From positions 248,001-312,000 of the forward strand of contig JAYWIR010000025.1 of the NCBI GenBank assembly GCA_036172245.1: a stretch of 64,000 nt of DNA. The letters run 5' to 3'. Below the pieces are notes generated by a model. The model was not told the DNA's origin. It did not search any database and saw only the letters and a program-made list of their open reading frames with translations. How positions within the stretch are numbered: the first letter of the stretch is position 1; each line of letters begins with the position of its first letter. Origin of the DNA: Raillietiella orientalis (lineage: Eukaryota). A program made the position numbers and the translations under genes. Of the stretch, positions 1-64,000 are shown piece after piece.

Positions 1-470
1 CGAGTCCCAAGCTGCATTCCGTCCTCTGCTGCATCCTCAGCGATGTGAAAGGCTGGAATCCTCTCAGCTTGTGGAATCGCACCATTTCCTCCAGATCCGT
101 TTTTCTCCCCTCTCCCCTCACTCGTAAGTACTTCGGGCATTTCTTGGCAAGGAAGTCTTTCGCTTTTAGCTACTTCGCAAGAAGAGCTCGCATTTGGTGG
201 CTCTTTAACCAATGTTGCTGCAAGGATGAGTGGCTTGCAATTCTCTTTTTCTGCTCCTGAAGATTCTGGGGATACATTATTGAGAAAACTTACCGAAAAT
301 GTGGGTTCCTCCTTTGCACCGATTTCCCGATTTTTCGGCCTGGGATATTGGCCGGGATCACAATTACGGCCTTCCAATGCCGTGGGATTAGGGACGATTG
401 GAAAATACCGCTGAATTCCTTCCAGAAGAAGGACGTTGTCTTTTCCTTGAATGAAGTTCATCGATCTTTT
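1..470 (-). mobile_element. RFE fragment, N-half (open frame runs off the window edge)
   Basis: Minus frame open for ~156 codons; MNFIQGKDNVLLLEGIQRYFP aligns with CRRIQGEEFILRMEPLFP (40855-41364 ORF) and DWIHGQDAASSWE (~56600). Confidence 0.45.
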
Positions 471-743
471 TCTAATGGAAAAGTAAGAAGGTGATTATGG
501 AAAAGTGAATACCAAAAGCATCGAATCGTTATGGGAATCGCAGAGGAACCGCGCACGGGAACGTACGCACGTTTGATGAATGAAAGTGACATGCACTCAG
601 TTCATCCTATCGGTATAAAAGGCTCTCCTGTCTAAGGTCAGCTTTGCACGCTCCTAGGCTTCATAAGGTTCCGCCGTCGCCCTTTGTCACTCTGTCAGGG
701 GAAAGAAATTTAATTCAGAAGTGTGGTGAAAGGTGCTGTTGGT

Positions 744-768
744 AAAAAAAAAAAAAAAAAAAAAAAAA
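744..768. repeat. poly(A) tract, 25 nt
   Basis: Direct reading. Confidence 0.95.
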
Positions 769-779
769 GGGAACTGCTC

Positions 780-1420
780 GGTAGGTTTGCTTTTTGCACC
801 TACCGAGATCGTGATCTTTTCCGAAGCATCGCTGACGCATGTCATTGAAGAAAGTTCAGTGTGACAACGATAAGCCTTGAAAAGAGAGAGGGACAAGGGA
901 GCCGTGCAGTGATTATCCGTGACCTTCACAGTTTCTCCTGCGGTGATCATGGCTGAAGGAAAAACGGAGACATCCGCCCAACAGATGAGGCCCCTATGAC
1001 TCGTACCACTTAGAGTGCTTGGGTCAAAGCGTTTCATTCGAGACAACAAACCGCTGCTCCACGTTCACGATAAGCCTCATGTCGTACATTCGGATCTAGC
1101 AGACGAATCTTCCACATCCCGCAGATGTTTTTTTGTCATGTCTTCACCAGTGCTGTTGATTTTAATGACAACTTGTGAGCTGTTTCTTTGTCTGCCAAGA
1201 TGTGTGCCGACAGAGCAAGGAGGCAGTCTTGTTTTGAAACTGGTTGTTCAACAACACATAGTTCATTTTGCCACTCTGAGCCACAACTTCTTTTCCCAGT
1301 TCAAATCCTTTCCAGATTCCCGCAGTTTCCCCTTCACTGTTCCGATTGGAACTTCGAAACAGTTATCTTTCTGTGTGCAAAGATGAGAAAGCAGAGCACC
1401 TTCTTTTTCTAGTAGTTTGA
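780..1420 (-). mobile_element. RFE fragment, C-half
   Basis: RGLICWADVSVFPS matches family motif KG[IL]LRW[AS][ED][VL]; multiple stops. Confidence 0.35.
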
Positions 1421-1940
1421 TTCATTTCTCTCAGAATGGGCATCCGGTGACCACGGCTCATTTCTTTCGTGCATCCTCGTTAAGTCTCAGCTGGACAACG
1501 CCTAGATGTACGTGAGACACGAGCGTATGAGCTCCCTTTGCATTCCGACCTCATTTCTTTTGAACTGACGTTCTTTGTTTCGGTGTAAATCAGAGGATAA
1601 TAACAAGTGGGTGATGCTGGCCATCAAGTGTTCTTTTCTCTTGGCCGGCTAGGAAGAGCGATAGGTGCAGATGTGCCTTCTTTCCTTCTAGTCCAGGGGA
1701 CGTGTCCCGAATGTATGTGTTTGTTTGCGGATTCCCTCTGTTGCCATTCTCGGGAGCCATCCACTTGCTCATCCTGTCTTTAAAGCGTTCCTTATCTGAT
1801 TCCTAAGGAGCATTACGTCGAAGAACACCTGGATTAAATCGCGCTGATGCTCCGGAAACCATTTCGTATCTTGGTCGTGCTTTGATCTTCTCCGCAATGT
1901 ATCCGGATTCACTTCACCATTTTCTCTAAGAACACAGAGG

Positions 1941-2019
1941 CTCTTCGGTTATCGGGATGCAACCCGATAACCGAAGAGTCAGGGTCCCCCAAGATCCATT
2001 CTGGTCTTACTGGATCTTG
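1941..2019. repeat. Two adjacent hairpins (16-bp and 9-bp perfect stems)
   Basis: CTCTTCGGTTATCGGG-atgcaa-CCCGATAACCGAAGAG (1941-1978); CAAGATCCA...TGGATCTTG (1990-2019). Confidence 0.9.
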
Positions 2020-3899
2020 AATTTATATGGGACATTTGGGCTTTCCCCTCGTGGAAGAGACCCCACTACCTTTAATCAGTCCATTTTTAGAGACACGCAA
2101 ACAGAGAATTTGGACTTCAAATATGCTTAGTCGATTTTCTGTGAGTTCTTTAATACTTGATGCTTCTTCTTTGTCTTCGTTCCTGAATCTCGTTATGAAG
2201 CTTACTTTTGGCAACTCTTCCTGCCTTTCTCATGTGGATCAAGAGAAATCTCTTATTAGGAGATTAGTTGCACATGCTGCTTTCCATTTCCAAGCAACAT
2301 GTCTTTAAAGTCACTGCCGCTTCTCGTTCCATGATGAGGAATACATCGTCGGACGCTGCTCGCAGAGCTGAGCATTCCAATTAAAAATGGAGATGCTAAC
2401 TGGACCGAGTGTGCACAAAACACTTCCTCACCCAAAAGCGCTTTTTTCCCAAGGAAACGAAAAAGCCGAGATCTCAGTGGCTTTTCCTAAAATGAGTTGC
2501 ATCCGCAAGAGTCCTCGTTGGCTCTCTGACTCTTATGCCACAGTGAGATGTAAGATGAGTGCACTCCTGAGCATGGAGCCTCGTTCAGCTCTTTGAAAAT
2601 TCCAAAGATCCATAAGTGATCACACATGAACATGCCCTGATGTTCACTCCAATTAAATCTCGAATTTTTCCCTCCAGAGCAGATGACATCCTCGCGGAGG
2701 ATGTCATCAGCAGCCGTGTGTGCACGCAAACGTAATTGCAATCAAAGGAAAATTCATGTGGACGCTCTTCTCTGCATCCATTTGTCAAGAGTATGGTGAC
2801 CTACTGATTCGTGGAGTTCGCATATTCAAATCCAGTCAGATTCTGTCTTTGTGTGTTTCCCTTTATGTGTGTGTGTGTGTATGTGTGCGCGCGCGCGCTT
2901 ACTCGCTGAGTTTCCCGGAGGTTCGTAAAAGGTCTTGCACGAACATAAAGCACGAGAATTTCTCGCTCATTAATCCTGGAAATTCTTTTCCATCTCATTC
3001 TCTCAGCAGTTTCTTCTTGATCTACCTTAGGATGAAGTTGAATGTTGTGTCGCTATAAGAACGCTCGAAGTTTTGAATCGTCTTTAGATGCTTGGAATTT
3101 AGATTCGCAACGCTTGAGGCTTCCCTGTTTTAGGAATTCTTTTCATTTACTTTTCAGAGAAACTTTAAGTCGCAAGGATGAGACCTGCCACTGGAGGTTG
3201 AGCGGGCAAAAAACTTCCATGTCAAGATGTCGGACAGAGCGTGCATAAAAGGTTCGCACATCAACTGCCATTCAGGAACACCTCGGAAAAGAACACCACT
3301 TCATATCAACAAGCAGCCTTTATCGAAACCAATGTGAAGAAATGGGAAAGAGCATCGGAATGCATGAATTTAAGGATTAATAAGCGGAAAAGGCTACTTG
3401 ACAGCTGGATGCAAAACCCGAAAAAAAGTTCTAGGGTACTCCGAGATTTCTCCTGATCCATACAAGAAATGGAAACTCAGCGAGATGCATGAATTTTCCC
3501 CGACGCCGATTCTCTTGTTCCTAAATAAAGCGGGTCCTCGTACTCAAGTTGCAAATCATCATGCCCTTGTCTTCGGAACTTGTCTCTTGAAAAATGATTT
3601 CTTGTAGGATTCGGATATGTCTTCGATGCTCCCATTTTAATCCTTCAATCTTAAGCGCATCCTCCTTAACGACTCACACGCATCCCACGTCATTCCGTCT
3701 CCCTATGCAAATTCGCTCCATGAGCCGCGGAAATCGACTGTAAAGCCATTTCGCTGTGGAGTTGCGAAGCCGTTCTGGCTTCCGAACGCCGACATAGCAT
3801 GTCTCCGAGCTTACGGTGTGATCTTAAGAGTGCACTCGTAGCTGCTGCGCCCTCGTACGAAAAGTCCTTTGCAGAATCATAATCAGGGAGAAATACGCA

Positions 3900-4300
3900 T
3901 ATGACAAATACCCTGAGGTAATTCGACGAGAATACGAGGCCGCCGATGTGGCGGTCCTTTCTGACGACTGATGGTGAGCATCTCTCCTCTGGCCTACGCG
4001 GGGGAAAGAACACCAAGAGCATCTCGTGAAAACAGCATGCTTTTCTGGGAAAAGCTGGAGCGGTTTTTCCCTGCTCGCGGCAATGCCGGTGCTGCAAACC
4101 AGATGTCAACGCGCGACAGGGAGCAACAGAATTTTTCGAGCTCCCCATTCATCGAATCTCAGGACTGGCACAAAGGATTGCCTCTTATGGATTTCACCAG
4201 CCAAGTCTCAGCATTTGGCAGATTCGATGTTGTGACATTGCCACAGCCTCAAAAGTCTGAAGGAAACTCGAACCCGGCAATCTGAAATTCGTATTTTCCG
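3900..4300 (+). mobile_element. RFE fragment, N-half
   Basis: SMLFWEKL..GAANQMST..QNFSS..GLPLMDF aligns with QATLWEETL..GGVHQLTH..KEFLSS and AFPLVRF in other copies. Confidence 0.4.
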
Positions 4301-4359
4301 GGTGGGCGACGCTCACAGCAGGGGAAGCCAAAATCGCCGTGGGCCCTCGCATCTGAAAT

Positions 4360-5000
4360 TCCTAAATGAGAACCAACTGCTTATTGATACATTGAATTCG
4401 ATAATCCATGAATGCATTTAGTAACGCGTTTAGATGTGACCTGGGCAGTTTGGACCAGAGACGCCCATCACACCGTAGGTTTTCTTCAAAGAACTCATCG
4501 AAGTAGGTCATAAAATTGGGTGTCAATCCTTGACTCCGGGTTTCCTTGAGCGCACGTGCACTGCACACGTGGTGTGTGACTCTGAAGATTGAAAACATGG
4601 GATGACCTTGAAGCACTTCCAAGTCAAACAGGACTTTTCGGAAACTTTTGGAGCAGAACATTCCGCCACTGACACTGCCTTCACTTTTACATCAGTCACA
4701 TCCTTGGGCCTTCCTAGGCCACGCGTATCACTTCACTATACTCATGTAGATGAGAAGAACGCTGAAAGCCAGAAGGCGGTGACTGACAGCAAAGCCCTCG
4801 CCGTGAGCGAAAGATTACATCCAAACCGCGGATGCTGCCAAAAGTTTCTCCAAGCCAGCGTGGGCAGCATCGGGACGGATTGCTGGTTGGTTGCGGGGCA
4901 AACCTGCTGCAGCCGGAAATCGGTAAATCTGAATTCTCTTACGATCCAGTTTGCAACGGAAACACGTGCACCACCGGTTCGACATCAATCCGTCATAAAA
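4360..5000 (-). mobile_element. RFE fragment, N-half
   Basis: HPMFSIFRVTHHVCSARAL aligns with LLSSFVFRVDTAATRDVMA. Confidence 0.35.
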
Positions 5001-5599
5001 CCTGCACACTTCCTCATCGGGTGTTTGGGAAGTTTGTCTTCATTGAATTTGCTTCCTGTCATTTGCTCTACTAAAATCCAACATTTCTTTCCCCTTCCGA
5101 CGTTGAACGACGTGTGAATGTTTCGAATTCGATTCTAAAAGTGCACATGCTGGAGGAGGTGTCCTGAAACCACAGAAACTCCTCCATGGTCGTGCAAAGC
5201 ATCATCTAAATGGTGTTTATTGTCGAAGAAATACTAGTAGGCTCCTGAAAAAGATACACGGCGCTGAAAATGCGGAGGAAGATACAGTTCAATGGTGCAC
5301 CGTTCTACATGATGGCAGCACTGTTTCAGAAGGCCTCATGGAAAACGGAATCCAGTTTATGAAATCATAAACTCATGTATCTCAATCATTAACACCATAA
5401 AGAGCGCTTGTTTTGACCCTTGAAGACATTAGCTTTAGAAACAAGCTCGCATACTGATGTGATTCAAGGATGCCTCGAAAGAATCTCTTGCATTTATTTG
5501 CAGTGTCTCATTGGCATCTTGTTCTGAGGACATCCTTAAGATCCTAGCCAACAACCTCTTGAGTGTTCTCTGCCTTAAGTATTCTGATTGGATTGTCAC

Positions 5600-5860
5600 C
5601 GTCTCCATGATGACAACGATGATGACTATTGTGACAATAACAAACAGTTAGGTAAATAAGATATTGCAAGAGAATCTGATTACTGAAACTCATAAACAAT
5701 GATGACGACACTGATCATGGTGAAGTAGCAGTATGAAACTGGTCAACAAAGTAACTGAAAAGTGATTCTACCAATAATATTAAACCAATTGACATTGGTA
5801 ATGGTGCTCATGGCAAGACGGATACAGGATGGTAGACAGCAGCTAGGACAACGACACTGG
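5600..5860. repeat. Decayed trinucleotide (GAT/GAC/AAT-like) low-complexity tract
   Basis: GATGACAACGATGATGACTATTGTGACAATAACA and similar runs; no ORF. Confidence 0.55.
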
Positions 5861-8800
5861 TGTCGCTGAAATTTCCCAGCTGTTACAAACTAAGGAGGAA
5901 GTTTGCTGAAGAGCAAAAAAATCCTCCGAAGTACGAAAAGCTGTACACACAGAGTTGTACGTTGCGCGTTAAAGCAGTCGGTGAAGTTGATGCTTAGACG
6001 TTTAGATGAAGGTAAAGGAAAAAATAACTCATCGAATTCGGTGAGCGCAGGAAATCATCAATAAGAGGCGGATCACCGCTCGTGCTAGATGGAAGAATTT
6101 TAGCGAATCATAGCGAGGATTCACAGCTTCATTACGAGTGTCAATTCTGAGAGGATGAGAAGCGTGCAGAGTTTCAAGGTGAATGCCGTGGAGAGCCTGC
6201 AACAGATGAATTCAGAGTAGGTCTTCGCCTGCTCACTGTGTCTCTAAAGATTCCATTCTGTAAAACTGCTGCCTTAGATTCCAGGTGGCAACAAAGAAGT
6301 TCAGTACAGAAGAGCACACAAGAAATGAAAGGTAAGGCAACTCCGAACCAAGTTTAGAAGTGATTAGAGTCTACGGTAGAAGCGGAGCCCTCTAGCAGCA
6401 GGCTCTGTTCCGCAGGAAACCAAACTCTCCTGTTCTGCCCTGGGGGATTTCATGCCGAGACAAACTCAAGCGCTCATCCCAGAACCAAAAAGGACGAACT
6501 CTGCTATACCTCTTCAGCTGAGTAATACCAGACACAGACTGGAGGTAAATCATTGGTGTTGCAGGAAAACTGGGAAGAACTATCTGAATAGTAAGGCAGA
6601 GTTCCAAAGTGCAACCCAGTGGCTCAGATCTACCTCTCCCTCTTCATCACTTTGGTGTTGATACGAAGGAATGAGACTGTCAATTGGGCGTAGAAGACGG
6701 CAGAAGGCATCTCTGAGAGAATGGTGGAAAAAGAGAAATCGTCATCAAAGAGCATAAACTAGCAACTCCTCAACAGTCCTACACTCAAGGAGGAAGCGGA
6801 ATCAGGAAGTGCAAATTAGGGACAAGCAGATTTGCTTTCCGATGTGAGCAGTATTGCCAGACTCATCGTAAATGATGCAAGCATTTAACCCTGATTAACG
6901 CGCATCAGAGAAAGAGAGAATGATTGGTTTGGGACCTTCAGGATCACATGAAGATTTCTTTTTGTATTTAATGGTAAACCTTTGAAAAGGCTGGTGGCTA
7001 CCCCATGTTGCTTAAGAAAGCAATACGAATTTTTCGAAGATCCACGACACTACTAAAAGAAAAATGCTGGAGTTAATTGTAAAATTCGGATTGCAGTGTT
7101 TCTAATTATCTTCTTTTTCCTCCAGTTTGATGAATCAGTGGATGGAGATTAAGGTCTGCGTTTTTTTTTTTTTTTTCTCAGTTTTGAAAAGAGGGGTTAA
7201 GCTTCACTGAAAATTGCTCGTGGGGTTTGCTCTTAGATATCACATGGTCTCGAAATCCCTTGTGACAGCGAAGACGTCCAGGTAGCAAGAGCACTTTACT
7301 AATTTACTAATTTCAACATCTCTAATTTCAGTACTTTGAAGTGGGTGGATGTTGCATGCAAGTGGGCACTACGGATTCCATGTGAGCAGTGGCATCTGGA
7401 GGTAATAAAGCATCAAACAGAAGTGAATCATTGAACAGGTAGATCAATCTATTCGAGAGAGTCTTCTAAAGCAGCAATATCGGGCAGACAGACAGGGCCT
7501 TCCGTCGAATGTTTGTAAATGCACAAGTCATTTCATCTGAATCAGCAAGCACATGGTTGGGAAAAGTCAGTTGCCACCCAGTTCAGGATAGGAGTGGACG
7601 AAAGCGTCAGGAACGTCCAGTTTGTTTGACAGGGTGGTTGCACCTTGTTGCTCCCTTCCCAAAGGTGGAGAAGCAAAAGACAAGGTAATGTGGATATGAT
7701 GAAAGAGGAAAGAAGCCTTTGAAGAGGGGAACAGAAGCTGGGAATGTATTGTCAGCACCGAACTGCAGTACATTACATTTTACTTTTTACGACACATGAC
7801 CTTACTATAGATGACTATCCTGGTTATGCAAGGAGGGCGAAGGAAGAATTCAGTAAGCATGCGGATGTTTTACATCGTCCTTCTTAAACAGGAAACATTC
7901 TTTGATGAGCGAGGATTAAAAAGAAGGTTTTCTATGCCCGACTCTTGGAGGATTTCGGAAGCACGTGCTTTCTGGAGCACATATGCCACCCCTGATCATG
8001 TCCTGTGTGACTCGTAGGTTTGGGCTTCAATTCCGAGAAGAGGGCTGTAGCTTGTGCTGACTTCTCTTTCATCATTTGCGAGGCGATGATTCTTTTCGGG
8101 GAATGCACGCAGTCTGGATAATGGGCGCTATGAGTTTCCCGTCCACTGGCAGAACTCGTTTTTCTTGATTCACTCGAACAAAATCGATGATTTTCCAACA
8201 TTTTATTTGATCCAAGTTTTCCGCGAGTGGAGTTCCGAGCGGTTATTTCTCTTTGCAGCTTGTAACCCGTTTAGCACTGTTTGAGTTCGCCTCCTTGATA
8301 GCAGCGCCATAATCTCTAATTGCATTATTCGTGGCATATGGAAGACGGTTCTTGCAAACAAGGAGGTGTCTGTTCCTCCCAAGCCGGCGTTCGAATACTT
8401 CTGAAGGGGGGGAAGGAAAAAAAAAAATGCATCACGAGGTCTTGCTTTTTCATTTCACTTCTTTCCGTTCCTCTGGGTCTATTCAGCAGCCTTGAATCGA
8501 ATCTTCTTTAAGGCGCGTTCACCATGAATACTCGTGAATGAAGGAAAACTTGTCAGACAAAATATGGTCGTCTTAATCTTTTTATTTTCTCTATCTTTCA
8601 TCGACGGGGATGCTGCCGACTGCACACGAAACTGAATTCAAATCCAATTCGTTTCTTGGGCTTTCTTTCCCATCATTACAGATGTACATTCTCCAAGCGT
8701 TTGAGCCTCATTGCAATGAAGAGTGCAGCAGAGTTGCTGCGGAGCTACAAAATCCAAATTCAACCACATTTTCAGCAGTTTGCCTCTTATTTTATTTTAT

Positions 8801-9199
8801 TTTTTTTTGCAATTCTGCGTCTTCCTTGCTAAGTAAATCAAACTATGGGAATTCGAGGTTTTTCTCCAACCCACCCAGCCATCCCAGCGTCATCATGTAC
8901 AGAAGGAGGATGACGGTGTAAAATTTGTGTGTATTTTTTCTTCATTTGAGAAAAAATGGATACTTTCATCTCTGTGCAAGGAGAGCATCAACTATCTCTG
9001 GTGATTCCCTTTCCCAGAAAAAAGCAAACCTCTTACTTTCTTGTTTAACCTCTTACCAATTCCTCGGGGTAGCTCCCCCGACTGTCATTCTGGGTGATCA
9101 TCACATCCGTTCCACTATGTAGGTGATTATATCTGATCTCTTTTCTAATAATGGACGCCCTCATGTTAAACACTATCATCTGACCGGACCGAATGACCG

Positions 9200-9500
9200 T
9201 ATGATGTGATGCAGAATGAAAATGAAAATCTGTGTTCCAGCAGCAAGTTCCTGAACTTCTTTGCAGCTCTTTTCTGAAGGTCATGGAGATTCCAAGGAAT
9301 GAAAACCAGAATGGGTTTGTCCATGCCTTGTTTACGCCGTGAGGGAAGAAAGCGCAAACCGTGGCAAGCGGCGCTCTCATATGGGCTGCTCTTCAGCTGA
9401 AATTTCTCAGTCTCATGTATGAAGCATTGAAGCATAGTTTCTGATCTCGTCGAATGCTCCAGAGAAGGTAAATTCTTTGTAGGAGAGGCGCTTCGTAGCA
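9200..9500 (-). mobile_element. RFE fragment, C-half
   Basis: RAPLATVCAFF..FWFSFLG aligns with WAPLATTLNTI..WEFSCTVAG. Confidence 0.3.
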
Positions 9501-10849
9501 GACCAGCGTACATTCCATTTTCCAAATGCAGTGCGCTACATAAGAAAAATGAACATGCAGGAATCCTCTAGAAGGGCTCTAATAATGGAGTCCATGTGAA
9601 AGTCCATAACTGCATTATAATTGGTAGTGAGAAAGAGACGGTTGGCAAGAAAACACTGGTAACTCCGAGGGAAGGGGGACCTTTTCTTGTTTCAGATACG
9701 AGAAGTCCTCAAAACAATTATCTTTCTTTATTCTTTTTCAGAGAAAATGAGTGTCTTTCCGTGGAAGCGCATTGAGAAAGGTCTTAGTGAGCATTAAAGG
9801 CAAGTGACTCGGCATCTGTGGTCTGTTTCATCATCTCTTCAGACTTTTCGTAAGAACCAGATATATGCGCATGTATGCTTCATGAGATACGGAAGTTTTC
9901 ACGGAAGTTTAATGAGTGAACCATCTTTGCTTCCTTCAGTTTAGCCAATGCAGAGACTCATTTTGCCTTCTCAAATTCTGGGACAAATTTGCCATATGAG
10001 GTTTAAGAATGAAGCCACTCCAAGCCTCACTCCAGCCTCACTCCCTTCATTAAGGTCACAGAATTAGATTTTTTATGAAACTTATTTTAAACAAGTCTTT
10101 TGCGTATGACCCATCACAGCAAGTGTTTTTTTCTAATGGGGCCATTTGATCTGGCCAACGAGGCAGGTTGAGAATTCCATCCACTCGTTTCCAGCTTCAT
10201 TCTGAGCCTGTGGTTTCTTCCCTAGAAAAAAAAGTCCATAGATTTTCTCCACACGCTTCAGTGTGGTTCGAAGAAGAAGGCAGCATATATATGTGCTGTG
10301 AATATGGCCAACTATGATTACGTTGTGACCATGGAAACCTCTTACTCCCTCCAAAGCTCCGCGAGCACTGGAGAGAGACTTTCTTAACAACTAGGAGCTC
10401 TCAAGTTTGGAATGTTTGCAGACATCACAAGAACACCGGAAGCGGTGTCAGCCGAGAATGCATTTAGTCAAGATTTGAGTTTGTTTTCTGAGCGCTTTGC
10501 ATTAACTGTGCCTGTACATCTTGATCTCACTGCCATTAAAGAGATAAGAATAACAAGAGGATTGCCTTTAGAAGCCCGACACACATTTCTAGAATCCGAC
10601 ACCGCTTTATCAATGCTTGAAACTCAAAGAGATAATCATTACAGACTGTCTGCTTCATCTAAACAAGCCTCCTAATAAATCTTCTCGTTAATGACACCAC
10701 TTGCTTCCTCCAATGATTATATGAGGTGATTGATAGTCCATCTGAAGGACTATTCAGCATTTGATGATTCAATGAGAAAAGCTAGCAGTGTGAGCACTGA
10801 GACAATTAGCCAGAAGCTCCGAATTTTCTCTCTTTCTTTTTTTTGAGCA

Positions 10850-11320
10850 AGGATTCAGAATGATCATGCTGTTTTTGATTTTCATGCAATCTCGGAGCAT
10901 CAGGACGTGTTCAGTCCTCTTCCTTGATATGGGTTGTTTTCTTGCTGCTTCCAACGAACGTCACTTTCGTTCAGAGCTCTCATGCATTTGGATCCGTTAT
11001 TCTAATAGCTCGGCAGCAGCCATTAGCGACGAAACAACCATCGAAATGAGTCCTTGGTGGTTTAATTGCAACTACTCAAGATAAGAAACTTAGTTCTCTG
11101 TGCTTGGAGTCCCTCATTCTCCCATTTCTGCTCTCTTGTTAACAAAACCACGCTTCGTGAGCCTAAAATGTCATAAATTCCTCGTAAATGTAGAACCTCA
11201 TGCACCACAAAATACTCTTCTCTCCCCTTAAACAGAACTTCCTGGTTGATGATGATTCTGCATTTTCCTCCACTGTTTACAGTGATTACGATATCGCCCA
11301 TCAGAAAGGTCACGATGCTG
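10850..11320 (-). mobile_element. RFE fragment, N-half
   Basis: LFKGREEYFVVHE..IYDILGSRSVVL aligns with IQGEEFILRME..VWGGILGTRRMEI. Confidence 0.4.
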
Positions 11321-11949
11321 TCATTAGGTAGGATTTCAAACAGTAATCACCAACTCAGAACCACCACCTATTGCTTTCTTCAGCTTTACCTAAGTACCTC
11401 GAAGATCTACGAACCTTCAAAACTCTTCCAAATTGTATACAAGATTGCGAGTACTACGGCAACCCTGAGGAAACTCGTGAACGCCCGCGATGCTTCTTTG
11501 CTACTCAAACTCGCTCTTGGTGCTGATGCCGCTGTCTTCTCGATTTATCGCACTTCCGTCACTTCCAGATGCGCCACGCGCAACTGAAAACTGCTGCAAT
11601 GCGTGCTAAGCAAAAGGCGATCTCTCGAGAGCACCACGAGAAAGCTGCGCACCTATCACCCTTTGCCAACGATTCCCCACATTCTGCTCGTCCAAACTGA
11701 AAAAATAATTCTTCCCTCGGGAACAAAGTAAAGCTCAGCTCTGGCTGTTTGTTTTAACCAGCTCACCTTTTAGCGTTTCATCCATCACTCTCACAGCACG
11801 TGCCAAACAAAACTTGTACCCGGTCATGCCGGGACGTTTGTTTATAAATGAATAAACCACTAGTCAGTTACAACAACAACAAAAAAAAAATTCCATTGGG
11901 AACGACCACCAACTAGCAGGTTAGCTTCTAAGGGAGTTAGGAGTGGGAG

Positions 11950-14480
11950 GGCGGAACAATGAATGAAGTAAAAAGAGAGGGAGGGTAGGAATAGGGTCTT
12001 TGGTGCAGTACGTTTCTTCGTTCCTGAAACCAGCTCTGTATAGGGGCAATTCACTGATGGCTTCTTCTTGCAGGTGCGACCACCTCGTACCTGTCCTCAT
12101 CAAAGCGACTGCCATTCGGATGGCCGCCCTTCGCTGCATCACGAAACAGACTGTGAAGATGGCGCGGATTCAGCGGATCCTTGCGATCACGGTGCTTTCC
12201 GTGAAAAATTGCCACAGCACGCCCTTTACGGTGTCTTCCGGGTGGAGGATCGCCGAGACGAATCTCTGCCCAGTGTCTACGAGGGCACTACAATCCAACA
12301 AGATGTGCGGGAACCATCGCCTCCACACCGGGAACAGTTCGAGAAGATATCCGAAAACCGGGTGTCGACGTTGGTTGGTTGCACAGGAATTCCCAATTCC
12401 CAATCAAACAGCAAAACATCCCGTCTCCACCGTAGAGGTAGCACCGTGGTGCCAACACACAGGGAAGGGACCAAAAGTTCTTCGGGAGCACATCGAGCAA
12501 GCCACTCTATGGGAGGAGACCCTTTGCTCGGGTACCAGGAGTGGCGGTGTTCACCAGCTCACTCATCTGGTAGTCGTCAAGGAGTTTCTCAGCTCCTTGC
12601 AGGACAACTCATACCCCATCGGTTGGCTGCTGTCATCGTTTGTCTTCAGGGTAGACACCGCTGCGACAAGGGATGTGATGGCTACTCGGGAGCACCGAGT
12701 CCAGTCCTGCGGGATATCTCCCAGAAGTTCGGCAACGAACGAAGCTCCGCTGAGGGCACTTCCAGAGTGGGAACGCATGACTCCAGTGCCTCCTGCCGCT
12801 CAGACCTTCCAGTTTTGGGGACAGCAGGAGATCCAAGGATGACATTTCAACAATGAGGACCAGGGGAAAGCCTCATCCCTCCATCTTGTTTAGGCAACTC
12901 AGACGCAACGAGAAAAGTCCCTCGCTTCCAGCGCAACTTCGAAGGCTGTTTCGCTCCAGAACACACCAGAGAAAAGTTCACAATTTTCCACGAAGGATCA
13001 AAGGTCGGAACTGCACCTGTAGTCTGATCTTCTGGATGTCAGGATGTCCGGCTCCACCAAGCATTTCAGACGGATTCGGGACCTTGCAGGGTTTTCCTGA
13101 GGAGGCACTTAGCCCGGATCTTAACAGAATAAAGGGGCAGGCGAACCAAAAATCAGGGACAGAGGAGGGGGAGGATAGCAAAAGTATTTTAGACGAAGAC
13201 CGGCTTCGGTAAGAGGAACCTGCCATCAAGGAACTGGCCGAGGGCCATCGCAGCCTTAGACTGAGACGAGACAACAGACTGGTGGACTGTTGGGAAAGAA
13301 GCATTGGGGAGCCTTGAAGCTCCGAGTCCGTCTCAAGGACATTGCTTGGCCAGACAGATGCCGGATGCGGCATCTTGACTTTGAAGAGGATGTAGCTGCA
13401 GCTCCATTTCCGAGGACTCGTCCCCATAGAGAGAGCATGGAACCAGCAGTGGTGTCCCCGCTCGCCACATTTTGCTGCGAGAGGCCGATTTCGAGGGACC
13501 AAAGCCATTTCTTTCTCTCAATAGGGAATGGATGAGACTCTTGAGGTTTCCTCTGAAGCAGCTCGCCTCTCTGATGAAATCCAACCAGTGGATCTCCTGC
13601 TGCCCTGTGAAGTTGAACTCCTGGAGGCAGGGAATCTGTGAATACTTGAGCTCGGTTGACCAGCGCCAGCCCTAAAGATCTCGTTCCTGTTCAGCGGTTC
13701 GGCAGGATCGCCTTGCAAAGAATCGTCGAGGAGACGATTAAGTGGAATCGTGCATCCGCCCACACATTTAGCCGCAGCTCTGTCTTCCCTATGGGAAAGC
13801 AACAGCAATTGCCTACCGGCGAGTTGGGAGTTCTGCACCATAGCGGGAGTGGGAAAACTCCTAGGTGGCTACTTCCCCCTTCCAAGAGGGACTCCCTGCC
13901 GATGGTCTGAAACATTGAGTGCACCGCCGGAAGAACTTTGTGTCCTTCTCCCGTAATTGAACTCCACTGCATTTCCCATCCGGTGGCAACAAGACATGGT
14001 ACTCCTCTTGGAATCTCCTGTGTAACAAACGCGTGCACCACGTAACTAGGAAGAGCGTTTCTGCAAAGTGTGCCAGGTACGGGGAGATGGAATCGCTCCT
14101 TCACCTGCTGATGAACTGCGGGCGTCATCCGTACATTGTGGAAGAGGCTGGATTCGACTCTTGTCTACCCGGAAGATACGCCGATTGATCTGCCGCGCCG
14201 CTTCTCCACGCGAGAGGGCCTCTCGTCTGGCGCCGTGATCGCGACTTTTTCTGCGTTCGCGGCATCCTCACGGCCCAGTACTTTTGAAGCTGCACCAGCG
14301 GCAACGAGAGGCTGCCTGCACCGCTATGACCTACCTGAAGAAAGCATGCAGGTGGTCATGTCTGAAACCGGAAATCAGCAGGGAGATCACCAACATCGCA
14401 AGAAGGATTTTGAAGAGACAGAAATCCCGGTGTCCCCATCTCCACTTTGTTTTTTGAAGTTTTATTTTTGCATTAAAATG
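11950..14480 (+). mobile_element. RFE near-complete unit 1: pseudogenised long ORF forming a ~2.5 kb imperfect foldback
   Basis: Contains the 280-aa ORF 12000-12842 (N-half) and frameshifted C-half blocks (PLKQLASLMKSNQWISCCP, THLAAALSSLWESNSNCLPASWEF, QREAACTAMTYLKKACRWSCL); arms are complementary with coordinate sums 26401-26438. Confidence 0.75.
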
Positions 14481-14699
14481 AACAGCTCGGAGAAAGCGGG
14501 TGAAGAGCCTTTTGAAGGCGAGCCAACCGCGATTCTGCAACGGGGAAGTCGCCCAATGGAACACAAAGGTATCTAAAGTACCTACATGTGGAGCCCCCAG
14601 GTGGATCTAGTCGGCCTACCCCTCCCACGATGCACCCAGAAAAAGAGCTGGAGGGAGAGATTGAACTTTCGGAACCAAGTGAGTATGCCCAAGATACAG

Positions 14700-17330
14700 A
14701 AGCCAGGTCCGAGAAGGTCCTTGATTAGGTTCAGATGACACAGCTGAACGCCTGGGACTCAGAGAGAGTGGTTGATCGCGCGCAGGATGGCGCGTGGAGC
14801 AGTGCTTCCGAGATGCCGTTTATGCAGATTCGACATCTGCAGAAAGCCTCGGATGCGGTTTTCGAGTCTTCAGACTTTTACGGCCGAGTCCTCAAAGCTC
14901 TTGAGGCCTCCGTCCCTTCGCTTGAAATGCACGGAACCAGCGAGGCCGCAGGAGAGGGTGTTCTGGCTATCTTCAGGAGGGCTGGAGAGCAGGCGCAAAA
15001 GGAGATCGTATATTTCCGGGACCCCTGAAGCACATATATCAAGAAGCACACGGTGACGCCATTGTCAACATCCAACTCATTCCTCCATCGGATCCCCAGT
15101 AATTCGACTCCTTGTCCTGTAGACGCGAATGGCATTTCCAAAATCTAGATACATTATGATAGATCAGAAAGAGAACGAAGCACTCACCAAGGCCAGCATT
15201 CCTTTCTCTCTCCAGACATCTTCTTTGTTACATGTCACTTCCTTATTCATTGATATGTTTATTTTTGTCTTATTACTCCCAACTAGAGGCGACTTCCAAG
15301 AGCGAGGCCCAGATTTGAAAGACTACAGGAGCATCTGTAGGTTCTGTGCCTGTGGAGAAGGATCTTGTCATCTGTTTCGTAGACGCCTAGCAGAGATTCC
15401 GAAGGTCGCAGTTTCCAGCTCCAGATCCAAACTACGAGCGTTCCTTTGATCCCATCTGAACTTGGGTTCACTCCTGCAAATAGGAAGTCATCTGCATCCT
15501 GACTCTTGTGCAGCTGCGGTGTGTAGGGTGACCCGGAAAATGCAGATATGAGAATTTCAGTCTCCTGGCAACAGTGCAGGAATTCTGCACCGCGATTTTG
15601 AGATGTCCTGGTCCTTTTCTCATGTGAGCTACCCACAGCAACGGTGCAGAAATCTCCGCGGTAGCCGAGACGGGAAGCAAAAAGTGGGCAGCGAGCTTGC
15701 TAGAGGGTTGATTGAGAGACAGCGGTCCTCCGTTCAGGCTATGGAGGTCTTCAAAACAGCGAACAGGAAGCAGGACTGTTGTCACAGCAGAGGAAGATCA
15801 AAAGGCGTCCGAGTTAATGCATGATCCTAGTGTGCATCAGTGTTTGTGACGCAGGTCGCTCTTGTGAAAATCAAAACAGCGTGCTCTTTGTTTGGGCGGC
15901 AACTTTCTTTCCCTTCACCGAGCTCTGATGAATGCTTCCATGTACATCCTCCTTCCGTGTACTGGAACTTCTTCTTCCCCTCAAACTTATTTCTAGAACT
16001 TCACGTACCCAGACATCACCTCTAGTAAACTGAGGTGAAGTGAAAAGTAAACCTCCTCGAAGAAGAAAATTAACTTGGGACTCAGTCTGTCTTCCGGTGG
16101 TAAGCGCACCGGAAAGGAGATCAGCCAACGGAGACACGGACAAACGAATGACCTCGCTGTATTTCGAATATTTTTTGTTGAGATCATTCCCATAGAATGT
16201 GTGGACCTTCTCGAATGTCTCGGAAGAGATGGGCATAGCTATTTCGAGAAATTTCCTACTCGCTGGTCGATGTTCCATCCCGTTGCACCCTGTTCCCCAT
16301 CCTTAGCAGAACAGTGATGGACCTATGAGGTTCGAAGTTCCTGCAAAGGGGGCCGAAAGCAAACATGGCTTTGCAGAGGTCATATAAAGAAGAAGCACGA
16401 AGGCGTAAAGTGCAAACACTGGCGGAAGAAATTCCAAAAGACTATTTGCCGTGGGTTCTCATCAAAAAAGACGCAGACATGTCGGAAACCTCTCTCCCTC
16501 AGCGTCCCCTTCGGAAATTTGCATCCATCGAGGTTGCAGTTGACGTTGGAATTTCTATGTAGAGCTGCAACTGAGCTCCGTTTCCGAAGCAGCTGGGAAA
16601 AGGCTCTTTTTCAAAGGAACCAGCAAGGAGGCTGCATTCTGAGAGGGAAGATATTTGCATACCAATCCGTAACGCACAGTTTAAGCTCTGACGCTTGTCC
16701 TGAATCGAACTTGGAACAATCATCAAGTGATCAGCCTCGTTTCCGAGAGCGATCATATCGAACTATCTGGAAATGGGAGTCATCCGCCCACCAAGAACTG
16801 TAAAGCAGCACCTGCAACTCGACGGAACGCTCGAAAAAGAAACCCTCAACGCTTCAGCACTTTTTCCAGGTCTATTACGAAGCCGCGGCTTTTCCCATGT
16901 TTCCATCTCGACTGTTAAACGCTAGGAAGACCTAAGCGACTCTGAACAGATCTCGGTAGCTGAAGGTATATTTTCAGTGGAAGACTGAAAAATTCCTGCG
17001 GGAATATCAAAAGCATACGTTTTGGGAACAACTTTTTCAAATTCAATCACAGATGACCACGGGAACTGGTGGATGACCTAGAGATTCGAACAAAAAGCTC
17101 ATGGAGCTCAGCTGACTCGTCCTGGTATCTAACAAGAATCATCTAGGCGATTAAACTGTGGCGTTCATCTGGAAGGTAGGGATTCCGATCGGTTGCACTG
17201 CGAAACCGAATCCCAAGACAGCATTCCGGTGGAAGATGGGAATTTCGATCCTTATGATGCCTGGAACAGGGATGTTGTCGCGAAAGAGGGAAGGCGCGTG
17301 ACTGTCCTCTGGGAAACACGAGATCCCTCA
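14700..17330 (+). mobile_element. RFE unit 2, head-to-tail with unit 1, more decayed
   Basis: Same block order: GEGVLAIFRRAGE, FLHRIPSNSTPCPV, ENFSLLATVQEF, PLRKFASIE, SSWEKAL, IWKWESS, RKREGA; offset from unit 1 about 2.96-3.0 kb. Confidence 0.6.
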
Positions 17331-17959
17331 GTAATGAAATCCTCGATACGAAAGAGTTAAAATTCTCCATAAAATAAAATGACTAAGGTTCATCTAAGTG
17401 GAAGAGCACGCAAAGACCGATGAGGGCTCAAAAAGAATTATTCTTTTGTTCCTGTTTTATCTTTTCAGGTAGCTTGATCCAGATCTTGGGGAGCACCAGT
17501 CCAGATTCGTTGATTGAATGAAGACGAAGTGTCTCTTGCTTGCATTTTTCTATTCAGCAAACAGCAGTCTTGGAGAAGATCATCCAAAGAGAAAACGGAA
17601 ACCGCAGTCAACAGAAACTCTGTCGAATCCTTTGTTGGAAACCGTCTTTTCGTCTGCGATGCAGCTTCCTGAGTATGATGCGATCGAGTGCACCCCGTTA
17701 AAGAAACGGAAGATGGAAAACAAAGGAAGGAAGCGAAAGATGGATCTGGAATGAGGGAGAAAATGAAAGGGAAATTTAGCAACCGGAAGTTTTTTGAGCG
17801 GCAAACGGCAGTTTCAGGTTGGTCTCTGGATTTTTTCCTGGAATTTCGGTTGCCTTCGTCTTTAATTGGATTTTATCGAGGATACCAATGGGACTGCCGG
17901 CAATCAAGTTCTTTCGGTTCTCACTGGCTCGTTAGAACTTACAGCCTCTCAGCTGCCGA

Positions 17960-18400
17960 AACTTGAGAATACTTGGAAAGACAGTTATCGCTGAGGAGCG
18001 CAGACCATCGGCTATTGTCTTGAAGCAGTTATCTCTGATTTATGGAGCTGCAAAGCCAACCGTCAGCAAACCACTGTACCTGCGCTCAACAGGCGCGTCC
18101 GGGCAACAAAAGCTACTGTGCTTTGAGACTATGCCGAACACATCTACCCCGCCTCCCCGCCCTCCCCCACTACATCTGCCTGAAGCTGTGGTGTTTGTCG
18201 GTGTGAGGCATAGGGACGTCACGAGAGCCAGAAGCGGCTCCATCACAAGTTCGACTGGTAGGCGGGAGCAGCGCCAGATATGCTGCATCGAGCCAAGACT
18301 CTGGAGACTCTTTTGCGGTCAAGAAGACTCGGCACAAGGTTGTGCAGCTCGCGACTCTCATGGGCTAGCGCTGAGGGGTGGCTACTAGCAGTCCCCTAAG
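17960..18400 (+). mobile_element. RFE fragment, N-half
   Basis: CFETMPNTSTPPP..RHRDVTRARSG aligns with FLHRIPSNSTPCP..RRMEICQARIR. Confidence 0.3.
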
Positions 18401-18949
18401 TCACCACTCGTGCCCCACCTCTGGGATTGAGGTGTCCAGCCTATTCCGATGAGTCGTCTCATCATCGGGGCGAGTCGGATTCGCTCGGATGGCAAAGATA
18501 ATCAGAGAATAGGTTCAAGAAATGGCTGACAAATTCCCCTTGGTGGAGACGGTCCGAAATTCCAAACCCTATTTGCGACGAAAGTGACTCGAGTTTTCCG
18601 CATGGCGCCTGTTTGCATCGATGTGTTGGTGGATGACTGCCACGTGAGCTCCTCACAAGCAGTGGTTATCCTCTCTTCGGGAAATGTAAGAGAAAAATTT
18701 TACTAAAAAAATACACATGCACGCAAACGCATATATCTATTCCTATATAGAGGCCAACGACTACGAATAAACACACGTATACGCAATTTGTATATGTAAT
18801 TTTTGTTCGCTAAGGTCAACCGCTTCGCTTGTTTCAGTTTTCACAGATAATTCGTCCAAAAGAATGTCATGGTGACAAATATTCCAAAAGTACCTGGTTA
18901 TTTATGGACCGACAGAGAGTAATCCTATCTGTCACAGTACATCGGCTTG

Positions 18950-19250
18950 GCTACACCTACATGTGGCGGACACTGGAAACCATCTGAAGGATTCCGATGG
19001 TGCCTGGAGATTCTACTCTTTCCATCGGAATCCTTTCGAAATTCCGTGCGGGAAGCTTTTGGTGGAAGAAAAGCAGTTCCCGCCACCACCTTGAAGAATC
19101 TGCTGGGAGTTCCGGAAGCTTCCAGCAGGAACCAACTCGAACGCTTGCATCCCTGCCGATTCAGAAGAAGGAAGCAACGGAGAGCAGTCGGCAAGCTGCA
19201 CGCTTCGCAAGTGTCCACCCTGTTATCATGCGTGTCGAACCGGAGGACAC
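18950..19250 (+). mobile_element. RFE fragment, C-half
   Basis: PSEGFRWCLEILLFPSES aligns with SKGILRWAEVLDIPAEE; WKKSS..QEPTRT aligns with WQDSA..GKPSRT. Confidence 0.4.
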
Positions 19251-19912
19251 TGACCACTTCTGACCTGTTGAGAAAAATGGATGACCAGTCTTTTGACTTA
19301 AGATATGAGGCGGAAAAGAGAGTGCGAGATACTAGTGCAGAGAAGTCAATGCCTGCTGGAAAGCCAGTGGATCAGGGCTTGCCCGAATGAAGGAATCTGA
19401 AGAAGCGGATGGTGAGAAATCAGGCGCTGTCGCGAGGCGACCCATCTGCGGAGACCTGAAAGTCCATGTGGTCCTGTTTAACTCTCACTCTTTCTCTCTC
19501 CACACGCGAGAAGTGAGGTCGCATGCACTGCAAACTGAACTGAAAAAGGAAGACCGGTGGTACTTTTACGTGAACCGAAGAACCTGAGCTCTGTAGATTC
19601 GCCTCGGAGTTGCCGAGTTCCGAATTGCCATGGTTACTGTCTCCAGTTGCGACTGGGAGCGCGAGGCTCGCGGTCACTCAAATGCTCAGCGGGGGAATCG
19701 AAAGGGCACGCACGAATCAGAGAATATAAGTAAATTCAAGAACTGAAGCGACCCTATAAGAGCACGCAAATTATTGATTCGCACGCATGGATCGCGACCA
19801 GCTTCCGCCACACGCTCAAACATTTGCAGCGTGTGTGCCAAACACGTCGGTTACTGCTGCTGGATCCTGCTGCATCCTCATTCGGGTTTCTAGCGATGGG
19901 TTCCCTGCTGTC

Positions 19913-20850
19913 AAAATGATGCTGCTAAAAAACGGATGCCGAAACTTGCGCGCTGATTCATACGAGATGCGCACATATGAATGCTTCAGACAGATGCTTC
20001 AGACGGTTGGCTGGAATAAATTACACTTCATTTTTTCAGTGAGCGGAAGAATTCGGACCATCGGCCACCGCGAGGAAGTTTTGATTCCCTTAGGAGGAAT
20101 CGCGCGATCTAGGACCAGGAATCTTGGCCTGAGGGTCCTGGAAATGTTTCGACGGAGGGGGAAGGGAAAAAGGTCTGACTTGTTTTCGAGGACCTGAGCT
20201 GGAATGGTGCGCGACTGCTGTGGCAGGAGGCGTCTCGCCGCTCGCGAAAAGCCGCTTTTTTGAAGGGCTCTTGGGGTTGTCATATCAAGGCCGTCGCGAG
20301 AGGCTCCCACACGCGTCAGAGGGTTGGAGGGCAGCGCAACCCACAGGAACGTGCGGAAAGGATTCCACGTCTCCCCCCACACTTGGGGCATCTGAGGACC
20401 ACGCCCTCTTGTCGGTTTCCTGTCCGACCATGCCGGCGCGCTTCGGCGACGAGTTGCCATTTCCTTTCTTTTTCCTCTGATTCGAAAGCAAAGTTGGCAA
20501 AGTTGCCACCGGCTAGCGATGCGTTTGCTGATGCAGTTCAATAGGACTTCTCGCGCAGAATCAGAAGTGGTCCGAGATCTGCAAACGCCTGCCCCCCTAG
20601 GAGAAAAAAAAATTCAGCATCCTGCTGCCTGTTATGCTCGGTGGGTTTGTCGACTCGCGTTTACTTCGGACATGACACTTGAAACAGAACCTGAAGAGCT
20701 TGATGACCTACGTGTGATGGATGCTTGAATGTTTTCCATGCCTCCTGAAAATGATGCTACTAAGAAACGGATGCGGCAACTTGCGCGTTGATTGATACGA
20801 GATGCGCATACATGAAATCAAATGCTTCAGACGGTTGACTGGAATAAATT
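19913..20850 (+). repeat. ~110-bp imperfect direct repeats (19913-20022 and 20748-20850)
   Basis: AAAATGATGCT..AAACGGATGC..AACTTGCGCG..ATACGAGATGCGCA..ATGCTTCAGACGGTTG.CTGGAATAAATT present twice. Confidence 0.9.
20050..20560 (-). mobile_element. RFE fragment, C-half, between the direct repeats
   Basis: ASRWQLCQLCFRIRGKRKEM aligns with LAKWEVSCEIARKKKQL; DMTTPRALQK..LFPFPLRR aligns with DDASPRTQAK..LFPIIWKR. Confidence 0.55.
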
Positions 20851-23199
20851 GCCTGTCTGAATTCAGCACCTCCATAAAGGCAGGAAGCTTGAAATATTTT
20901 CCCAGCTTTCCTGGTACTTTGAGTGGTCGGCATTATATGTCCCGCAATAGGAGATCAACTTTAATGATTGCTCCATCTGATGCAAGATCTCCTGGTTTCC
21001 ATTTTGCTTGGACGGGATCTGCAGTACCAGAAAGGCATTTCTGTTTTCTATTTACTTATTTATTCTTCTATTTTTACAAGTCGTTAAATTTCACAGCATC
21101 CTTTCTTAGTTCATGCTTCTGAAAAACCACCTGATGCCTCCTTACTCTTGCATGAATAAGAGCTTTTTCAGAGGGCTACAATAATTTTCGGAAGGTGCAG
21201 AGAGGATCAGGGAGAAGTTCGGCAACAGCTCTCTGAACCGTTCTGCCGGCTGCATCTCTTGTATGGAATCCTTGTATCAAGCATTTCATGCCTCAGAAGA
21301 AGCATCTTTTTTTTTTTTTTTTTTTCAAAGGCCAGTAGCGACCCCACGAGGAGATCGTTACTATTGGCCTAGGATGATGGAAATCGTTGGGTTCTTTTTT
21401 TTCTTCTGTCTTCGCTGTTTTCTTTCCAGCTTTTTTTTTTTTTTAAGAGTTTTTAAGTTTTTAAGAAGCACCTTTTGAGGACGAACCCGCGCACTTGCTG
21501 TGAACAGCAAGTTGCGCATTCTCTTCCCGGACGACACGTCTTTCGGTGCTGTCAGTTTTCCGAGGCTCCTGGTAATCTTTAAGGACAGGAACGTTCAATC
21601 ACAAACTCCCCCGTCGACGCTCTGCCAGCAATAGGTCTCGAGCTTCCTGGCTGTCGGTTTCCACCTCGTGCTTGCTCTGGGACTCTTCGTGACTCATCCG
21701 CGTGCACTCACAGAAGCACTCCTACGCTCTTGTACGACAGCACTTTGCTTGCACATTGCTTCTGAAGTTTTCCGTTGGCTTCCATGGCCTTCTTCTACAG
21801 CCAGGCTTTCGCGCTGAGTCACGCACCATTCCGTGGAGAATGTGCTCTTCTCGGCATCTTGAGAACACTCTTTGACTTTGAGACGGTTCAGTGCCTTATG
21901 AGCACCACAATCTGGTTCCAGCACGTTCGTTCTTGGGGCTGCCTCCAGAAAGAGCAATTAGCAAAACCATGTCACACATGACATGGCAATATCGACCTCA
22001 ACCCAAGAAAGTCAAGTTGCACCTCATCTTGTGCTCAATCTGTGCAGTGCAAACGTAGGGCAGGTTACTGATGGGGTACTTCTGAATTTTCCAAACAATG
22101 AAGTGCACATGGGAAGACACGACCTTGAAAACACCGTGAGGTGTTTCTAAGATCATCCCATAATGCTGCAGATTCCCTCGCACCCATAATGCTGCAGCTT
22201 TTCATTTTTTTTCTCGTGACTAATGATCTGCTCTTTTTCATTCATTAATCTTCTCATCAGTTCAGTTCTTTCTTTGGGTTTCATTAATTCCTTAAACTTT
22301 TTCGGTTTTTCCTTTTCCTTTTTTTTTTAAGAAAAAAAAAAATGCTCTTCTCGATTGTTTTTACCAGAAATATCTTTTTCCCACCCTCTTGTCACTACGG
22401 CTCAGCATTCTTCCATAATTGCCCTAATAGAAGGCCATCCGTTTTGAAATTTTTTTTTTTTGGTCCTCAGATGTTCTCATTCTCACTGAGGATGCATTCC
22501 TTTTCTGAGTGTTTTCCCACTATAAGTATTTCTTGAATCGTGCCCTGTTCTTGTCTTTTAAATGGGAACTCTGTGTCGTCAACTCACACGGTCATACGGT
22601 TTGGTTTCGATACACGGAAGGTGCACATTCTCATAAAAAATTTTGCATTCTTCAGTTTAGCAAGAAATGAACGTGCATTATCGACTAAAAGTAGACTCTT
22701 TTTTTTCCCCCCCCCCCCCGTAGAAGGGGGGAAAAAAATGCGCTTAATGAGTCTCCGAAAACGTGGAAATTAAAAATGGCTTCGGCAAAAGTTTAGACGC
22801 CTCTTTCCCAATCATCCTATTCTCTGCTGTATCCCCAGTCCTGCTAAAGAGTAGCCTCTTTTCGAGCAATTTATCTTTTTCCGAGCGTGTGGTCACGAGA
22901 AAAAAAGTGGTCCCTCCGATCAAGCAAACGATGCGAGCGGAACCCACCACCCTCCCAGATGAGTAGCGATCGTTAACTTCGGAAAGAGTTCATGTCGTGT
23001 AATCACTAAATGGGCAGAAGGCCCAGGGCAAAGAATGGAGGGCCGGAAAGAATTCGCCACTTCCCGATCCTACGCTCCGATTTTATTCCCGTGACATGGA
23101 ATCGATTTCTTTGCTGAAGATGATGAGGTAGGAAGCAGAGTTTCGAACTGTGGGGCAGATTAATGTGTGTGTCCTATTCGTCCACAAAACACAGCAATA

Positions 23200-23690
23200 A
23201 AATGTACTCGTTCTGCGCATCGCACACAAAAGAAAACAGAAATGAGGAACTTCTCTAGGCGCCCCACACTTCAATTTTGGAAAGGATCTATCATTCAGGA
23301 AATTGTCTCTTGAGCACACTTTGACGAAAGCGTGCGGTTCGGCACAGCATCGCACTCCAAATACTTGAAGATGATCGGGGAGTACTTCCATCTCACAGCA
23401 TGGAGGGTTCTATTAATATGTCAAAAACACGTTCCAGTTTTTTTTCATCGATGTAGATAGAACTAGTCCACGAAATGGTAACTCCCAATCCATTTGCACC
23501 CATTTCGTAACTTACTGTAAACGTGACAGAGAGATGAGCAGTTGCATCCTCTCCGGTGAATGGCAAGAGGGAATCTGTGGTCGTCTGGAAGCAACTCCAT
23601 GCAGCATCCTTACTGAAGGAACGCAAGCCTCCTCTTTGCAGATTCGACGCATTTGTAGGTGGGTAGGGAATCAGGGATTCACACACAAGA
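23200..23690 (-). mobile_element. RFE fragment, N-half
   Basis: PFTGEDATAHL aligns with WIHGQDAASSW; FDILIEPSML aligns with VPVLIKATAI. Confidence 0.35.
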
Positions 23691-24199
23691 AGATTTTAGA
23701 GAAACGCGAAGAAAGAAATTTTGCATAGGAAACGGAATAGAAAAGGTTTAATGTCCACGATTAGAAACGGGGATGGTCTTATGGTCTAAGGTTTTTAACG
23801 ATTGACTTGATTCAATGACTGACGGGAATTTCACGGAATGTCGAGTAAGATGCCTTTTCTGGTGATGTTTGGCATACTAAGGAAAGTGTGTGTGTGTTTT
23901 TTTTCTTTTCCATATCGCGATCTTTAGTTCTCCGATCCCCTCGATCTACGAAACAACCTTACTTCGCTTCCAGACCTGAATGCCTTAGGTATGTGTGACG
24001 CCTATGCACACGGTCTTCCTAATCATGAGGAGAGAGGGGAAAAAATCCTTGAATGGAATAAAAGCATCTGCTGAATGACTGTTAAAAGCTTTACTTAACT
24101 TCCTTTAAAAAGGAAGGTGCTCAGCACGATGCCTCTTGCAGTAGTGCTAGATCAAGTGGGTCATTCGGTTTTACGTCTCCATAAAATTTGAGTCCTTTT

Positions 24200-25250
24200 C
24201 TAACATCAAAGCCCTGTGTTTTCTTCCGAAAGCTGTGGGCATGACTTCCGCTCGAGAAAAAAATCAAGTCGAATCCAGGTGCTCCGTGCCAGATGACCAG
24301 AGAATTTGGCTACGTGTGCTTTAGTCATCGTTTCCATGTCTGGACGCGCCGAATCACAGTCAGAAGTCGCAGTGAAAGCTTCCAGACTTCGAAGTTCAGG
24401 TAAGGTTCCAGCTTGATCACTTAGCAGATTCTCAAGAAGATAATCCAGAGATTCCCTGGAAGAAGAAAAACATGGCGTGCCTTCTTGTAACTCCCAAGAG
24501 AACGAAACTGATGGATCATGTCTGCACAATCATTATAATGCACAATGAACGAAAAAAATGAGATGAACGCATGACGAGATGTGAAGGAATACGGCATTGC
24601 TTCTTGGATTTCTGAGCTGCCAAAATCAATCACCTTTTTCCCGAAACAGTTTATAAGCGACGGCTTCATTTTCCAAGTGGAGCTCGCGCAAGATTTACTT
24701 GTAGAGAATTACGCAGCCAGGATACGAGAGAAACTGAGTGCGGAGAGTGTCCATTCGCGAGTTCGCATCTCTGCTACTCGCTTCCTACTTACTAGGCAAA
24801 CTGATCAAGGAGCAGTTGCTTAGTAAAGGTTTCGGAAATTCGCGTAGGAGACGACAGTCTCTGAGCACTCCATCAAGAAATTAAGTTCAAAGCTCCCAGA
24901 AAAGGGGCTTTCCTTTTCAAACGATTGAAGAAAAGAGAGTGGATTCCGTACGAGTGAAGACGTACAGAAATGCTTGAGCAGTCGGATGGCAAGCAGTTTT
25001 ATGCTTAGAAGGATGGCTGCTGATGAAGACGTCATCTGCTACATTCTTGGCGCAGTACCTTTTTCCTGGTCATGGAAATCATAAAATTGCAAATCTGAGG
25101 GTTAGAGTGAAGCTGGTGAAGACCGAGCTTCCCCTTTTCCAGCTGCACACCGGTGATTTTGGGCGTATGAAAGGGAATGTGTACGAGGTATGAAGAAAGT
25201 TGGAATATTGCCGCAAGAGAAGGAGACGTCTGCAAAAATGAAAGGCTACT
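24200..25250 (-). mobile_element. RFE fragment, N-half
   Basis: YLVHIPFHTP, ILLSIKLLAIRLL and DMIHQFRSLGSYKK..IIFLRI occur in family block order. Confidence 0.35.
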
Positions 25251-25949
25251 CAAGTGTTAACGACACAGTCAGTGTGACCGTTGTTTCCAGGTAGCGCGAC
25301 TTCTCTTGATGTGGCCATAGATAGACAGTTCGTTGTCTAAAAGCATCGAAAATTCCACTTTCAGGTGTAACAAAAGTCATTGTCAACTTGGAAGAAAGGA
25401 TGGTGTCCCTCGCGTACTCTGTGCATTAATTGATTTTTGTGCGGCACGCAACGTTTCGCAGCCCGAATCAGCATTTTTCTCATCGTATTTCCGTGCGCAT
25501 TCTTCAGCTGGGATCAGATAACCAGAGGCAACGTGCCGAAGGTGGCTCGCTCAATTTCTGATCCAACAGCCAACCACTCCTTCAGGCTCCTTGGACCTTC
25601 ACACGAAACCATGCCGAGAGCCCTCAACAGCAAATCTCGAAACAAGGAGGAGGGAAGGCATGAAGTCCGTTGGAGGTTTCCACGTGAGTGAAATGCAAAT
25701 CTTTTTCCTTGTCATATTAATGACAGACAAATCACTCGTTCGATTCATCATGGGTTGTCTTCTGAGGAAGCGCGACCGACATGGGAAAACTTTTTTTTCT
25801 TCTTTTTTTTTTATTGGTAGCAGATGATTTCTCTAATCGCTGTTACCAATGATGAGAACATGAACCATTAACAAAGACTCCGACCAGGTCAATAAACTGT
25901 AGAAAAGAAGCTCATAGTTGTGGGAAGCATTAGAGAGTCACTTGCATCC

Positions 25950-26420
25950 TTGGATTTAAAGCATCTGAAGGCACTCCGAAACGACAGACTTCACATGGCT
26001 CTTGCAGCACTGGTCTTTTATATTCCGACTGCCGCAGTCGCAAATCACGTGATCTCTACCGGAAAGACTCTGCCTGGATGGTCTGAAGACTCGGCTACTA
26101 ATGCGTAGCGGAATCCTCAGGAGCCACCCTTTGAACTCGGAATCTCTGTGGCTGACACTCGGTGGAAACGTCGACGAGACCATCTCGTTCTTGGTAGCTG
26201 GAGCTAAAGTGTTGGTCCGAGATCACAAGAACAATCAACGCCCTTTAGCTTGGGTACAAGAGCATAGTTTCCCAGGGGCTAAAGGATGGTGGCCGCGAGA
26301 TGCAGACTCGGTTGCAGATCCTTCGGAAACGGGAAGCGATCCCCGTGAACCGCTCAGTGCCGAGATGAACAAAATCGAACAGGGGCTGCCATGCAAGCCC
26401 CCAGCTCATCTCTGTTAGCA
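25950..26420 (+). mobile_element. RFE fragment, C-half
   Basis: SGILRSHPLNSESLW..ETISFLVAGAKVL aligns with SGIVHPPTHLAAALSSLW..WEFSCTVAGKTML. Confidence 0.4.
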
Positions 26421-27229
26421 CTGATAGTTGCTTTCCATTTTCCTCCCCCTCTCTGAGGAAAACCTTCTGGGAAGAGTCTGTCAGCTACATCTTCGCCATC
26501 AGCATTGGCACCATCAGCTCAAGAGCGCTGAGTTGCGAGCAAGTTCGATATTGGCTGCAGTGCAGAAGCAAGGTGTCGGAGGTTGTCGGCAAAGGATTTG
26601 CGGACTCCTCTATGTGTGATCATCATAAAAACGTAAAGCAGGAGATAGTGCTTAAAGAGGAGCTTCGGGGAGCTTCAGAGAGGGATCCATGGCTATGGTC
26701 TGTGGTTCATGACGACAACCGGTCACGGAACGAAGCTGCAACAGACTGCTGATTTTTAAAGGAAGACTACCATTCAAGACTGCCTACTTGATGGCTCTTC
26801 TCTCAGGACACCGGGATAGCAATTTTCATTCTTACTATTAGCAGACTCATCCCTTATGTGGGTAACTACAGCAGTCGATTTTCGTTCCGAATGGGCACAA
26901 GCACTTACTTCTCCCGCTTCATCCGAATGTCTTTTTCCTACAACACAATGAATAACGACGGAGTGCCAACCTTTGGCTAAGTTTTATCTACCTGCATCAT
27001 TTTTAGGAGCCGGAATTCTGCAGCTTGACGTGCTTTGTTTTCTTTTAGACTATATAGAGATCCTCTTAGAATATTGTCACCAGATTTGCCCCGAAAGAAG
27101 CTACTCGCTCTTGACCCCTTTCTCTGTGACGAGAAATGTGGTAGGACAAAGTTATCTGACCGGAATGCTGGTACCAACCTTCAACTTCTTCATCTGCTTC
27201 CATTCTAAAAGAGTGATCAAACTGCCTTC

Positions 27230-28600
27230 AGAAGGCTGAAATAGCTCTTGACTCGTCTTGGGATTGCAGATCCGTCTTGCCAGAGGTGACTGCCATTTGA
27301 AACGGTTTCGTTGACCCTTTTCCCGCCCCTAGTTTTTTGTTTGTCCACCCCTGTATGCAGCCAAGATCCGGGCTCAATGTCTGCTGAGGAACGCTTTCTG
27401 GAGAACCTGCGAGATGGACCAGTATTCGCCTGAATGACTCGGCGGCAGCGCGTAAAGATGCTGTCCCGGGCATCCTGATACTGGAAAAAATCCTACTGCA
27501 AGTGGAGTTACGAATGCTGGCACTGTGTGCCAAGTTCTAGGCATCCCATGGTGAGCATTTGCGCGCCTCACCCTTCCGGGATGCTCTAGCAGCGAAAGAC
27601 TTCTATCGTTGCTGCCACACTTCCGTTAGAGGATGCACTTCCGTTACGTGAGGATCTGGCATCCCACTGATACAACTTGCCTCGCTGTTGGAAGCTCAAC
27701 GATGAATCTCTTGTTGCCCGATAAACTTTGATGCCTGGCGGCAGGAAGTGTCCTGGGCTGTGCACCAGGGGATGTGCCCGGAGCCACCTCCTCAGTCATC
27801 CTATGGAAACAGTGATGCAGAAATCGACGAAGTAGTCGACCCTGACCACCAACGCTCCTTGCCGCAGTGCTGTCTGCCTTGTGGGCAAGCGACAACAGTT
27901 GCCTACTGGAGGGATGAGAGTTCTCCTGCACCGTTGCGGGAAAGACCATGCTCCTGGACGTCTGGTAAACGCACGAGATGGCGGACGACGCCTCTCCACG
28001 TACCCAGGCAAAGGGACTGCTTCGATGGAGCGACCTCCGTGGCTCTGCATCCAAAGAACTTGTTGTCTCTTCTGTGTGCTGGAACACGCCGTTGTTTCCC
28101 ATTATCTGGAAGCGCGAGATGGTGCCATTTCTGCACCAGCGTTTCCGGCGCAATCGGCGCCGGCACCTCGTCTCCAGGAAAGCTGCATCCCAGAACTGTT
28201 CCAGTGCGTGTCAGTGAATCGATTCCGCATCTGCTTTTGGGCTGCGGTACCCCCTGCGAACTGTGGCGAAGGCTGTCTTCATTGCTCCTGCATCAGGAAG
28301 ACGCTGTCATCGAGAGCGGACTCTCGACAAGCCCGCGAACGCAAAGACGTGCCGTATCCGGGCTATCGTCACGTTCCTCCACGTCTTGCAGACTCAAGGC
28401 AGCGAAGGAAAGTCACCCTCATGGCAGCTGCTTACATGGAGATAGCTGCTTGGTGGCTCCACCTGCAAGAGGAAGTCAGAACTGAGATCGCCGTCATCCT
28501 GTACCGATCCTAGTAGGAAGGGACGTGCAACATCAAAGATCCTTTCCCCTCCCCTCCCCCCTTCTATCCCCCTGTGTTCTTTTATTCATTCATCATCTCT
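27230..28600 (+). mobile_element. RFE copy with inverted inner segment (27230-27570 minus; ~27585-28600 plus)
   Basis: Plus part: PLIQLASLLEAQR*ISCCPINFDAWRQ, LAAVLSALWASDNSCLLEG*EFSCTVAG, QRRKVTLMAAAYMEIAAWWLHLQEE; minus part matches 12960-13260 at nucleotide and protein level. Confidence 0.75.
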
Positions 28601-29049
28601 CCCCCCCTTTTCGTACACTTCCAGAGTGGCTGACTTGCGTGTCGAAGGCGCTCTCTCCCCTTGAACTTTGTTTTTGGTTTTCCGTTGGGACTGCGTTTCC
28701 AGCTTGCTTCACTCCCTGGTGTGATCCGGCAATAAATTCCAGGAAGCCACCATCGAATTCCCTTCTCTGAGAGTGATGCTGGTCTTATTCTTTTTCTTTG
28801 AAGGGAGCAGGAAACTTTCGTGCATGCTCAACCACTTCTCTGGGAGCCAACGATATTGTAGTAAAAAGATAGCAGCTTTTTCTTATTCGTGGAAGGCAGC
28901 GTGAACATGTACGAGTTTCCTTAGCAGGCTATCCTTCCTCTAAGGATGAAACCTCCGTCACTTCGGCGGAAGAAAATTGCCTATCTTTCTAGATGCGTCA
29001 CTCGATTAGAGTCCGGAAATAGGTGGGATCAAAGATGCATCTGCGTCAA

Positions 29050-30800
29050 TCAACCTCAGATCCACCGAATGCATGCTGGTTCGGTTTCAGAAAAATCCAG
29101 TAGGATTCCTGTTCGCGCTTCCCGTTTCGCCTGTTTTTTCCTGCCTCTATTCCTGGACAGTCAGCTGGGAGCGCGTTCCAGGAACGCACCTCCCGCTTCC
29201 TGGAAAACGCAGTTACGAAGTCAGTGTTTCCAAAGAAACGTTCGTCATTTTCCAAGAGGGAGCCCATTAGGCCGAGCGTCCTGCTCCAACTTTCCACTTC
29301 CTCATTCCCCGCATCCTCCATGGAGCAGATGCCGTTGGGAATTCGACCACCTATCAGACCCATGCCATCAAGGAGAAAGTTGTTGCTAGTGTCATTTGAA
29401 ACAGAAAGGAACATTGACAAAGCCCTGCGGGAAAATTTTGGCATGGCTGAGATGAGAAAAGAAGCTCTCATCGTCGGGAATCTGGCCCCATCTCAGTCTG
29501 AGGAGGCCGGAAGCCAGCAGTTTCTCGGTAACTGTTTTGGACAATCGGGGATTTCTCAGGAGGAGCTGCAAGTGTCCTGGCACATGGATTCGATGAAAGC
29601 ATTTGGTTCCCAGTCAAGAATTCGCATCTGTCACACTGCATAGGACGACTTGTGACTGGACCAAAATGTGAATATCAAATACCTTTATGCGCATATTGCG
29701 ATCATGATTTTGAAATACGATGGCGCATCAGGGAATTCATCTTCAAGAAGGTACTTGGATCAGGAATTTCAGGGATGATGGATTCTCAGTAACAGGATTT
29801 CAGAGCAGATTCTCGTGAAAAGGGTTCCAAGCGTGGTAGTGTGAGCAAAGGAGGAGATTCTTGGAAGATTCGCAGATACACCATTCAGCATGCGAAGTCG
29901 CAGAAACTTGGAACACCATTTGAGGAGACCCTTCAATGAAATATGCGGGGCTGCAAAGCGTCAACTAAACCAAATTCGGTTTCAGGAACACTTTGACTCC
30001 TTACTGGAATGCAATCGACATTGACAAAGTCTCACAGTCATCAAATTTGTGTTACGAAGATGCGGATACTCTCTGCCCAAATCCCATCGGTTGTAGAAAC
30101 GACGAAAATGAAGCAAGATAGGAGTAAAAGAAGAAAAAAAAATAGGAGGAGCATCTTCCAATTTTTTTTCGTTTTACTTGAGGGCATAACTCTCCCCATT
30201 TTCCACTCACTCATCGTCTTCTCGACATAACAAAGCTGGATCCTACAGCAGCGGTCATTTCAAGTCACAAACGTAGGTAGCCAGTTTGTGCATCTTGTTA
30301 CACCTACCTCTCAGAGAAAACAGCCCCAGTGAGAATGGAAAAGCTTGCCTGCGCCCCCAAAATCTCCAGGAAACCTCTAGGCAGAACGTCAAAGACGGGT
30401 TTCACCCTACCTTTAGGAAACATAACGAGCAAAGGAACGATTAGAACGTTTAAACTCATGTTGCACGCATGTAACTGATTGTGAAGGGAACACGTGAGCA
30501 GCTGGATTTGGCAATTCTTGACAGCACCTTCATGATTCATCAACCAGTTAGACGCAAATTCTGCTAAAGAATAACAGCTCTCGGCAAATTAAAATGGCAG
30601 AATGGGACGCAAGGATATCCAGCACGAATAAGTGGGCGCAGAGACATGGCAACTGCCGTAAGAGCTGCAGATGGACCAAAATGGGGAAGGGAAATTTACT
30701 CCAGATGGAAAAAGATACACCTTGCAGGTAGCAAGGCGCTTTTACAATCAAGCGAATTGTGCGGCGGCTCAAGAACATCAAGAGCTCATCTGCTTATTCA
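29050..30800 (+). mobile_element. Decayed Penelope-like retroelement (RT, possible GIY-YIG remnant)
   Basis: Frameshifted motifs in the order expected for PLE RT: RIPVR..FLDSQL, LLVSFE..NID..GM, G.LVTGPK..YAHIA..DFE, W.RNFRDDGF; weaker RPQNL..GFHP and VARRF downstream. Confidence 0.45.
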
Positions 30801-32036
30801 CATCAGATTTGATCCTGGCTAAGAAATATAGGATTCTTCGCCTTTACTCTTCGATTGGAAGGAAGCAAAAAAAAAAAAAAGAAAGAAAGAAACGAGCAAA
30901 AATATCGAAATTTTTTCAAAAAACGCAGCAATGATTTTCTAATCGAGAATTAGTTAGGGGTTCAGCTGCTGGAGACTGCAGCATACACAATGGAAACGGT
31001 GAGGACGCAGTAATGTAACCAGGACTCGTTGATGAAAACTAAAAGCAATGGCAGGAAAATACAATGCATTCACCATATTGGAAGACACGTAGAGACAAGA
31101 GTGATGCTTTAAAATCACTTATTACGTCAGGCACAATCCCTTAACTCGGGGCCTTTTTGAAAAACATCGAGAATTTCGTGGCCTCAAATCCGGTTTCCAG
31201 AGAACGTCTTCCCCGGACGTGATAAATGGAACCACAAGTTTCTGTCTATACGCACAGATTCGGCAACACGGAAAATGAAAAATTCCCCCTAATCGCCGTG
31301 AATTATGAAATGAAGTGACATCCTGTGTGATTCACAGTATTAAGTAATTGGAATTAACAAACGTGCTTTCATACCGTGCATTTTCTAAAAGACTGTGTGA
31401 TCAACTTAAGAGCTCACTTTGTGATGATCTGTTGAAAAATCGCTCACGAGCTCGATCGTGTCTCTATTGATTTTGCTGCGTATAATGATAGATTTTCTCA
31501 TTTCCCTAAAGTTCATTATCTTTCTGACACAAGATGAACAATATTTCTCCAGGTTTCCTTGTCTTCTGCTTCTGTTTGATTCATGAAGCTCAAGAGGGGG
31601 GAATCTAACCATAAATCATGAGCTATTTTAAAAATGAACACTCTTAATTCAAACAAATATTTTTTCGTTCAACAGAAGCATTCATTATTCGAGATTTCCA
31701 AAAGTAATGACTCTCCACGGAGAATGAAGTTCCTCGTGATTTATATTGATGTGCTATTATGAATCAGTTATGTACTACAGCATCACGGGAAAACTGTCCG
31801 CCATCCATAAGCTGCTGCAGATGCATTTGGTTCTGTCTCCAGCGTGTGGATACAGTCATGCCAAAGCGCTGCTTCCAAGTTGTTAGACTTAGTTAGACAT
31901 ATAACCTGGGGCACTTTTTGACCTTAACATCTAGAGATTTCCATGAAAATGCTACAGTGGTTCGCAGAACGAGGCCATCTGTGAGGTCGTAGCGAGTAAA
32001 ACAGAGTAGTAATTGCAGTAAACACAGTCCTGAGTA

Positions 32037-33059
32037 ATCCTTCGGATGGAACCCCTCTTCCCTTGTGGAGTCCGTTCCTCTCACGTCTGGGGAGGGATCT
32101 TAGGAACGAGGCGAATGGAGATCTGCCAAGCGCGCATTCGTAACGCCCTCCTCATCCCAGCCGATGCGGACATCGAGGCTCTTCCCTGAGCAACTCTGAT
32201 GATGGACGGGTGACATTTCCGAACGGCTTTCGGTGCAGCGAGTGGAGGAAAGAGGCGAAACCTCTTCCCCTCCAGGGGCATCCTCGGACGGAGAAGAGCG
32301 AAGTTCGTGCGGAGAGCTGATCTCGAAAGAGGCCGTCTGTCTGGAAAGCGCCACGGGAGCCGGCTGAACGGAGGGATTTCGCTTCCCAGAAGAGCGCCTC
32401 CCAACTCCGAACGAAGAGGGTGCTCAGAGATAGATGGGGCTCTGCCCTTCCCCATCCTCGACACCTACCATCCTACCGGTCTTCCCAGAAGAGCACACGA
32501 AGCACATCGTCGAGTCCTGCTACATCTGGGTCACTCTCCGGGTGGGCGCACCGCCGATCACGGGGCACGTGCGTTTGCACACCTTCAGCGAGCGAACGCT
32601 GCTGCACTCCATTCGTCTCGTCACGCGGGAAAAGAAAAGAAAAGCAACGCTCATGGTGGAGGGGAGCTACCACCATGGGCACTGTTCCCACGCACACTTG
32701 GCTGCACCCCTGGGCACGGGTGTTGCCTGCGCGTTCAGCACGCTTGCGTTCTCGGTCAGCGCTGGCTGGGGTAGGCGTGCATCGTGCCAGCCGGTCCATG
32801 TGGGTGGCGGAAGAGCGCACGGTCTCCAAGAGACGCGATTCTCCCGCGCAGCATGAGAGTTTCCTTTGCTGGGGAAAACGCGTTTGTGAGCGCCCCACGA
32901 TTTTCTGAGATCGAACGTTGGATCCTGGAAGGGTGTCTTGCGGGCACGGGAGCGTTCCCCTCCTGCTAAGTAAATGACGGAGAACCTCTCGGCTCGTGGT
33001 TCGCCCGGGGGTCACGGATGAGAGGTTGAACTTTCCGACGGTTCCCTTCCGAAGGGTGT
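32037..33059 (+). repeat. 1023-bp inverted duplicate of 39985-41007 (RFE N-half piece)
   Basis: Mirrored ORF sets (coordinate sum 73044); one substitution noticed (32207 C vs 40837 A, SPVHH/SPIHH). Confidence 0.97.
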
Positions 33060-34299
33060 TCGTAGGAAGGAGGGCATCTGTAAGGTTGCAGCAAGTAAAA
33101 CAGAGTATCAAATTCAAGTAAAAGCCTGTAACCAATGTGTTGACAAAAAGTGATGACAAAAAGGTTTTCTTTTCTAAATTTAGCCAGTGCACATGAAACC
33201 AAGAACTTTTTTTTTCTTTTTTGCAGATGACGCCATTCTACCCGTTTAGAGTAGGTTGTATGTCAACTTTTAGATTATTACACCATTCCATTTACATCGA
33301 TTCCTTTATTTGTTGGCACTCAAATCCGATAATAATAGATGGCTTAGATTTCGTAAGGAAGAAATTCGAAGAAATTTTCTCACTTTCTCCCCAGCTAGTC
33401 ACAGACGTGAAAGCTGTGTAGATTTTCTATCCACTGGACCACTTTGGTTTGCCCGAGGCTGCATCAAACTTCTCACATCTTTCCCGAGATGAAAAACAGT
33501 TGGTAATTGGTAATTCTTGTGCAGCAGTTTGCCATTATGATTCCGTTTCCGTTGCAGGTAGGCATATCATGTGAGTTCGCTGATAACTCCTTTGTTCATC
33601 TGCAACGAGATGTTGGTTGACGTCAGCATCTGCTGCTGCTCTGCAAAGCTACACTTTCCCATCTTTTGCGGATTCCTGACTCTTGTGCCTACTCCTCGGC
33701 CGGCAAGAAGTCGTGCGGCAGCCTTCTGATCTGCGAGGCATTTTCGCTGTCAACGCCGAAAGTTAGTAATCATGTCCGATGACTCCCTGAGTGTTCGGTC
33801 CTCGAAATCGGATCCCGAGGCTTAGAGATCTCACATCGTGAGAGAAAGAGGGAAAAGGAAAAATAAAGTATCAGTTCATTGATAAGAAGGGACAGACTGA
33901 CGGTGCACCGTCTCTTCTTGTATGACTGGTGCATTATAGCTCATCTTAGTATTGGGTAGTGCATTGGAAAACAAACAAATGTCACTTATGACATCAAGAG
34001 ATGACTACCAGAATCATCATTTTTGACCCTTGTAGCGTGTATTCTTGAATTTTAGCATTTGTTTTTTATATATCCAGGATGAGGATGGTGGCTCCTGAAC
34101 AATACTCCATCCAGCAGAAGGTGGTAACGGACTGCTGCCACAATTTCTCATCATGGCAAGATCACTGATGGTCTGAACTGGTGTTTAATCAGAATCACTG
34201 TTGCTGCATTCTCACTAGCGTTTCTTTCTTTGATCTAATATGGGACGAAGGATCCAGTCACTTCACTGAGAAGAAGTGGAATGCCGGCAGGCGTAGATG

Positions 34300-35820
34300 A
34301 CAGAAAACCTAATGAGAACCAGAGTGTACCAGAAGAGCGATGCAGCCACGCTTTGTCGATCTGTTCGTTCTGTTCGGTCATTGAGCGCAGGTTTCGAGTT
34401 GCAGTGATTCATTGTGAATTCGCAGTTCTCGGAAATCAGCATCAAGATGTGCTCAGATTTTCCGAAAGTGCGGAGCTCTCTGTGGCTCCGATTCCCTTCC
34501 TGTGTTTGAATCGGCGCGACATAGTGGGCTGCTGACACAGTCAGAGACGCAGATTCTTTGTTTTCCGCAAAACACTTCCAAGTCGAAGCCTTGGAGAAGA
34601 CACGTGTACAAAACGATTTCTGGCACTCTGAAGCTGTGCTTAAGCTGGTGGTAATCTATCTACAGGTCCTCGTGTCTTATTCCGTACGAAAATGCTCAGC
34701 ATGAAGTAGGTGGTCACAAATGGAAAGAGAATTGGGAAGCTGAGCATTGAACTCTTTTGGTTCCTGTCTTATCCAGTGCCAAAAGCACTCGACCGAAGGG
34801 CAGATTGACGTGATGCGGGTGCACAACGAGAATTTTTCTCGAAATCTCTTTCGTTCCTGATACCAGCGCTTGGATGAAAACACAACTCTCTCGTGCTACT
34901 GCCACGGTCACTGATTTCTCACAGAGCTTTATCGTCCTGGCTGTTCTTATTACGCACGGTTCATCCTCCATTATCCTGGGTTTCACCCTTACTTGTCTGG
35001 AATTCTGTCTTTGACAAAGCTGTACGCATCTCCAGACCACCAACCCTACTCCTGGATGTTCTCACGTGGACGGAATTCGTCGCAGTTCTTTTAGTGGACC
35101 CGCTGAGTACAAAGCTGGAAAGGAGTGAAAGGATGCGGTGAAACCCTGGCACAAGAAGCCCTGAGTGGAGTTTCCTTGATGCCTTTCGAGATAATTACAT
35201 GGATTTTTCGGTCTTACATAGTCTCCTATTTTCAATTGAGAAAGCCTCTGCTTTCTTAAAGGAATCCACGAGGTTTATTATAAAGAGAACCATGAAAGCT
35301 CAATCATGATGGAAAAAACAAGTTTTTTTCTTCTGAGTGTCTTTCCACACACTGTCTAGAGAGGAGAACCGATAAGCCTTGATCAAAGGAAGCCACTTAA
35401 CTGGCTCAAGAGACACTCTGATTCGTGACATCCTCATTTGATGGGAAGTCTTTTGCTTCGGATGGCACCTATGGCTGTTCCTCTGGAATACGGTGAATTC
35501 GGACGTGAGATAAGACTTCACAATCAAACCAGCTGCATCATCAGCGAAGAATGAGAGAAATGGACTGGACTTGTCATACATGCACATGCTTCTGGAATCA
35601 TGCACGGTGTTGATGAATTGCGGCAATGCTGAACTGATATGCATTCGTTGCAGTTTCCTTTTTGTCCAAGCAGTGTTCCACAACCAATTTTTTTTGAAAT
35701 TCCCAAAGTAGCCCAAAGTAGAGCAACATCTGGATAGAGAGTTCGTCCATCAGGCTCCTTGGTATAATGCACTTCTGGAGACGACTTTCTAGAACGAAAC
35801 ACTGATTTACTCCTCAATGG
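34300..35820 (-). mobile_element. Two RFE N-terminal fragments (~34300-35050 and ~35300-35820)
   Basis: LPFGRVLLALD aligns with DFYGRVLKALE; HCRNSSTPCMI aligns with HRIPSNSTPCPV. Confidence 0.3.
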
Positions 35821-35939
35821 TTTCCTTCGTGTTCCAAGAAAGCTTCCCCTTAAAATTCAGACTATTCACACTTTCAAAAACTCACTACTAATCTAGTTCT
35901 AATGTCGGAAGAATAGAAAACATTGACAATATCCCGCGG

Positions 35940-36200
35940 ATGCGGCGAAGAGCTGCTGGGGCTGGAGCTGGCTGCAGGGCATCCCGCACGAAAAGGAGCC
36001 CTAAAACGGCCCTGGAGATGCCAACCGGAGGGTCATTCAGAAACGTTCCTATAGGGGCCGGAGGGCAGCACAGTCCACAAGCAGGTGCGGGAGGGACTCC
36101 CGTTCCCCGCACCTGCGACAGTCCAGGCTCATCCGCACCTCCCAATTCCAGCGATGTCGACGTGCATTGCAAGGAAGACCCCAGTGCAACAGCAGAAGTG
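35940..36200 (+). mobile_element. RFE fragment, N-half (GC-rich island)
   Basis: EELLG..VREGLPFPAPATVQAHPHLP aligns with KELLG and IDGALPFPILDTYHPT. Confidence 0.35.
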
Positions 36201-37399
36201 CTGACTCCCTACTAGAGTAGACTATTCTCATAATACTTACTGATATCTATCTCATTGTCCACACTGACGTGTGATTTCGTTTGCAATCATTTTAGTATTC
36301 GTTTCTTCATCATCACTACTAGTGGTAGACTTTCACAAGTCTGCAGTTATTGATAACAGAATTTCTGATTATTTCCTCAAACTTAACCATCTGGAGGGGA
36401 TCCGAATGGAATTTAAAATTTCGTTCTCATCTTCAGCAGGTGTCCAATGAATACGAAAATTACCAATTATATTGAAGATGATATTTGTTCTATATTCTTG
36501 GCTCAGAAGAAACATGTAGTCAGCTCATGCTTGAGGCAAGACCTGTCCTTTGCTGTAAAGGGTTTCAAATTAAGGATTATTCTGAACCCTTTTTGAGCTA
36601 CTCGATTGCCTATGAAGTTTAGAATGTTTTCACACCAAGCACTAGAAATCTCTCGCTCTCTTCTCAGAATATTTATTTAATTTCTTCAAGAAGCATCTAC
36701 AATGCTTAATGCTTTGGGAGAGGAAGCTCTGATTAATCTTCAAGCTTGTCTTGGCTCTATTTCCTTCCTTGACTAGAGGTGGATTGTGTGAATTTGCCTC
36801 TCACCGCCATAGTTCTGCCTTTCGGCTTCCTCTGGCCGGAAGCGCTCATCAGGAAATGCCATTCTACTCTAATTCACATCTTTCACACCCCCGTAATGAT
36901 TCGGGTATTTCAGTCGTGATCTGTAGATCTCCTTCTTTGATAATTTCACCTGCATAGGACTTTGCTTTCAAATTTCATCAAAATCATCTTTCGAGAGATT
37001 GGTATCTCTTCTATTTCGTTGATTTTTCCTGATCAAGACCCTTCAGGATACATACGGCAGAGAGAAAGGAACTGTTCATGCAAATGAAAGAACTGTTGAT
37101 GAGCCCCAGAAGAATCTGCACGTAATATAATTTGCATTTGTTGAAACAGCACGAACGGAAAGCCCACAAGAAAAGGAAATCTTAAGCCGTGGGATATTCG
37201 ATTAACTCTGCCCCCAATCATCCGAATCAGGGAGGGTTGCGAGATATCAAAAAAATTTTGAGGATGTACTCTTCTAGAAAGGAACCACCAATTATAATGC
37301 AACTATCAATCCAAAATAAGTGTTTTTTTTTTTTCCACTCTTGCAACCCGTCCTGTGAATCGCTTTCAAACTGTTTATACGTGCAGTGAATGTGCACGA

Positions 37400-37800
37400 T
37401 TTTGGTGCATGCATTTGATCTGAGAACGAGCTCATTGCTAAGTAGAACGAATTTTTTGTTGAGGGTGTCCCCACGCCAGTGTCTGAGGAATTGACGCGGA
37501 TGCAGACTCCAGACGCAGTTGGCAGTTTTCGGTCGTCCTCGGCTCCAAGGAATCTCTAAATTCTTCGGGCCACAAAGCTTTGTGGGAAATCAGGCCCACT
37601 CTGCGTAGGGAACCAGTGTTGGATGCATCCACCTTGGGAGGCGGGTATATGTATTAGTTTGGCTTGTAAGTGACAGATTAGAGAATGAAACGAAAGCACA
37701 GAAGAACTTGAAACTTGCTAGGCATTGCAAGCGAAAGCTTGAGAAAGAGGCCATGGTGAATGGCAGGCAACCCTCCTTTGATTGCAACAGATAACGATGT
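37400..37800 (-). mobile_element. RFE fragment, N-half
   Basis: WMHPTLVP and KALWPEEFRDS align with TYHPT..P and ATLWEETLCS. Confidence 0.35.
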
Positions 37801-38935
37801 CGAGCTTCAAAAAGGGATTGCCTTCATTCCTGCGCTTAATGGCCTCCGAATGTACTAGATGCAAGAGTTTTTTTCCCAATCAATTATTGCTGGACTTTCT
37901 CATAAGAAACCACGGATCACTTCAGCGACGAACGCCCACTGGCATATGTTGATCAACAGACCGTCATATGTGTGCTTGCATACAATCGTGAGTTCCTTGT
38001 GTACATTCATATCTTCGAGCGTCTTTACAGTTTTATGTGTGTGCTCCATATAGCAGACACAGGAACTACTCTGATCACACGTCTGCATCTATAAAGGTAC
38101 AGTTACGTACTCAATGCATATGTTGCGCAATGTGCGCAACGTTATGAGCAATATAATATGCATAGTTAATGCTTTGTGGATTGCTATGGATGCATATGTC
38201 TTGCATGGCAAATATTAATGTATATGTTAATTGATTGTGCCAATTGAAACATTTAGTGCTCCTTGAAGGAATTCAGTTCTTTTGTGCTCCTAGAGGGTAG
38301 ATGTACCCATGTGTGGGAGTGACCCACGTGCCTCTCTCAGGTACTTCGGCAGGCATCCATTGAAAAAGGTGTTTGAGAAAGTTTACAAGTTCCCAGACTT
38401 GAAATCTGGATACATCTCCAGCCAGTTACTGCCCACACTCCTAGATGCTAATCGCTAATATCCTCCAAGTACCACCAAATCATGAAGATTCCTTGCTCAT
38501 TTCGAAAAGACCATATCCATTTGTTTTTCGAAAACAAATGACCCTCCTTAGCCTGATGCAAGCTTCCTTCATGGTCCACCGTTCACTCACCACTTGACCG
38601 TCTCGGTACCAGCCCGAGGGATGTACCAACGTTACTTACGTTTAACAGCATGTCGGACCACGCGTTAAACGTGAGGAACGCGGGTGCTAGGAAAAGCACA
38701 CAACACTAGCATGAATTCTCCTACATTCGTATGCAAAAGGAGGCCCACTCTGTGTAAGGACCCCCCTGCTCTTGGAACGGCAGGAAGAAGCTCCTGGCAT
38801 CCACATTTCAGAGCGTTTCAATAAGATATTGTACAAAGCAGCGTCTTGTTTGTCCATCTTTCCAGCCAGGGAGTGCAAATTGAATTCCTCCCGCAGACGA
38901 AATGAACACAACAAGGGCGACAAAGTCCAGTAAGT

Positions 38936-38941
38936 TTTATT
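38936..38941 (-). promoter_or_regulatory. Candidate polyadenylation signal (AATAAA) of the Ig gene
   Basis: TTTATT on plus, about 75 nt downstream of the TAG at 39015. Confidence 0.45.
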
Positions 38942-39014
38942 TCTACGTATAATAAATAGAATATTAATATCACAGTTATTTCTGGATTAACAAGTAGATG
39001 CCTCCGTGCACTTG

Positions 39015-39275
39015 CTAGTTCCTTACCGTTAGGGAAGGTAATCCGAACACGAGGAAAGTGAAAAGGGCGAACGACGCTCGTTGCACTTTGGCAGTCAACG
39101 AGGAAGAGCTGCTCCTCTGGAACAACGAGTATCCGACGATGGTCACATTTAGCAGGATGGTTGTTTCCTGGATTCCTATCGGGTTCTTGACTACAAACAT
39201 GTAATCGCCAGAGTCTTCTTCGCAGACTTCGTGTAACGTCATTGACGCGTTCTGGCAGGAATTCGAACTGGGAGC
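39015..39275 (-). CDS. Ig gene terminal exon: second half of Ig5 plus GPI-signal-like tail
   Basis: ctctttcaag|GCT acceptor, phase 0; EDSGDYMFVVKN..LLNV..SSSSS..FALFTFLVFGL, TAG at 39015. Confidence 0.88.
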   Translation of the reverse strand, partial: APSSNSCQNASMTLHEVCEEDSGDYMFVVKNPIGIQETTILLNVTIVGYSLFQRSSSSSLTAKVQRASFALFTFLVFGLPSLTVRN

Positions 39276-42200
39276 CTTGAAAGAGAGAAAAATGCGTTCG
39301 TGACGTCGCTGCGAGATCAGCTTTTTCTGAACAAGCAGCAAACGGGGGGAAGCTGCGCAGCGTATGTCGGGTTGGTGATAAACGAGTCAAGGACACCAGG
39401 AAAAAAGGATGCCTTCAGGAATTGCATCATTAATGGAGCTGCTGTTTTCTTGTTAGGGCGGCAAACTGCTGCGGAATACAGCGCAATCCCCATTCAGAGA
39501 ACTGCGTATCTGCAGATCCGAAATCCTCAGGATAAACCACCCGGCTTCCTTCCTTATCTACTTCGAGATTACGGGATGGTTTCCGTTTCGGCCACTGTCA
39601 TGGACTACATAAGAAACCGTGATGACAAAGTGCTCCACTGTATCAAGCAGAGGCGGTGATCGATAACGTCATCTCACAGCTCACGAAAAAACGAGGTTCG
39701 TGCTAAGTAAATTTGATTGGCTATCGGAATTATCGTGCAGAAGTCATCTTTGGGAAATTTCTCATCCGATAAAAAGTTCGCTCCGCAGAGCACCGCCGCC
39801 GAAGAATTCAGATTCTTGACTTGGCAAGGGACCTGCCAACAGAAATGCCGGAGGAAATGCCGAAAAATCATCAATTAATTCAGAAATGAGTTTCATGATT
39901 TCAATTTCTTGTGAAAAAAGAGCTGCGTGCATCCTGGCCGTCTCTCGTTAAGGATATGTACCGCAAGAGAGGAAATGAGTTCGCACACCCTTCGGAAGGG
40001 AACCGTCGGAAAGTTCAACCTCTCATCCGTGACCCCCGGGCGAACCACGAGCCGAGAGGTTCTCCGTCATTTACTTAGCAGGAGGGGAACGCTCCCGTGC
40101 CCGCAAGACACCCTTCCAGGATCCAACGTTCGATCTCAGAAAATCGTGGGGCGCTCACAAACGCGTTTTCCCCAGCAAAGGAAACTCTCATGCTGCGCGG
40201 GAGAATCGCGTCTCTTGGAGACCGTGCGCTCTTCCGCCACCCACATGGACCGGCTGGCACGATGCACGCCTACCCCAGCCAGCGCTGACCGAGAACGCAA
40301 GCGTGCTGAACGCGCAGGCAACACCCGTGCCCAGGGGTGCAGCCAAGTGTGCGTGGGAACAGTGCCCATGGTGGTAGCTCCCCTCCACCATGAGCGTTGC
40401 TTTTCTTTTCTTTTCCCGCGTGACGAGACGAATGGAGTGCAGCAGCGTTCGCTCGCTGAAGGTGTGCAAACGCACGTGCCCCGTGATCGGCGGTGCGCCC
40501 ACCCGGAGAGTGACCCAGATGTAGCAGGACTCGACGATGTGCTTCGTGTGCTCTTCTGGGAAGACCGGTAGGATGGTAGGTGTCGAGGATGGGGAAGGGC
40601 AGAGCCCCATCTATCTCTGAGCACCCTCTTCGTTCGGAGTTGGGAGGCGCTCTTCTGGGAAGCGAAATCCCTCCGTTCAGCCGGCTCCCGTGGCGCTTTC
40701 CAGACAGACGGCCTCTTTCGAGATCAGCTCTCCGCACGAACTTCGCTCTTCTCCGTCCGAGGATGCCCCTGGAGGGGAAGAGGTTTCGCCTCTTTCCTCC
40801 ACTCGCTGCACCGAAAGCCGTTCGGAAATGTCACCCATCCATCATCAGAGTTGCTCAGGGAAGAGCCTCGATGTCCGCATCGGCTGGGATGAGGAGGGCG
40901 TTACGAATGCGCGCTTGGCAGATCTCCATTCGCCTCGTTCCTAAGATCCCTCCCCAGACGTGAGAGGAACGGACTCCACAAGGGAAGAGGGGTTCCATCC
41001 GAAGGATAAACTCTTCTCCTTGGATTCTTCTACATCCTGCTTCGGACTTCGCGCTCCGCTCCGATGCAACCGCAAGAACCGCAAATTGGAGCGGATTGTC
41101 GCTCGGGTCTCCAGCTCGGCGAATTTCATAGCCTCCGAGGACCGGAGCTCCTAGATACCGGCGTTTCCGGACGAACCAGACGTCCAGGTGGTCTTCAGGG
41201 TCCGGTCGCGATGCAGCACCGTTTTCTCTTGTCCGGTGAACTGCAAATGGCGGAGCTCCTTTGGCTTCGTCCGTAGAGGCGGGAGCGTTTCCTCCACAGC
41301 TCGGCGGAATGCCCGCCGGTCCGGTGTCCCGCCTACTCACGCGGAGACCTGCTGCTGCCAGCATGTGTGGTCCCGGGATCAGTCGCGCGATTCCATCATC
41401 ACTTCGCTTCCGCTGTCTCCGGGACTCGCAGCTCTCGCAAAGAGGAGTCGCGAAGAGGTTTGTTTGCGTTCCTGGTTAATACGCGTTTGGTAAACCCATT
41501 TTTCAGTCCCGTCCCGCGGATTTCAAAAATCCCGTCAAGGAGGAATTTCCCGCTCATTAATCATAGCGAGAGCCGCTAGCATCCTGTCGAATTCTGTTCC
41601 AGACGCATGGATTCCTGTGTGCCTCTGAAAAGAAATTGGAGGCGAACCTACGAAACCTTGCAAAAAAGCATCCATGCATACATGAAAGGGAGAAGGGTCG
41701 AAGGCTGCTCCAGCACCTCGCCTACGGCCGAGCAGTCTGGAAGAAGAAAACAGGCAAGGGATGCAAGAAAGTCCCACGCCGCGGAAATCGGCGAACCGGA
41801 ACGGCCAGGCATTGGTCTCTTCCGATACAAAAACACGCAGCATCCTCTGCTGTCCTTCGTGGCGCAAGGAAAACCTCTCGCCGAAGCGCGCAACTGATAG
41901 AGAGAAACAGGAGCAAGAGAAACAAATGAAGGGAGCTGGAGCCTGCTCGAAAGGAAAAGGTCTGCTCCCCTGAAGACAGAGGGAAGCGTTCGAGAAGGCG
42001 AGGCTCCACTCCGAAAGGAACCGGATGGAAACACCTAAGGATTTTCTATCGTCCCGCCACCTGTATTGCCTGGAAATAGTAAACGGGTCAGGAGTGGACG
42101 GAAGGAAACGGCACGAGTCCAGGGCGATCGCGATTCCCGAATGATGCTCGCTGCTCGTTGCAGGGAATCGTGGACTGCCCAAGAAAAGCCACCTGGGCAC

Positions 42201-45200
42201 CACTTGCAACCACGCTCAACACAATCCAACAAAGTGGAAACAGCGATGGCCTTGCGAAATGGGAAGTATCCTGCGAGATTGCAAGAAAAAAGAAGCAGCT
42301 GGGATGCTGGACGGCGCGTCAACTGGCCGACGCATGCACCCCCGCTGCCCTCTCCAAAGGAATTCTTCGCTGGGCAGAGGTCCTGGACATTCCTGCTGAA
42401 GAGGCAGGAATACCCCCAGTTTGTGTGGACAGCTCCACGCTTCTCCTGAAGTGGCAGGACTCGGCACTGCAGTTGTTGCACTGAGGTAGTATAGCCCGGA
42501 CTGTGGCAGACGCGGAGAAAGGGAAACCTTCCCGCACCTGCTGTTGGATTGTATTACTCTCCTCAGCAGTCGGGAACGCTTCGCTGCGGCCCCCCACCCC
42601 CGATGGACAACCGCAGGGAGATTTTGCGGAGCCTATCCGCGCGCAACTGGATGTCGCCTGCAGTTTTCTTGGCAGCTCTCGTGAGATCGTAGCTGCGAGA
42701 AGCGCGCCGAAAGAGGTCAGTCAAACGATGAGGTCATCGCAATCGTCTGCTCCTTCATGAGGAAGGCGACAAGATGACCGCACTTCTGGCAACAAAAGAA
42801 GGAATTTTCCAGCATCCTCCAGAGGATGCTGAGGACACCACGAAGAAATCTGTGATCCCTTCCTTTCCCCCCTAAGAAGGAGAACGAGCTCGAGGCATCC
42901 TGAGGCAGGAAATGGGCTGCGACTGGAGCCCAGGCGGCCTCAAGACCGCAAAGGCGAGCGAGCAGGGTGCACAGCGAACCACTCCGAGCTTCCACTTCGG
43001 GAGGAGGCCGACTACGGAAAGGGTCGACCATCCCTAGGAGACAACACCCACGCCTTTCGGCGGTAGAAGGCTCGAGAACCGAATCGCGTTCACCGAATCC
43101 TCAGGGTAAGGGAACGTTTTCTGAAGAAAGCACGAGAGAGCCACCTGAGCCGCCACCACCACCAGCAGTCCTCCCCTTAGCAGCATGAACCGTCGGAACT
43201 TACAGACAAGTTGTGCGCTGTCACGCGGCCCCTGGCATCTCCAGGATTGAAGAAAGCGGTGCGCGTTATCCACAAGACGCGCGTCGCAGGAGGGTTGGCG
43301 CAGAACTTGACGGAGAAGGTCACGGTGCTGCCTGCAATGACAGAGAACCTCCTGCTGCCGGACGCGATGGTCGGCATGCCTGAAAATCTCCAGGGTGAAG
43401 CCGGATGACTTTGAGGTTCGCGACGGGTGGCAGATACCTTCTGGGTCAGTCCGCGCATCCTTGCCTGACCCGTCGGTCAGAGGGAGGCACTTGTACCTTC
43501 CCGAACCAGTGCGCAGCACTTTGTCTAGGTGCAGGTACTCTCCCGAGTGGACCAGCTCCCAGGTCCCGTGCTGGTTTTCCTTGAGCCAGCAGGAAGAAGG
43601 TGCATTTCCGGACCCGCAGCTCAGCAACGCGGTCTCGTCGTCTCCGGTCACCCGCAACGACTGCGCGGGGACGTTGCTTTCGTCATCGAGAGCTGAGAAA
43701 CGCAGTCGTGTGAGGTAGCACGAGCGCGCGCGCACGCACACGCACGCACACACGCACGAGAGAAACGCGCTGCGGAAGTCTCCCAGGATCCCAGCGGGAT
43801 CGATGCCTTCCCCAAATGGTCCTCGGCGCCGATTTTAGGGGCCGCTTGGGGAGATGGAAGGGGAGAGTCACCGCAGGAACGGAAGCGAGAGGGGAGGTGG
43901 GAGCGCCGCGGCTCGAGTTTCTCCTGGAAAGGGTTCGATGCCCAGGAGCCACTCGGGTTCCCGATCATCGAGGAAGCGACATGGACGTCGGAGCGATGGG
44001 ACTCTATAAAGCGGAGGATAGTTTTCCACCCCTCCACCGTTCCTTCCTTTCCTACTCTTCGGGGACTCTTTCCGGAAAGGCAGGAACAAGAGAGGGAACC
44101 CGGTCATCCTTCTCCCTCCCGGAGGAGGAATGACGCGGCGTGTTACTTTCGGTGTCGAGCAGGTTCGTCGACTCCTGGGACGCGTCCCTTTCAAGGGCAG
44201 AATGCTGGTCTGCCCGCCACGCTTTTTTTTTTAGTTTTCCCCCGCTGGCAAAACCGAGGAACGATGAGAATGGAACAACGATTCTGACCTCCCCTTGCGT
44301 TCTTTCCCATCCCAGGATCCGCTCTGCACCCTGAGGGAAAGCGTGTGAGCGGGCCGACGGGCGTCACTCCCTGCCTGCCTTCATCCGTCATCCCGGAGGC
44401 GTGCGGAGGCCGCGACTCCTAGGAGTCCCGAAGCTCTCGGGGTCTTTCGGGTAAGCTGGAGGAGGTCAGGGCGGGTGCACTTGAGAGAGGCGCCGAGCAG
44501 TGCTGCGGAAGAATCCCTGCCGCCGAACCCATCCTCTCGTGTGATGCGGGCCCGGCGGAAAAGGGAGGGAGGGGGAGCAGCGACTCCCTGCGTCAGCGCA
44601 GCCTCCCGCCCGCGAGAGGAACGGCCGCCCGTACCGGGCTTTCCCTGCCCCTCGGAGGAAGGAGTTCGACCCCATAGGAAGAGGGCGGAAAAACCGCTCG
44701 CGCGTCAAGGGATGCATGGGGCGCGCGTAGTAGCGGCGGAGCGCGCGTGACCTTCCCGCCGCGTCGCGTGCACCGCCCGCAGGAGGCCCAGAGGGGCAAT
44801 TCGACCTCGTTCGGTCGAGTCCCGTCCGATGACGGTATAATTGCCCGGAAAAGTGCAGCCGGGAGAGTGTGAATGCGCCGCACGCATCCATCCATCCGGC
44901 GCGAGTGGTGCATGCGTGCACGCAAGCTGCGCTCCCTCATCCTTTCGTTCCTCCCTCCCTCCTTCTGGGAGGAGTAAGAGAGGAAAACGAAGGAAGGGAA
45001 AGGGGGGGAGAGTGAGAGAGGATCAGAGGACTTTAGCGACCCCCGCGACGATTCGCCTCCAGCGCACGCGCAGGGTTTCCAGGCACAGCGCGCGATCCAG
45101 ACCACAGCAAGCAGGCGTGCAAATACATACGTTTCACGTTGAGAAAGTACCCAAAGGACGTGAAGTCTCCGAAACGGTGGGAAGTGAAGCATCTGTACCA

Positions 45201-48200
45201 GCCGCTGTCGTTGACGCTGATGCTGCTGAAGTTCAGCACCCCTGCTGCCGCCGGCTGTGTGGCCTTCACACCAACGTCATCTGCAAGCACACGAGGTTAA
45301 GTGACCTGCGGTCCCCATAGAAGCTGGGGCAGGCCTCCTACACGCTTGGGCAAGAGTCGGAGCTCCGCGGGCAGGTCGCTCGGGATGAGGCGTAGCTTCC
45401 CGATTCCCGGGAGGGCAGCTCCAGCGAGGATCCAGGAGCAGGCCCAAAACCGCCCCCCTCCACCAGGGGAATCCCGGGTCGGGGAGGGAAGGCATCCGGG
45501 ATGACGATATTCACGAGCACGAGGATCTCCCAAGAATGAGCGGATTCCCTCGGTGGAAGCCACACGGGAACGAACCCCAAATCAAGCGGAGGGTTGAATG
45601 AGAGAGAGAGTTGGGATCCCACTCCCCACAGACCGAAGGCGGGAACAAGAAGTTTCTGTCCTGAGCCCTCGGGAGGCGGACCAGTCGCTGCGGATTCCGG
45701 ACAGGAAACCGCGCGCTCAAAACTCCTCTCAGAAAGATGGAACGCCCTTTTCTGCCCTCTCCCGGCAACTATCCGAAGCGACTGATCGCGAAGTGGTACC
45801 GGGAGCTCCGGGAACGCCCTTTGGCATCCGGTCCCATAGCTTCCGTACCGTTCAACGAGCAGGTTCTCCTTGAGGGCAAGCGAGGGACCCCTCCGAGCGA
45901 CGGGTGCTGCTTCCTCCTTTGTGACCTGCCGTGATCCGCCGCCGCGTGCGTCCTTGCCTTACCTTTGAACCACACGGGAGTGCTGGCTGGATTCGCATTG
46001 ACGCTGCACTTCAGGAGCACCGACATTCCCTCGCGCAATGGGTAGCCGAAGTCAGGGACGCGGCTCATGACGAACTCGGGCTCGTCTGGAAAGGAAAGGT
46101 CGTCTCCTGAGAAAGATCGCTGCTCTCCGGGCAGCAGCGCGCGGCAGGCGAGGCGGCGGCAGGAGGCGCGCGCCCACTCGGAAGAAGTGAAGGGTTGACG
46201 GCGGCTCGACGGACGGCAGGCTGAGGAAACCGGGGAAGAGGGGCGCGGAGGACAGCTGCCGCATCTGCGGACGGGAAGTCGGTTCCGTCTCCCCTTTCCA
46301 CATCCCCACCCTTTCCTGGAGGGAGATAACTCCCTGAGAAATCGTCGCTTACGGTTGCTGGAACGCGCCCCCCGGAAACCTCGGTTCCCGGAAGGCACGA
46401 CGTGCCTCGGGAGGCTTCTGACCCGGCAGAACCTCCAGACCCGCGGTTGCGTGGGGCAACATTGCTCACATCCCCTTCCTCTGCCATCACGCTGGCCTCC
46501 GAAGAGGGAGGTGCGTGCGGCACCTTCTGCGACACCCGCACGAAAGCGAACGAAATTCCCGCTTGCGCTCGCAAGGGGAGTGATTCGGTAGCGGGGGACC
46601 TTTTCTGGAGCACAACTCCAGAGCTAGCGCCTCGGTGACGTATCTTCCCCCGAGAATCGCGATGTCTACTCATGAAGGAAGAGAGGACAGGGACCGACCG
46701 ATCCCATGGACTTTCCAGCTACCCCTGGAAATCCGCATTCCTTTTTTTTCCTAAGGAGCCTGGAAGGAGGAGGAGGAAAGACTCATCGCTGCTCCCACTG
46801 TTTCCGGGAGACCAGGTGGACGACGGGGAAGATGGGAATCTTTCAGGTGGCCACTTCTCTCCTCGGGACTGGTGCTCGTACCACCGCAGTCGTCGTCACT
46901 GTGGTAACTTGATGTTCTTGAGCTGCCTCGGGAAATGAGCCAGGGGTTCCCCCAAGGACAGGAGGCAGTGGCCGCCGGAGGTCTGGGAGCTGCCGATGGC
47001 CGGCCTCCATGCGGGATGCACACGTCCGTGCCGCTGGGCCTGCCAGCTAGCTCAGCGAGTACGGCTCTTTGGGCAGAACAGCTGGTCGAGAGCAAACGGG
47101 AGATCCCTCTTCAAGGTGAGGCGAGGAACCCGGGTGACCCCTCCCCGTCCCGGAACCCGACCTTCCCTGGGTACGTTTCCCAGGGACAGCAGGAGTCGCG
47201 TTCTCTTGCGGTTTCCGTAGTGTCGGGAAGACACTGGAGCGCCCTTTCTCCCCCTCCGTGGGGAGCAGAAAGACTTCCCTGCGGATGGAAGCGGGGGACT
47301 CGCTCCCCCCCACACGACCACTCCGAGCAGTTTCCGGAGGGGGGAATGGAAGGAGGATACGGTGCGAGTCCCACTTGTGTGGGCTGGGGCTCTCCACGCA
47401 GCCTTGGGGGGGGGGGGAAGGGGGGGGGAGGCAGGAACTCACATTCGACGTTGAGGGAGACGGTCGCGTTGGCATCCGCGTCTCCTTCCAGGGCCAGGTG
47501 GGCCACCGAGCAGACGACCTGCTTCCGGTGGTGCGCCCTCGTCGCCTCGAAAGAGACACAGCTTTTCATCGAGTACGCCCGCAGGTCGTCAAGGTACTCG
47601 GACCGGGTGACGCTGGCGTTGGTCACGTTGGCGTCGCCCACGAACCACTGCACCCTGGAAGGCACGGGGCTGCTGCCGTTCACGTGGCACTGCAAAGACA
47701 AAGTGTGCTTCTCACGGATGGTGAAAGAGTGGGAGCCTCGCAGCTCCTTCCCGTTGTGGGTGATGTAAGGGAGGGAAGGGAGACCTGGAAGAAGAAAAAG
47801 CAAAAAAAAAAAACAGAGTTTACCAGGAACGTCTCCAAGGAAACGCCCGCGCGCGACCCACCTCCCCCCCCCCGCCTTCCGCTGCGACGCCACGCTACTC
47901 CCTCGGAGGTCCCCCCGCCGCAACAGCAGCCACCCTTCCCACTCGCGAGCATCCCGGAAGCAGTAGCAGCACAGGAGATCTCAGAGTGGACAGCCCCCCA
48001 AGGCGCGTCCGGATGATCCCTGAAGACGGCATGCAAGGAAGTCGGGTCGCCCTTTTCCTCTCAGGCAAGTTGGGAGGAGGAAGAGAAGGCAGCATCCTTT
48101 CCAAGCAGCCTTGCTTCTTTCTGAGAGCCGTCTCCGGGACGCTCGCGAAGGGACGGGAAGGAGGTACAGCTCCCCACAGGGAGGGAGGAGGGGCGCTCCA

Positions 48201-51200
48201 TCTCAGCATGAACAACCGTGTCCAGAGAGGTAGCCAGAGGGGGCGGTTTGCTCCTTCTCCTCCTCGATCACGAGGCTTCTCCTCGAAGCTGCCCTTCGTC
48301 GAAGAGACTTACCTATCTCGGAGGACAGCTTAGCGAGCAAGCGCTTCCCTTCTCTTCCTGCTTGCCGTTTTCGCCTTCGCGCACTTCGGAAAATCCCTCC
48401 ATTGCCTGGTTTCCCCTCCTTTCTCACCCTCCAGAGCAAGTTGAGCTGAGCAGTCGAGGAAGGAGAGGCAGTGGCTGGGCTCTGTAGCAGGCCGGTCCCA
48501 CCAAGAGGCGCTACACGTCGAGGCACCGCCCTCGCTGGAAGCTTCGCACAGAGGAATCGTTGGCTCGGACCCCCCAAAAAACACATACACATACACACAT
48601 TTGCTAGTTGACGGGGGAAGGGAGGGGCTCGACCTGGATTCGGAAGAACGGCGATTGGAATTTCTTTTCCCGCCCCCTCACTGGAGGCTCTTCCGAAGGA
48701 TATGGGGGGATGTCAAGGCGATTCCTGCGCGTGCCAGTGGATTCCCGCGGTTCCGGGATTCCGGGTCGGATTCCGACTGCTCTCCGACGGAGAGGGGAGG
48801 AGGAAGAGAGGGTGACGAGGAGGAGCAGGAAGAAAAGAAAATGAAGAAGAAGAAAGGAAAAGGAAAGCATTCCTGCCTCGCCCGAAACTTTGGAAAGTTT
48901 TCCGCCGGACGGCAGCACGAGCGGTTTCACTTCCCAAGAGTCTCGTAGTTCCAAGTTGGCCCTTGAGGGAGGGGAAGGGAAAATAGACGCATGGATGGCA
49001 GCTGCACCCGGGAAAGCCAGAGGGTGCCATCGATGCACTCCTGACGGCTACTTGGCGCGAGTCCGGATCAGGGAGAGGCAGTCCCCTCCGTCCGGAGACG
49101 GTGGCGCGTCTGCGCCTGCCAACCCGCGCTTCCGAAATTATTGCGGCATAAATCACAAGCATCGACATTCAGAGGGCTGTAGAGTTGTTTGCTTCAGTCT
49201 GCACGAGAGACCCCGGCACGCAGGGAGTCCCCACCCACACCAGCGGCCCCACGTGGGCCGCGTCCAGGTGCCATGCCTTCAAGCAGGTGGAGATGGATGC
49301 GTTTCCTCCCACCAGTGGACCCGCAACGCATCGCGCTAAGCGGCCAGCAGCACCTCCCAGGGAAGAATTCCCCACTGGTTCCCAGAGGCTGCGTGGGAGC
49401 ACCCGAAAGAGAAGACAGATGAGATGACCTCTTTTTTTTCCTGCTTCCACAGTCCTCCTCCCCTTCCTTTCCCGCCAAAGAAGGAGCGCTTCTTGCCCGC
49501 TGCCACCTCCTGGGTGGCAGATCCCGTCACAACCCTGCATTCCAGGTTGGAAGGTTGGCCAACGCTCGCGCGTCTGCTAGCGTGGATCGGGAGGGGAGAA
49601 GCGCAAGAGGGGAAGAGAGTTTCCGGGATTCCAACCCTCTCTCTGCCCTCTCCGGATGTGGTCGCCGTCTGCCTGGACAGGTGAAGCATCGGTGCCACTC
49701 CCAGCCCGCCGTGCACGGAGGAGGAGAGCAAAGTAGGCGAGGATCCGCGGCTGGGAAACACTCCATCACTTCCCCTTCTTCTTAGGAAGGTCGTCGACAT
49801 TCTCCCTTTTACTTGCAATGTGGGCAGGACGTGGTCGCTCGTAGCACACTTGCCGTGGGACAGGAACGAGGTATACGCGCGTCCTCCCTGGTCCCCTCAC
49901 TTCCCCTTCCCGAAGCAGAGAACGCTGGCGAAGGGACCAGTAAGGTTTCCACCACCACATCCACAGCCTCCCGGCGTGGCAAATGGGCATTTTTCAGGAT
50001 CGAGCGGGAGAGCAGGGAGAGGTGGTCAGGAAGGCCACCGGTCTCAAGGTCTTTCTCCCATCGCCGTGACCCCGCGCACTCCGGAGCTGCGCAGACCTCT
50101 AGGGCGGAGGTGCAGAGGGCGTCCCCCTGCACTTTCTCGCAGGATGGCCGCGAGGGATCAGGTCACCAGTGGCTGGCGTCCCTTCCTCAGAGCGCTCTCC
50201 CTCATGGGGGTCGTACGAAGCATAGCGACAGGCGCACCTGGAGACCACGGAACGCCTCTGCGGTCCGCTCTTAACTCCGTGGCCACTCTCGGCGGGAGAA
50301 AACGCTCGAGGGGGTGAAAAGGACAAGAAGCAGCCTCCTAGAAGAGAGTTGAGGTGGGTAAAGGATGGGGAGCGGCTCCCCCTGCGACCCGGCAGCAGCG
50401 AAACTCGCAAGCGCTGCGTTCCAGAGATCCAGCAACTGCAAAACTCCGTCACTAGGGGCTCCTGGGAGCCGCTCGCAGCGCGAGAAAAGCGTTTTGAGCG
50501 CTCTGGCCTCACAAAACGGGGGCGTGACCTCTTCCTGTGACCTGCTCGCCGAAGAAACTGCCGGCGCTCCTGCCACAGCGCAAAGAACTACCGTTCTTTA
50601 GAAAGGCGATCGCCTGCGATCGCGAAACGGGAAGAAAGGCGGTGTGCGAGAGGGGGGAGGGGAAGACTCATAACAAGCGCCACTTGTGGCTCCAAACTTG
50701 AAAAAAAGATTCAGGATGCTTCCCGGTAGAAATCTGGGAGAGGTGAAGGCATGCGTGGCGACGAGACGACCAAATACCAACAGAGGGCAACGGGTCCATG
50801 ATGGAGCCTGTTGGCCCAGACGCTTCGATTCGGGATTGGAGCGAGACCAGGGGACTCCGGAAGAAGTCGCGGCGGAGGCACGTGACCTCTCTTGAGACTC
50901 GCGAGCCCTGGGTTCTCGCGCTCACCCGATCGTGGCCTCCTACTGTGACCTCATCCTGGACGGGTTCAGCAGGGGCGTAATAAGGTCGGAGGAGTAAAGC
51001 GTGCGCCAGCCGAGACTTCAAATGAACGGAAAATGTCTCAGCATCTCAGCTGGGTGGCAGCGCATCTCTGTGGACAGTAGGAGGTGGAGGAGGGAGTCGC
51101 CTAGAATTGGGGGCGCGAGAGGGAAGAGCATTCGCCATCTCCTTTCTTCCTTTCCGCAAGGGTGATTGGGGAGAGCTGAAGAAAACGGAAACGCAATACT

Positions 51201-52358
51201 CAACCCTGGGTCGCTTCTGTTGTCTGGCTGAAGAGAACGAAGAGGAGGAGGAAGGAAGGGGGAAATGGAAGTTATGAACAGGAGAAGGAGGATACGAGGA
51301 AGAGGAAAAAGAAGAGGAAAGGAGGATGACCAGGAGGAAGAAGATGAAGGGAGGAGAAGGAAGAGGAAAACAGGAAGGCGAAGAAGAAGAGGATGACAAG
51401 GAGAAAAAGAAGTGGAGGAAAGGAGGAAGGCGTTCCTTCCTCGCACGGAAACTTTGGAAAGCTTTCTCCGGTTGGCAGCACGAGTGGTCCTACTTTCCAG
51501 GAGTCTCATGGGCTCCGAGTTGGCCGAGAGGGGTTGAGTTCACGTCCACAGTTGGCAGCTCCCTTCCCCTCATCAGGAGTTCCTCCGGGGAGTCGCTTTC
51601 AGGGGTACCAGCCCAGGCGATTCAATCTTAGCTTTCTAGCCCCTCGGGCGTGCGCGAAAACCACCGCGCTCCCCTGGAAGCGCCACCGAGGCACGGCCGT
51701 TGCTGTCGTCGAGTGAAGGGTTCCTCCCCCCTATAGGCGGTTGCGCGAGGCTCCCCACTGGAGGCTTGACCTTCTTCCCTTATCTAGAAAATACTTCCGC
51801 CTGCGGCATTTGCCCTTACGCAACTCTTCGAAAGGCAGAAAGGGCATCCCTGTCGGCGCGAGAGCTCGCGAAGGCGCGGGGCGGACGCGGAACGTAGCAG
51901 AGGCTCCCCGGAACGCTGCTGCGGCTGTGGGGTGTGGGTCCTGGAGCGCACGCACGTACCGGCAACGATGAGCCACACGGGCTTGGAGGTGCGCGTGCTG
52001 CCGTCGGAGCTCTGCTGCTGGCACTGCCAGATCCCGTTGTCGGAGGAGTTGACCCGCCGGATGCTGATGTCGTTGTACCGCCTTCCTGGGTGCGCCTGCT
52101 TCCTCCAGAAGTGCCTGGTCTGACCTGTGCTCAGGACCTGCTTCCCGTTGTGCAGCCAGACCAGGCGGCCACTCTCGCGCGCCAAGTCGCACTCCAGAAC
52201 GACATCGCTGTGCTGCTTGACGACCACGTGCTTCAGCTCAGAGGCTTTCAAGCCGCCGCGGGTGTCCGCTCCCAAATGCACCAGCTCGGGCAACTGGCCG
52301 AGGTGGTGCGCGGTCCTGCCGCCTCCAGTTCTAACCGAGGATTCCATCGAACTCGCAT
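39015..52358 (-). CDS. fas: Five-Ig-domain, predicted GPI-anchored cell-surface protein, faint sausage/teiresias-like; 5'-partial, 7 exons, ~567 aa
   Basis: Seven phase-compatible GT-AG exons encoding Ig folds (C..W..DxGxY/WxC); motifs FGYPLREG.SV.LKC.V.ANP.STP.W.KDD and FCANPP recall Drosophila faint sausage (from memory, not searched); hydrophobic C-terminus without a cytoplasmic tail. Confidence 0.7.
39985..41400 (-). mobile_element. RFE N-half in Ig-gene intron (probable donor of the 1023-bp duplication)
   Basis: 169-aa ORF 40855-41364 crosses the duplication breakpoint at 41007; NALLIPADA, LSGKRHGSRL..RRAP and HIVESCYIWVTL..LLHSIR align with unit 1. Confidence 0.7.
41570..42880 (+). mobile_element. 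RFE middle plus C-half in Ig-gene intron
   Basis: PLATTLNTIQQSGNSDGLAKWEVSCEIARKKKQLGCW..LSKGILRWAEVL..WQDSALQLLH and EVIAIVCSFMRKATR*PHF..KEFSSILQR align with the copies at 13750-14420 and 27850-28510. Confidence 0.75.
43204..43379 (-). CDS. Ig gene exon: first half of Ig5
   Basis: GMPTI..VTFSVKFCANPPATRVLW; donor TCT|gtaagt, phase 0. Confidence 0.88.
43438..43692 (-). CDS. Ig gene exon: Ig4 (3' boundary uncertain, see findings)
   Basis: gtttctcag| acceptor; ALLSC..CW..GSGRYKC; donor G|gtatct. Confidence 0.8.
45131..45280 (-). CDS. Ig gene exon: second half of Ig3
   Basis: ttgcag| acceptor, |gtatgt donor, 150 nt, phase 1-1; LNFSSISVNDSGWYRC. Confidence 0.92.
45963..46085 (-). CDS. Ig gene exon: first half of Ig3
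   Basis: tttccag| acceptor, |gtaagg donor, 123 nt; YEPEF..FGYPLREGMSVLLKCSVNANP..W. Confidence 0.92.
46700..47250 (+). mobile_element. RFE fragment, N-half (intronic)
   Basis: HCFRE..SLLG and STALWAEQLVES match family blocks. Confidence 0.3.
47443..47784 (-). CDS. Ig gene exon: Ig2 (C2/CD80-like)
   Basis: cttccag| acceptor, |gtgagt donor, 342 nt, phase 1-1; LSLQC..SSP..VQW..VVCSVAH..LNVE. Confidence 0.93.
48795..48970 (-). repeat. ~110-bp dispersed repeat plus CTT/CCT-rich tail, copy A (probably an RFE 3' end)
   Basis: Similar to 51424-51534 (CCTCGC.CG.AACTTTGGAAAG.TT..CCGG..GGCAGCACGAG.GGT..CTT.CCA.GAGTCTC). Confidence 0.8.
49300..50600 (-). mobile_element. RFE fragments: C-half (~49800-50600) followed by an N-half piece (~49300-49800)
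   Basis: VLCAVAG..RALKTLFSRCERLPGAPS..LWNAAL aligns with FSCTVAG..RTQAKGLLRWSDLRGSAS..CWNTPL; LECRVVTGSATQEV aligns with FVFRVDTAATRDV. Confidence 0.5.
51230..51534 (-). repeat. ~110-bp dispersed repeat plus long CTT/CCT microsatellite tail, copy B
   Basis: Matches 48859-48970; GAA/GGA-rich tract at 51230-51425 on plus. Confidence 0.8.
51960..52358 (-). CDS. Ig gene exon: Ig1 (V-like)
   Basis: cttccag| acceptor, G|gtacgt donor, 399 nt, phase 1-1; VVLEC..LVWLHNG..SDNGIWQCQ..VWLIVA. Confidence 0.92.
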
Positions 52359-52649
52359 CTGGAAGGAGGAAGGGAAGGACGAAGAGGTGAATGTTTGCAT
52401 GCCGAAGGGGCCGTGACCACGCCCCCCCCCCCCCGGCATTTACCCGTCGCGCAAGCGGCAAGCGGCGCCATCTCTTGACGTCACCCGCTGGTAACAGAGT
52501 GGGCGGAGCTCCTGTTCGAGATGGGAGCCCGTAAAAGGGGTTCCCATCTCGAACCCTACTCCCTACCCGTAAAAAGGGTATAGAGTGGAGCGTGCAGCAT
52601 GGCTAAGTCAGTGGAAGCGATGGTCCTCCCCCCTTGTATCGGTTCAGCT

Positions 52650-53030
52650 ACGGCATGGCATTCTCCCGCTTTCCTCTTCCCGAATGCACGACTTTTGCTT
52701 CCGGAGGTCACAATGACAAAGAAAAAATAAACTCTCTCTGGAGAGCGTGTCATCCCCAGCAGCCTCACGCGGAGGACTCCCTCCTCTCACCCAACACGGA
52801 AGGTCCGGTCGATGCCCGGGAAAAGCCCCCGGCGCGTGCAATCTGGTGCCACAACCGTGCCCCGCAGGCAAGGAAGGAGCAGAGGAAGGAAAGAACGAAG
52901 ACGGGTCGCAGTGATGTGGGCGGCCGCCATGTTCTATCCTGCTGCAGAGACCAGCTACTTCTGCCCCGGACGCCAGCGAATACCCAAGACGGCAGGGGGC
53001 CACCCCGACCGCAGAGACACCTTGCGGAGG
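52650..53030 (+). mobile_element. RFE C-terminal fragment
   Basis: NSLWRACHP..AEDSLL and ERRRVAVMWAAAMFYPAA align with QRRKVTLMAAAYMEIAA. Confidence 0.5.
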
Positions 53031-53399
53031 CTTCGAAGAGAAGGGGGGCGGGCAAGGAAGCTGATCCAGAAGCAGGGAGATGGGAGGACGCGGCCCGCTC
53101 CGAAACGGGAAAGGTGGAGCCGAGAACATGCTAGGAACGCTCCTTCCCGTCCCGTTTTAATCACTCCGTCTTCTGGCGACGGCTGGGGTCCCTGATTTGT
53201 ATGCCACCCAGCTGGAGCATCAGCGGACCGGCCTCCGCCTCATGGCTTAATTAACGAGCTTGTTAGTTGACGGCACTAATTAAACGGCTCGTTTCGGGGT
53301 TCCGTCCGCGGAGCAGATTAAGGATGCAAACAAAGGGACGGGATGCGCGGAGCGCTGAGATGCAAATCCCATGCTAAGGCGAGCGTATCGATCAGGATC

Positions 53400-54100
53400 A
53401 GCCTCCGTGCGAGAGACCAGATGGGGGAGATCTAAGTCGAATCGCGAGGTTTCCCTCTTTCCCGACTCTTCCCCTTCGTCCAGGAGGAAACGAGATCCCT
53501 CCGTGAAGAGCAGCCGGAAGCCCCCCGCCGCAACATCAAGAGCAAGATAAATCCTCCCACGACACGCATTCCAGGGGATCCTGCAAACAGGAAGGTGTAT
53601 CTGAAGTCCAGAGTCGAGGAGGCAGGAGACTCTTCCCAAACGCGACAGGAATCGAGACCCATTCCAATTAGGATCGCAGTAATGACGGCGGACACAGTGG
53701 CGGAAGCCGCACTTCCCCCTAATGGACGGTGGGGCTTCAGCCAACTCGCCCGTGCCGAGCAGTCGCCCAAAGAAAAGGTTCTTCGGCAGCCTCTGAGGAG
53801 TTCTCACATCAGAGTTCACCCTCCTTAGCCTCTTCGTCTGATCCAGCCCTCGAGACGGCGCGCGAGTAGCATCCTCTCCCTAGACACCGCCGCATCCTGT
53901 CCGTGGATCCAATCGGTCCTCCTCGACCTGTCGTGGCTGCTCTCAGCCACCGACGAGACTCCCCAAGATCCGCGAGAACCTCTGGACGACCGATTCCCGT
54001 CGTAGAGGCTGCTGCAGGAAGTCTCCATAGCTTGGCCGTCAGCTAACCTCGCGCGCGATACCTCGAGGCGAAGGCAAAACCTCGGACGGGGTGTTTCCCT
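53400..54100 (-). mobile_element. RFE N-terminal part, tandem to the 54500-56740 unit
   Basis: ~120-bp block 53848-53966 is very similar to 56587-56705 (WGVSSVA.SSHDR.RRTDWIHGQDAA); GFRHCVRRHYC..LGR aligns with HFRT..ILGR. Confidence 0.55.
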
Positions 54101-54335
54101 GCGTCTCCCGAGCGCTCCTGCCCGGGGAGCGGCCGTTCCAAACGCGCCGGCGCGGGTGCGCTCTCGCGCCATCGTAAGCGCCAGCAGGGTGAGTGCCCCT
54201 GATGGTGCCGCAGTGCATCCCAGCGGAGTAGGGGGCCCTTCGAAGGAACGAAACCGCGGTTAACAACTTTCCTTTCTTTCTTCGAAGGGACCTCAAGACA
54301 ACTTGAGATCATTCAAAGGAGTCAGGAAAAAGCCA

Positions 54336-54437
54336 GGAGCAATGAATGTAGTGAGACCGTACGTAGGGAGGGGAACAGTGAATGCATTAAGGCAGTACAT
54401 ACAGGGAGCAGTGAATGCAGTGAGACGATAACTGCAG
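54336..54437 (+). repeat. Degenerate minisatellite, three ~33-bp units
   Basis: GGAGCAATGAATGTAGTGAGAC / GGAACAGTGAATGCATTAAGGC / GGAGCAGTGAATGCAGTGAGAC. Confidence 0.75.
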
Positions 54438-54499
54438 AAGGGTGATATGAAAGAAAGTAAATGGAAGGAAAGAAAAGGGTTGATGAAGAGAATCTCCAA

Positions 54500-56740
54500 G
54501 CATCATAGGCTCGCAGCTTTCTTGGAATCTGATTGGCTAATGGAACCTCTTTACGGCGCTCTGCCTCTACAGAACCTCAAAGCCGTCGACCTCTCAGTGC
54601 TCCGAGCTGTCCCTGCGCTACCCAGTTTGGGTTCCTTCTTTGCATCCGGAAGGCTGCTGCCCTCTCGCTCTCGCTGGGATTGCCGTCTGTTCGTCTCCAT
54701 GGAGAGCTCTTTGCTACTCCGGCTGAAAGTTTCCTCCGTCCTCTCTGGTTACTCTGACTCCCTCTCTTCCGTTCATTTTGGTGATGAGTTGGCCTCTGTT
54801 CTCGATCAGCTACCAAAATTCAAGGGAGTCTTCGTGGCAAGCTCTACGCAAATAGCATCGTCATAGCAACGGAACCCGCAAGACGCTTTTTCGACCCTTC
54901 GACCCTTTGCTGGCGGTTCTCGGTGGAGTAAGTTCACGTCGAGCCTCTTCCTGACGGAGCTCGTCGGACATTTCGATCATTCGAGAGCTCCAGATTCGTG
55001 CACTATCCTCATCTCTTAGCTTCCTCGAGATTGCGGGGTTCTTCCCCTTTTCTTTCCTCTTTACCTCCCTGTGAGCGAGGAGCACCTTCCTCTTCCTGTT
55101 GGAGCCGGCTGAGTTTCTCCATTGTGAGAATCTGCCTCGCGGCAGTTTCCTTGCTTGTACGTGCACTGCGTTAACCAAGCATCATCTCTCCTGTGCGGTA
55201 TCTGCAGTTTCAGACGCTGAGAAACTGGGCCACCGGAGGGCTCTGCTGAAAGCTGGAATCCTCCCGGTGTGCCGAACTGAAATCGGATTCTAACGTCTCA
55301 GACCGCCTTTACTTTCACTCGCGCAGCATCCCTGTTCCCTCATCCCAGGCACCTCAATCCTTCGAGGCACATCGCATGACCCCTTGTCTTCTTGCTTCAT
55401 ACAAGGACTCTGCGAGCAAAGCTCTGGCCGAGGTCGGGGGGACGGGGGCAGAAAAACCGCTCGACCTCGTCCGGAGTCCTTTCCCAGCTTCCAAGAAGTG
55501 TAGGCTGCAAACCCCCGCCCAGATTCCTTCCTGGATTTCGGAGGACTCGAAAAGGATCTTCCAGACGAGCGGACCGGACGGCTTTGTGAAAGGAAACGAA
55601 CGCGCCCTGCCGTCGCTTCTCTCGAATGAGTGGGTGCGGCAAGTCGTCCTCCAGAGCCGGAGCACCGCCTGCTCCCAGGAAGAAGCGACCCCTGGATCTC
55701 CTGGAGAGAACCGCATCTTCTGAAACGCCGCAGGAACACTGGACAGCCTGCTCTTCTTTTCTCTCTCCTTCTCCGGGAAGGAAGCCTTTAGCCAGGACAT
55801 CACTCGAGTAGCTCGTTCGACCCCGAAGTGAACTCGGTTGAACTCATTTTGGGGTTGCGATGGGGGGGTTGAAATTGCTTGGAACTTTCGCAGCTTTTTC
55901 GGGAATATTCGGAAGCGGACGAGTGGGAAGGCCGTCCTCTTCCTGAATAACTTGAGTTCCCGCTTGCGGCCTATACGCAGACTGTGCAGCAACAGGAACC
56001 TCCGGAACAACGTGGGAAGAACGAAGATCCGGGAAGATCTTTCACACACGTGAGTAGGAGTCTCGTCTGGAAGGCGGCGCTTCCAGTAAAGAGCGCCCTC
56101 TTCTCTATCAGCAGCACCCTCTGAAGAGACAAACCGTCCGCAGGAAGGTGGAAGGACGCGCAACCGGGAACCCCGCCTCGGGACCTCCGCATGGGGCTCG
56201 ACGCGGCAATGCGCGACTCGCGCACTCTCCTCTGGCAAACAGGGTTGCCAGATGACTCTCACGGGAGTCGCCACCGCATTCTTCTCAGGGACAAAACACC
56301 TCCTTCCTAGGAGCTCCTTCATCCCTAGTCGGGCTCGGGCACGGGGAAAACGACCCCTGGGAACTTCGGTCCGGAACAGAGGTGGCGCCATCGAGCTTTC
56401 CCTTCTCCTGTTAGTGCCGTTCGTTCTCGTCCTGTTCCGGTGTGTCTTTAATCTCGCGCTGCTCAGCAGCCGAGGTCGAGTTTCCTGCTGCGGAAGACCG
56501 CAGTCCACCCTTTCGTCTCTCAGGTGCTCCTCGGCTTTCTCGGTCGGAGGACACGAATCTGGAGACACAGCATCCGTTACCATACTCCTCGAGACGGCGC
56601 GCGAGTAGCGTCCTCTCCCAAGAAGACGCTGCATCCTGTCCGTGGATCCAGTCGGTCCTCCTCAACCTGTCGTGGCTACTGTCAGCCACCGATGAGACTC
56701 CCCACGGCTGCAGGGATTTTCCAGGCCCGCGGAACACGCC
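54500..56740 (-). mobile_element. RFE unit containing the longest surviving ORF (426 aa, 55354-56634)
   Basis: Continuous N-half, middle and C-half blocks: FRT..KELLGRRCFV, ALYWKRRL, LLHSLRI, VRFRIF, RLSSVPAAFQ, RALLAESLY, RMIEMSDE..TPP, LNFGS*SR. Confidence 0.7.
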
Positions 56741-56899
56741 CCACGCCCCTAGCAGCCATTTTCACGGCGAATTGACCGACCGCGACCTCAGCTGCGTCGT
56801 CGGTTCCGGACGCCCAGTTTCGCCGGAAGCTACGATCCCCCGTCCACAAGGCGCCGCCCATCCTCCTCCTCTTCCTTTTTCCCCTCCCTCTCTCTCTTG

Positions 56900-57780
56900 C
56901 TGTTTCCGTCGTGTGGCTGAAGATATGCTTGACCCTCGAACAGTTCCCAATTTCGAACTCGCCTCGGGTGGAGCTGCTCGGGGATCAGGTGAGCCACACG
57001 AGAGCAGCAGCAGGCAAGTTGAGTCCACGGCGAGTATTCGAGTCTGCTGGCACCCCTGGTGGCCGCGTTGTCTCTCCCTAAGCCCCCGGTAGCATCGTTT
57101 CTCGTTCCAGACGGCTGTAGAGGGCGCTTCGAAAACGCGTGCACACGAGGAGTCGCTGCCGCCGCAGTGCCTCCCCGTAAAGACGCCCGTACCCTTCCCT
57201 CTCCATCTCTCTCTGATGCTTCCGCATCCCCCTCTGCTTCCCCAACGCGGGCGAGGTGAGGCAGAACGAGGGGGAATCAGAAAGCCGGAGGCCGTGGACA
57301 ACCGCGCAAGACCGCCACGCTCCAGTAATCAGCGTGGCGTCGCTCGCCGCTGCTCGCTCCCGAGGACCACGATCGATGGGATCGATGGCTGCTCCCATCC
57401 ATTCCCTCTCCCTTCTCCGGCCACGTGCATAAAAAGCAAAGCCAGCGCGAGAGATTTATCCCCAGTGACCCTGGCCGCCGACACGACAGACCGGGAGAAG
57501 TAGCTGATGCAGTGTCTTCTCGGATGAGGGGCGTCTCCCTCCTCCTTTCCCTTGCGTTCCCAGCAGGCAGTGACGGTCTCCTCCTGGAGGCTTCGCTTCT
57601 CCCTTCCAGGGCTGTTCCCGCGCTCGGGCTCCGCAACCGATAGTCTGGGACCCAGGCTTGAACACCGCCGGTGTTCTGCAAGGAGGGGAGAGTGCAAGTC
57701 CACCCTCCCGAGGTGGTTCTGGAGCCTTCGCTCCAGCGTGCGCGCGGGTATGGGGTTGGTGGTCGGTTGGCACTCCTCAC
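56900..57780 (-). mobile_element. RFE middle plus C-half, directly upstream of the 54500-56740 unit
   Basis: RRLQNHLGRV, ATLITGAWRSCAV and PWTQLACCCS..RNWELF in family order. Confidence 0.5.
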
Positions 57781-59349
57781 GAGCGGGCGGAGAGCCCTCT
57801 CCTTGGAGGAACGCGGGCAGAAGAAGGCTGGGGAAGCGGATCAGGGAGGTGGGGATGCCAGGCGGCGGAACCACCACGCGCCAGGAGCGCCCGTCCATTT
57901 TGCTCTCTCGCCCTGACCCCTGCAGACCGCCTGCCAAAAAAAAATTGACTTCCTCTCTCTCCGCCTCTCGATCTCCGCTCAGGTCCGTCTCCCCGTTCCC
58001 TCCCGGAAGTGTTGCGTGCCGAGCACCGTCGCATCCTCGGGAGGGCCGTCAGGAATGGCTGCCGTCTCCAGAAGATCGCTAGGGAGCTCACTCGAGTGAG
58101 CGGCGCTGCCGAGCAGCGCCGCTAATCGGAGAGCTGTAGCGAATGCCGGAGGGAACCGGGGGAGCCAATGTAAGGGGAGTGTCCGGTAGAGCAGGAATCA
58201 GCAATGAAGAAGGGGATTCTGATCTCACCCTTCCCTTTTCTTCGTTGCTGGCGTCTGGGGACGTCGTTACTGGCGAAGGCGAACCGGCGTGCGCCTCCCC
58301 GGGGCTGCCGTGAAACCGAAATAGACGCCGTCGACTCTCCGAGGGCTGAAGAGAGCGAGGACGGCGGGTCTGGAGGACGGAGCAGCGACAACATGGCGGC
58401 GCGGACCAGCTGACGAATCCCGCGCTTTCCAGGGGTCCTCGACCCCCATGACTTTCCTTCCCGGTGGTCTCCTGGAGAAGGCGTTGGAAGATTTGGGAAA
58501 GTTTTGGAGGGAAGTGGAGAGCCGGCGAGGAGGAGGACGGAAGGCGGCCTGCTCCGAGCAGACGTGCGCGAAGGAACCACGGGTTGCCTGGGCAAGTGAT
58601 GCGGGACCCAGACGACTGGGAGCGGCATTTGGACCGCCTTTGTAAAGCGCTCAGCCACGGTGGAAACGAGACTAATCGGATGGGAGTCGATACCCCAGTC
58701 CCCGGGTTTCCGGGAAACCGTCGCTATAGATCGATCCGGGTCGAAAGCTTCCTCGAGAGAGGCAGGCGGAAATCTCACGCCCTCCCACCTTTCCAGCCAG
58801 CTTCAAATCGCCCGACCTTCCTCGCAAGGTCGTCCCGGAGCGAAAAGTTCGGGGAGCACAAACACGCCCCCATTTTTCACCTCGCGCTGTTGACAGGGTG
58901 CTCTTCCGGTTGAGTGTGGCCGGAACAGCCTATGCCGGCATCAGGGTTGTCAGGAGAGAGCTGAGCGTAGCGACGCGGTTTCCGACGGGGAGGAGTCCCG
59001 GAGCGACCGCACCTCCCGGGAAGATGCGGCTGCCTCTCTTTCTCTCGGGAGCAGCTTTCCCAGGCAGGAGCGACGGAGCGCCGTCGTCAGGACGGAGGTT
59101 TCCATAAATTGGGGCCTCGGGAATGGGGGCGGCAATTTCGCGCTGTCATGTGCGCAGAGCAGCGCTAATTGGGATGATGGATCGCGCGCGCAGCGCGCTG
59201 CGCTGCCGGCATCCAGTCCCCCGGAAGTCAAGCGAGGACGCGACCCGCACCCCGGCGCCTCCGGACGTTTTGGTGGCGGGACAGGAAAAAAAAGAAATGG
59301 GGCCCCTTGCAAAAATCCCTTCTCCCCTCCCGCCCTTCTCTGAGGCGCC

Positions 59350-60300
59350 GGAATTTCCGGGAGAAAAACGCGAGAGGCAAGGTGGTGGTAAATTTCCGGC
59401 TCTTCGCCGCTATGTCCGGAAGGAGCCGTGGCGCCGACTCGCGGAGGGTGGCTGCTGGTGGCGCCTTTGAGGAGGCCCGTAGATTTGGTTCGTGGGACGC
59501 ACCCCGGTGCTGGGATGAACCCCCTGTTCTTTCCTCGTGAAAGGGAAGCTCTCCCAGGAAGGAGCGCACTTTTTGACACCCTGGAGATGTATCAATCCAC
59601 CAGCTTCATGGTATGCGATGGAGCATCCCAGGGATCTGGTGGGATGGTACCGGGCGGGATTTGAAACCGCGACGCTGGGTGCGACGCGCAGAGACCGCCG
59701 GCTCCATTTTCACAGCCGGTGGGGAGCCCCGAAGGGAACTTGGAAGGACCCCAAAGGGAGCAGTGAGCTTCTGACACTCTGAAGATGCAACCCCCGGGCA
59801 GGGTTGCATCAACCCAGCTCCACGGTACGGCTCCATTTTTCCAGCTGGAGAAGAACCCGGAAGGAACAGGTACCTTGATCCCTGGAAGGACCTTGGAGGG
59901 TCAACTTCCACTCCCGGCCAGTCAACGAAAGCATCCGGCTTCCATTGGGGACGTACTCGGAACCTTGAGGGCAACCAGCGTCATCCTGAGGTGGGGTGGA
60001 CTCGAAAGCCACGACACACACCCCGTTCTCGGTGTCGATCCTTCCCCGGGAGTAATTCGAAGCCGCGACGCTTGGTGGTGCCACGCGCGGAGAGTGCAGC
60101 CGCACCTCCACCGACGCGAGCCGACGCAGTCTGCCTGTCGGCTCAGCACTTCCGTCCCGATGATTCAGGGATGCTGCCTGCAGGACGGCAATGCACACGA
60201 GAGCGGGAGACGTGTTGCCGGTGGGCACTCCGGGCTCGAGAAGGCTCGTTGAACCGCCAACGCGCGCAGGTCGGAAGGCTGCGGCAGGGGACCGAAGCGA
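59350..60300 (-). mobile_element. RFE C-half
   Basis: GRIDTENGVCVVAFESTPP aligns with RHLDFEEDVAAAPFPRTRP; MLSLTGREWKLTLQGP aligns with FLSLNREWMRLLRFP; LQLEKWSR; CAPSWESF. Confidence 0.55.
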
Positions 60301-62279
60301 GGCGCGAAGAGGACAACAAACGTAAGCAAAACGAGGGACGGAGGTGAGGATAGTGGTGCCAGTTCTTGGCATATCCCTTCTCCTGCACTCTCTGTTGCCG
60401 ATGGACCCGCTGCAAACCACCCTCCCCATCGAGAAAGAGGAAGCGGAACTCACAGCCCCTCGTCTTCTCCTGCACACCCCTGGCTAGCACCGGACAGCCA
60501 CAGCCCTTTCGGCATCGACTCGGGTAAGGGATGAGAGAGCATCCGGAGAGGTGGGAACCTCGATGGGTACTCTTCTGCGGCGGTCCTCCGTCCGCACATC
60601 GGGGCGGCATCCGGCAGTCCAAATACGATCGAGAACGAAAAAGTCCACCCCATCCATGGTCTCCACTTCTGGGCACTCAAGAGAGAGGAACCGGAGGAGC
60701 CTCACCTATGCCCCACGCCGTTGGCACCGCGCAGAGGGCACAGAACCCGAGTTCACGAGTTGTTTTCTCTCCCTTCCACTCCCTGGATGCGCCCTCAACA
60801 CTCCCGTGGAAAGGGATCCAAGAAACCGACTTGCTCTCTAGGGACATCTCCAGACTCTCTGCGTGTCTCCTCCCCGAGGGAAAGTAGTCCATGACCCTGG
60901 TCGTCTCAGTCGGGCAAGGCATCTGCAGGAACCTCCAGCGTCGAGAGTCCGTCAAGAGAAACGTCCTACTGGTTCCTGGACCTCGAGGTGACTCCTCGTG
61001 GTCCTTAGAGAGCAGCACCAACCGCGCGGGAACCGGAAGACCGATCCATCTTGCCTCATGCTGGGACCGCTGGAGTTGCGAACGAAGTGTCTAGGCGGAA
61101 GCTGTGGCCCAGGACCATCCAAGGGCACGCCTCCCTCAGTGATGTCTTGGCAAGCCGCTGGCTTCTAAGCAGGAGGTTCAGGGGGGCCGTCCTGGAGGCG
61201 TGCCCACGACCGCCGCCTCCGCCACCCGAGTGGAGGCTCGGTCTCGGAAAGAAACAAGGGCGCCCGCTGTGGAGGAAGCGGAACTCCATTTTTTTTTTTC
61301 TTTTTACCCCGGAAACCCGCAGGTGCAAGCGTGGTCAAACATACGGCTCACTCGTCCGCGTCGCTGTTAGGCACGAGTTTTCGCTTCCTCCGGGACGAAT
61401 CTTTGCATGAGGCAAGCCACCTCAAGGGACACGCAAGTAGTATGCCGCCGTGATGCGTTCCCAGGATGTTCGCCATCGTCCCTCTTCGAGGTCTGGTAGA
61501 CATCTCCTCCTACCTCGGATACCTTCACAAAGCGACTGTCGCATCACACTGCCTCAGGAAGCCGAAAGGCGTCTCTCGTGACAGTCTGTAAACGGGAACG
61601 CTTTATTCTCCTCCTCCCTCCCTGCTCGTCTCTACCGACGCGTCTCAAAGAGCTCGCAAGTAGGCAGAGACCGTTGCCATAGCCACCATGGATCAGAACA
61701 GCAAATGCTTTTTCATAAACATCAGAAATTTGCATTTTTCCGTTCTTCTCCTTCCCTCCCCTCCCCCCAAACACCTCCAATAAAATGAAAAGTCGCTTCA
61801 ATCTCTGCAGCTGCTCAACCCGTTGGTACCAGCACCAGAAACGCCCTCAAGGCAGAGACCCAACATCCACGTGATGCCGACTCAGAAAACGCCGATCTCC
61901 TTCGATGGCTGCCTCCCGTCCTGACGACCAGTGGCACTCGAAGTGGCACTCCGTCCTTCGCATCCCGTCCCTCGCGCCGACTCCATCCTCCTCAGTCATT
62001 CTCTTCCTCGCCTTCTTTCCACGAACAGCTTCCCCGCTCTTCGGCGAATCTTCCCACCTTCGACCCGAAAGGAATGGCTAACCGCACTTTCACTCATCGC
62101 CTCTGACCCACACTTAAATCCCCCTCCCTCAGCAGATCTCCCCATCATCTTTCTCAATCAGCATCCTCGCACCAGCACTCGTCCTCGTCGCCCTTCTACA
62201 CACGATTCCCGGCTTCAAGCAACCTTCCATCCCTTCCCCAGAATCACGGGGGTCGCCCCCAAAACTGCAGCATGAGTCA

Positions 62280-62900
62280 GAGACTCGAACATCCCCTGCT
62301 ACCCCTATGCACCTATGAAGATCCTCCTGAGCATTCCACGGACAAAGGGATTCCCATCTCCACAAGCTTCTCGCTCCAGATATGCTTTCAGACGCATCAT
62401 CTTCAGATGAACTTGCGGCAGGGCAGCGGCTGACTCCCGCGTTGAATACGCGCCAACACCGCTTCCCACCTTGCCCTAGCAACGCGTTTCTGCGTCTTCC
62501 GCGAGACACTTTGTTGGCCTGAGAGTCGGTATGACCCCTCCCAACTCTGTCTCCTGGCGACATCACGCGCCCAGGATTCGCGGTTTGACTCGAGGGCGAA
62601 ACACAGCAAGCCGCTGTGCGGTGGTTTCCAGAGGATGTTGCCGTCGAAAGCCTTCGTGGGCTTCCTCATCTTCCGTCTCTTCCCCGTGAGGGGGCTCTGT
62701 CCCCTTCCCCAGATTGATCATTTCCACCCCCTTCTCCTGCCCCGTCTCCCCAAGATAGGGGTCGTCTCTTACCCTCCATACTGCTCCCTCTGGCTCCCGT
62801 TGAAAGTCGGAGTCCTACCTGGAGGAAAGACTCCAGATTTCGACTGGGAAGGCATGGCAGACGCTTCCATATCCTCCCACGATGCTGGGGGACAGCCGTC
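62280..62900 (+). mobile_element. RFE N-half
   Basis: VFRETLCWPESRYDPSQLCLLAT aligns with LWEETLCSGTRSGGVHQLTHL and FSLLAT; LIFRLFP aligns with VRFRIFP. Confidence 0.5.
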
Positions 62901-63249
62901 TGTCGGACCGCCACACCTTTAGGAAAGGCGAGAAGGCAGCCGGTCGACGGGCAACACCTCCGCACTCCCTTCCAGACGCAACGCGCCACGCGGATGATGG
63001 GGCGGAGGAACGAGAGGTAGGAAGGACGAGGGGCACTGAGCCCGCGCCAGATCAGCGAGAACAACAGCAGCTGCCCACCTGCTTCTTTCTTCCCTCGCTA
63101 GGAACGATATCGACGCCGGGAAGACGCAGCACATGACCACCTCTCCACCCCCTTTTACCACCCTCTCATTGTCCGTTTGGTCACCCCTACAGATATCTTC
63201 CACCGATGCCCAGCCGGATGAACGTCTGCGGCAAACCAACGAGAACAGC

Positions 63250-63960
63250 GTTACCCCTGGCATCCTGTCGAGCGATCCATCCACTTTTTTTCAAAAAAGT
63301 TTCTCGAAAACTTCTCTCGACCTTCACCCCTCCTCCCCATCCACTTATTTTCGAAGTCTGGCTTGGGGACAGAGCTGCTGGGGCTGCGACGAACAGTCCC
63401 GTGTTCCTTCTGGGGGGCAGTGGTTACGTGGCGGAAAAGGGCCGGTTCTCCGGAGTGCCCTATTCCCGAGGGAAGATCTCGATGGGTCCCTGTGTAGATG
63501 CTCCCCTGCTGTCTCGGTCTTTGGGTCGGCGGCGACCGGATGGTGCAGGAAGACGCGGCACTGGTTGCAGCGCGCTCCCGCGGGAGGAAACGGACCAACC
63601 CCCGACGCGGCGGGCCGAGAGCCCATGCTTTGTTATCGGGAGGGCAATCCCCTCCATCACCGACGGTTTCTCCTGGTTCACCACCCACGAGCTCATTCGG
63701 AAGACCGTTCCCGGATGCGTTTCTGGTGCCAAGGAATGGCTTCCCGCCTGAAAAAAGGACGCGTACGATGGACAGCGCTTCCCGTTTCCGAAGACAGGAG
63801 TTTCCAAGGAGACCCTCAGAGTGCCGACCTCGTGAAATTCCTTCACAGAGTACCCCCCAGGAAAGTCCCTTGCCGAAGCACCAGCGGTTGCTCCCTTTGC
63901 CGAGAGTGGAACAGGGCGGTGTTCGCACGCGCCCACACCCAGACGGATGCTGCAAGAGGC
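63250..63960 (+). mobile_element. RFE N-half/middle fragment
   Basis: PLIFEVW and GRFSGVPYSRGKI align with SFVFRVD and SRLSSVPAAFQKM. Confidence 0.35.
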
Positions 63961-64000
63961 TGAGACGACGCATCGGGAGGGGATACGAGCGATGCCGCCG

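Follow-up and report, generated by a model that had tools for sequence, protein, structure and literature searches.

The window, by which we mean the whole stretch of 64,000 nucleotides that was analysed, contains six decayed copies of one old interspersed repeat. The copies are distributed over three positions on the plus strand and three on the minus strand, all within 11.9-42.9 kb of the window, and follow one another at a spacing of ~6-8 kb. Their combined cover is ~6.0 kb, corresponding to 9% of the window.

Six copies of one repeat family

The copies are listed below in the order of their position, with envelopes and model positions as given by nhmmer for a shared model of 1519 positions.

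Copy E: 11866-13304, minus strand, model positions 2-1518; His-Cys half of the zinc motif at 12290-12310
Copy A: 13283-14519, plus strand, model positions 191-1499; zinc motif at 14069-14119, with Y replacing the second Cys
Copy F: 20162-20511, minus strand, model positions 879-1197, shorter and weaker than any other copy; His-Cys half of the zinc motif at 20336-20356
Copy B: 27194-28692, plus strand, model positions 2-1518, with E the longest copy; His-Cys half of the zinc motif at 28225-28245
Copy D: 35773-36287, minus strand, model positions 798-1380; complete zinc motif C-X2-C-X7-H-X4-C at 36070-36120, better preserved than in any other copy
Copy C: 41931-42908, plus strand, model positions 386-1482; zinc motif at 42502-42552, with R replacing the second Cys

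The same six copies have been obtained from DNA and protein profiles, from leave-one-out tests and from an all-against-all comparison of the window. The DNA profile (nhmmer, window) has given six hits, followed by a next best match at E 0.69, and every copy has been recovered when the profile was made from the remaining five (E-values of 2e-95 for E, 1.9e-84 for B, 6.4e-59 for A, 1.2e-22 for C, 1.5e-20 for D and 7.5e-8 for F), the best match outside the six reaching E 0.074. Copy F is additionally connected to copy D by pairwise nhmmer (E 1.3e-4) and blastp (E 1.07e-5). For the frame-corrected protein profile of 167 positions, which was run over all six frames of the window, all hits of at least 7.1 bits fall within the six copies; the best of the rest, at -0.6 bits, is at the level of the controls (-2.3 bits for the reversed sequence and -1.1 to -2.9 bits for three shuffles). 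When a protein HMM limited to the zinc motif was iterated, it did not extend past its four seeds, and a further repeat family has not been found by all-against-all nhmmer across the whole window. Word-based nucleotide self-comparison largely misses the family, as blastn at word size 11 has caught only one 60-nt piece common to copies C and D, whereas profile methods recover all six copies.

The family is thus much smaller than stated in a preliminary description of this DNA, in which ~30 fragments recurring every ~2 kb had been proposed and a recovery of only 3-4 copies by a profile HMM had been named as the refuting level; the six copies recovered are slightly above that level and do not reach ~30, all other profile hits being at control level. 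Among the four copies regarded there as the best, 13470-14420 (copy A), 27650-28510 and 42150-42850 (copy C) are members, and 55354-56634 has been matched by no profile, its sole repeat link being a direct repeat of 118-124 nt with 53845-53968. What has been confirmed is the picture of decayed homologous fragments of low identity on both strands, carrying stops and frameshifts; the high age of the family and its near invisibility to a word-based nucleotide self-comparison are supported as well.

The mutual DNA identity of the copies is 40.2-59.9% (K2P 0.60-1.26), the upper value being that of B and E over 1393 nt, and the repeat family is accordingly old. All copies are interrupted by stops and frameshifts; the longest in-frame, stop-free piece among them comprises 95 aa (42197-42481, copy C), and that of copy B 79 aa. 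The 5' ends are nested within the model, starting at positions 2, 2, 191, 386, 798 and 879, and the 3' ends are found at 1518, 1518, 1499, 1482, 1380 and 1197, which places four of the six within 40 positions of the model end and leaves copies D and F short of the common 3' end. Copies E and A adjoin head to head, 5' end to 5' end, at 13303/13304. Neither a poly(A) or microsatellite tail nor a target-site duplication has been seen at the copies; features as short as these would have become unrecognisable at a K2P of 0.6-1.26. Likewise, blastn self-comparison and all-against-all nhmmer have detected neither terminal inverted nor long terminal repeats at the borders of the copies, and flanking sequence common to any two copies has not been found.

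Coding trace and Cys-His motif

In one frame of the family alignment, mismatch rates at codon positions 1, 2 and 3 are 0.48, 0.418 and 0.542 (n = 1553 each, from non-independent pairs of only six sequences), and upstream of this stretch the rates are flat (0.538, 0.513 and 0.521). The codon periodicity extends over ~170 codons (alignment columns ~450-970) and ends ~300 nt before the copies end. A codon-periodic block followed by ~300 non-periodic nucleotides would be the expected remnant of an ancestor that coded for protein and carried a 3' untranslated region. The ~170-codon stretch closes with the motif C-X2-C-X7-H-X4-C, which, complete or in remains, occurs once per copy and is absent elsewhere in the window. 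The full span of the pattern is present in three copies (A, C and D) and its His-Cys half in all six; all four zinc ligands have been kept only in D, the second Cys having been lost in A and C. The pattern PH[LIV][LIVP][LIVM].C occurs five times, each time within a copy, against a mean of 0.11 (maximum 2) in 100 local shuffles, which puts the family well beyond chance.

Comparison with Pfam has pointed to the zf-RVT family (PF13966, 'zinc-binding in reverse transcriptase'), to which the ORF of copy D at 36052-36246 has been aligned over profile positions 38-80 of 85 with E 1.9e-4 and 22.5 bits, a score under the gathering cut-off of 27.5 bits. With 570 ORFs scanned, ~0.1 zf-RVT hit of this level is expected by chance, and in-frame pieces of the other five copies have remained without a match to zf-RVT at any E up to 10. 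The family therefore resembles zf-RVT and is not a certified member of PF13966. In the ESM Atlas, a protein language model resource from which named clusters only were considered, 23 of the 30 hits of copy D belong to the zf-RVT set (top score 0.95, 175 shared features) and zf-RVT is the nearest named cluster of copy C (0.86). The recognition value of 2290 is slightly under the level below which the Atlas text rates high scores as weak evidence. AlphaFold2, supplied with the copy D ORF and the family alignment, has returned a poor model (mean pLDDT 47.1, pTM 0.22).

Searches for further parts of an element and for relatives have used decayed fragments as queries in all outside comparisons. No reverse transcriptase (RT) or endonuclease domain has been hit by Pfam in all 570 stop-to-stop ORFs of at least 60 aa in the window, nor in read-through translations of the 1.7 kb upstream of copies B, D and F, and the ORFs named in the preliminary description have likewise been without Pfam hit. 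Copies of at most 1.5 kb would end downstream of the RT, and an endonuclease is not expected in such short fragments. Word-index protein searches with a zinc-motif alignment, with an in-frame alignment and with a further query that was largely out of frame have yielded no relatives; an exhaustive profile search of 1.84 billion representative proteins has given three hits, which are internally repetitive, unrelated to the motif and thus spurious. A PDB sequence search with the family profile has been empty up to E 10, and a metagenome scan with the copy D ORF has produced 589 pattern matches, none of them confirmed. Intact members of ~900 aa, as envisaged earlier, have been encountered neither in the window nor in the word-index, representative-protein profile and metagenome searches. 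As to the window in general, Rfam and tRNA scans have found nothing, the observed/expected ratio of CpG is 0.81-0.89, and its immunoglobulin exons have matched only generic IgSF proteins, so that a typical vertebrate host, at first suggested by the immunoglobulin hits, has been rejected.

Origin of the fragments

The six fragments probably descend from an old non-LTR (LINE-type) retrotransposon, of which they would be dead 3' ends truncated on the 5' side. The homology of the copies, their nested 5' ends, their presence on both strands, the codon-periodic divergence, the conserved zinc motif and the broken frames have been shown, and LINE identity, the mode of insertion and inactivity are inferred. 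Each fragment would represent the last part of ORF2, namely ~170 codons downstream of the site of the RT domain that end in a Cys-His zinc-binding motif, and would also retain ~300 nt of 3' untranslated sequence. Through target-primed reverse transcription, the RNA of the element may have been copied, starting at its 3' end, into chromosomal DNA at a nick, and an often early stop of this copying would have led to copies that tend to a common 3' end with differing start points. After insertion, neutral decay could then have lowered their mutual identity to 40-60%. In line with this, a cysteine-histidine domain is described for the C-terminus of ORF2 in L1 and the I factor, and genomic non-LTR copies are described as frequently 5' truncated through incomplete reverse transcription (review PMC2881922). 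The conserved motif and the anatomy of the copies do not favour the label of an unknown family given in the preliminary description; they indicate something already known, namely an ORF2 C-terminal portion from a non-LTR retrotransposon.

Among the nearest known counterparts are the L1/Tx1-like and the I/LOA/R1-like lineages, whose ORF2 bears a Cys-His motif of the zf-RVT type at its C-terminus. The copies share with these LINEs the Cys-His motif, here close to where a decayed coding region ends, the 3' untranslated stretch that follows, the nested truncated 5' ends, the dispersal on both strands and, for copy D, the sub-threshold zf-RVT match; they differ in that no copy includes an RT or endonuclease part and neither a poly(A) nor a simple-repeat tail can be seen, and in their C-X2-C spacing compared with the C-X3-C of mammalian L1. 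CR1-type LINEs are present in many animal genomes mostly as short 5'-truncated 3' ends, and what is left of the window family is likewise confined to 3' fragments of 0.35-1.5 kb that lack poly(A). ORF2 of CR1 is not known for such a Cys-His motif, and the octamer repeat that marks the 3' end of avian CR1 has two matches in the window against 3.26 expected, neither of them at a copy, so that an avian CR1 identity has been rejected.

It is unlikely that the fragments are of non-LINE origin, such as pieces of a host zinc-finger pseudogene or of another class of mobile element with a Cys-His motif. Such an origin would be in keeping with the missing RT, endonuclease, tail and target duplication and with a zf-RVT match that is sub-threshold and from one copy only, but the nesting of the 5' ends, together with the proximity of four of the six copies to a common 3' end, forms the pattern expected of reverse transcription started at the 3' end, and the Atlas look-up indicates zf-RVT clusters. 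The zinc knuckles found in Gag of retroviruses and LTR retrotransposons (Pfam zf-CCHC) are also CCHC-type motifs, with a spacing of C-X2-C-X4-H-X4-C, whereas the window motif has seven residues rather than four between the second Cys and the His. The generic zf-CCHC model has not been hit, the nearest match being a chance-level one of a copy B piece to the Lin-28A-like zf-CCHC_2 (E 0.4), and the copies are without terminal inverted or long terminal repeats, no direct repeats having been found to flank them in the test for an LTR element.

Segmental duplication of one non-mobile region, in place of transposition, is highly improbable: the head-to-head junction of E and A does resemble an inverted duplication, but E is nearer to the distant B (59.9%) than to the adjoining A (52.7%), the two arms begin at different model positions (2 and 191), no two copies have flanks in common, and the copies lie on both strands with differing truncation points. 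Twin priming has been ruled out as the source of this junction, as both arms are the same part of the element. There is equally little to recommend a very abundant family whose ~30 fragments in 64 kb would mostly be too diverged for profiles. With K2P values of up to 1.26, still older copies could fall under detection, and nearly all of the six are missed by blastn; against this stand the next best DNA-profile hit at E 0.69, the next best protein-profile hit at the level of reversed and shuffled controls (-0.6 bits), leave-one-out runs without another hit below E 0.07, the lack of any other family in all-against-all nhmmer, a signature motif without orphan occurrence, and the failure in all tests of the fourth of the copies earlier regarded as best.

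Consequences for annotation and dating

With the claimed density corrected from ~30 to six copies, the significance of the probable LINE-type fragments lies mostly in annotation; broken LINE tail ends are ordinary genomic debris. Assigned to an established kind of element, the fragments call for repeat masking rather than annotation as hypothetical genes, and they illustrate that repeats of such age, lost to word-based nucleotide search, are within reach of profile methods. That the six copies are the remains of an undescribed LINE lineage, which would be a main genome component if the share of 9% holds genome-wide, appears rather doubtful. If it were abundant throughout the genome, the family would assist in dating an ancient burst of retrotransposition in the lineage of this animal.

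Copy number and detection of the repeat family

A real, decayed interspersed repeat family has been found on both strands of the window, where it comprises six copies, and leave-one-out profiles, run as a control against circularity, have regained all six. The copies are listed with the part of the 1519-position DNA model of the repeat unit that each has kept.

Copies of the repeat family in the window (model span; leave-one-out E)
11866-13304, minus strand: copy E (2-1518 of 1519; 2e-95)
13283-14519, plus strand: copy A (191-1499 of 1519; 6.4e-59)
20162-20511, minus strand: copy F (879-1197 of 1519; 7.5e-8)
27194-28692, plus strand: copy B (2-1518 of 1519; 1.9e-84)
35773-36287, minus strand: copy D (798-1380 of 1519; 1.5e-20)
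41931-42908, plus strand: copy C (386-1482 of 1519; 1.2e-22)

The nhmmer DNA profile has recovered these copies and no others in the window (next match E 0.69), and outside them the leave-one-out profiles have given no match under E 0.07. A frame-corrected protein profile of 167 positions, searched over all six frames read through as the preliminary description had proposed, has recovered segments of all six copies at 7.1 to 176.6 bits, the next best score elsewhere in the window being -0.6 bits, with -2.3 for a reversed control and -1.1 to -2.9 for three local shuffles. All five occurrences of the motif PH[LIV][LIVP][LIVM].C in the window fall inside copies (shuffle mean 0.11), and all-against-all nhmmer of the whole window, cut into 4-kb chunks, has yielded, besides the repeat family and small palindromes, only an inverted repeat of 1 kb and a pair of short direct repeats at separate sites. 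The roughly 30 fragments recurring about every 2 kb that had been described are thus reduced to six copies at 6-8 kb spacing, together about 6.0 kb or 9% of the window. Three of the four copies previously regarded as best (13470-14420, 27650-28510 and 42150-42850) have been retained in the family, and the fourth, 55354-56634, lies outside it. Both the observation and its interpretation have been upheld in part.

The postulated old age is reflected in DNA identities of 40.2-59.9% among the copies (K2P 0.60-1.26), and the family indeed evades word-based nucleotide search: among six repeat pairs from a blastn self-comparison (word size 11, E 1e-5), only one involves it, through a single 60-nt match (36070-36129 vs 42552-42493). 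An all-against-all blastp of 1449 ORFs of at least 30 aa has connected pieces at 11.9-14.2, 20.3, 27.2-28.5, 36.1 and 42.1-42.7 kb. Compared pairwise, these regions resemble each other in collinear order, frequently in two or more frames simultaneously, which marks homology at the DNA level. In single-sequence nhmmer searches with flanks, the two longest copies have grown to about 1.45-1.5 kb. Copies E and A adjoin head to head by their 5' ends at 13303/13304; E begins at model position 2 but A at 191, and E resembles the remote copy B more closely than its neighbour A.

Genes and other repeats in the window

The window DNA is eukaryotic, and its CpG observed/expected ratios, 0.81 (1-40 kb) and 0.89 (40-64 kb), are high on both sides of a step in GC content (43-52% vs 58-62.5%). 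The step, from about 45% to about 60%, is located at ~40-41 kb, close to where a 1026-nt unit in its second copy has its outer end, and the high GC persists up to the window end. A Pfam scan of 570 stop-to-stop ORFs of at least 60 aa (219 of at least 100 aa, 351 of 60-99 aa) has returned immunoglobulin-type domains on three ORFs, one match to zf-RVT (PF13966, zinc-binding in reverse transcriptase) and three weak, isolated matches below cut-off (Ski2_N, PRR18, DUF5568).

Other features of the window
39018-39386, 47114-47980 and 51787-52602, all minus strand: immunoglobulin-superfamily exons (I-set, C1-set/C2-set_2, Ig_3; Pfam)
32037-33062 and 39982-41007, opposite orientation: 1026-nt unit, 99.8% identical, 6.9 kb apart (blastn)
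53845-53968 and 56584-56707: direct repeat, ~120 nt, 91% identity (blastn, nhmmer)
19898-20029 and 20731-20857: direct repeat, ~110-130 nt, 83% identity (blastn, nhmmer)

Against the PDB, the immunoglobulin exons have matched generic IgSF proteins only (top SIRP-alpha, E 1.6e-7), and they probably belong to a single gene, or to several, for IgSF receptors or adhesion proteins. Taken with the CpG ratios, this makes the host an animal with little CpG depletion. The 1026-nt unit, which ends in an imperfect terminal inverted repeat of ~15 nt and has revealed neither a Pfam domain nor a clear target-site duplication, probably represents a non-autonomous TIR transposon of young age; the pair could also have arisen by inverted duplication in recent times or as an artefact of assembly. 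On both sides of its first copy lies a direct repeat of ~65 nt (31956-32022 and 33054-33122, 80% identical), whose divergence greatly exceeds that between the copies of the unit and which is hence not a fresh target duplication. At 55354-56661 (minus strand), a stop-free frame of 435 codons has an arginine-rich, non-protein-like translation and no Pfam match; by a rough estimate it exceeds chance length at 60% GC, and it may be an unrecognised gene read in antisense. The frame does not belong to the repeat family.

Coding trace and zinc motif

Reading frames are broken in all six copies, the longest in-frame stop-free piece being 95 aa (42197-42481, copy C). In column coordinates of the DNA alignment, one frame nevertheless shows clear residue conservation over ~170 codons, with mismatch rates of 0.48/0.418/0.542 at codon positions 1/2/3 (n=1553 each, from non-independent pairs of six sequences) and flat rates of 0.538/0.513/0.521 upstream. 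In sliding windows, the periodicity extends over columns ~450-970 and stops ~300 columns short of the copy ends, consistent with an ancestor that encoded a protein and carried a 3' untranslated region downstream. At the end of the coding part stands a C-X2-C-X7-H-X4-C motif, intact in copy D (36070-36120) and whole in span in copies A (14069-14119) and C (42502-42552), where the second Cys is gone; its His-Cys half is kept in all six. The motif of mammalian L1 is spaced C-X3-C, unlike the C-X2-C observed here.

The copy D ORF (36052-36246, minus strand) matches zf-RVT over profile positions 38-80 of 85 (E 1.9e-4) at 22.5 bits, under the curated cut-off of 27.5 bits, and no such match has been obtained in the other five copies even allowing E up to 10. 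Among named ESM Atlas clusters only, 23 of its 30 matches belong to the zf-RVT set (top score 0.95, 175 shared features, recognition value just under the Atlas threshold), and zf-RVT is the nearest named cluster for copy C (0.86); the Atlas itself words these matches as leads. The predicted structure of the copy D ORF (pLDDT 47.1) is too low in confidence for use. Relatives have been found neither in word-index protein searches (one query largely in the wrong frame) nor in a PDB search and metagenome scan, and a profile search run exhaustively over 1.84 billion representative proteins has returned three matches, all repetitive and unrelated. As all queries were short, decayed fragments, this says little on novelty.

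Origin of the fragments

The 5' ends of the copies are nested in the model, the 3' ends lie within 40 positions of the model end in four of six, and both orientations occur. In a review of non-LTR retrotransposons (PMC2881922), genomic copies are described as often 5' truncated by incomplete reverse transcription, and ORF2 of L1 and the I factor as carrying a C-terminal cysteine-histidine domain. Counted against a LINE-type origin are the early 3' stop of copies D and F and two negative results: the window has revealed neither a reverse transcriptase nor an endonuclease domain, even when the 1.7 kb upstream of B, D and F were translated through stops, and neither a 3' tail nor a target-site duplication is visible at the copies. 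As regards the clade, the 3' octamer of avian CR1 is absent from the copy ends.

Based on the nested 5' ends, the mostly common 3' ends, both orientations and the decayed C-terminal coding part with its 3' UTR, we consider it likely that the six fragments are defunct 3' portions of an old LINE-type element that integrated through target-primed reverse transcription. Such an element would have inserted by this route, incomplete reverse transcription would have left 5'-truncated copies, and the fragments, now dead, would represent the decayed C-terminal coding part followed by the 3' UTR. From its zinc motif, zf-RVT resemblance and LINE-like anatomy, the family, previously termed unknown, appears to be of a known kind.
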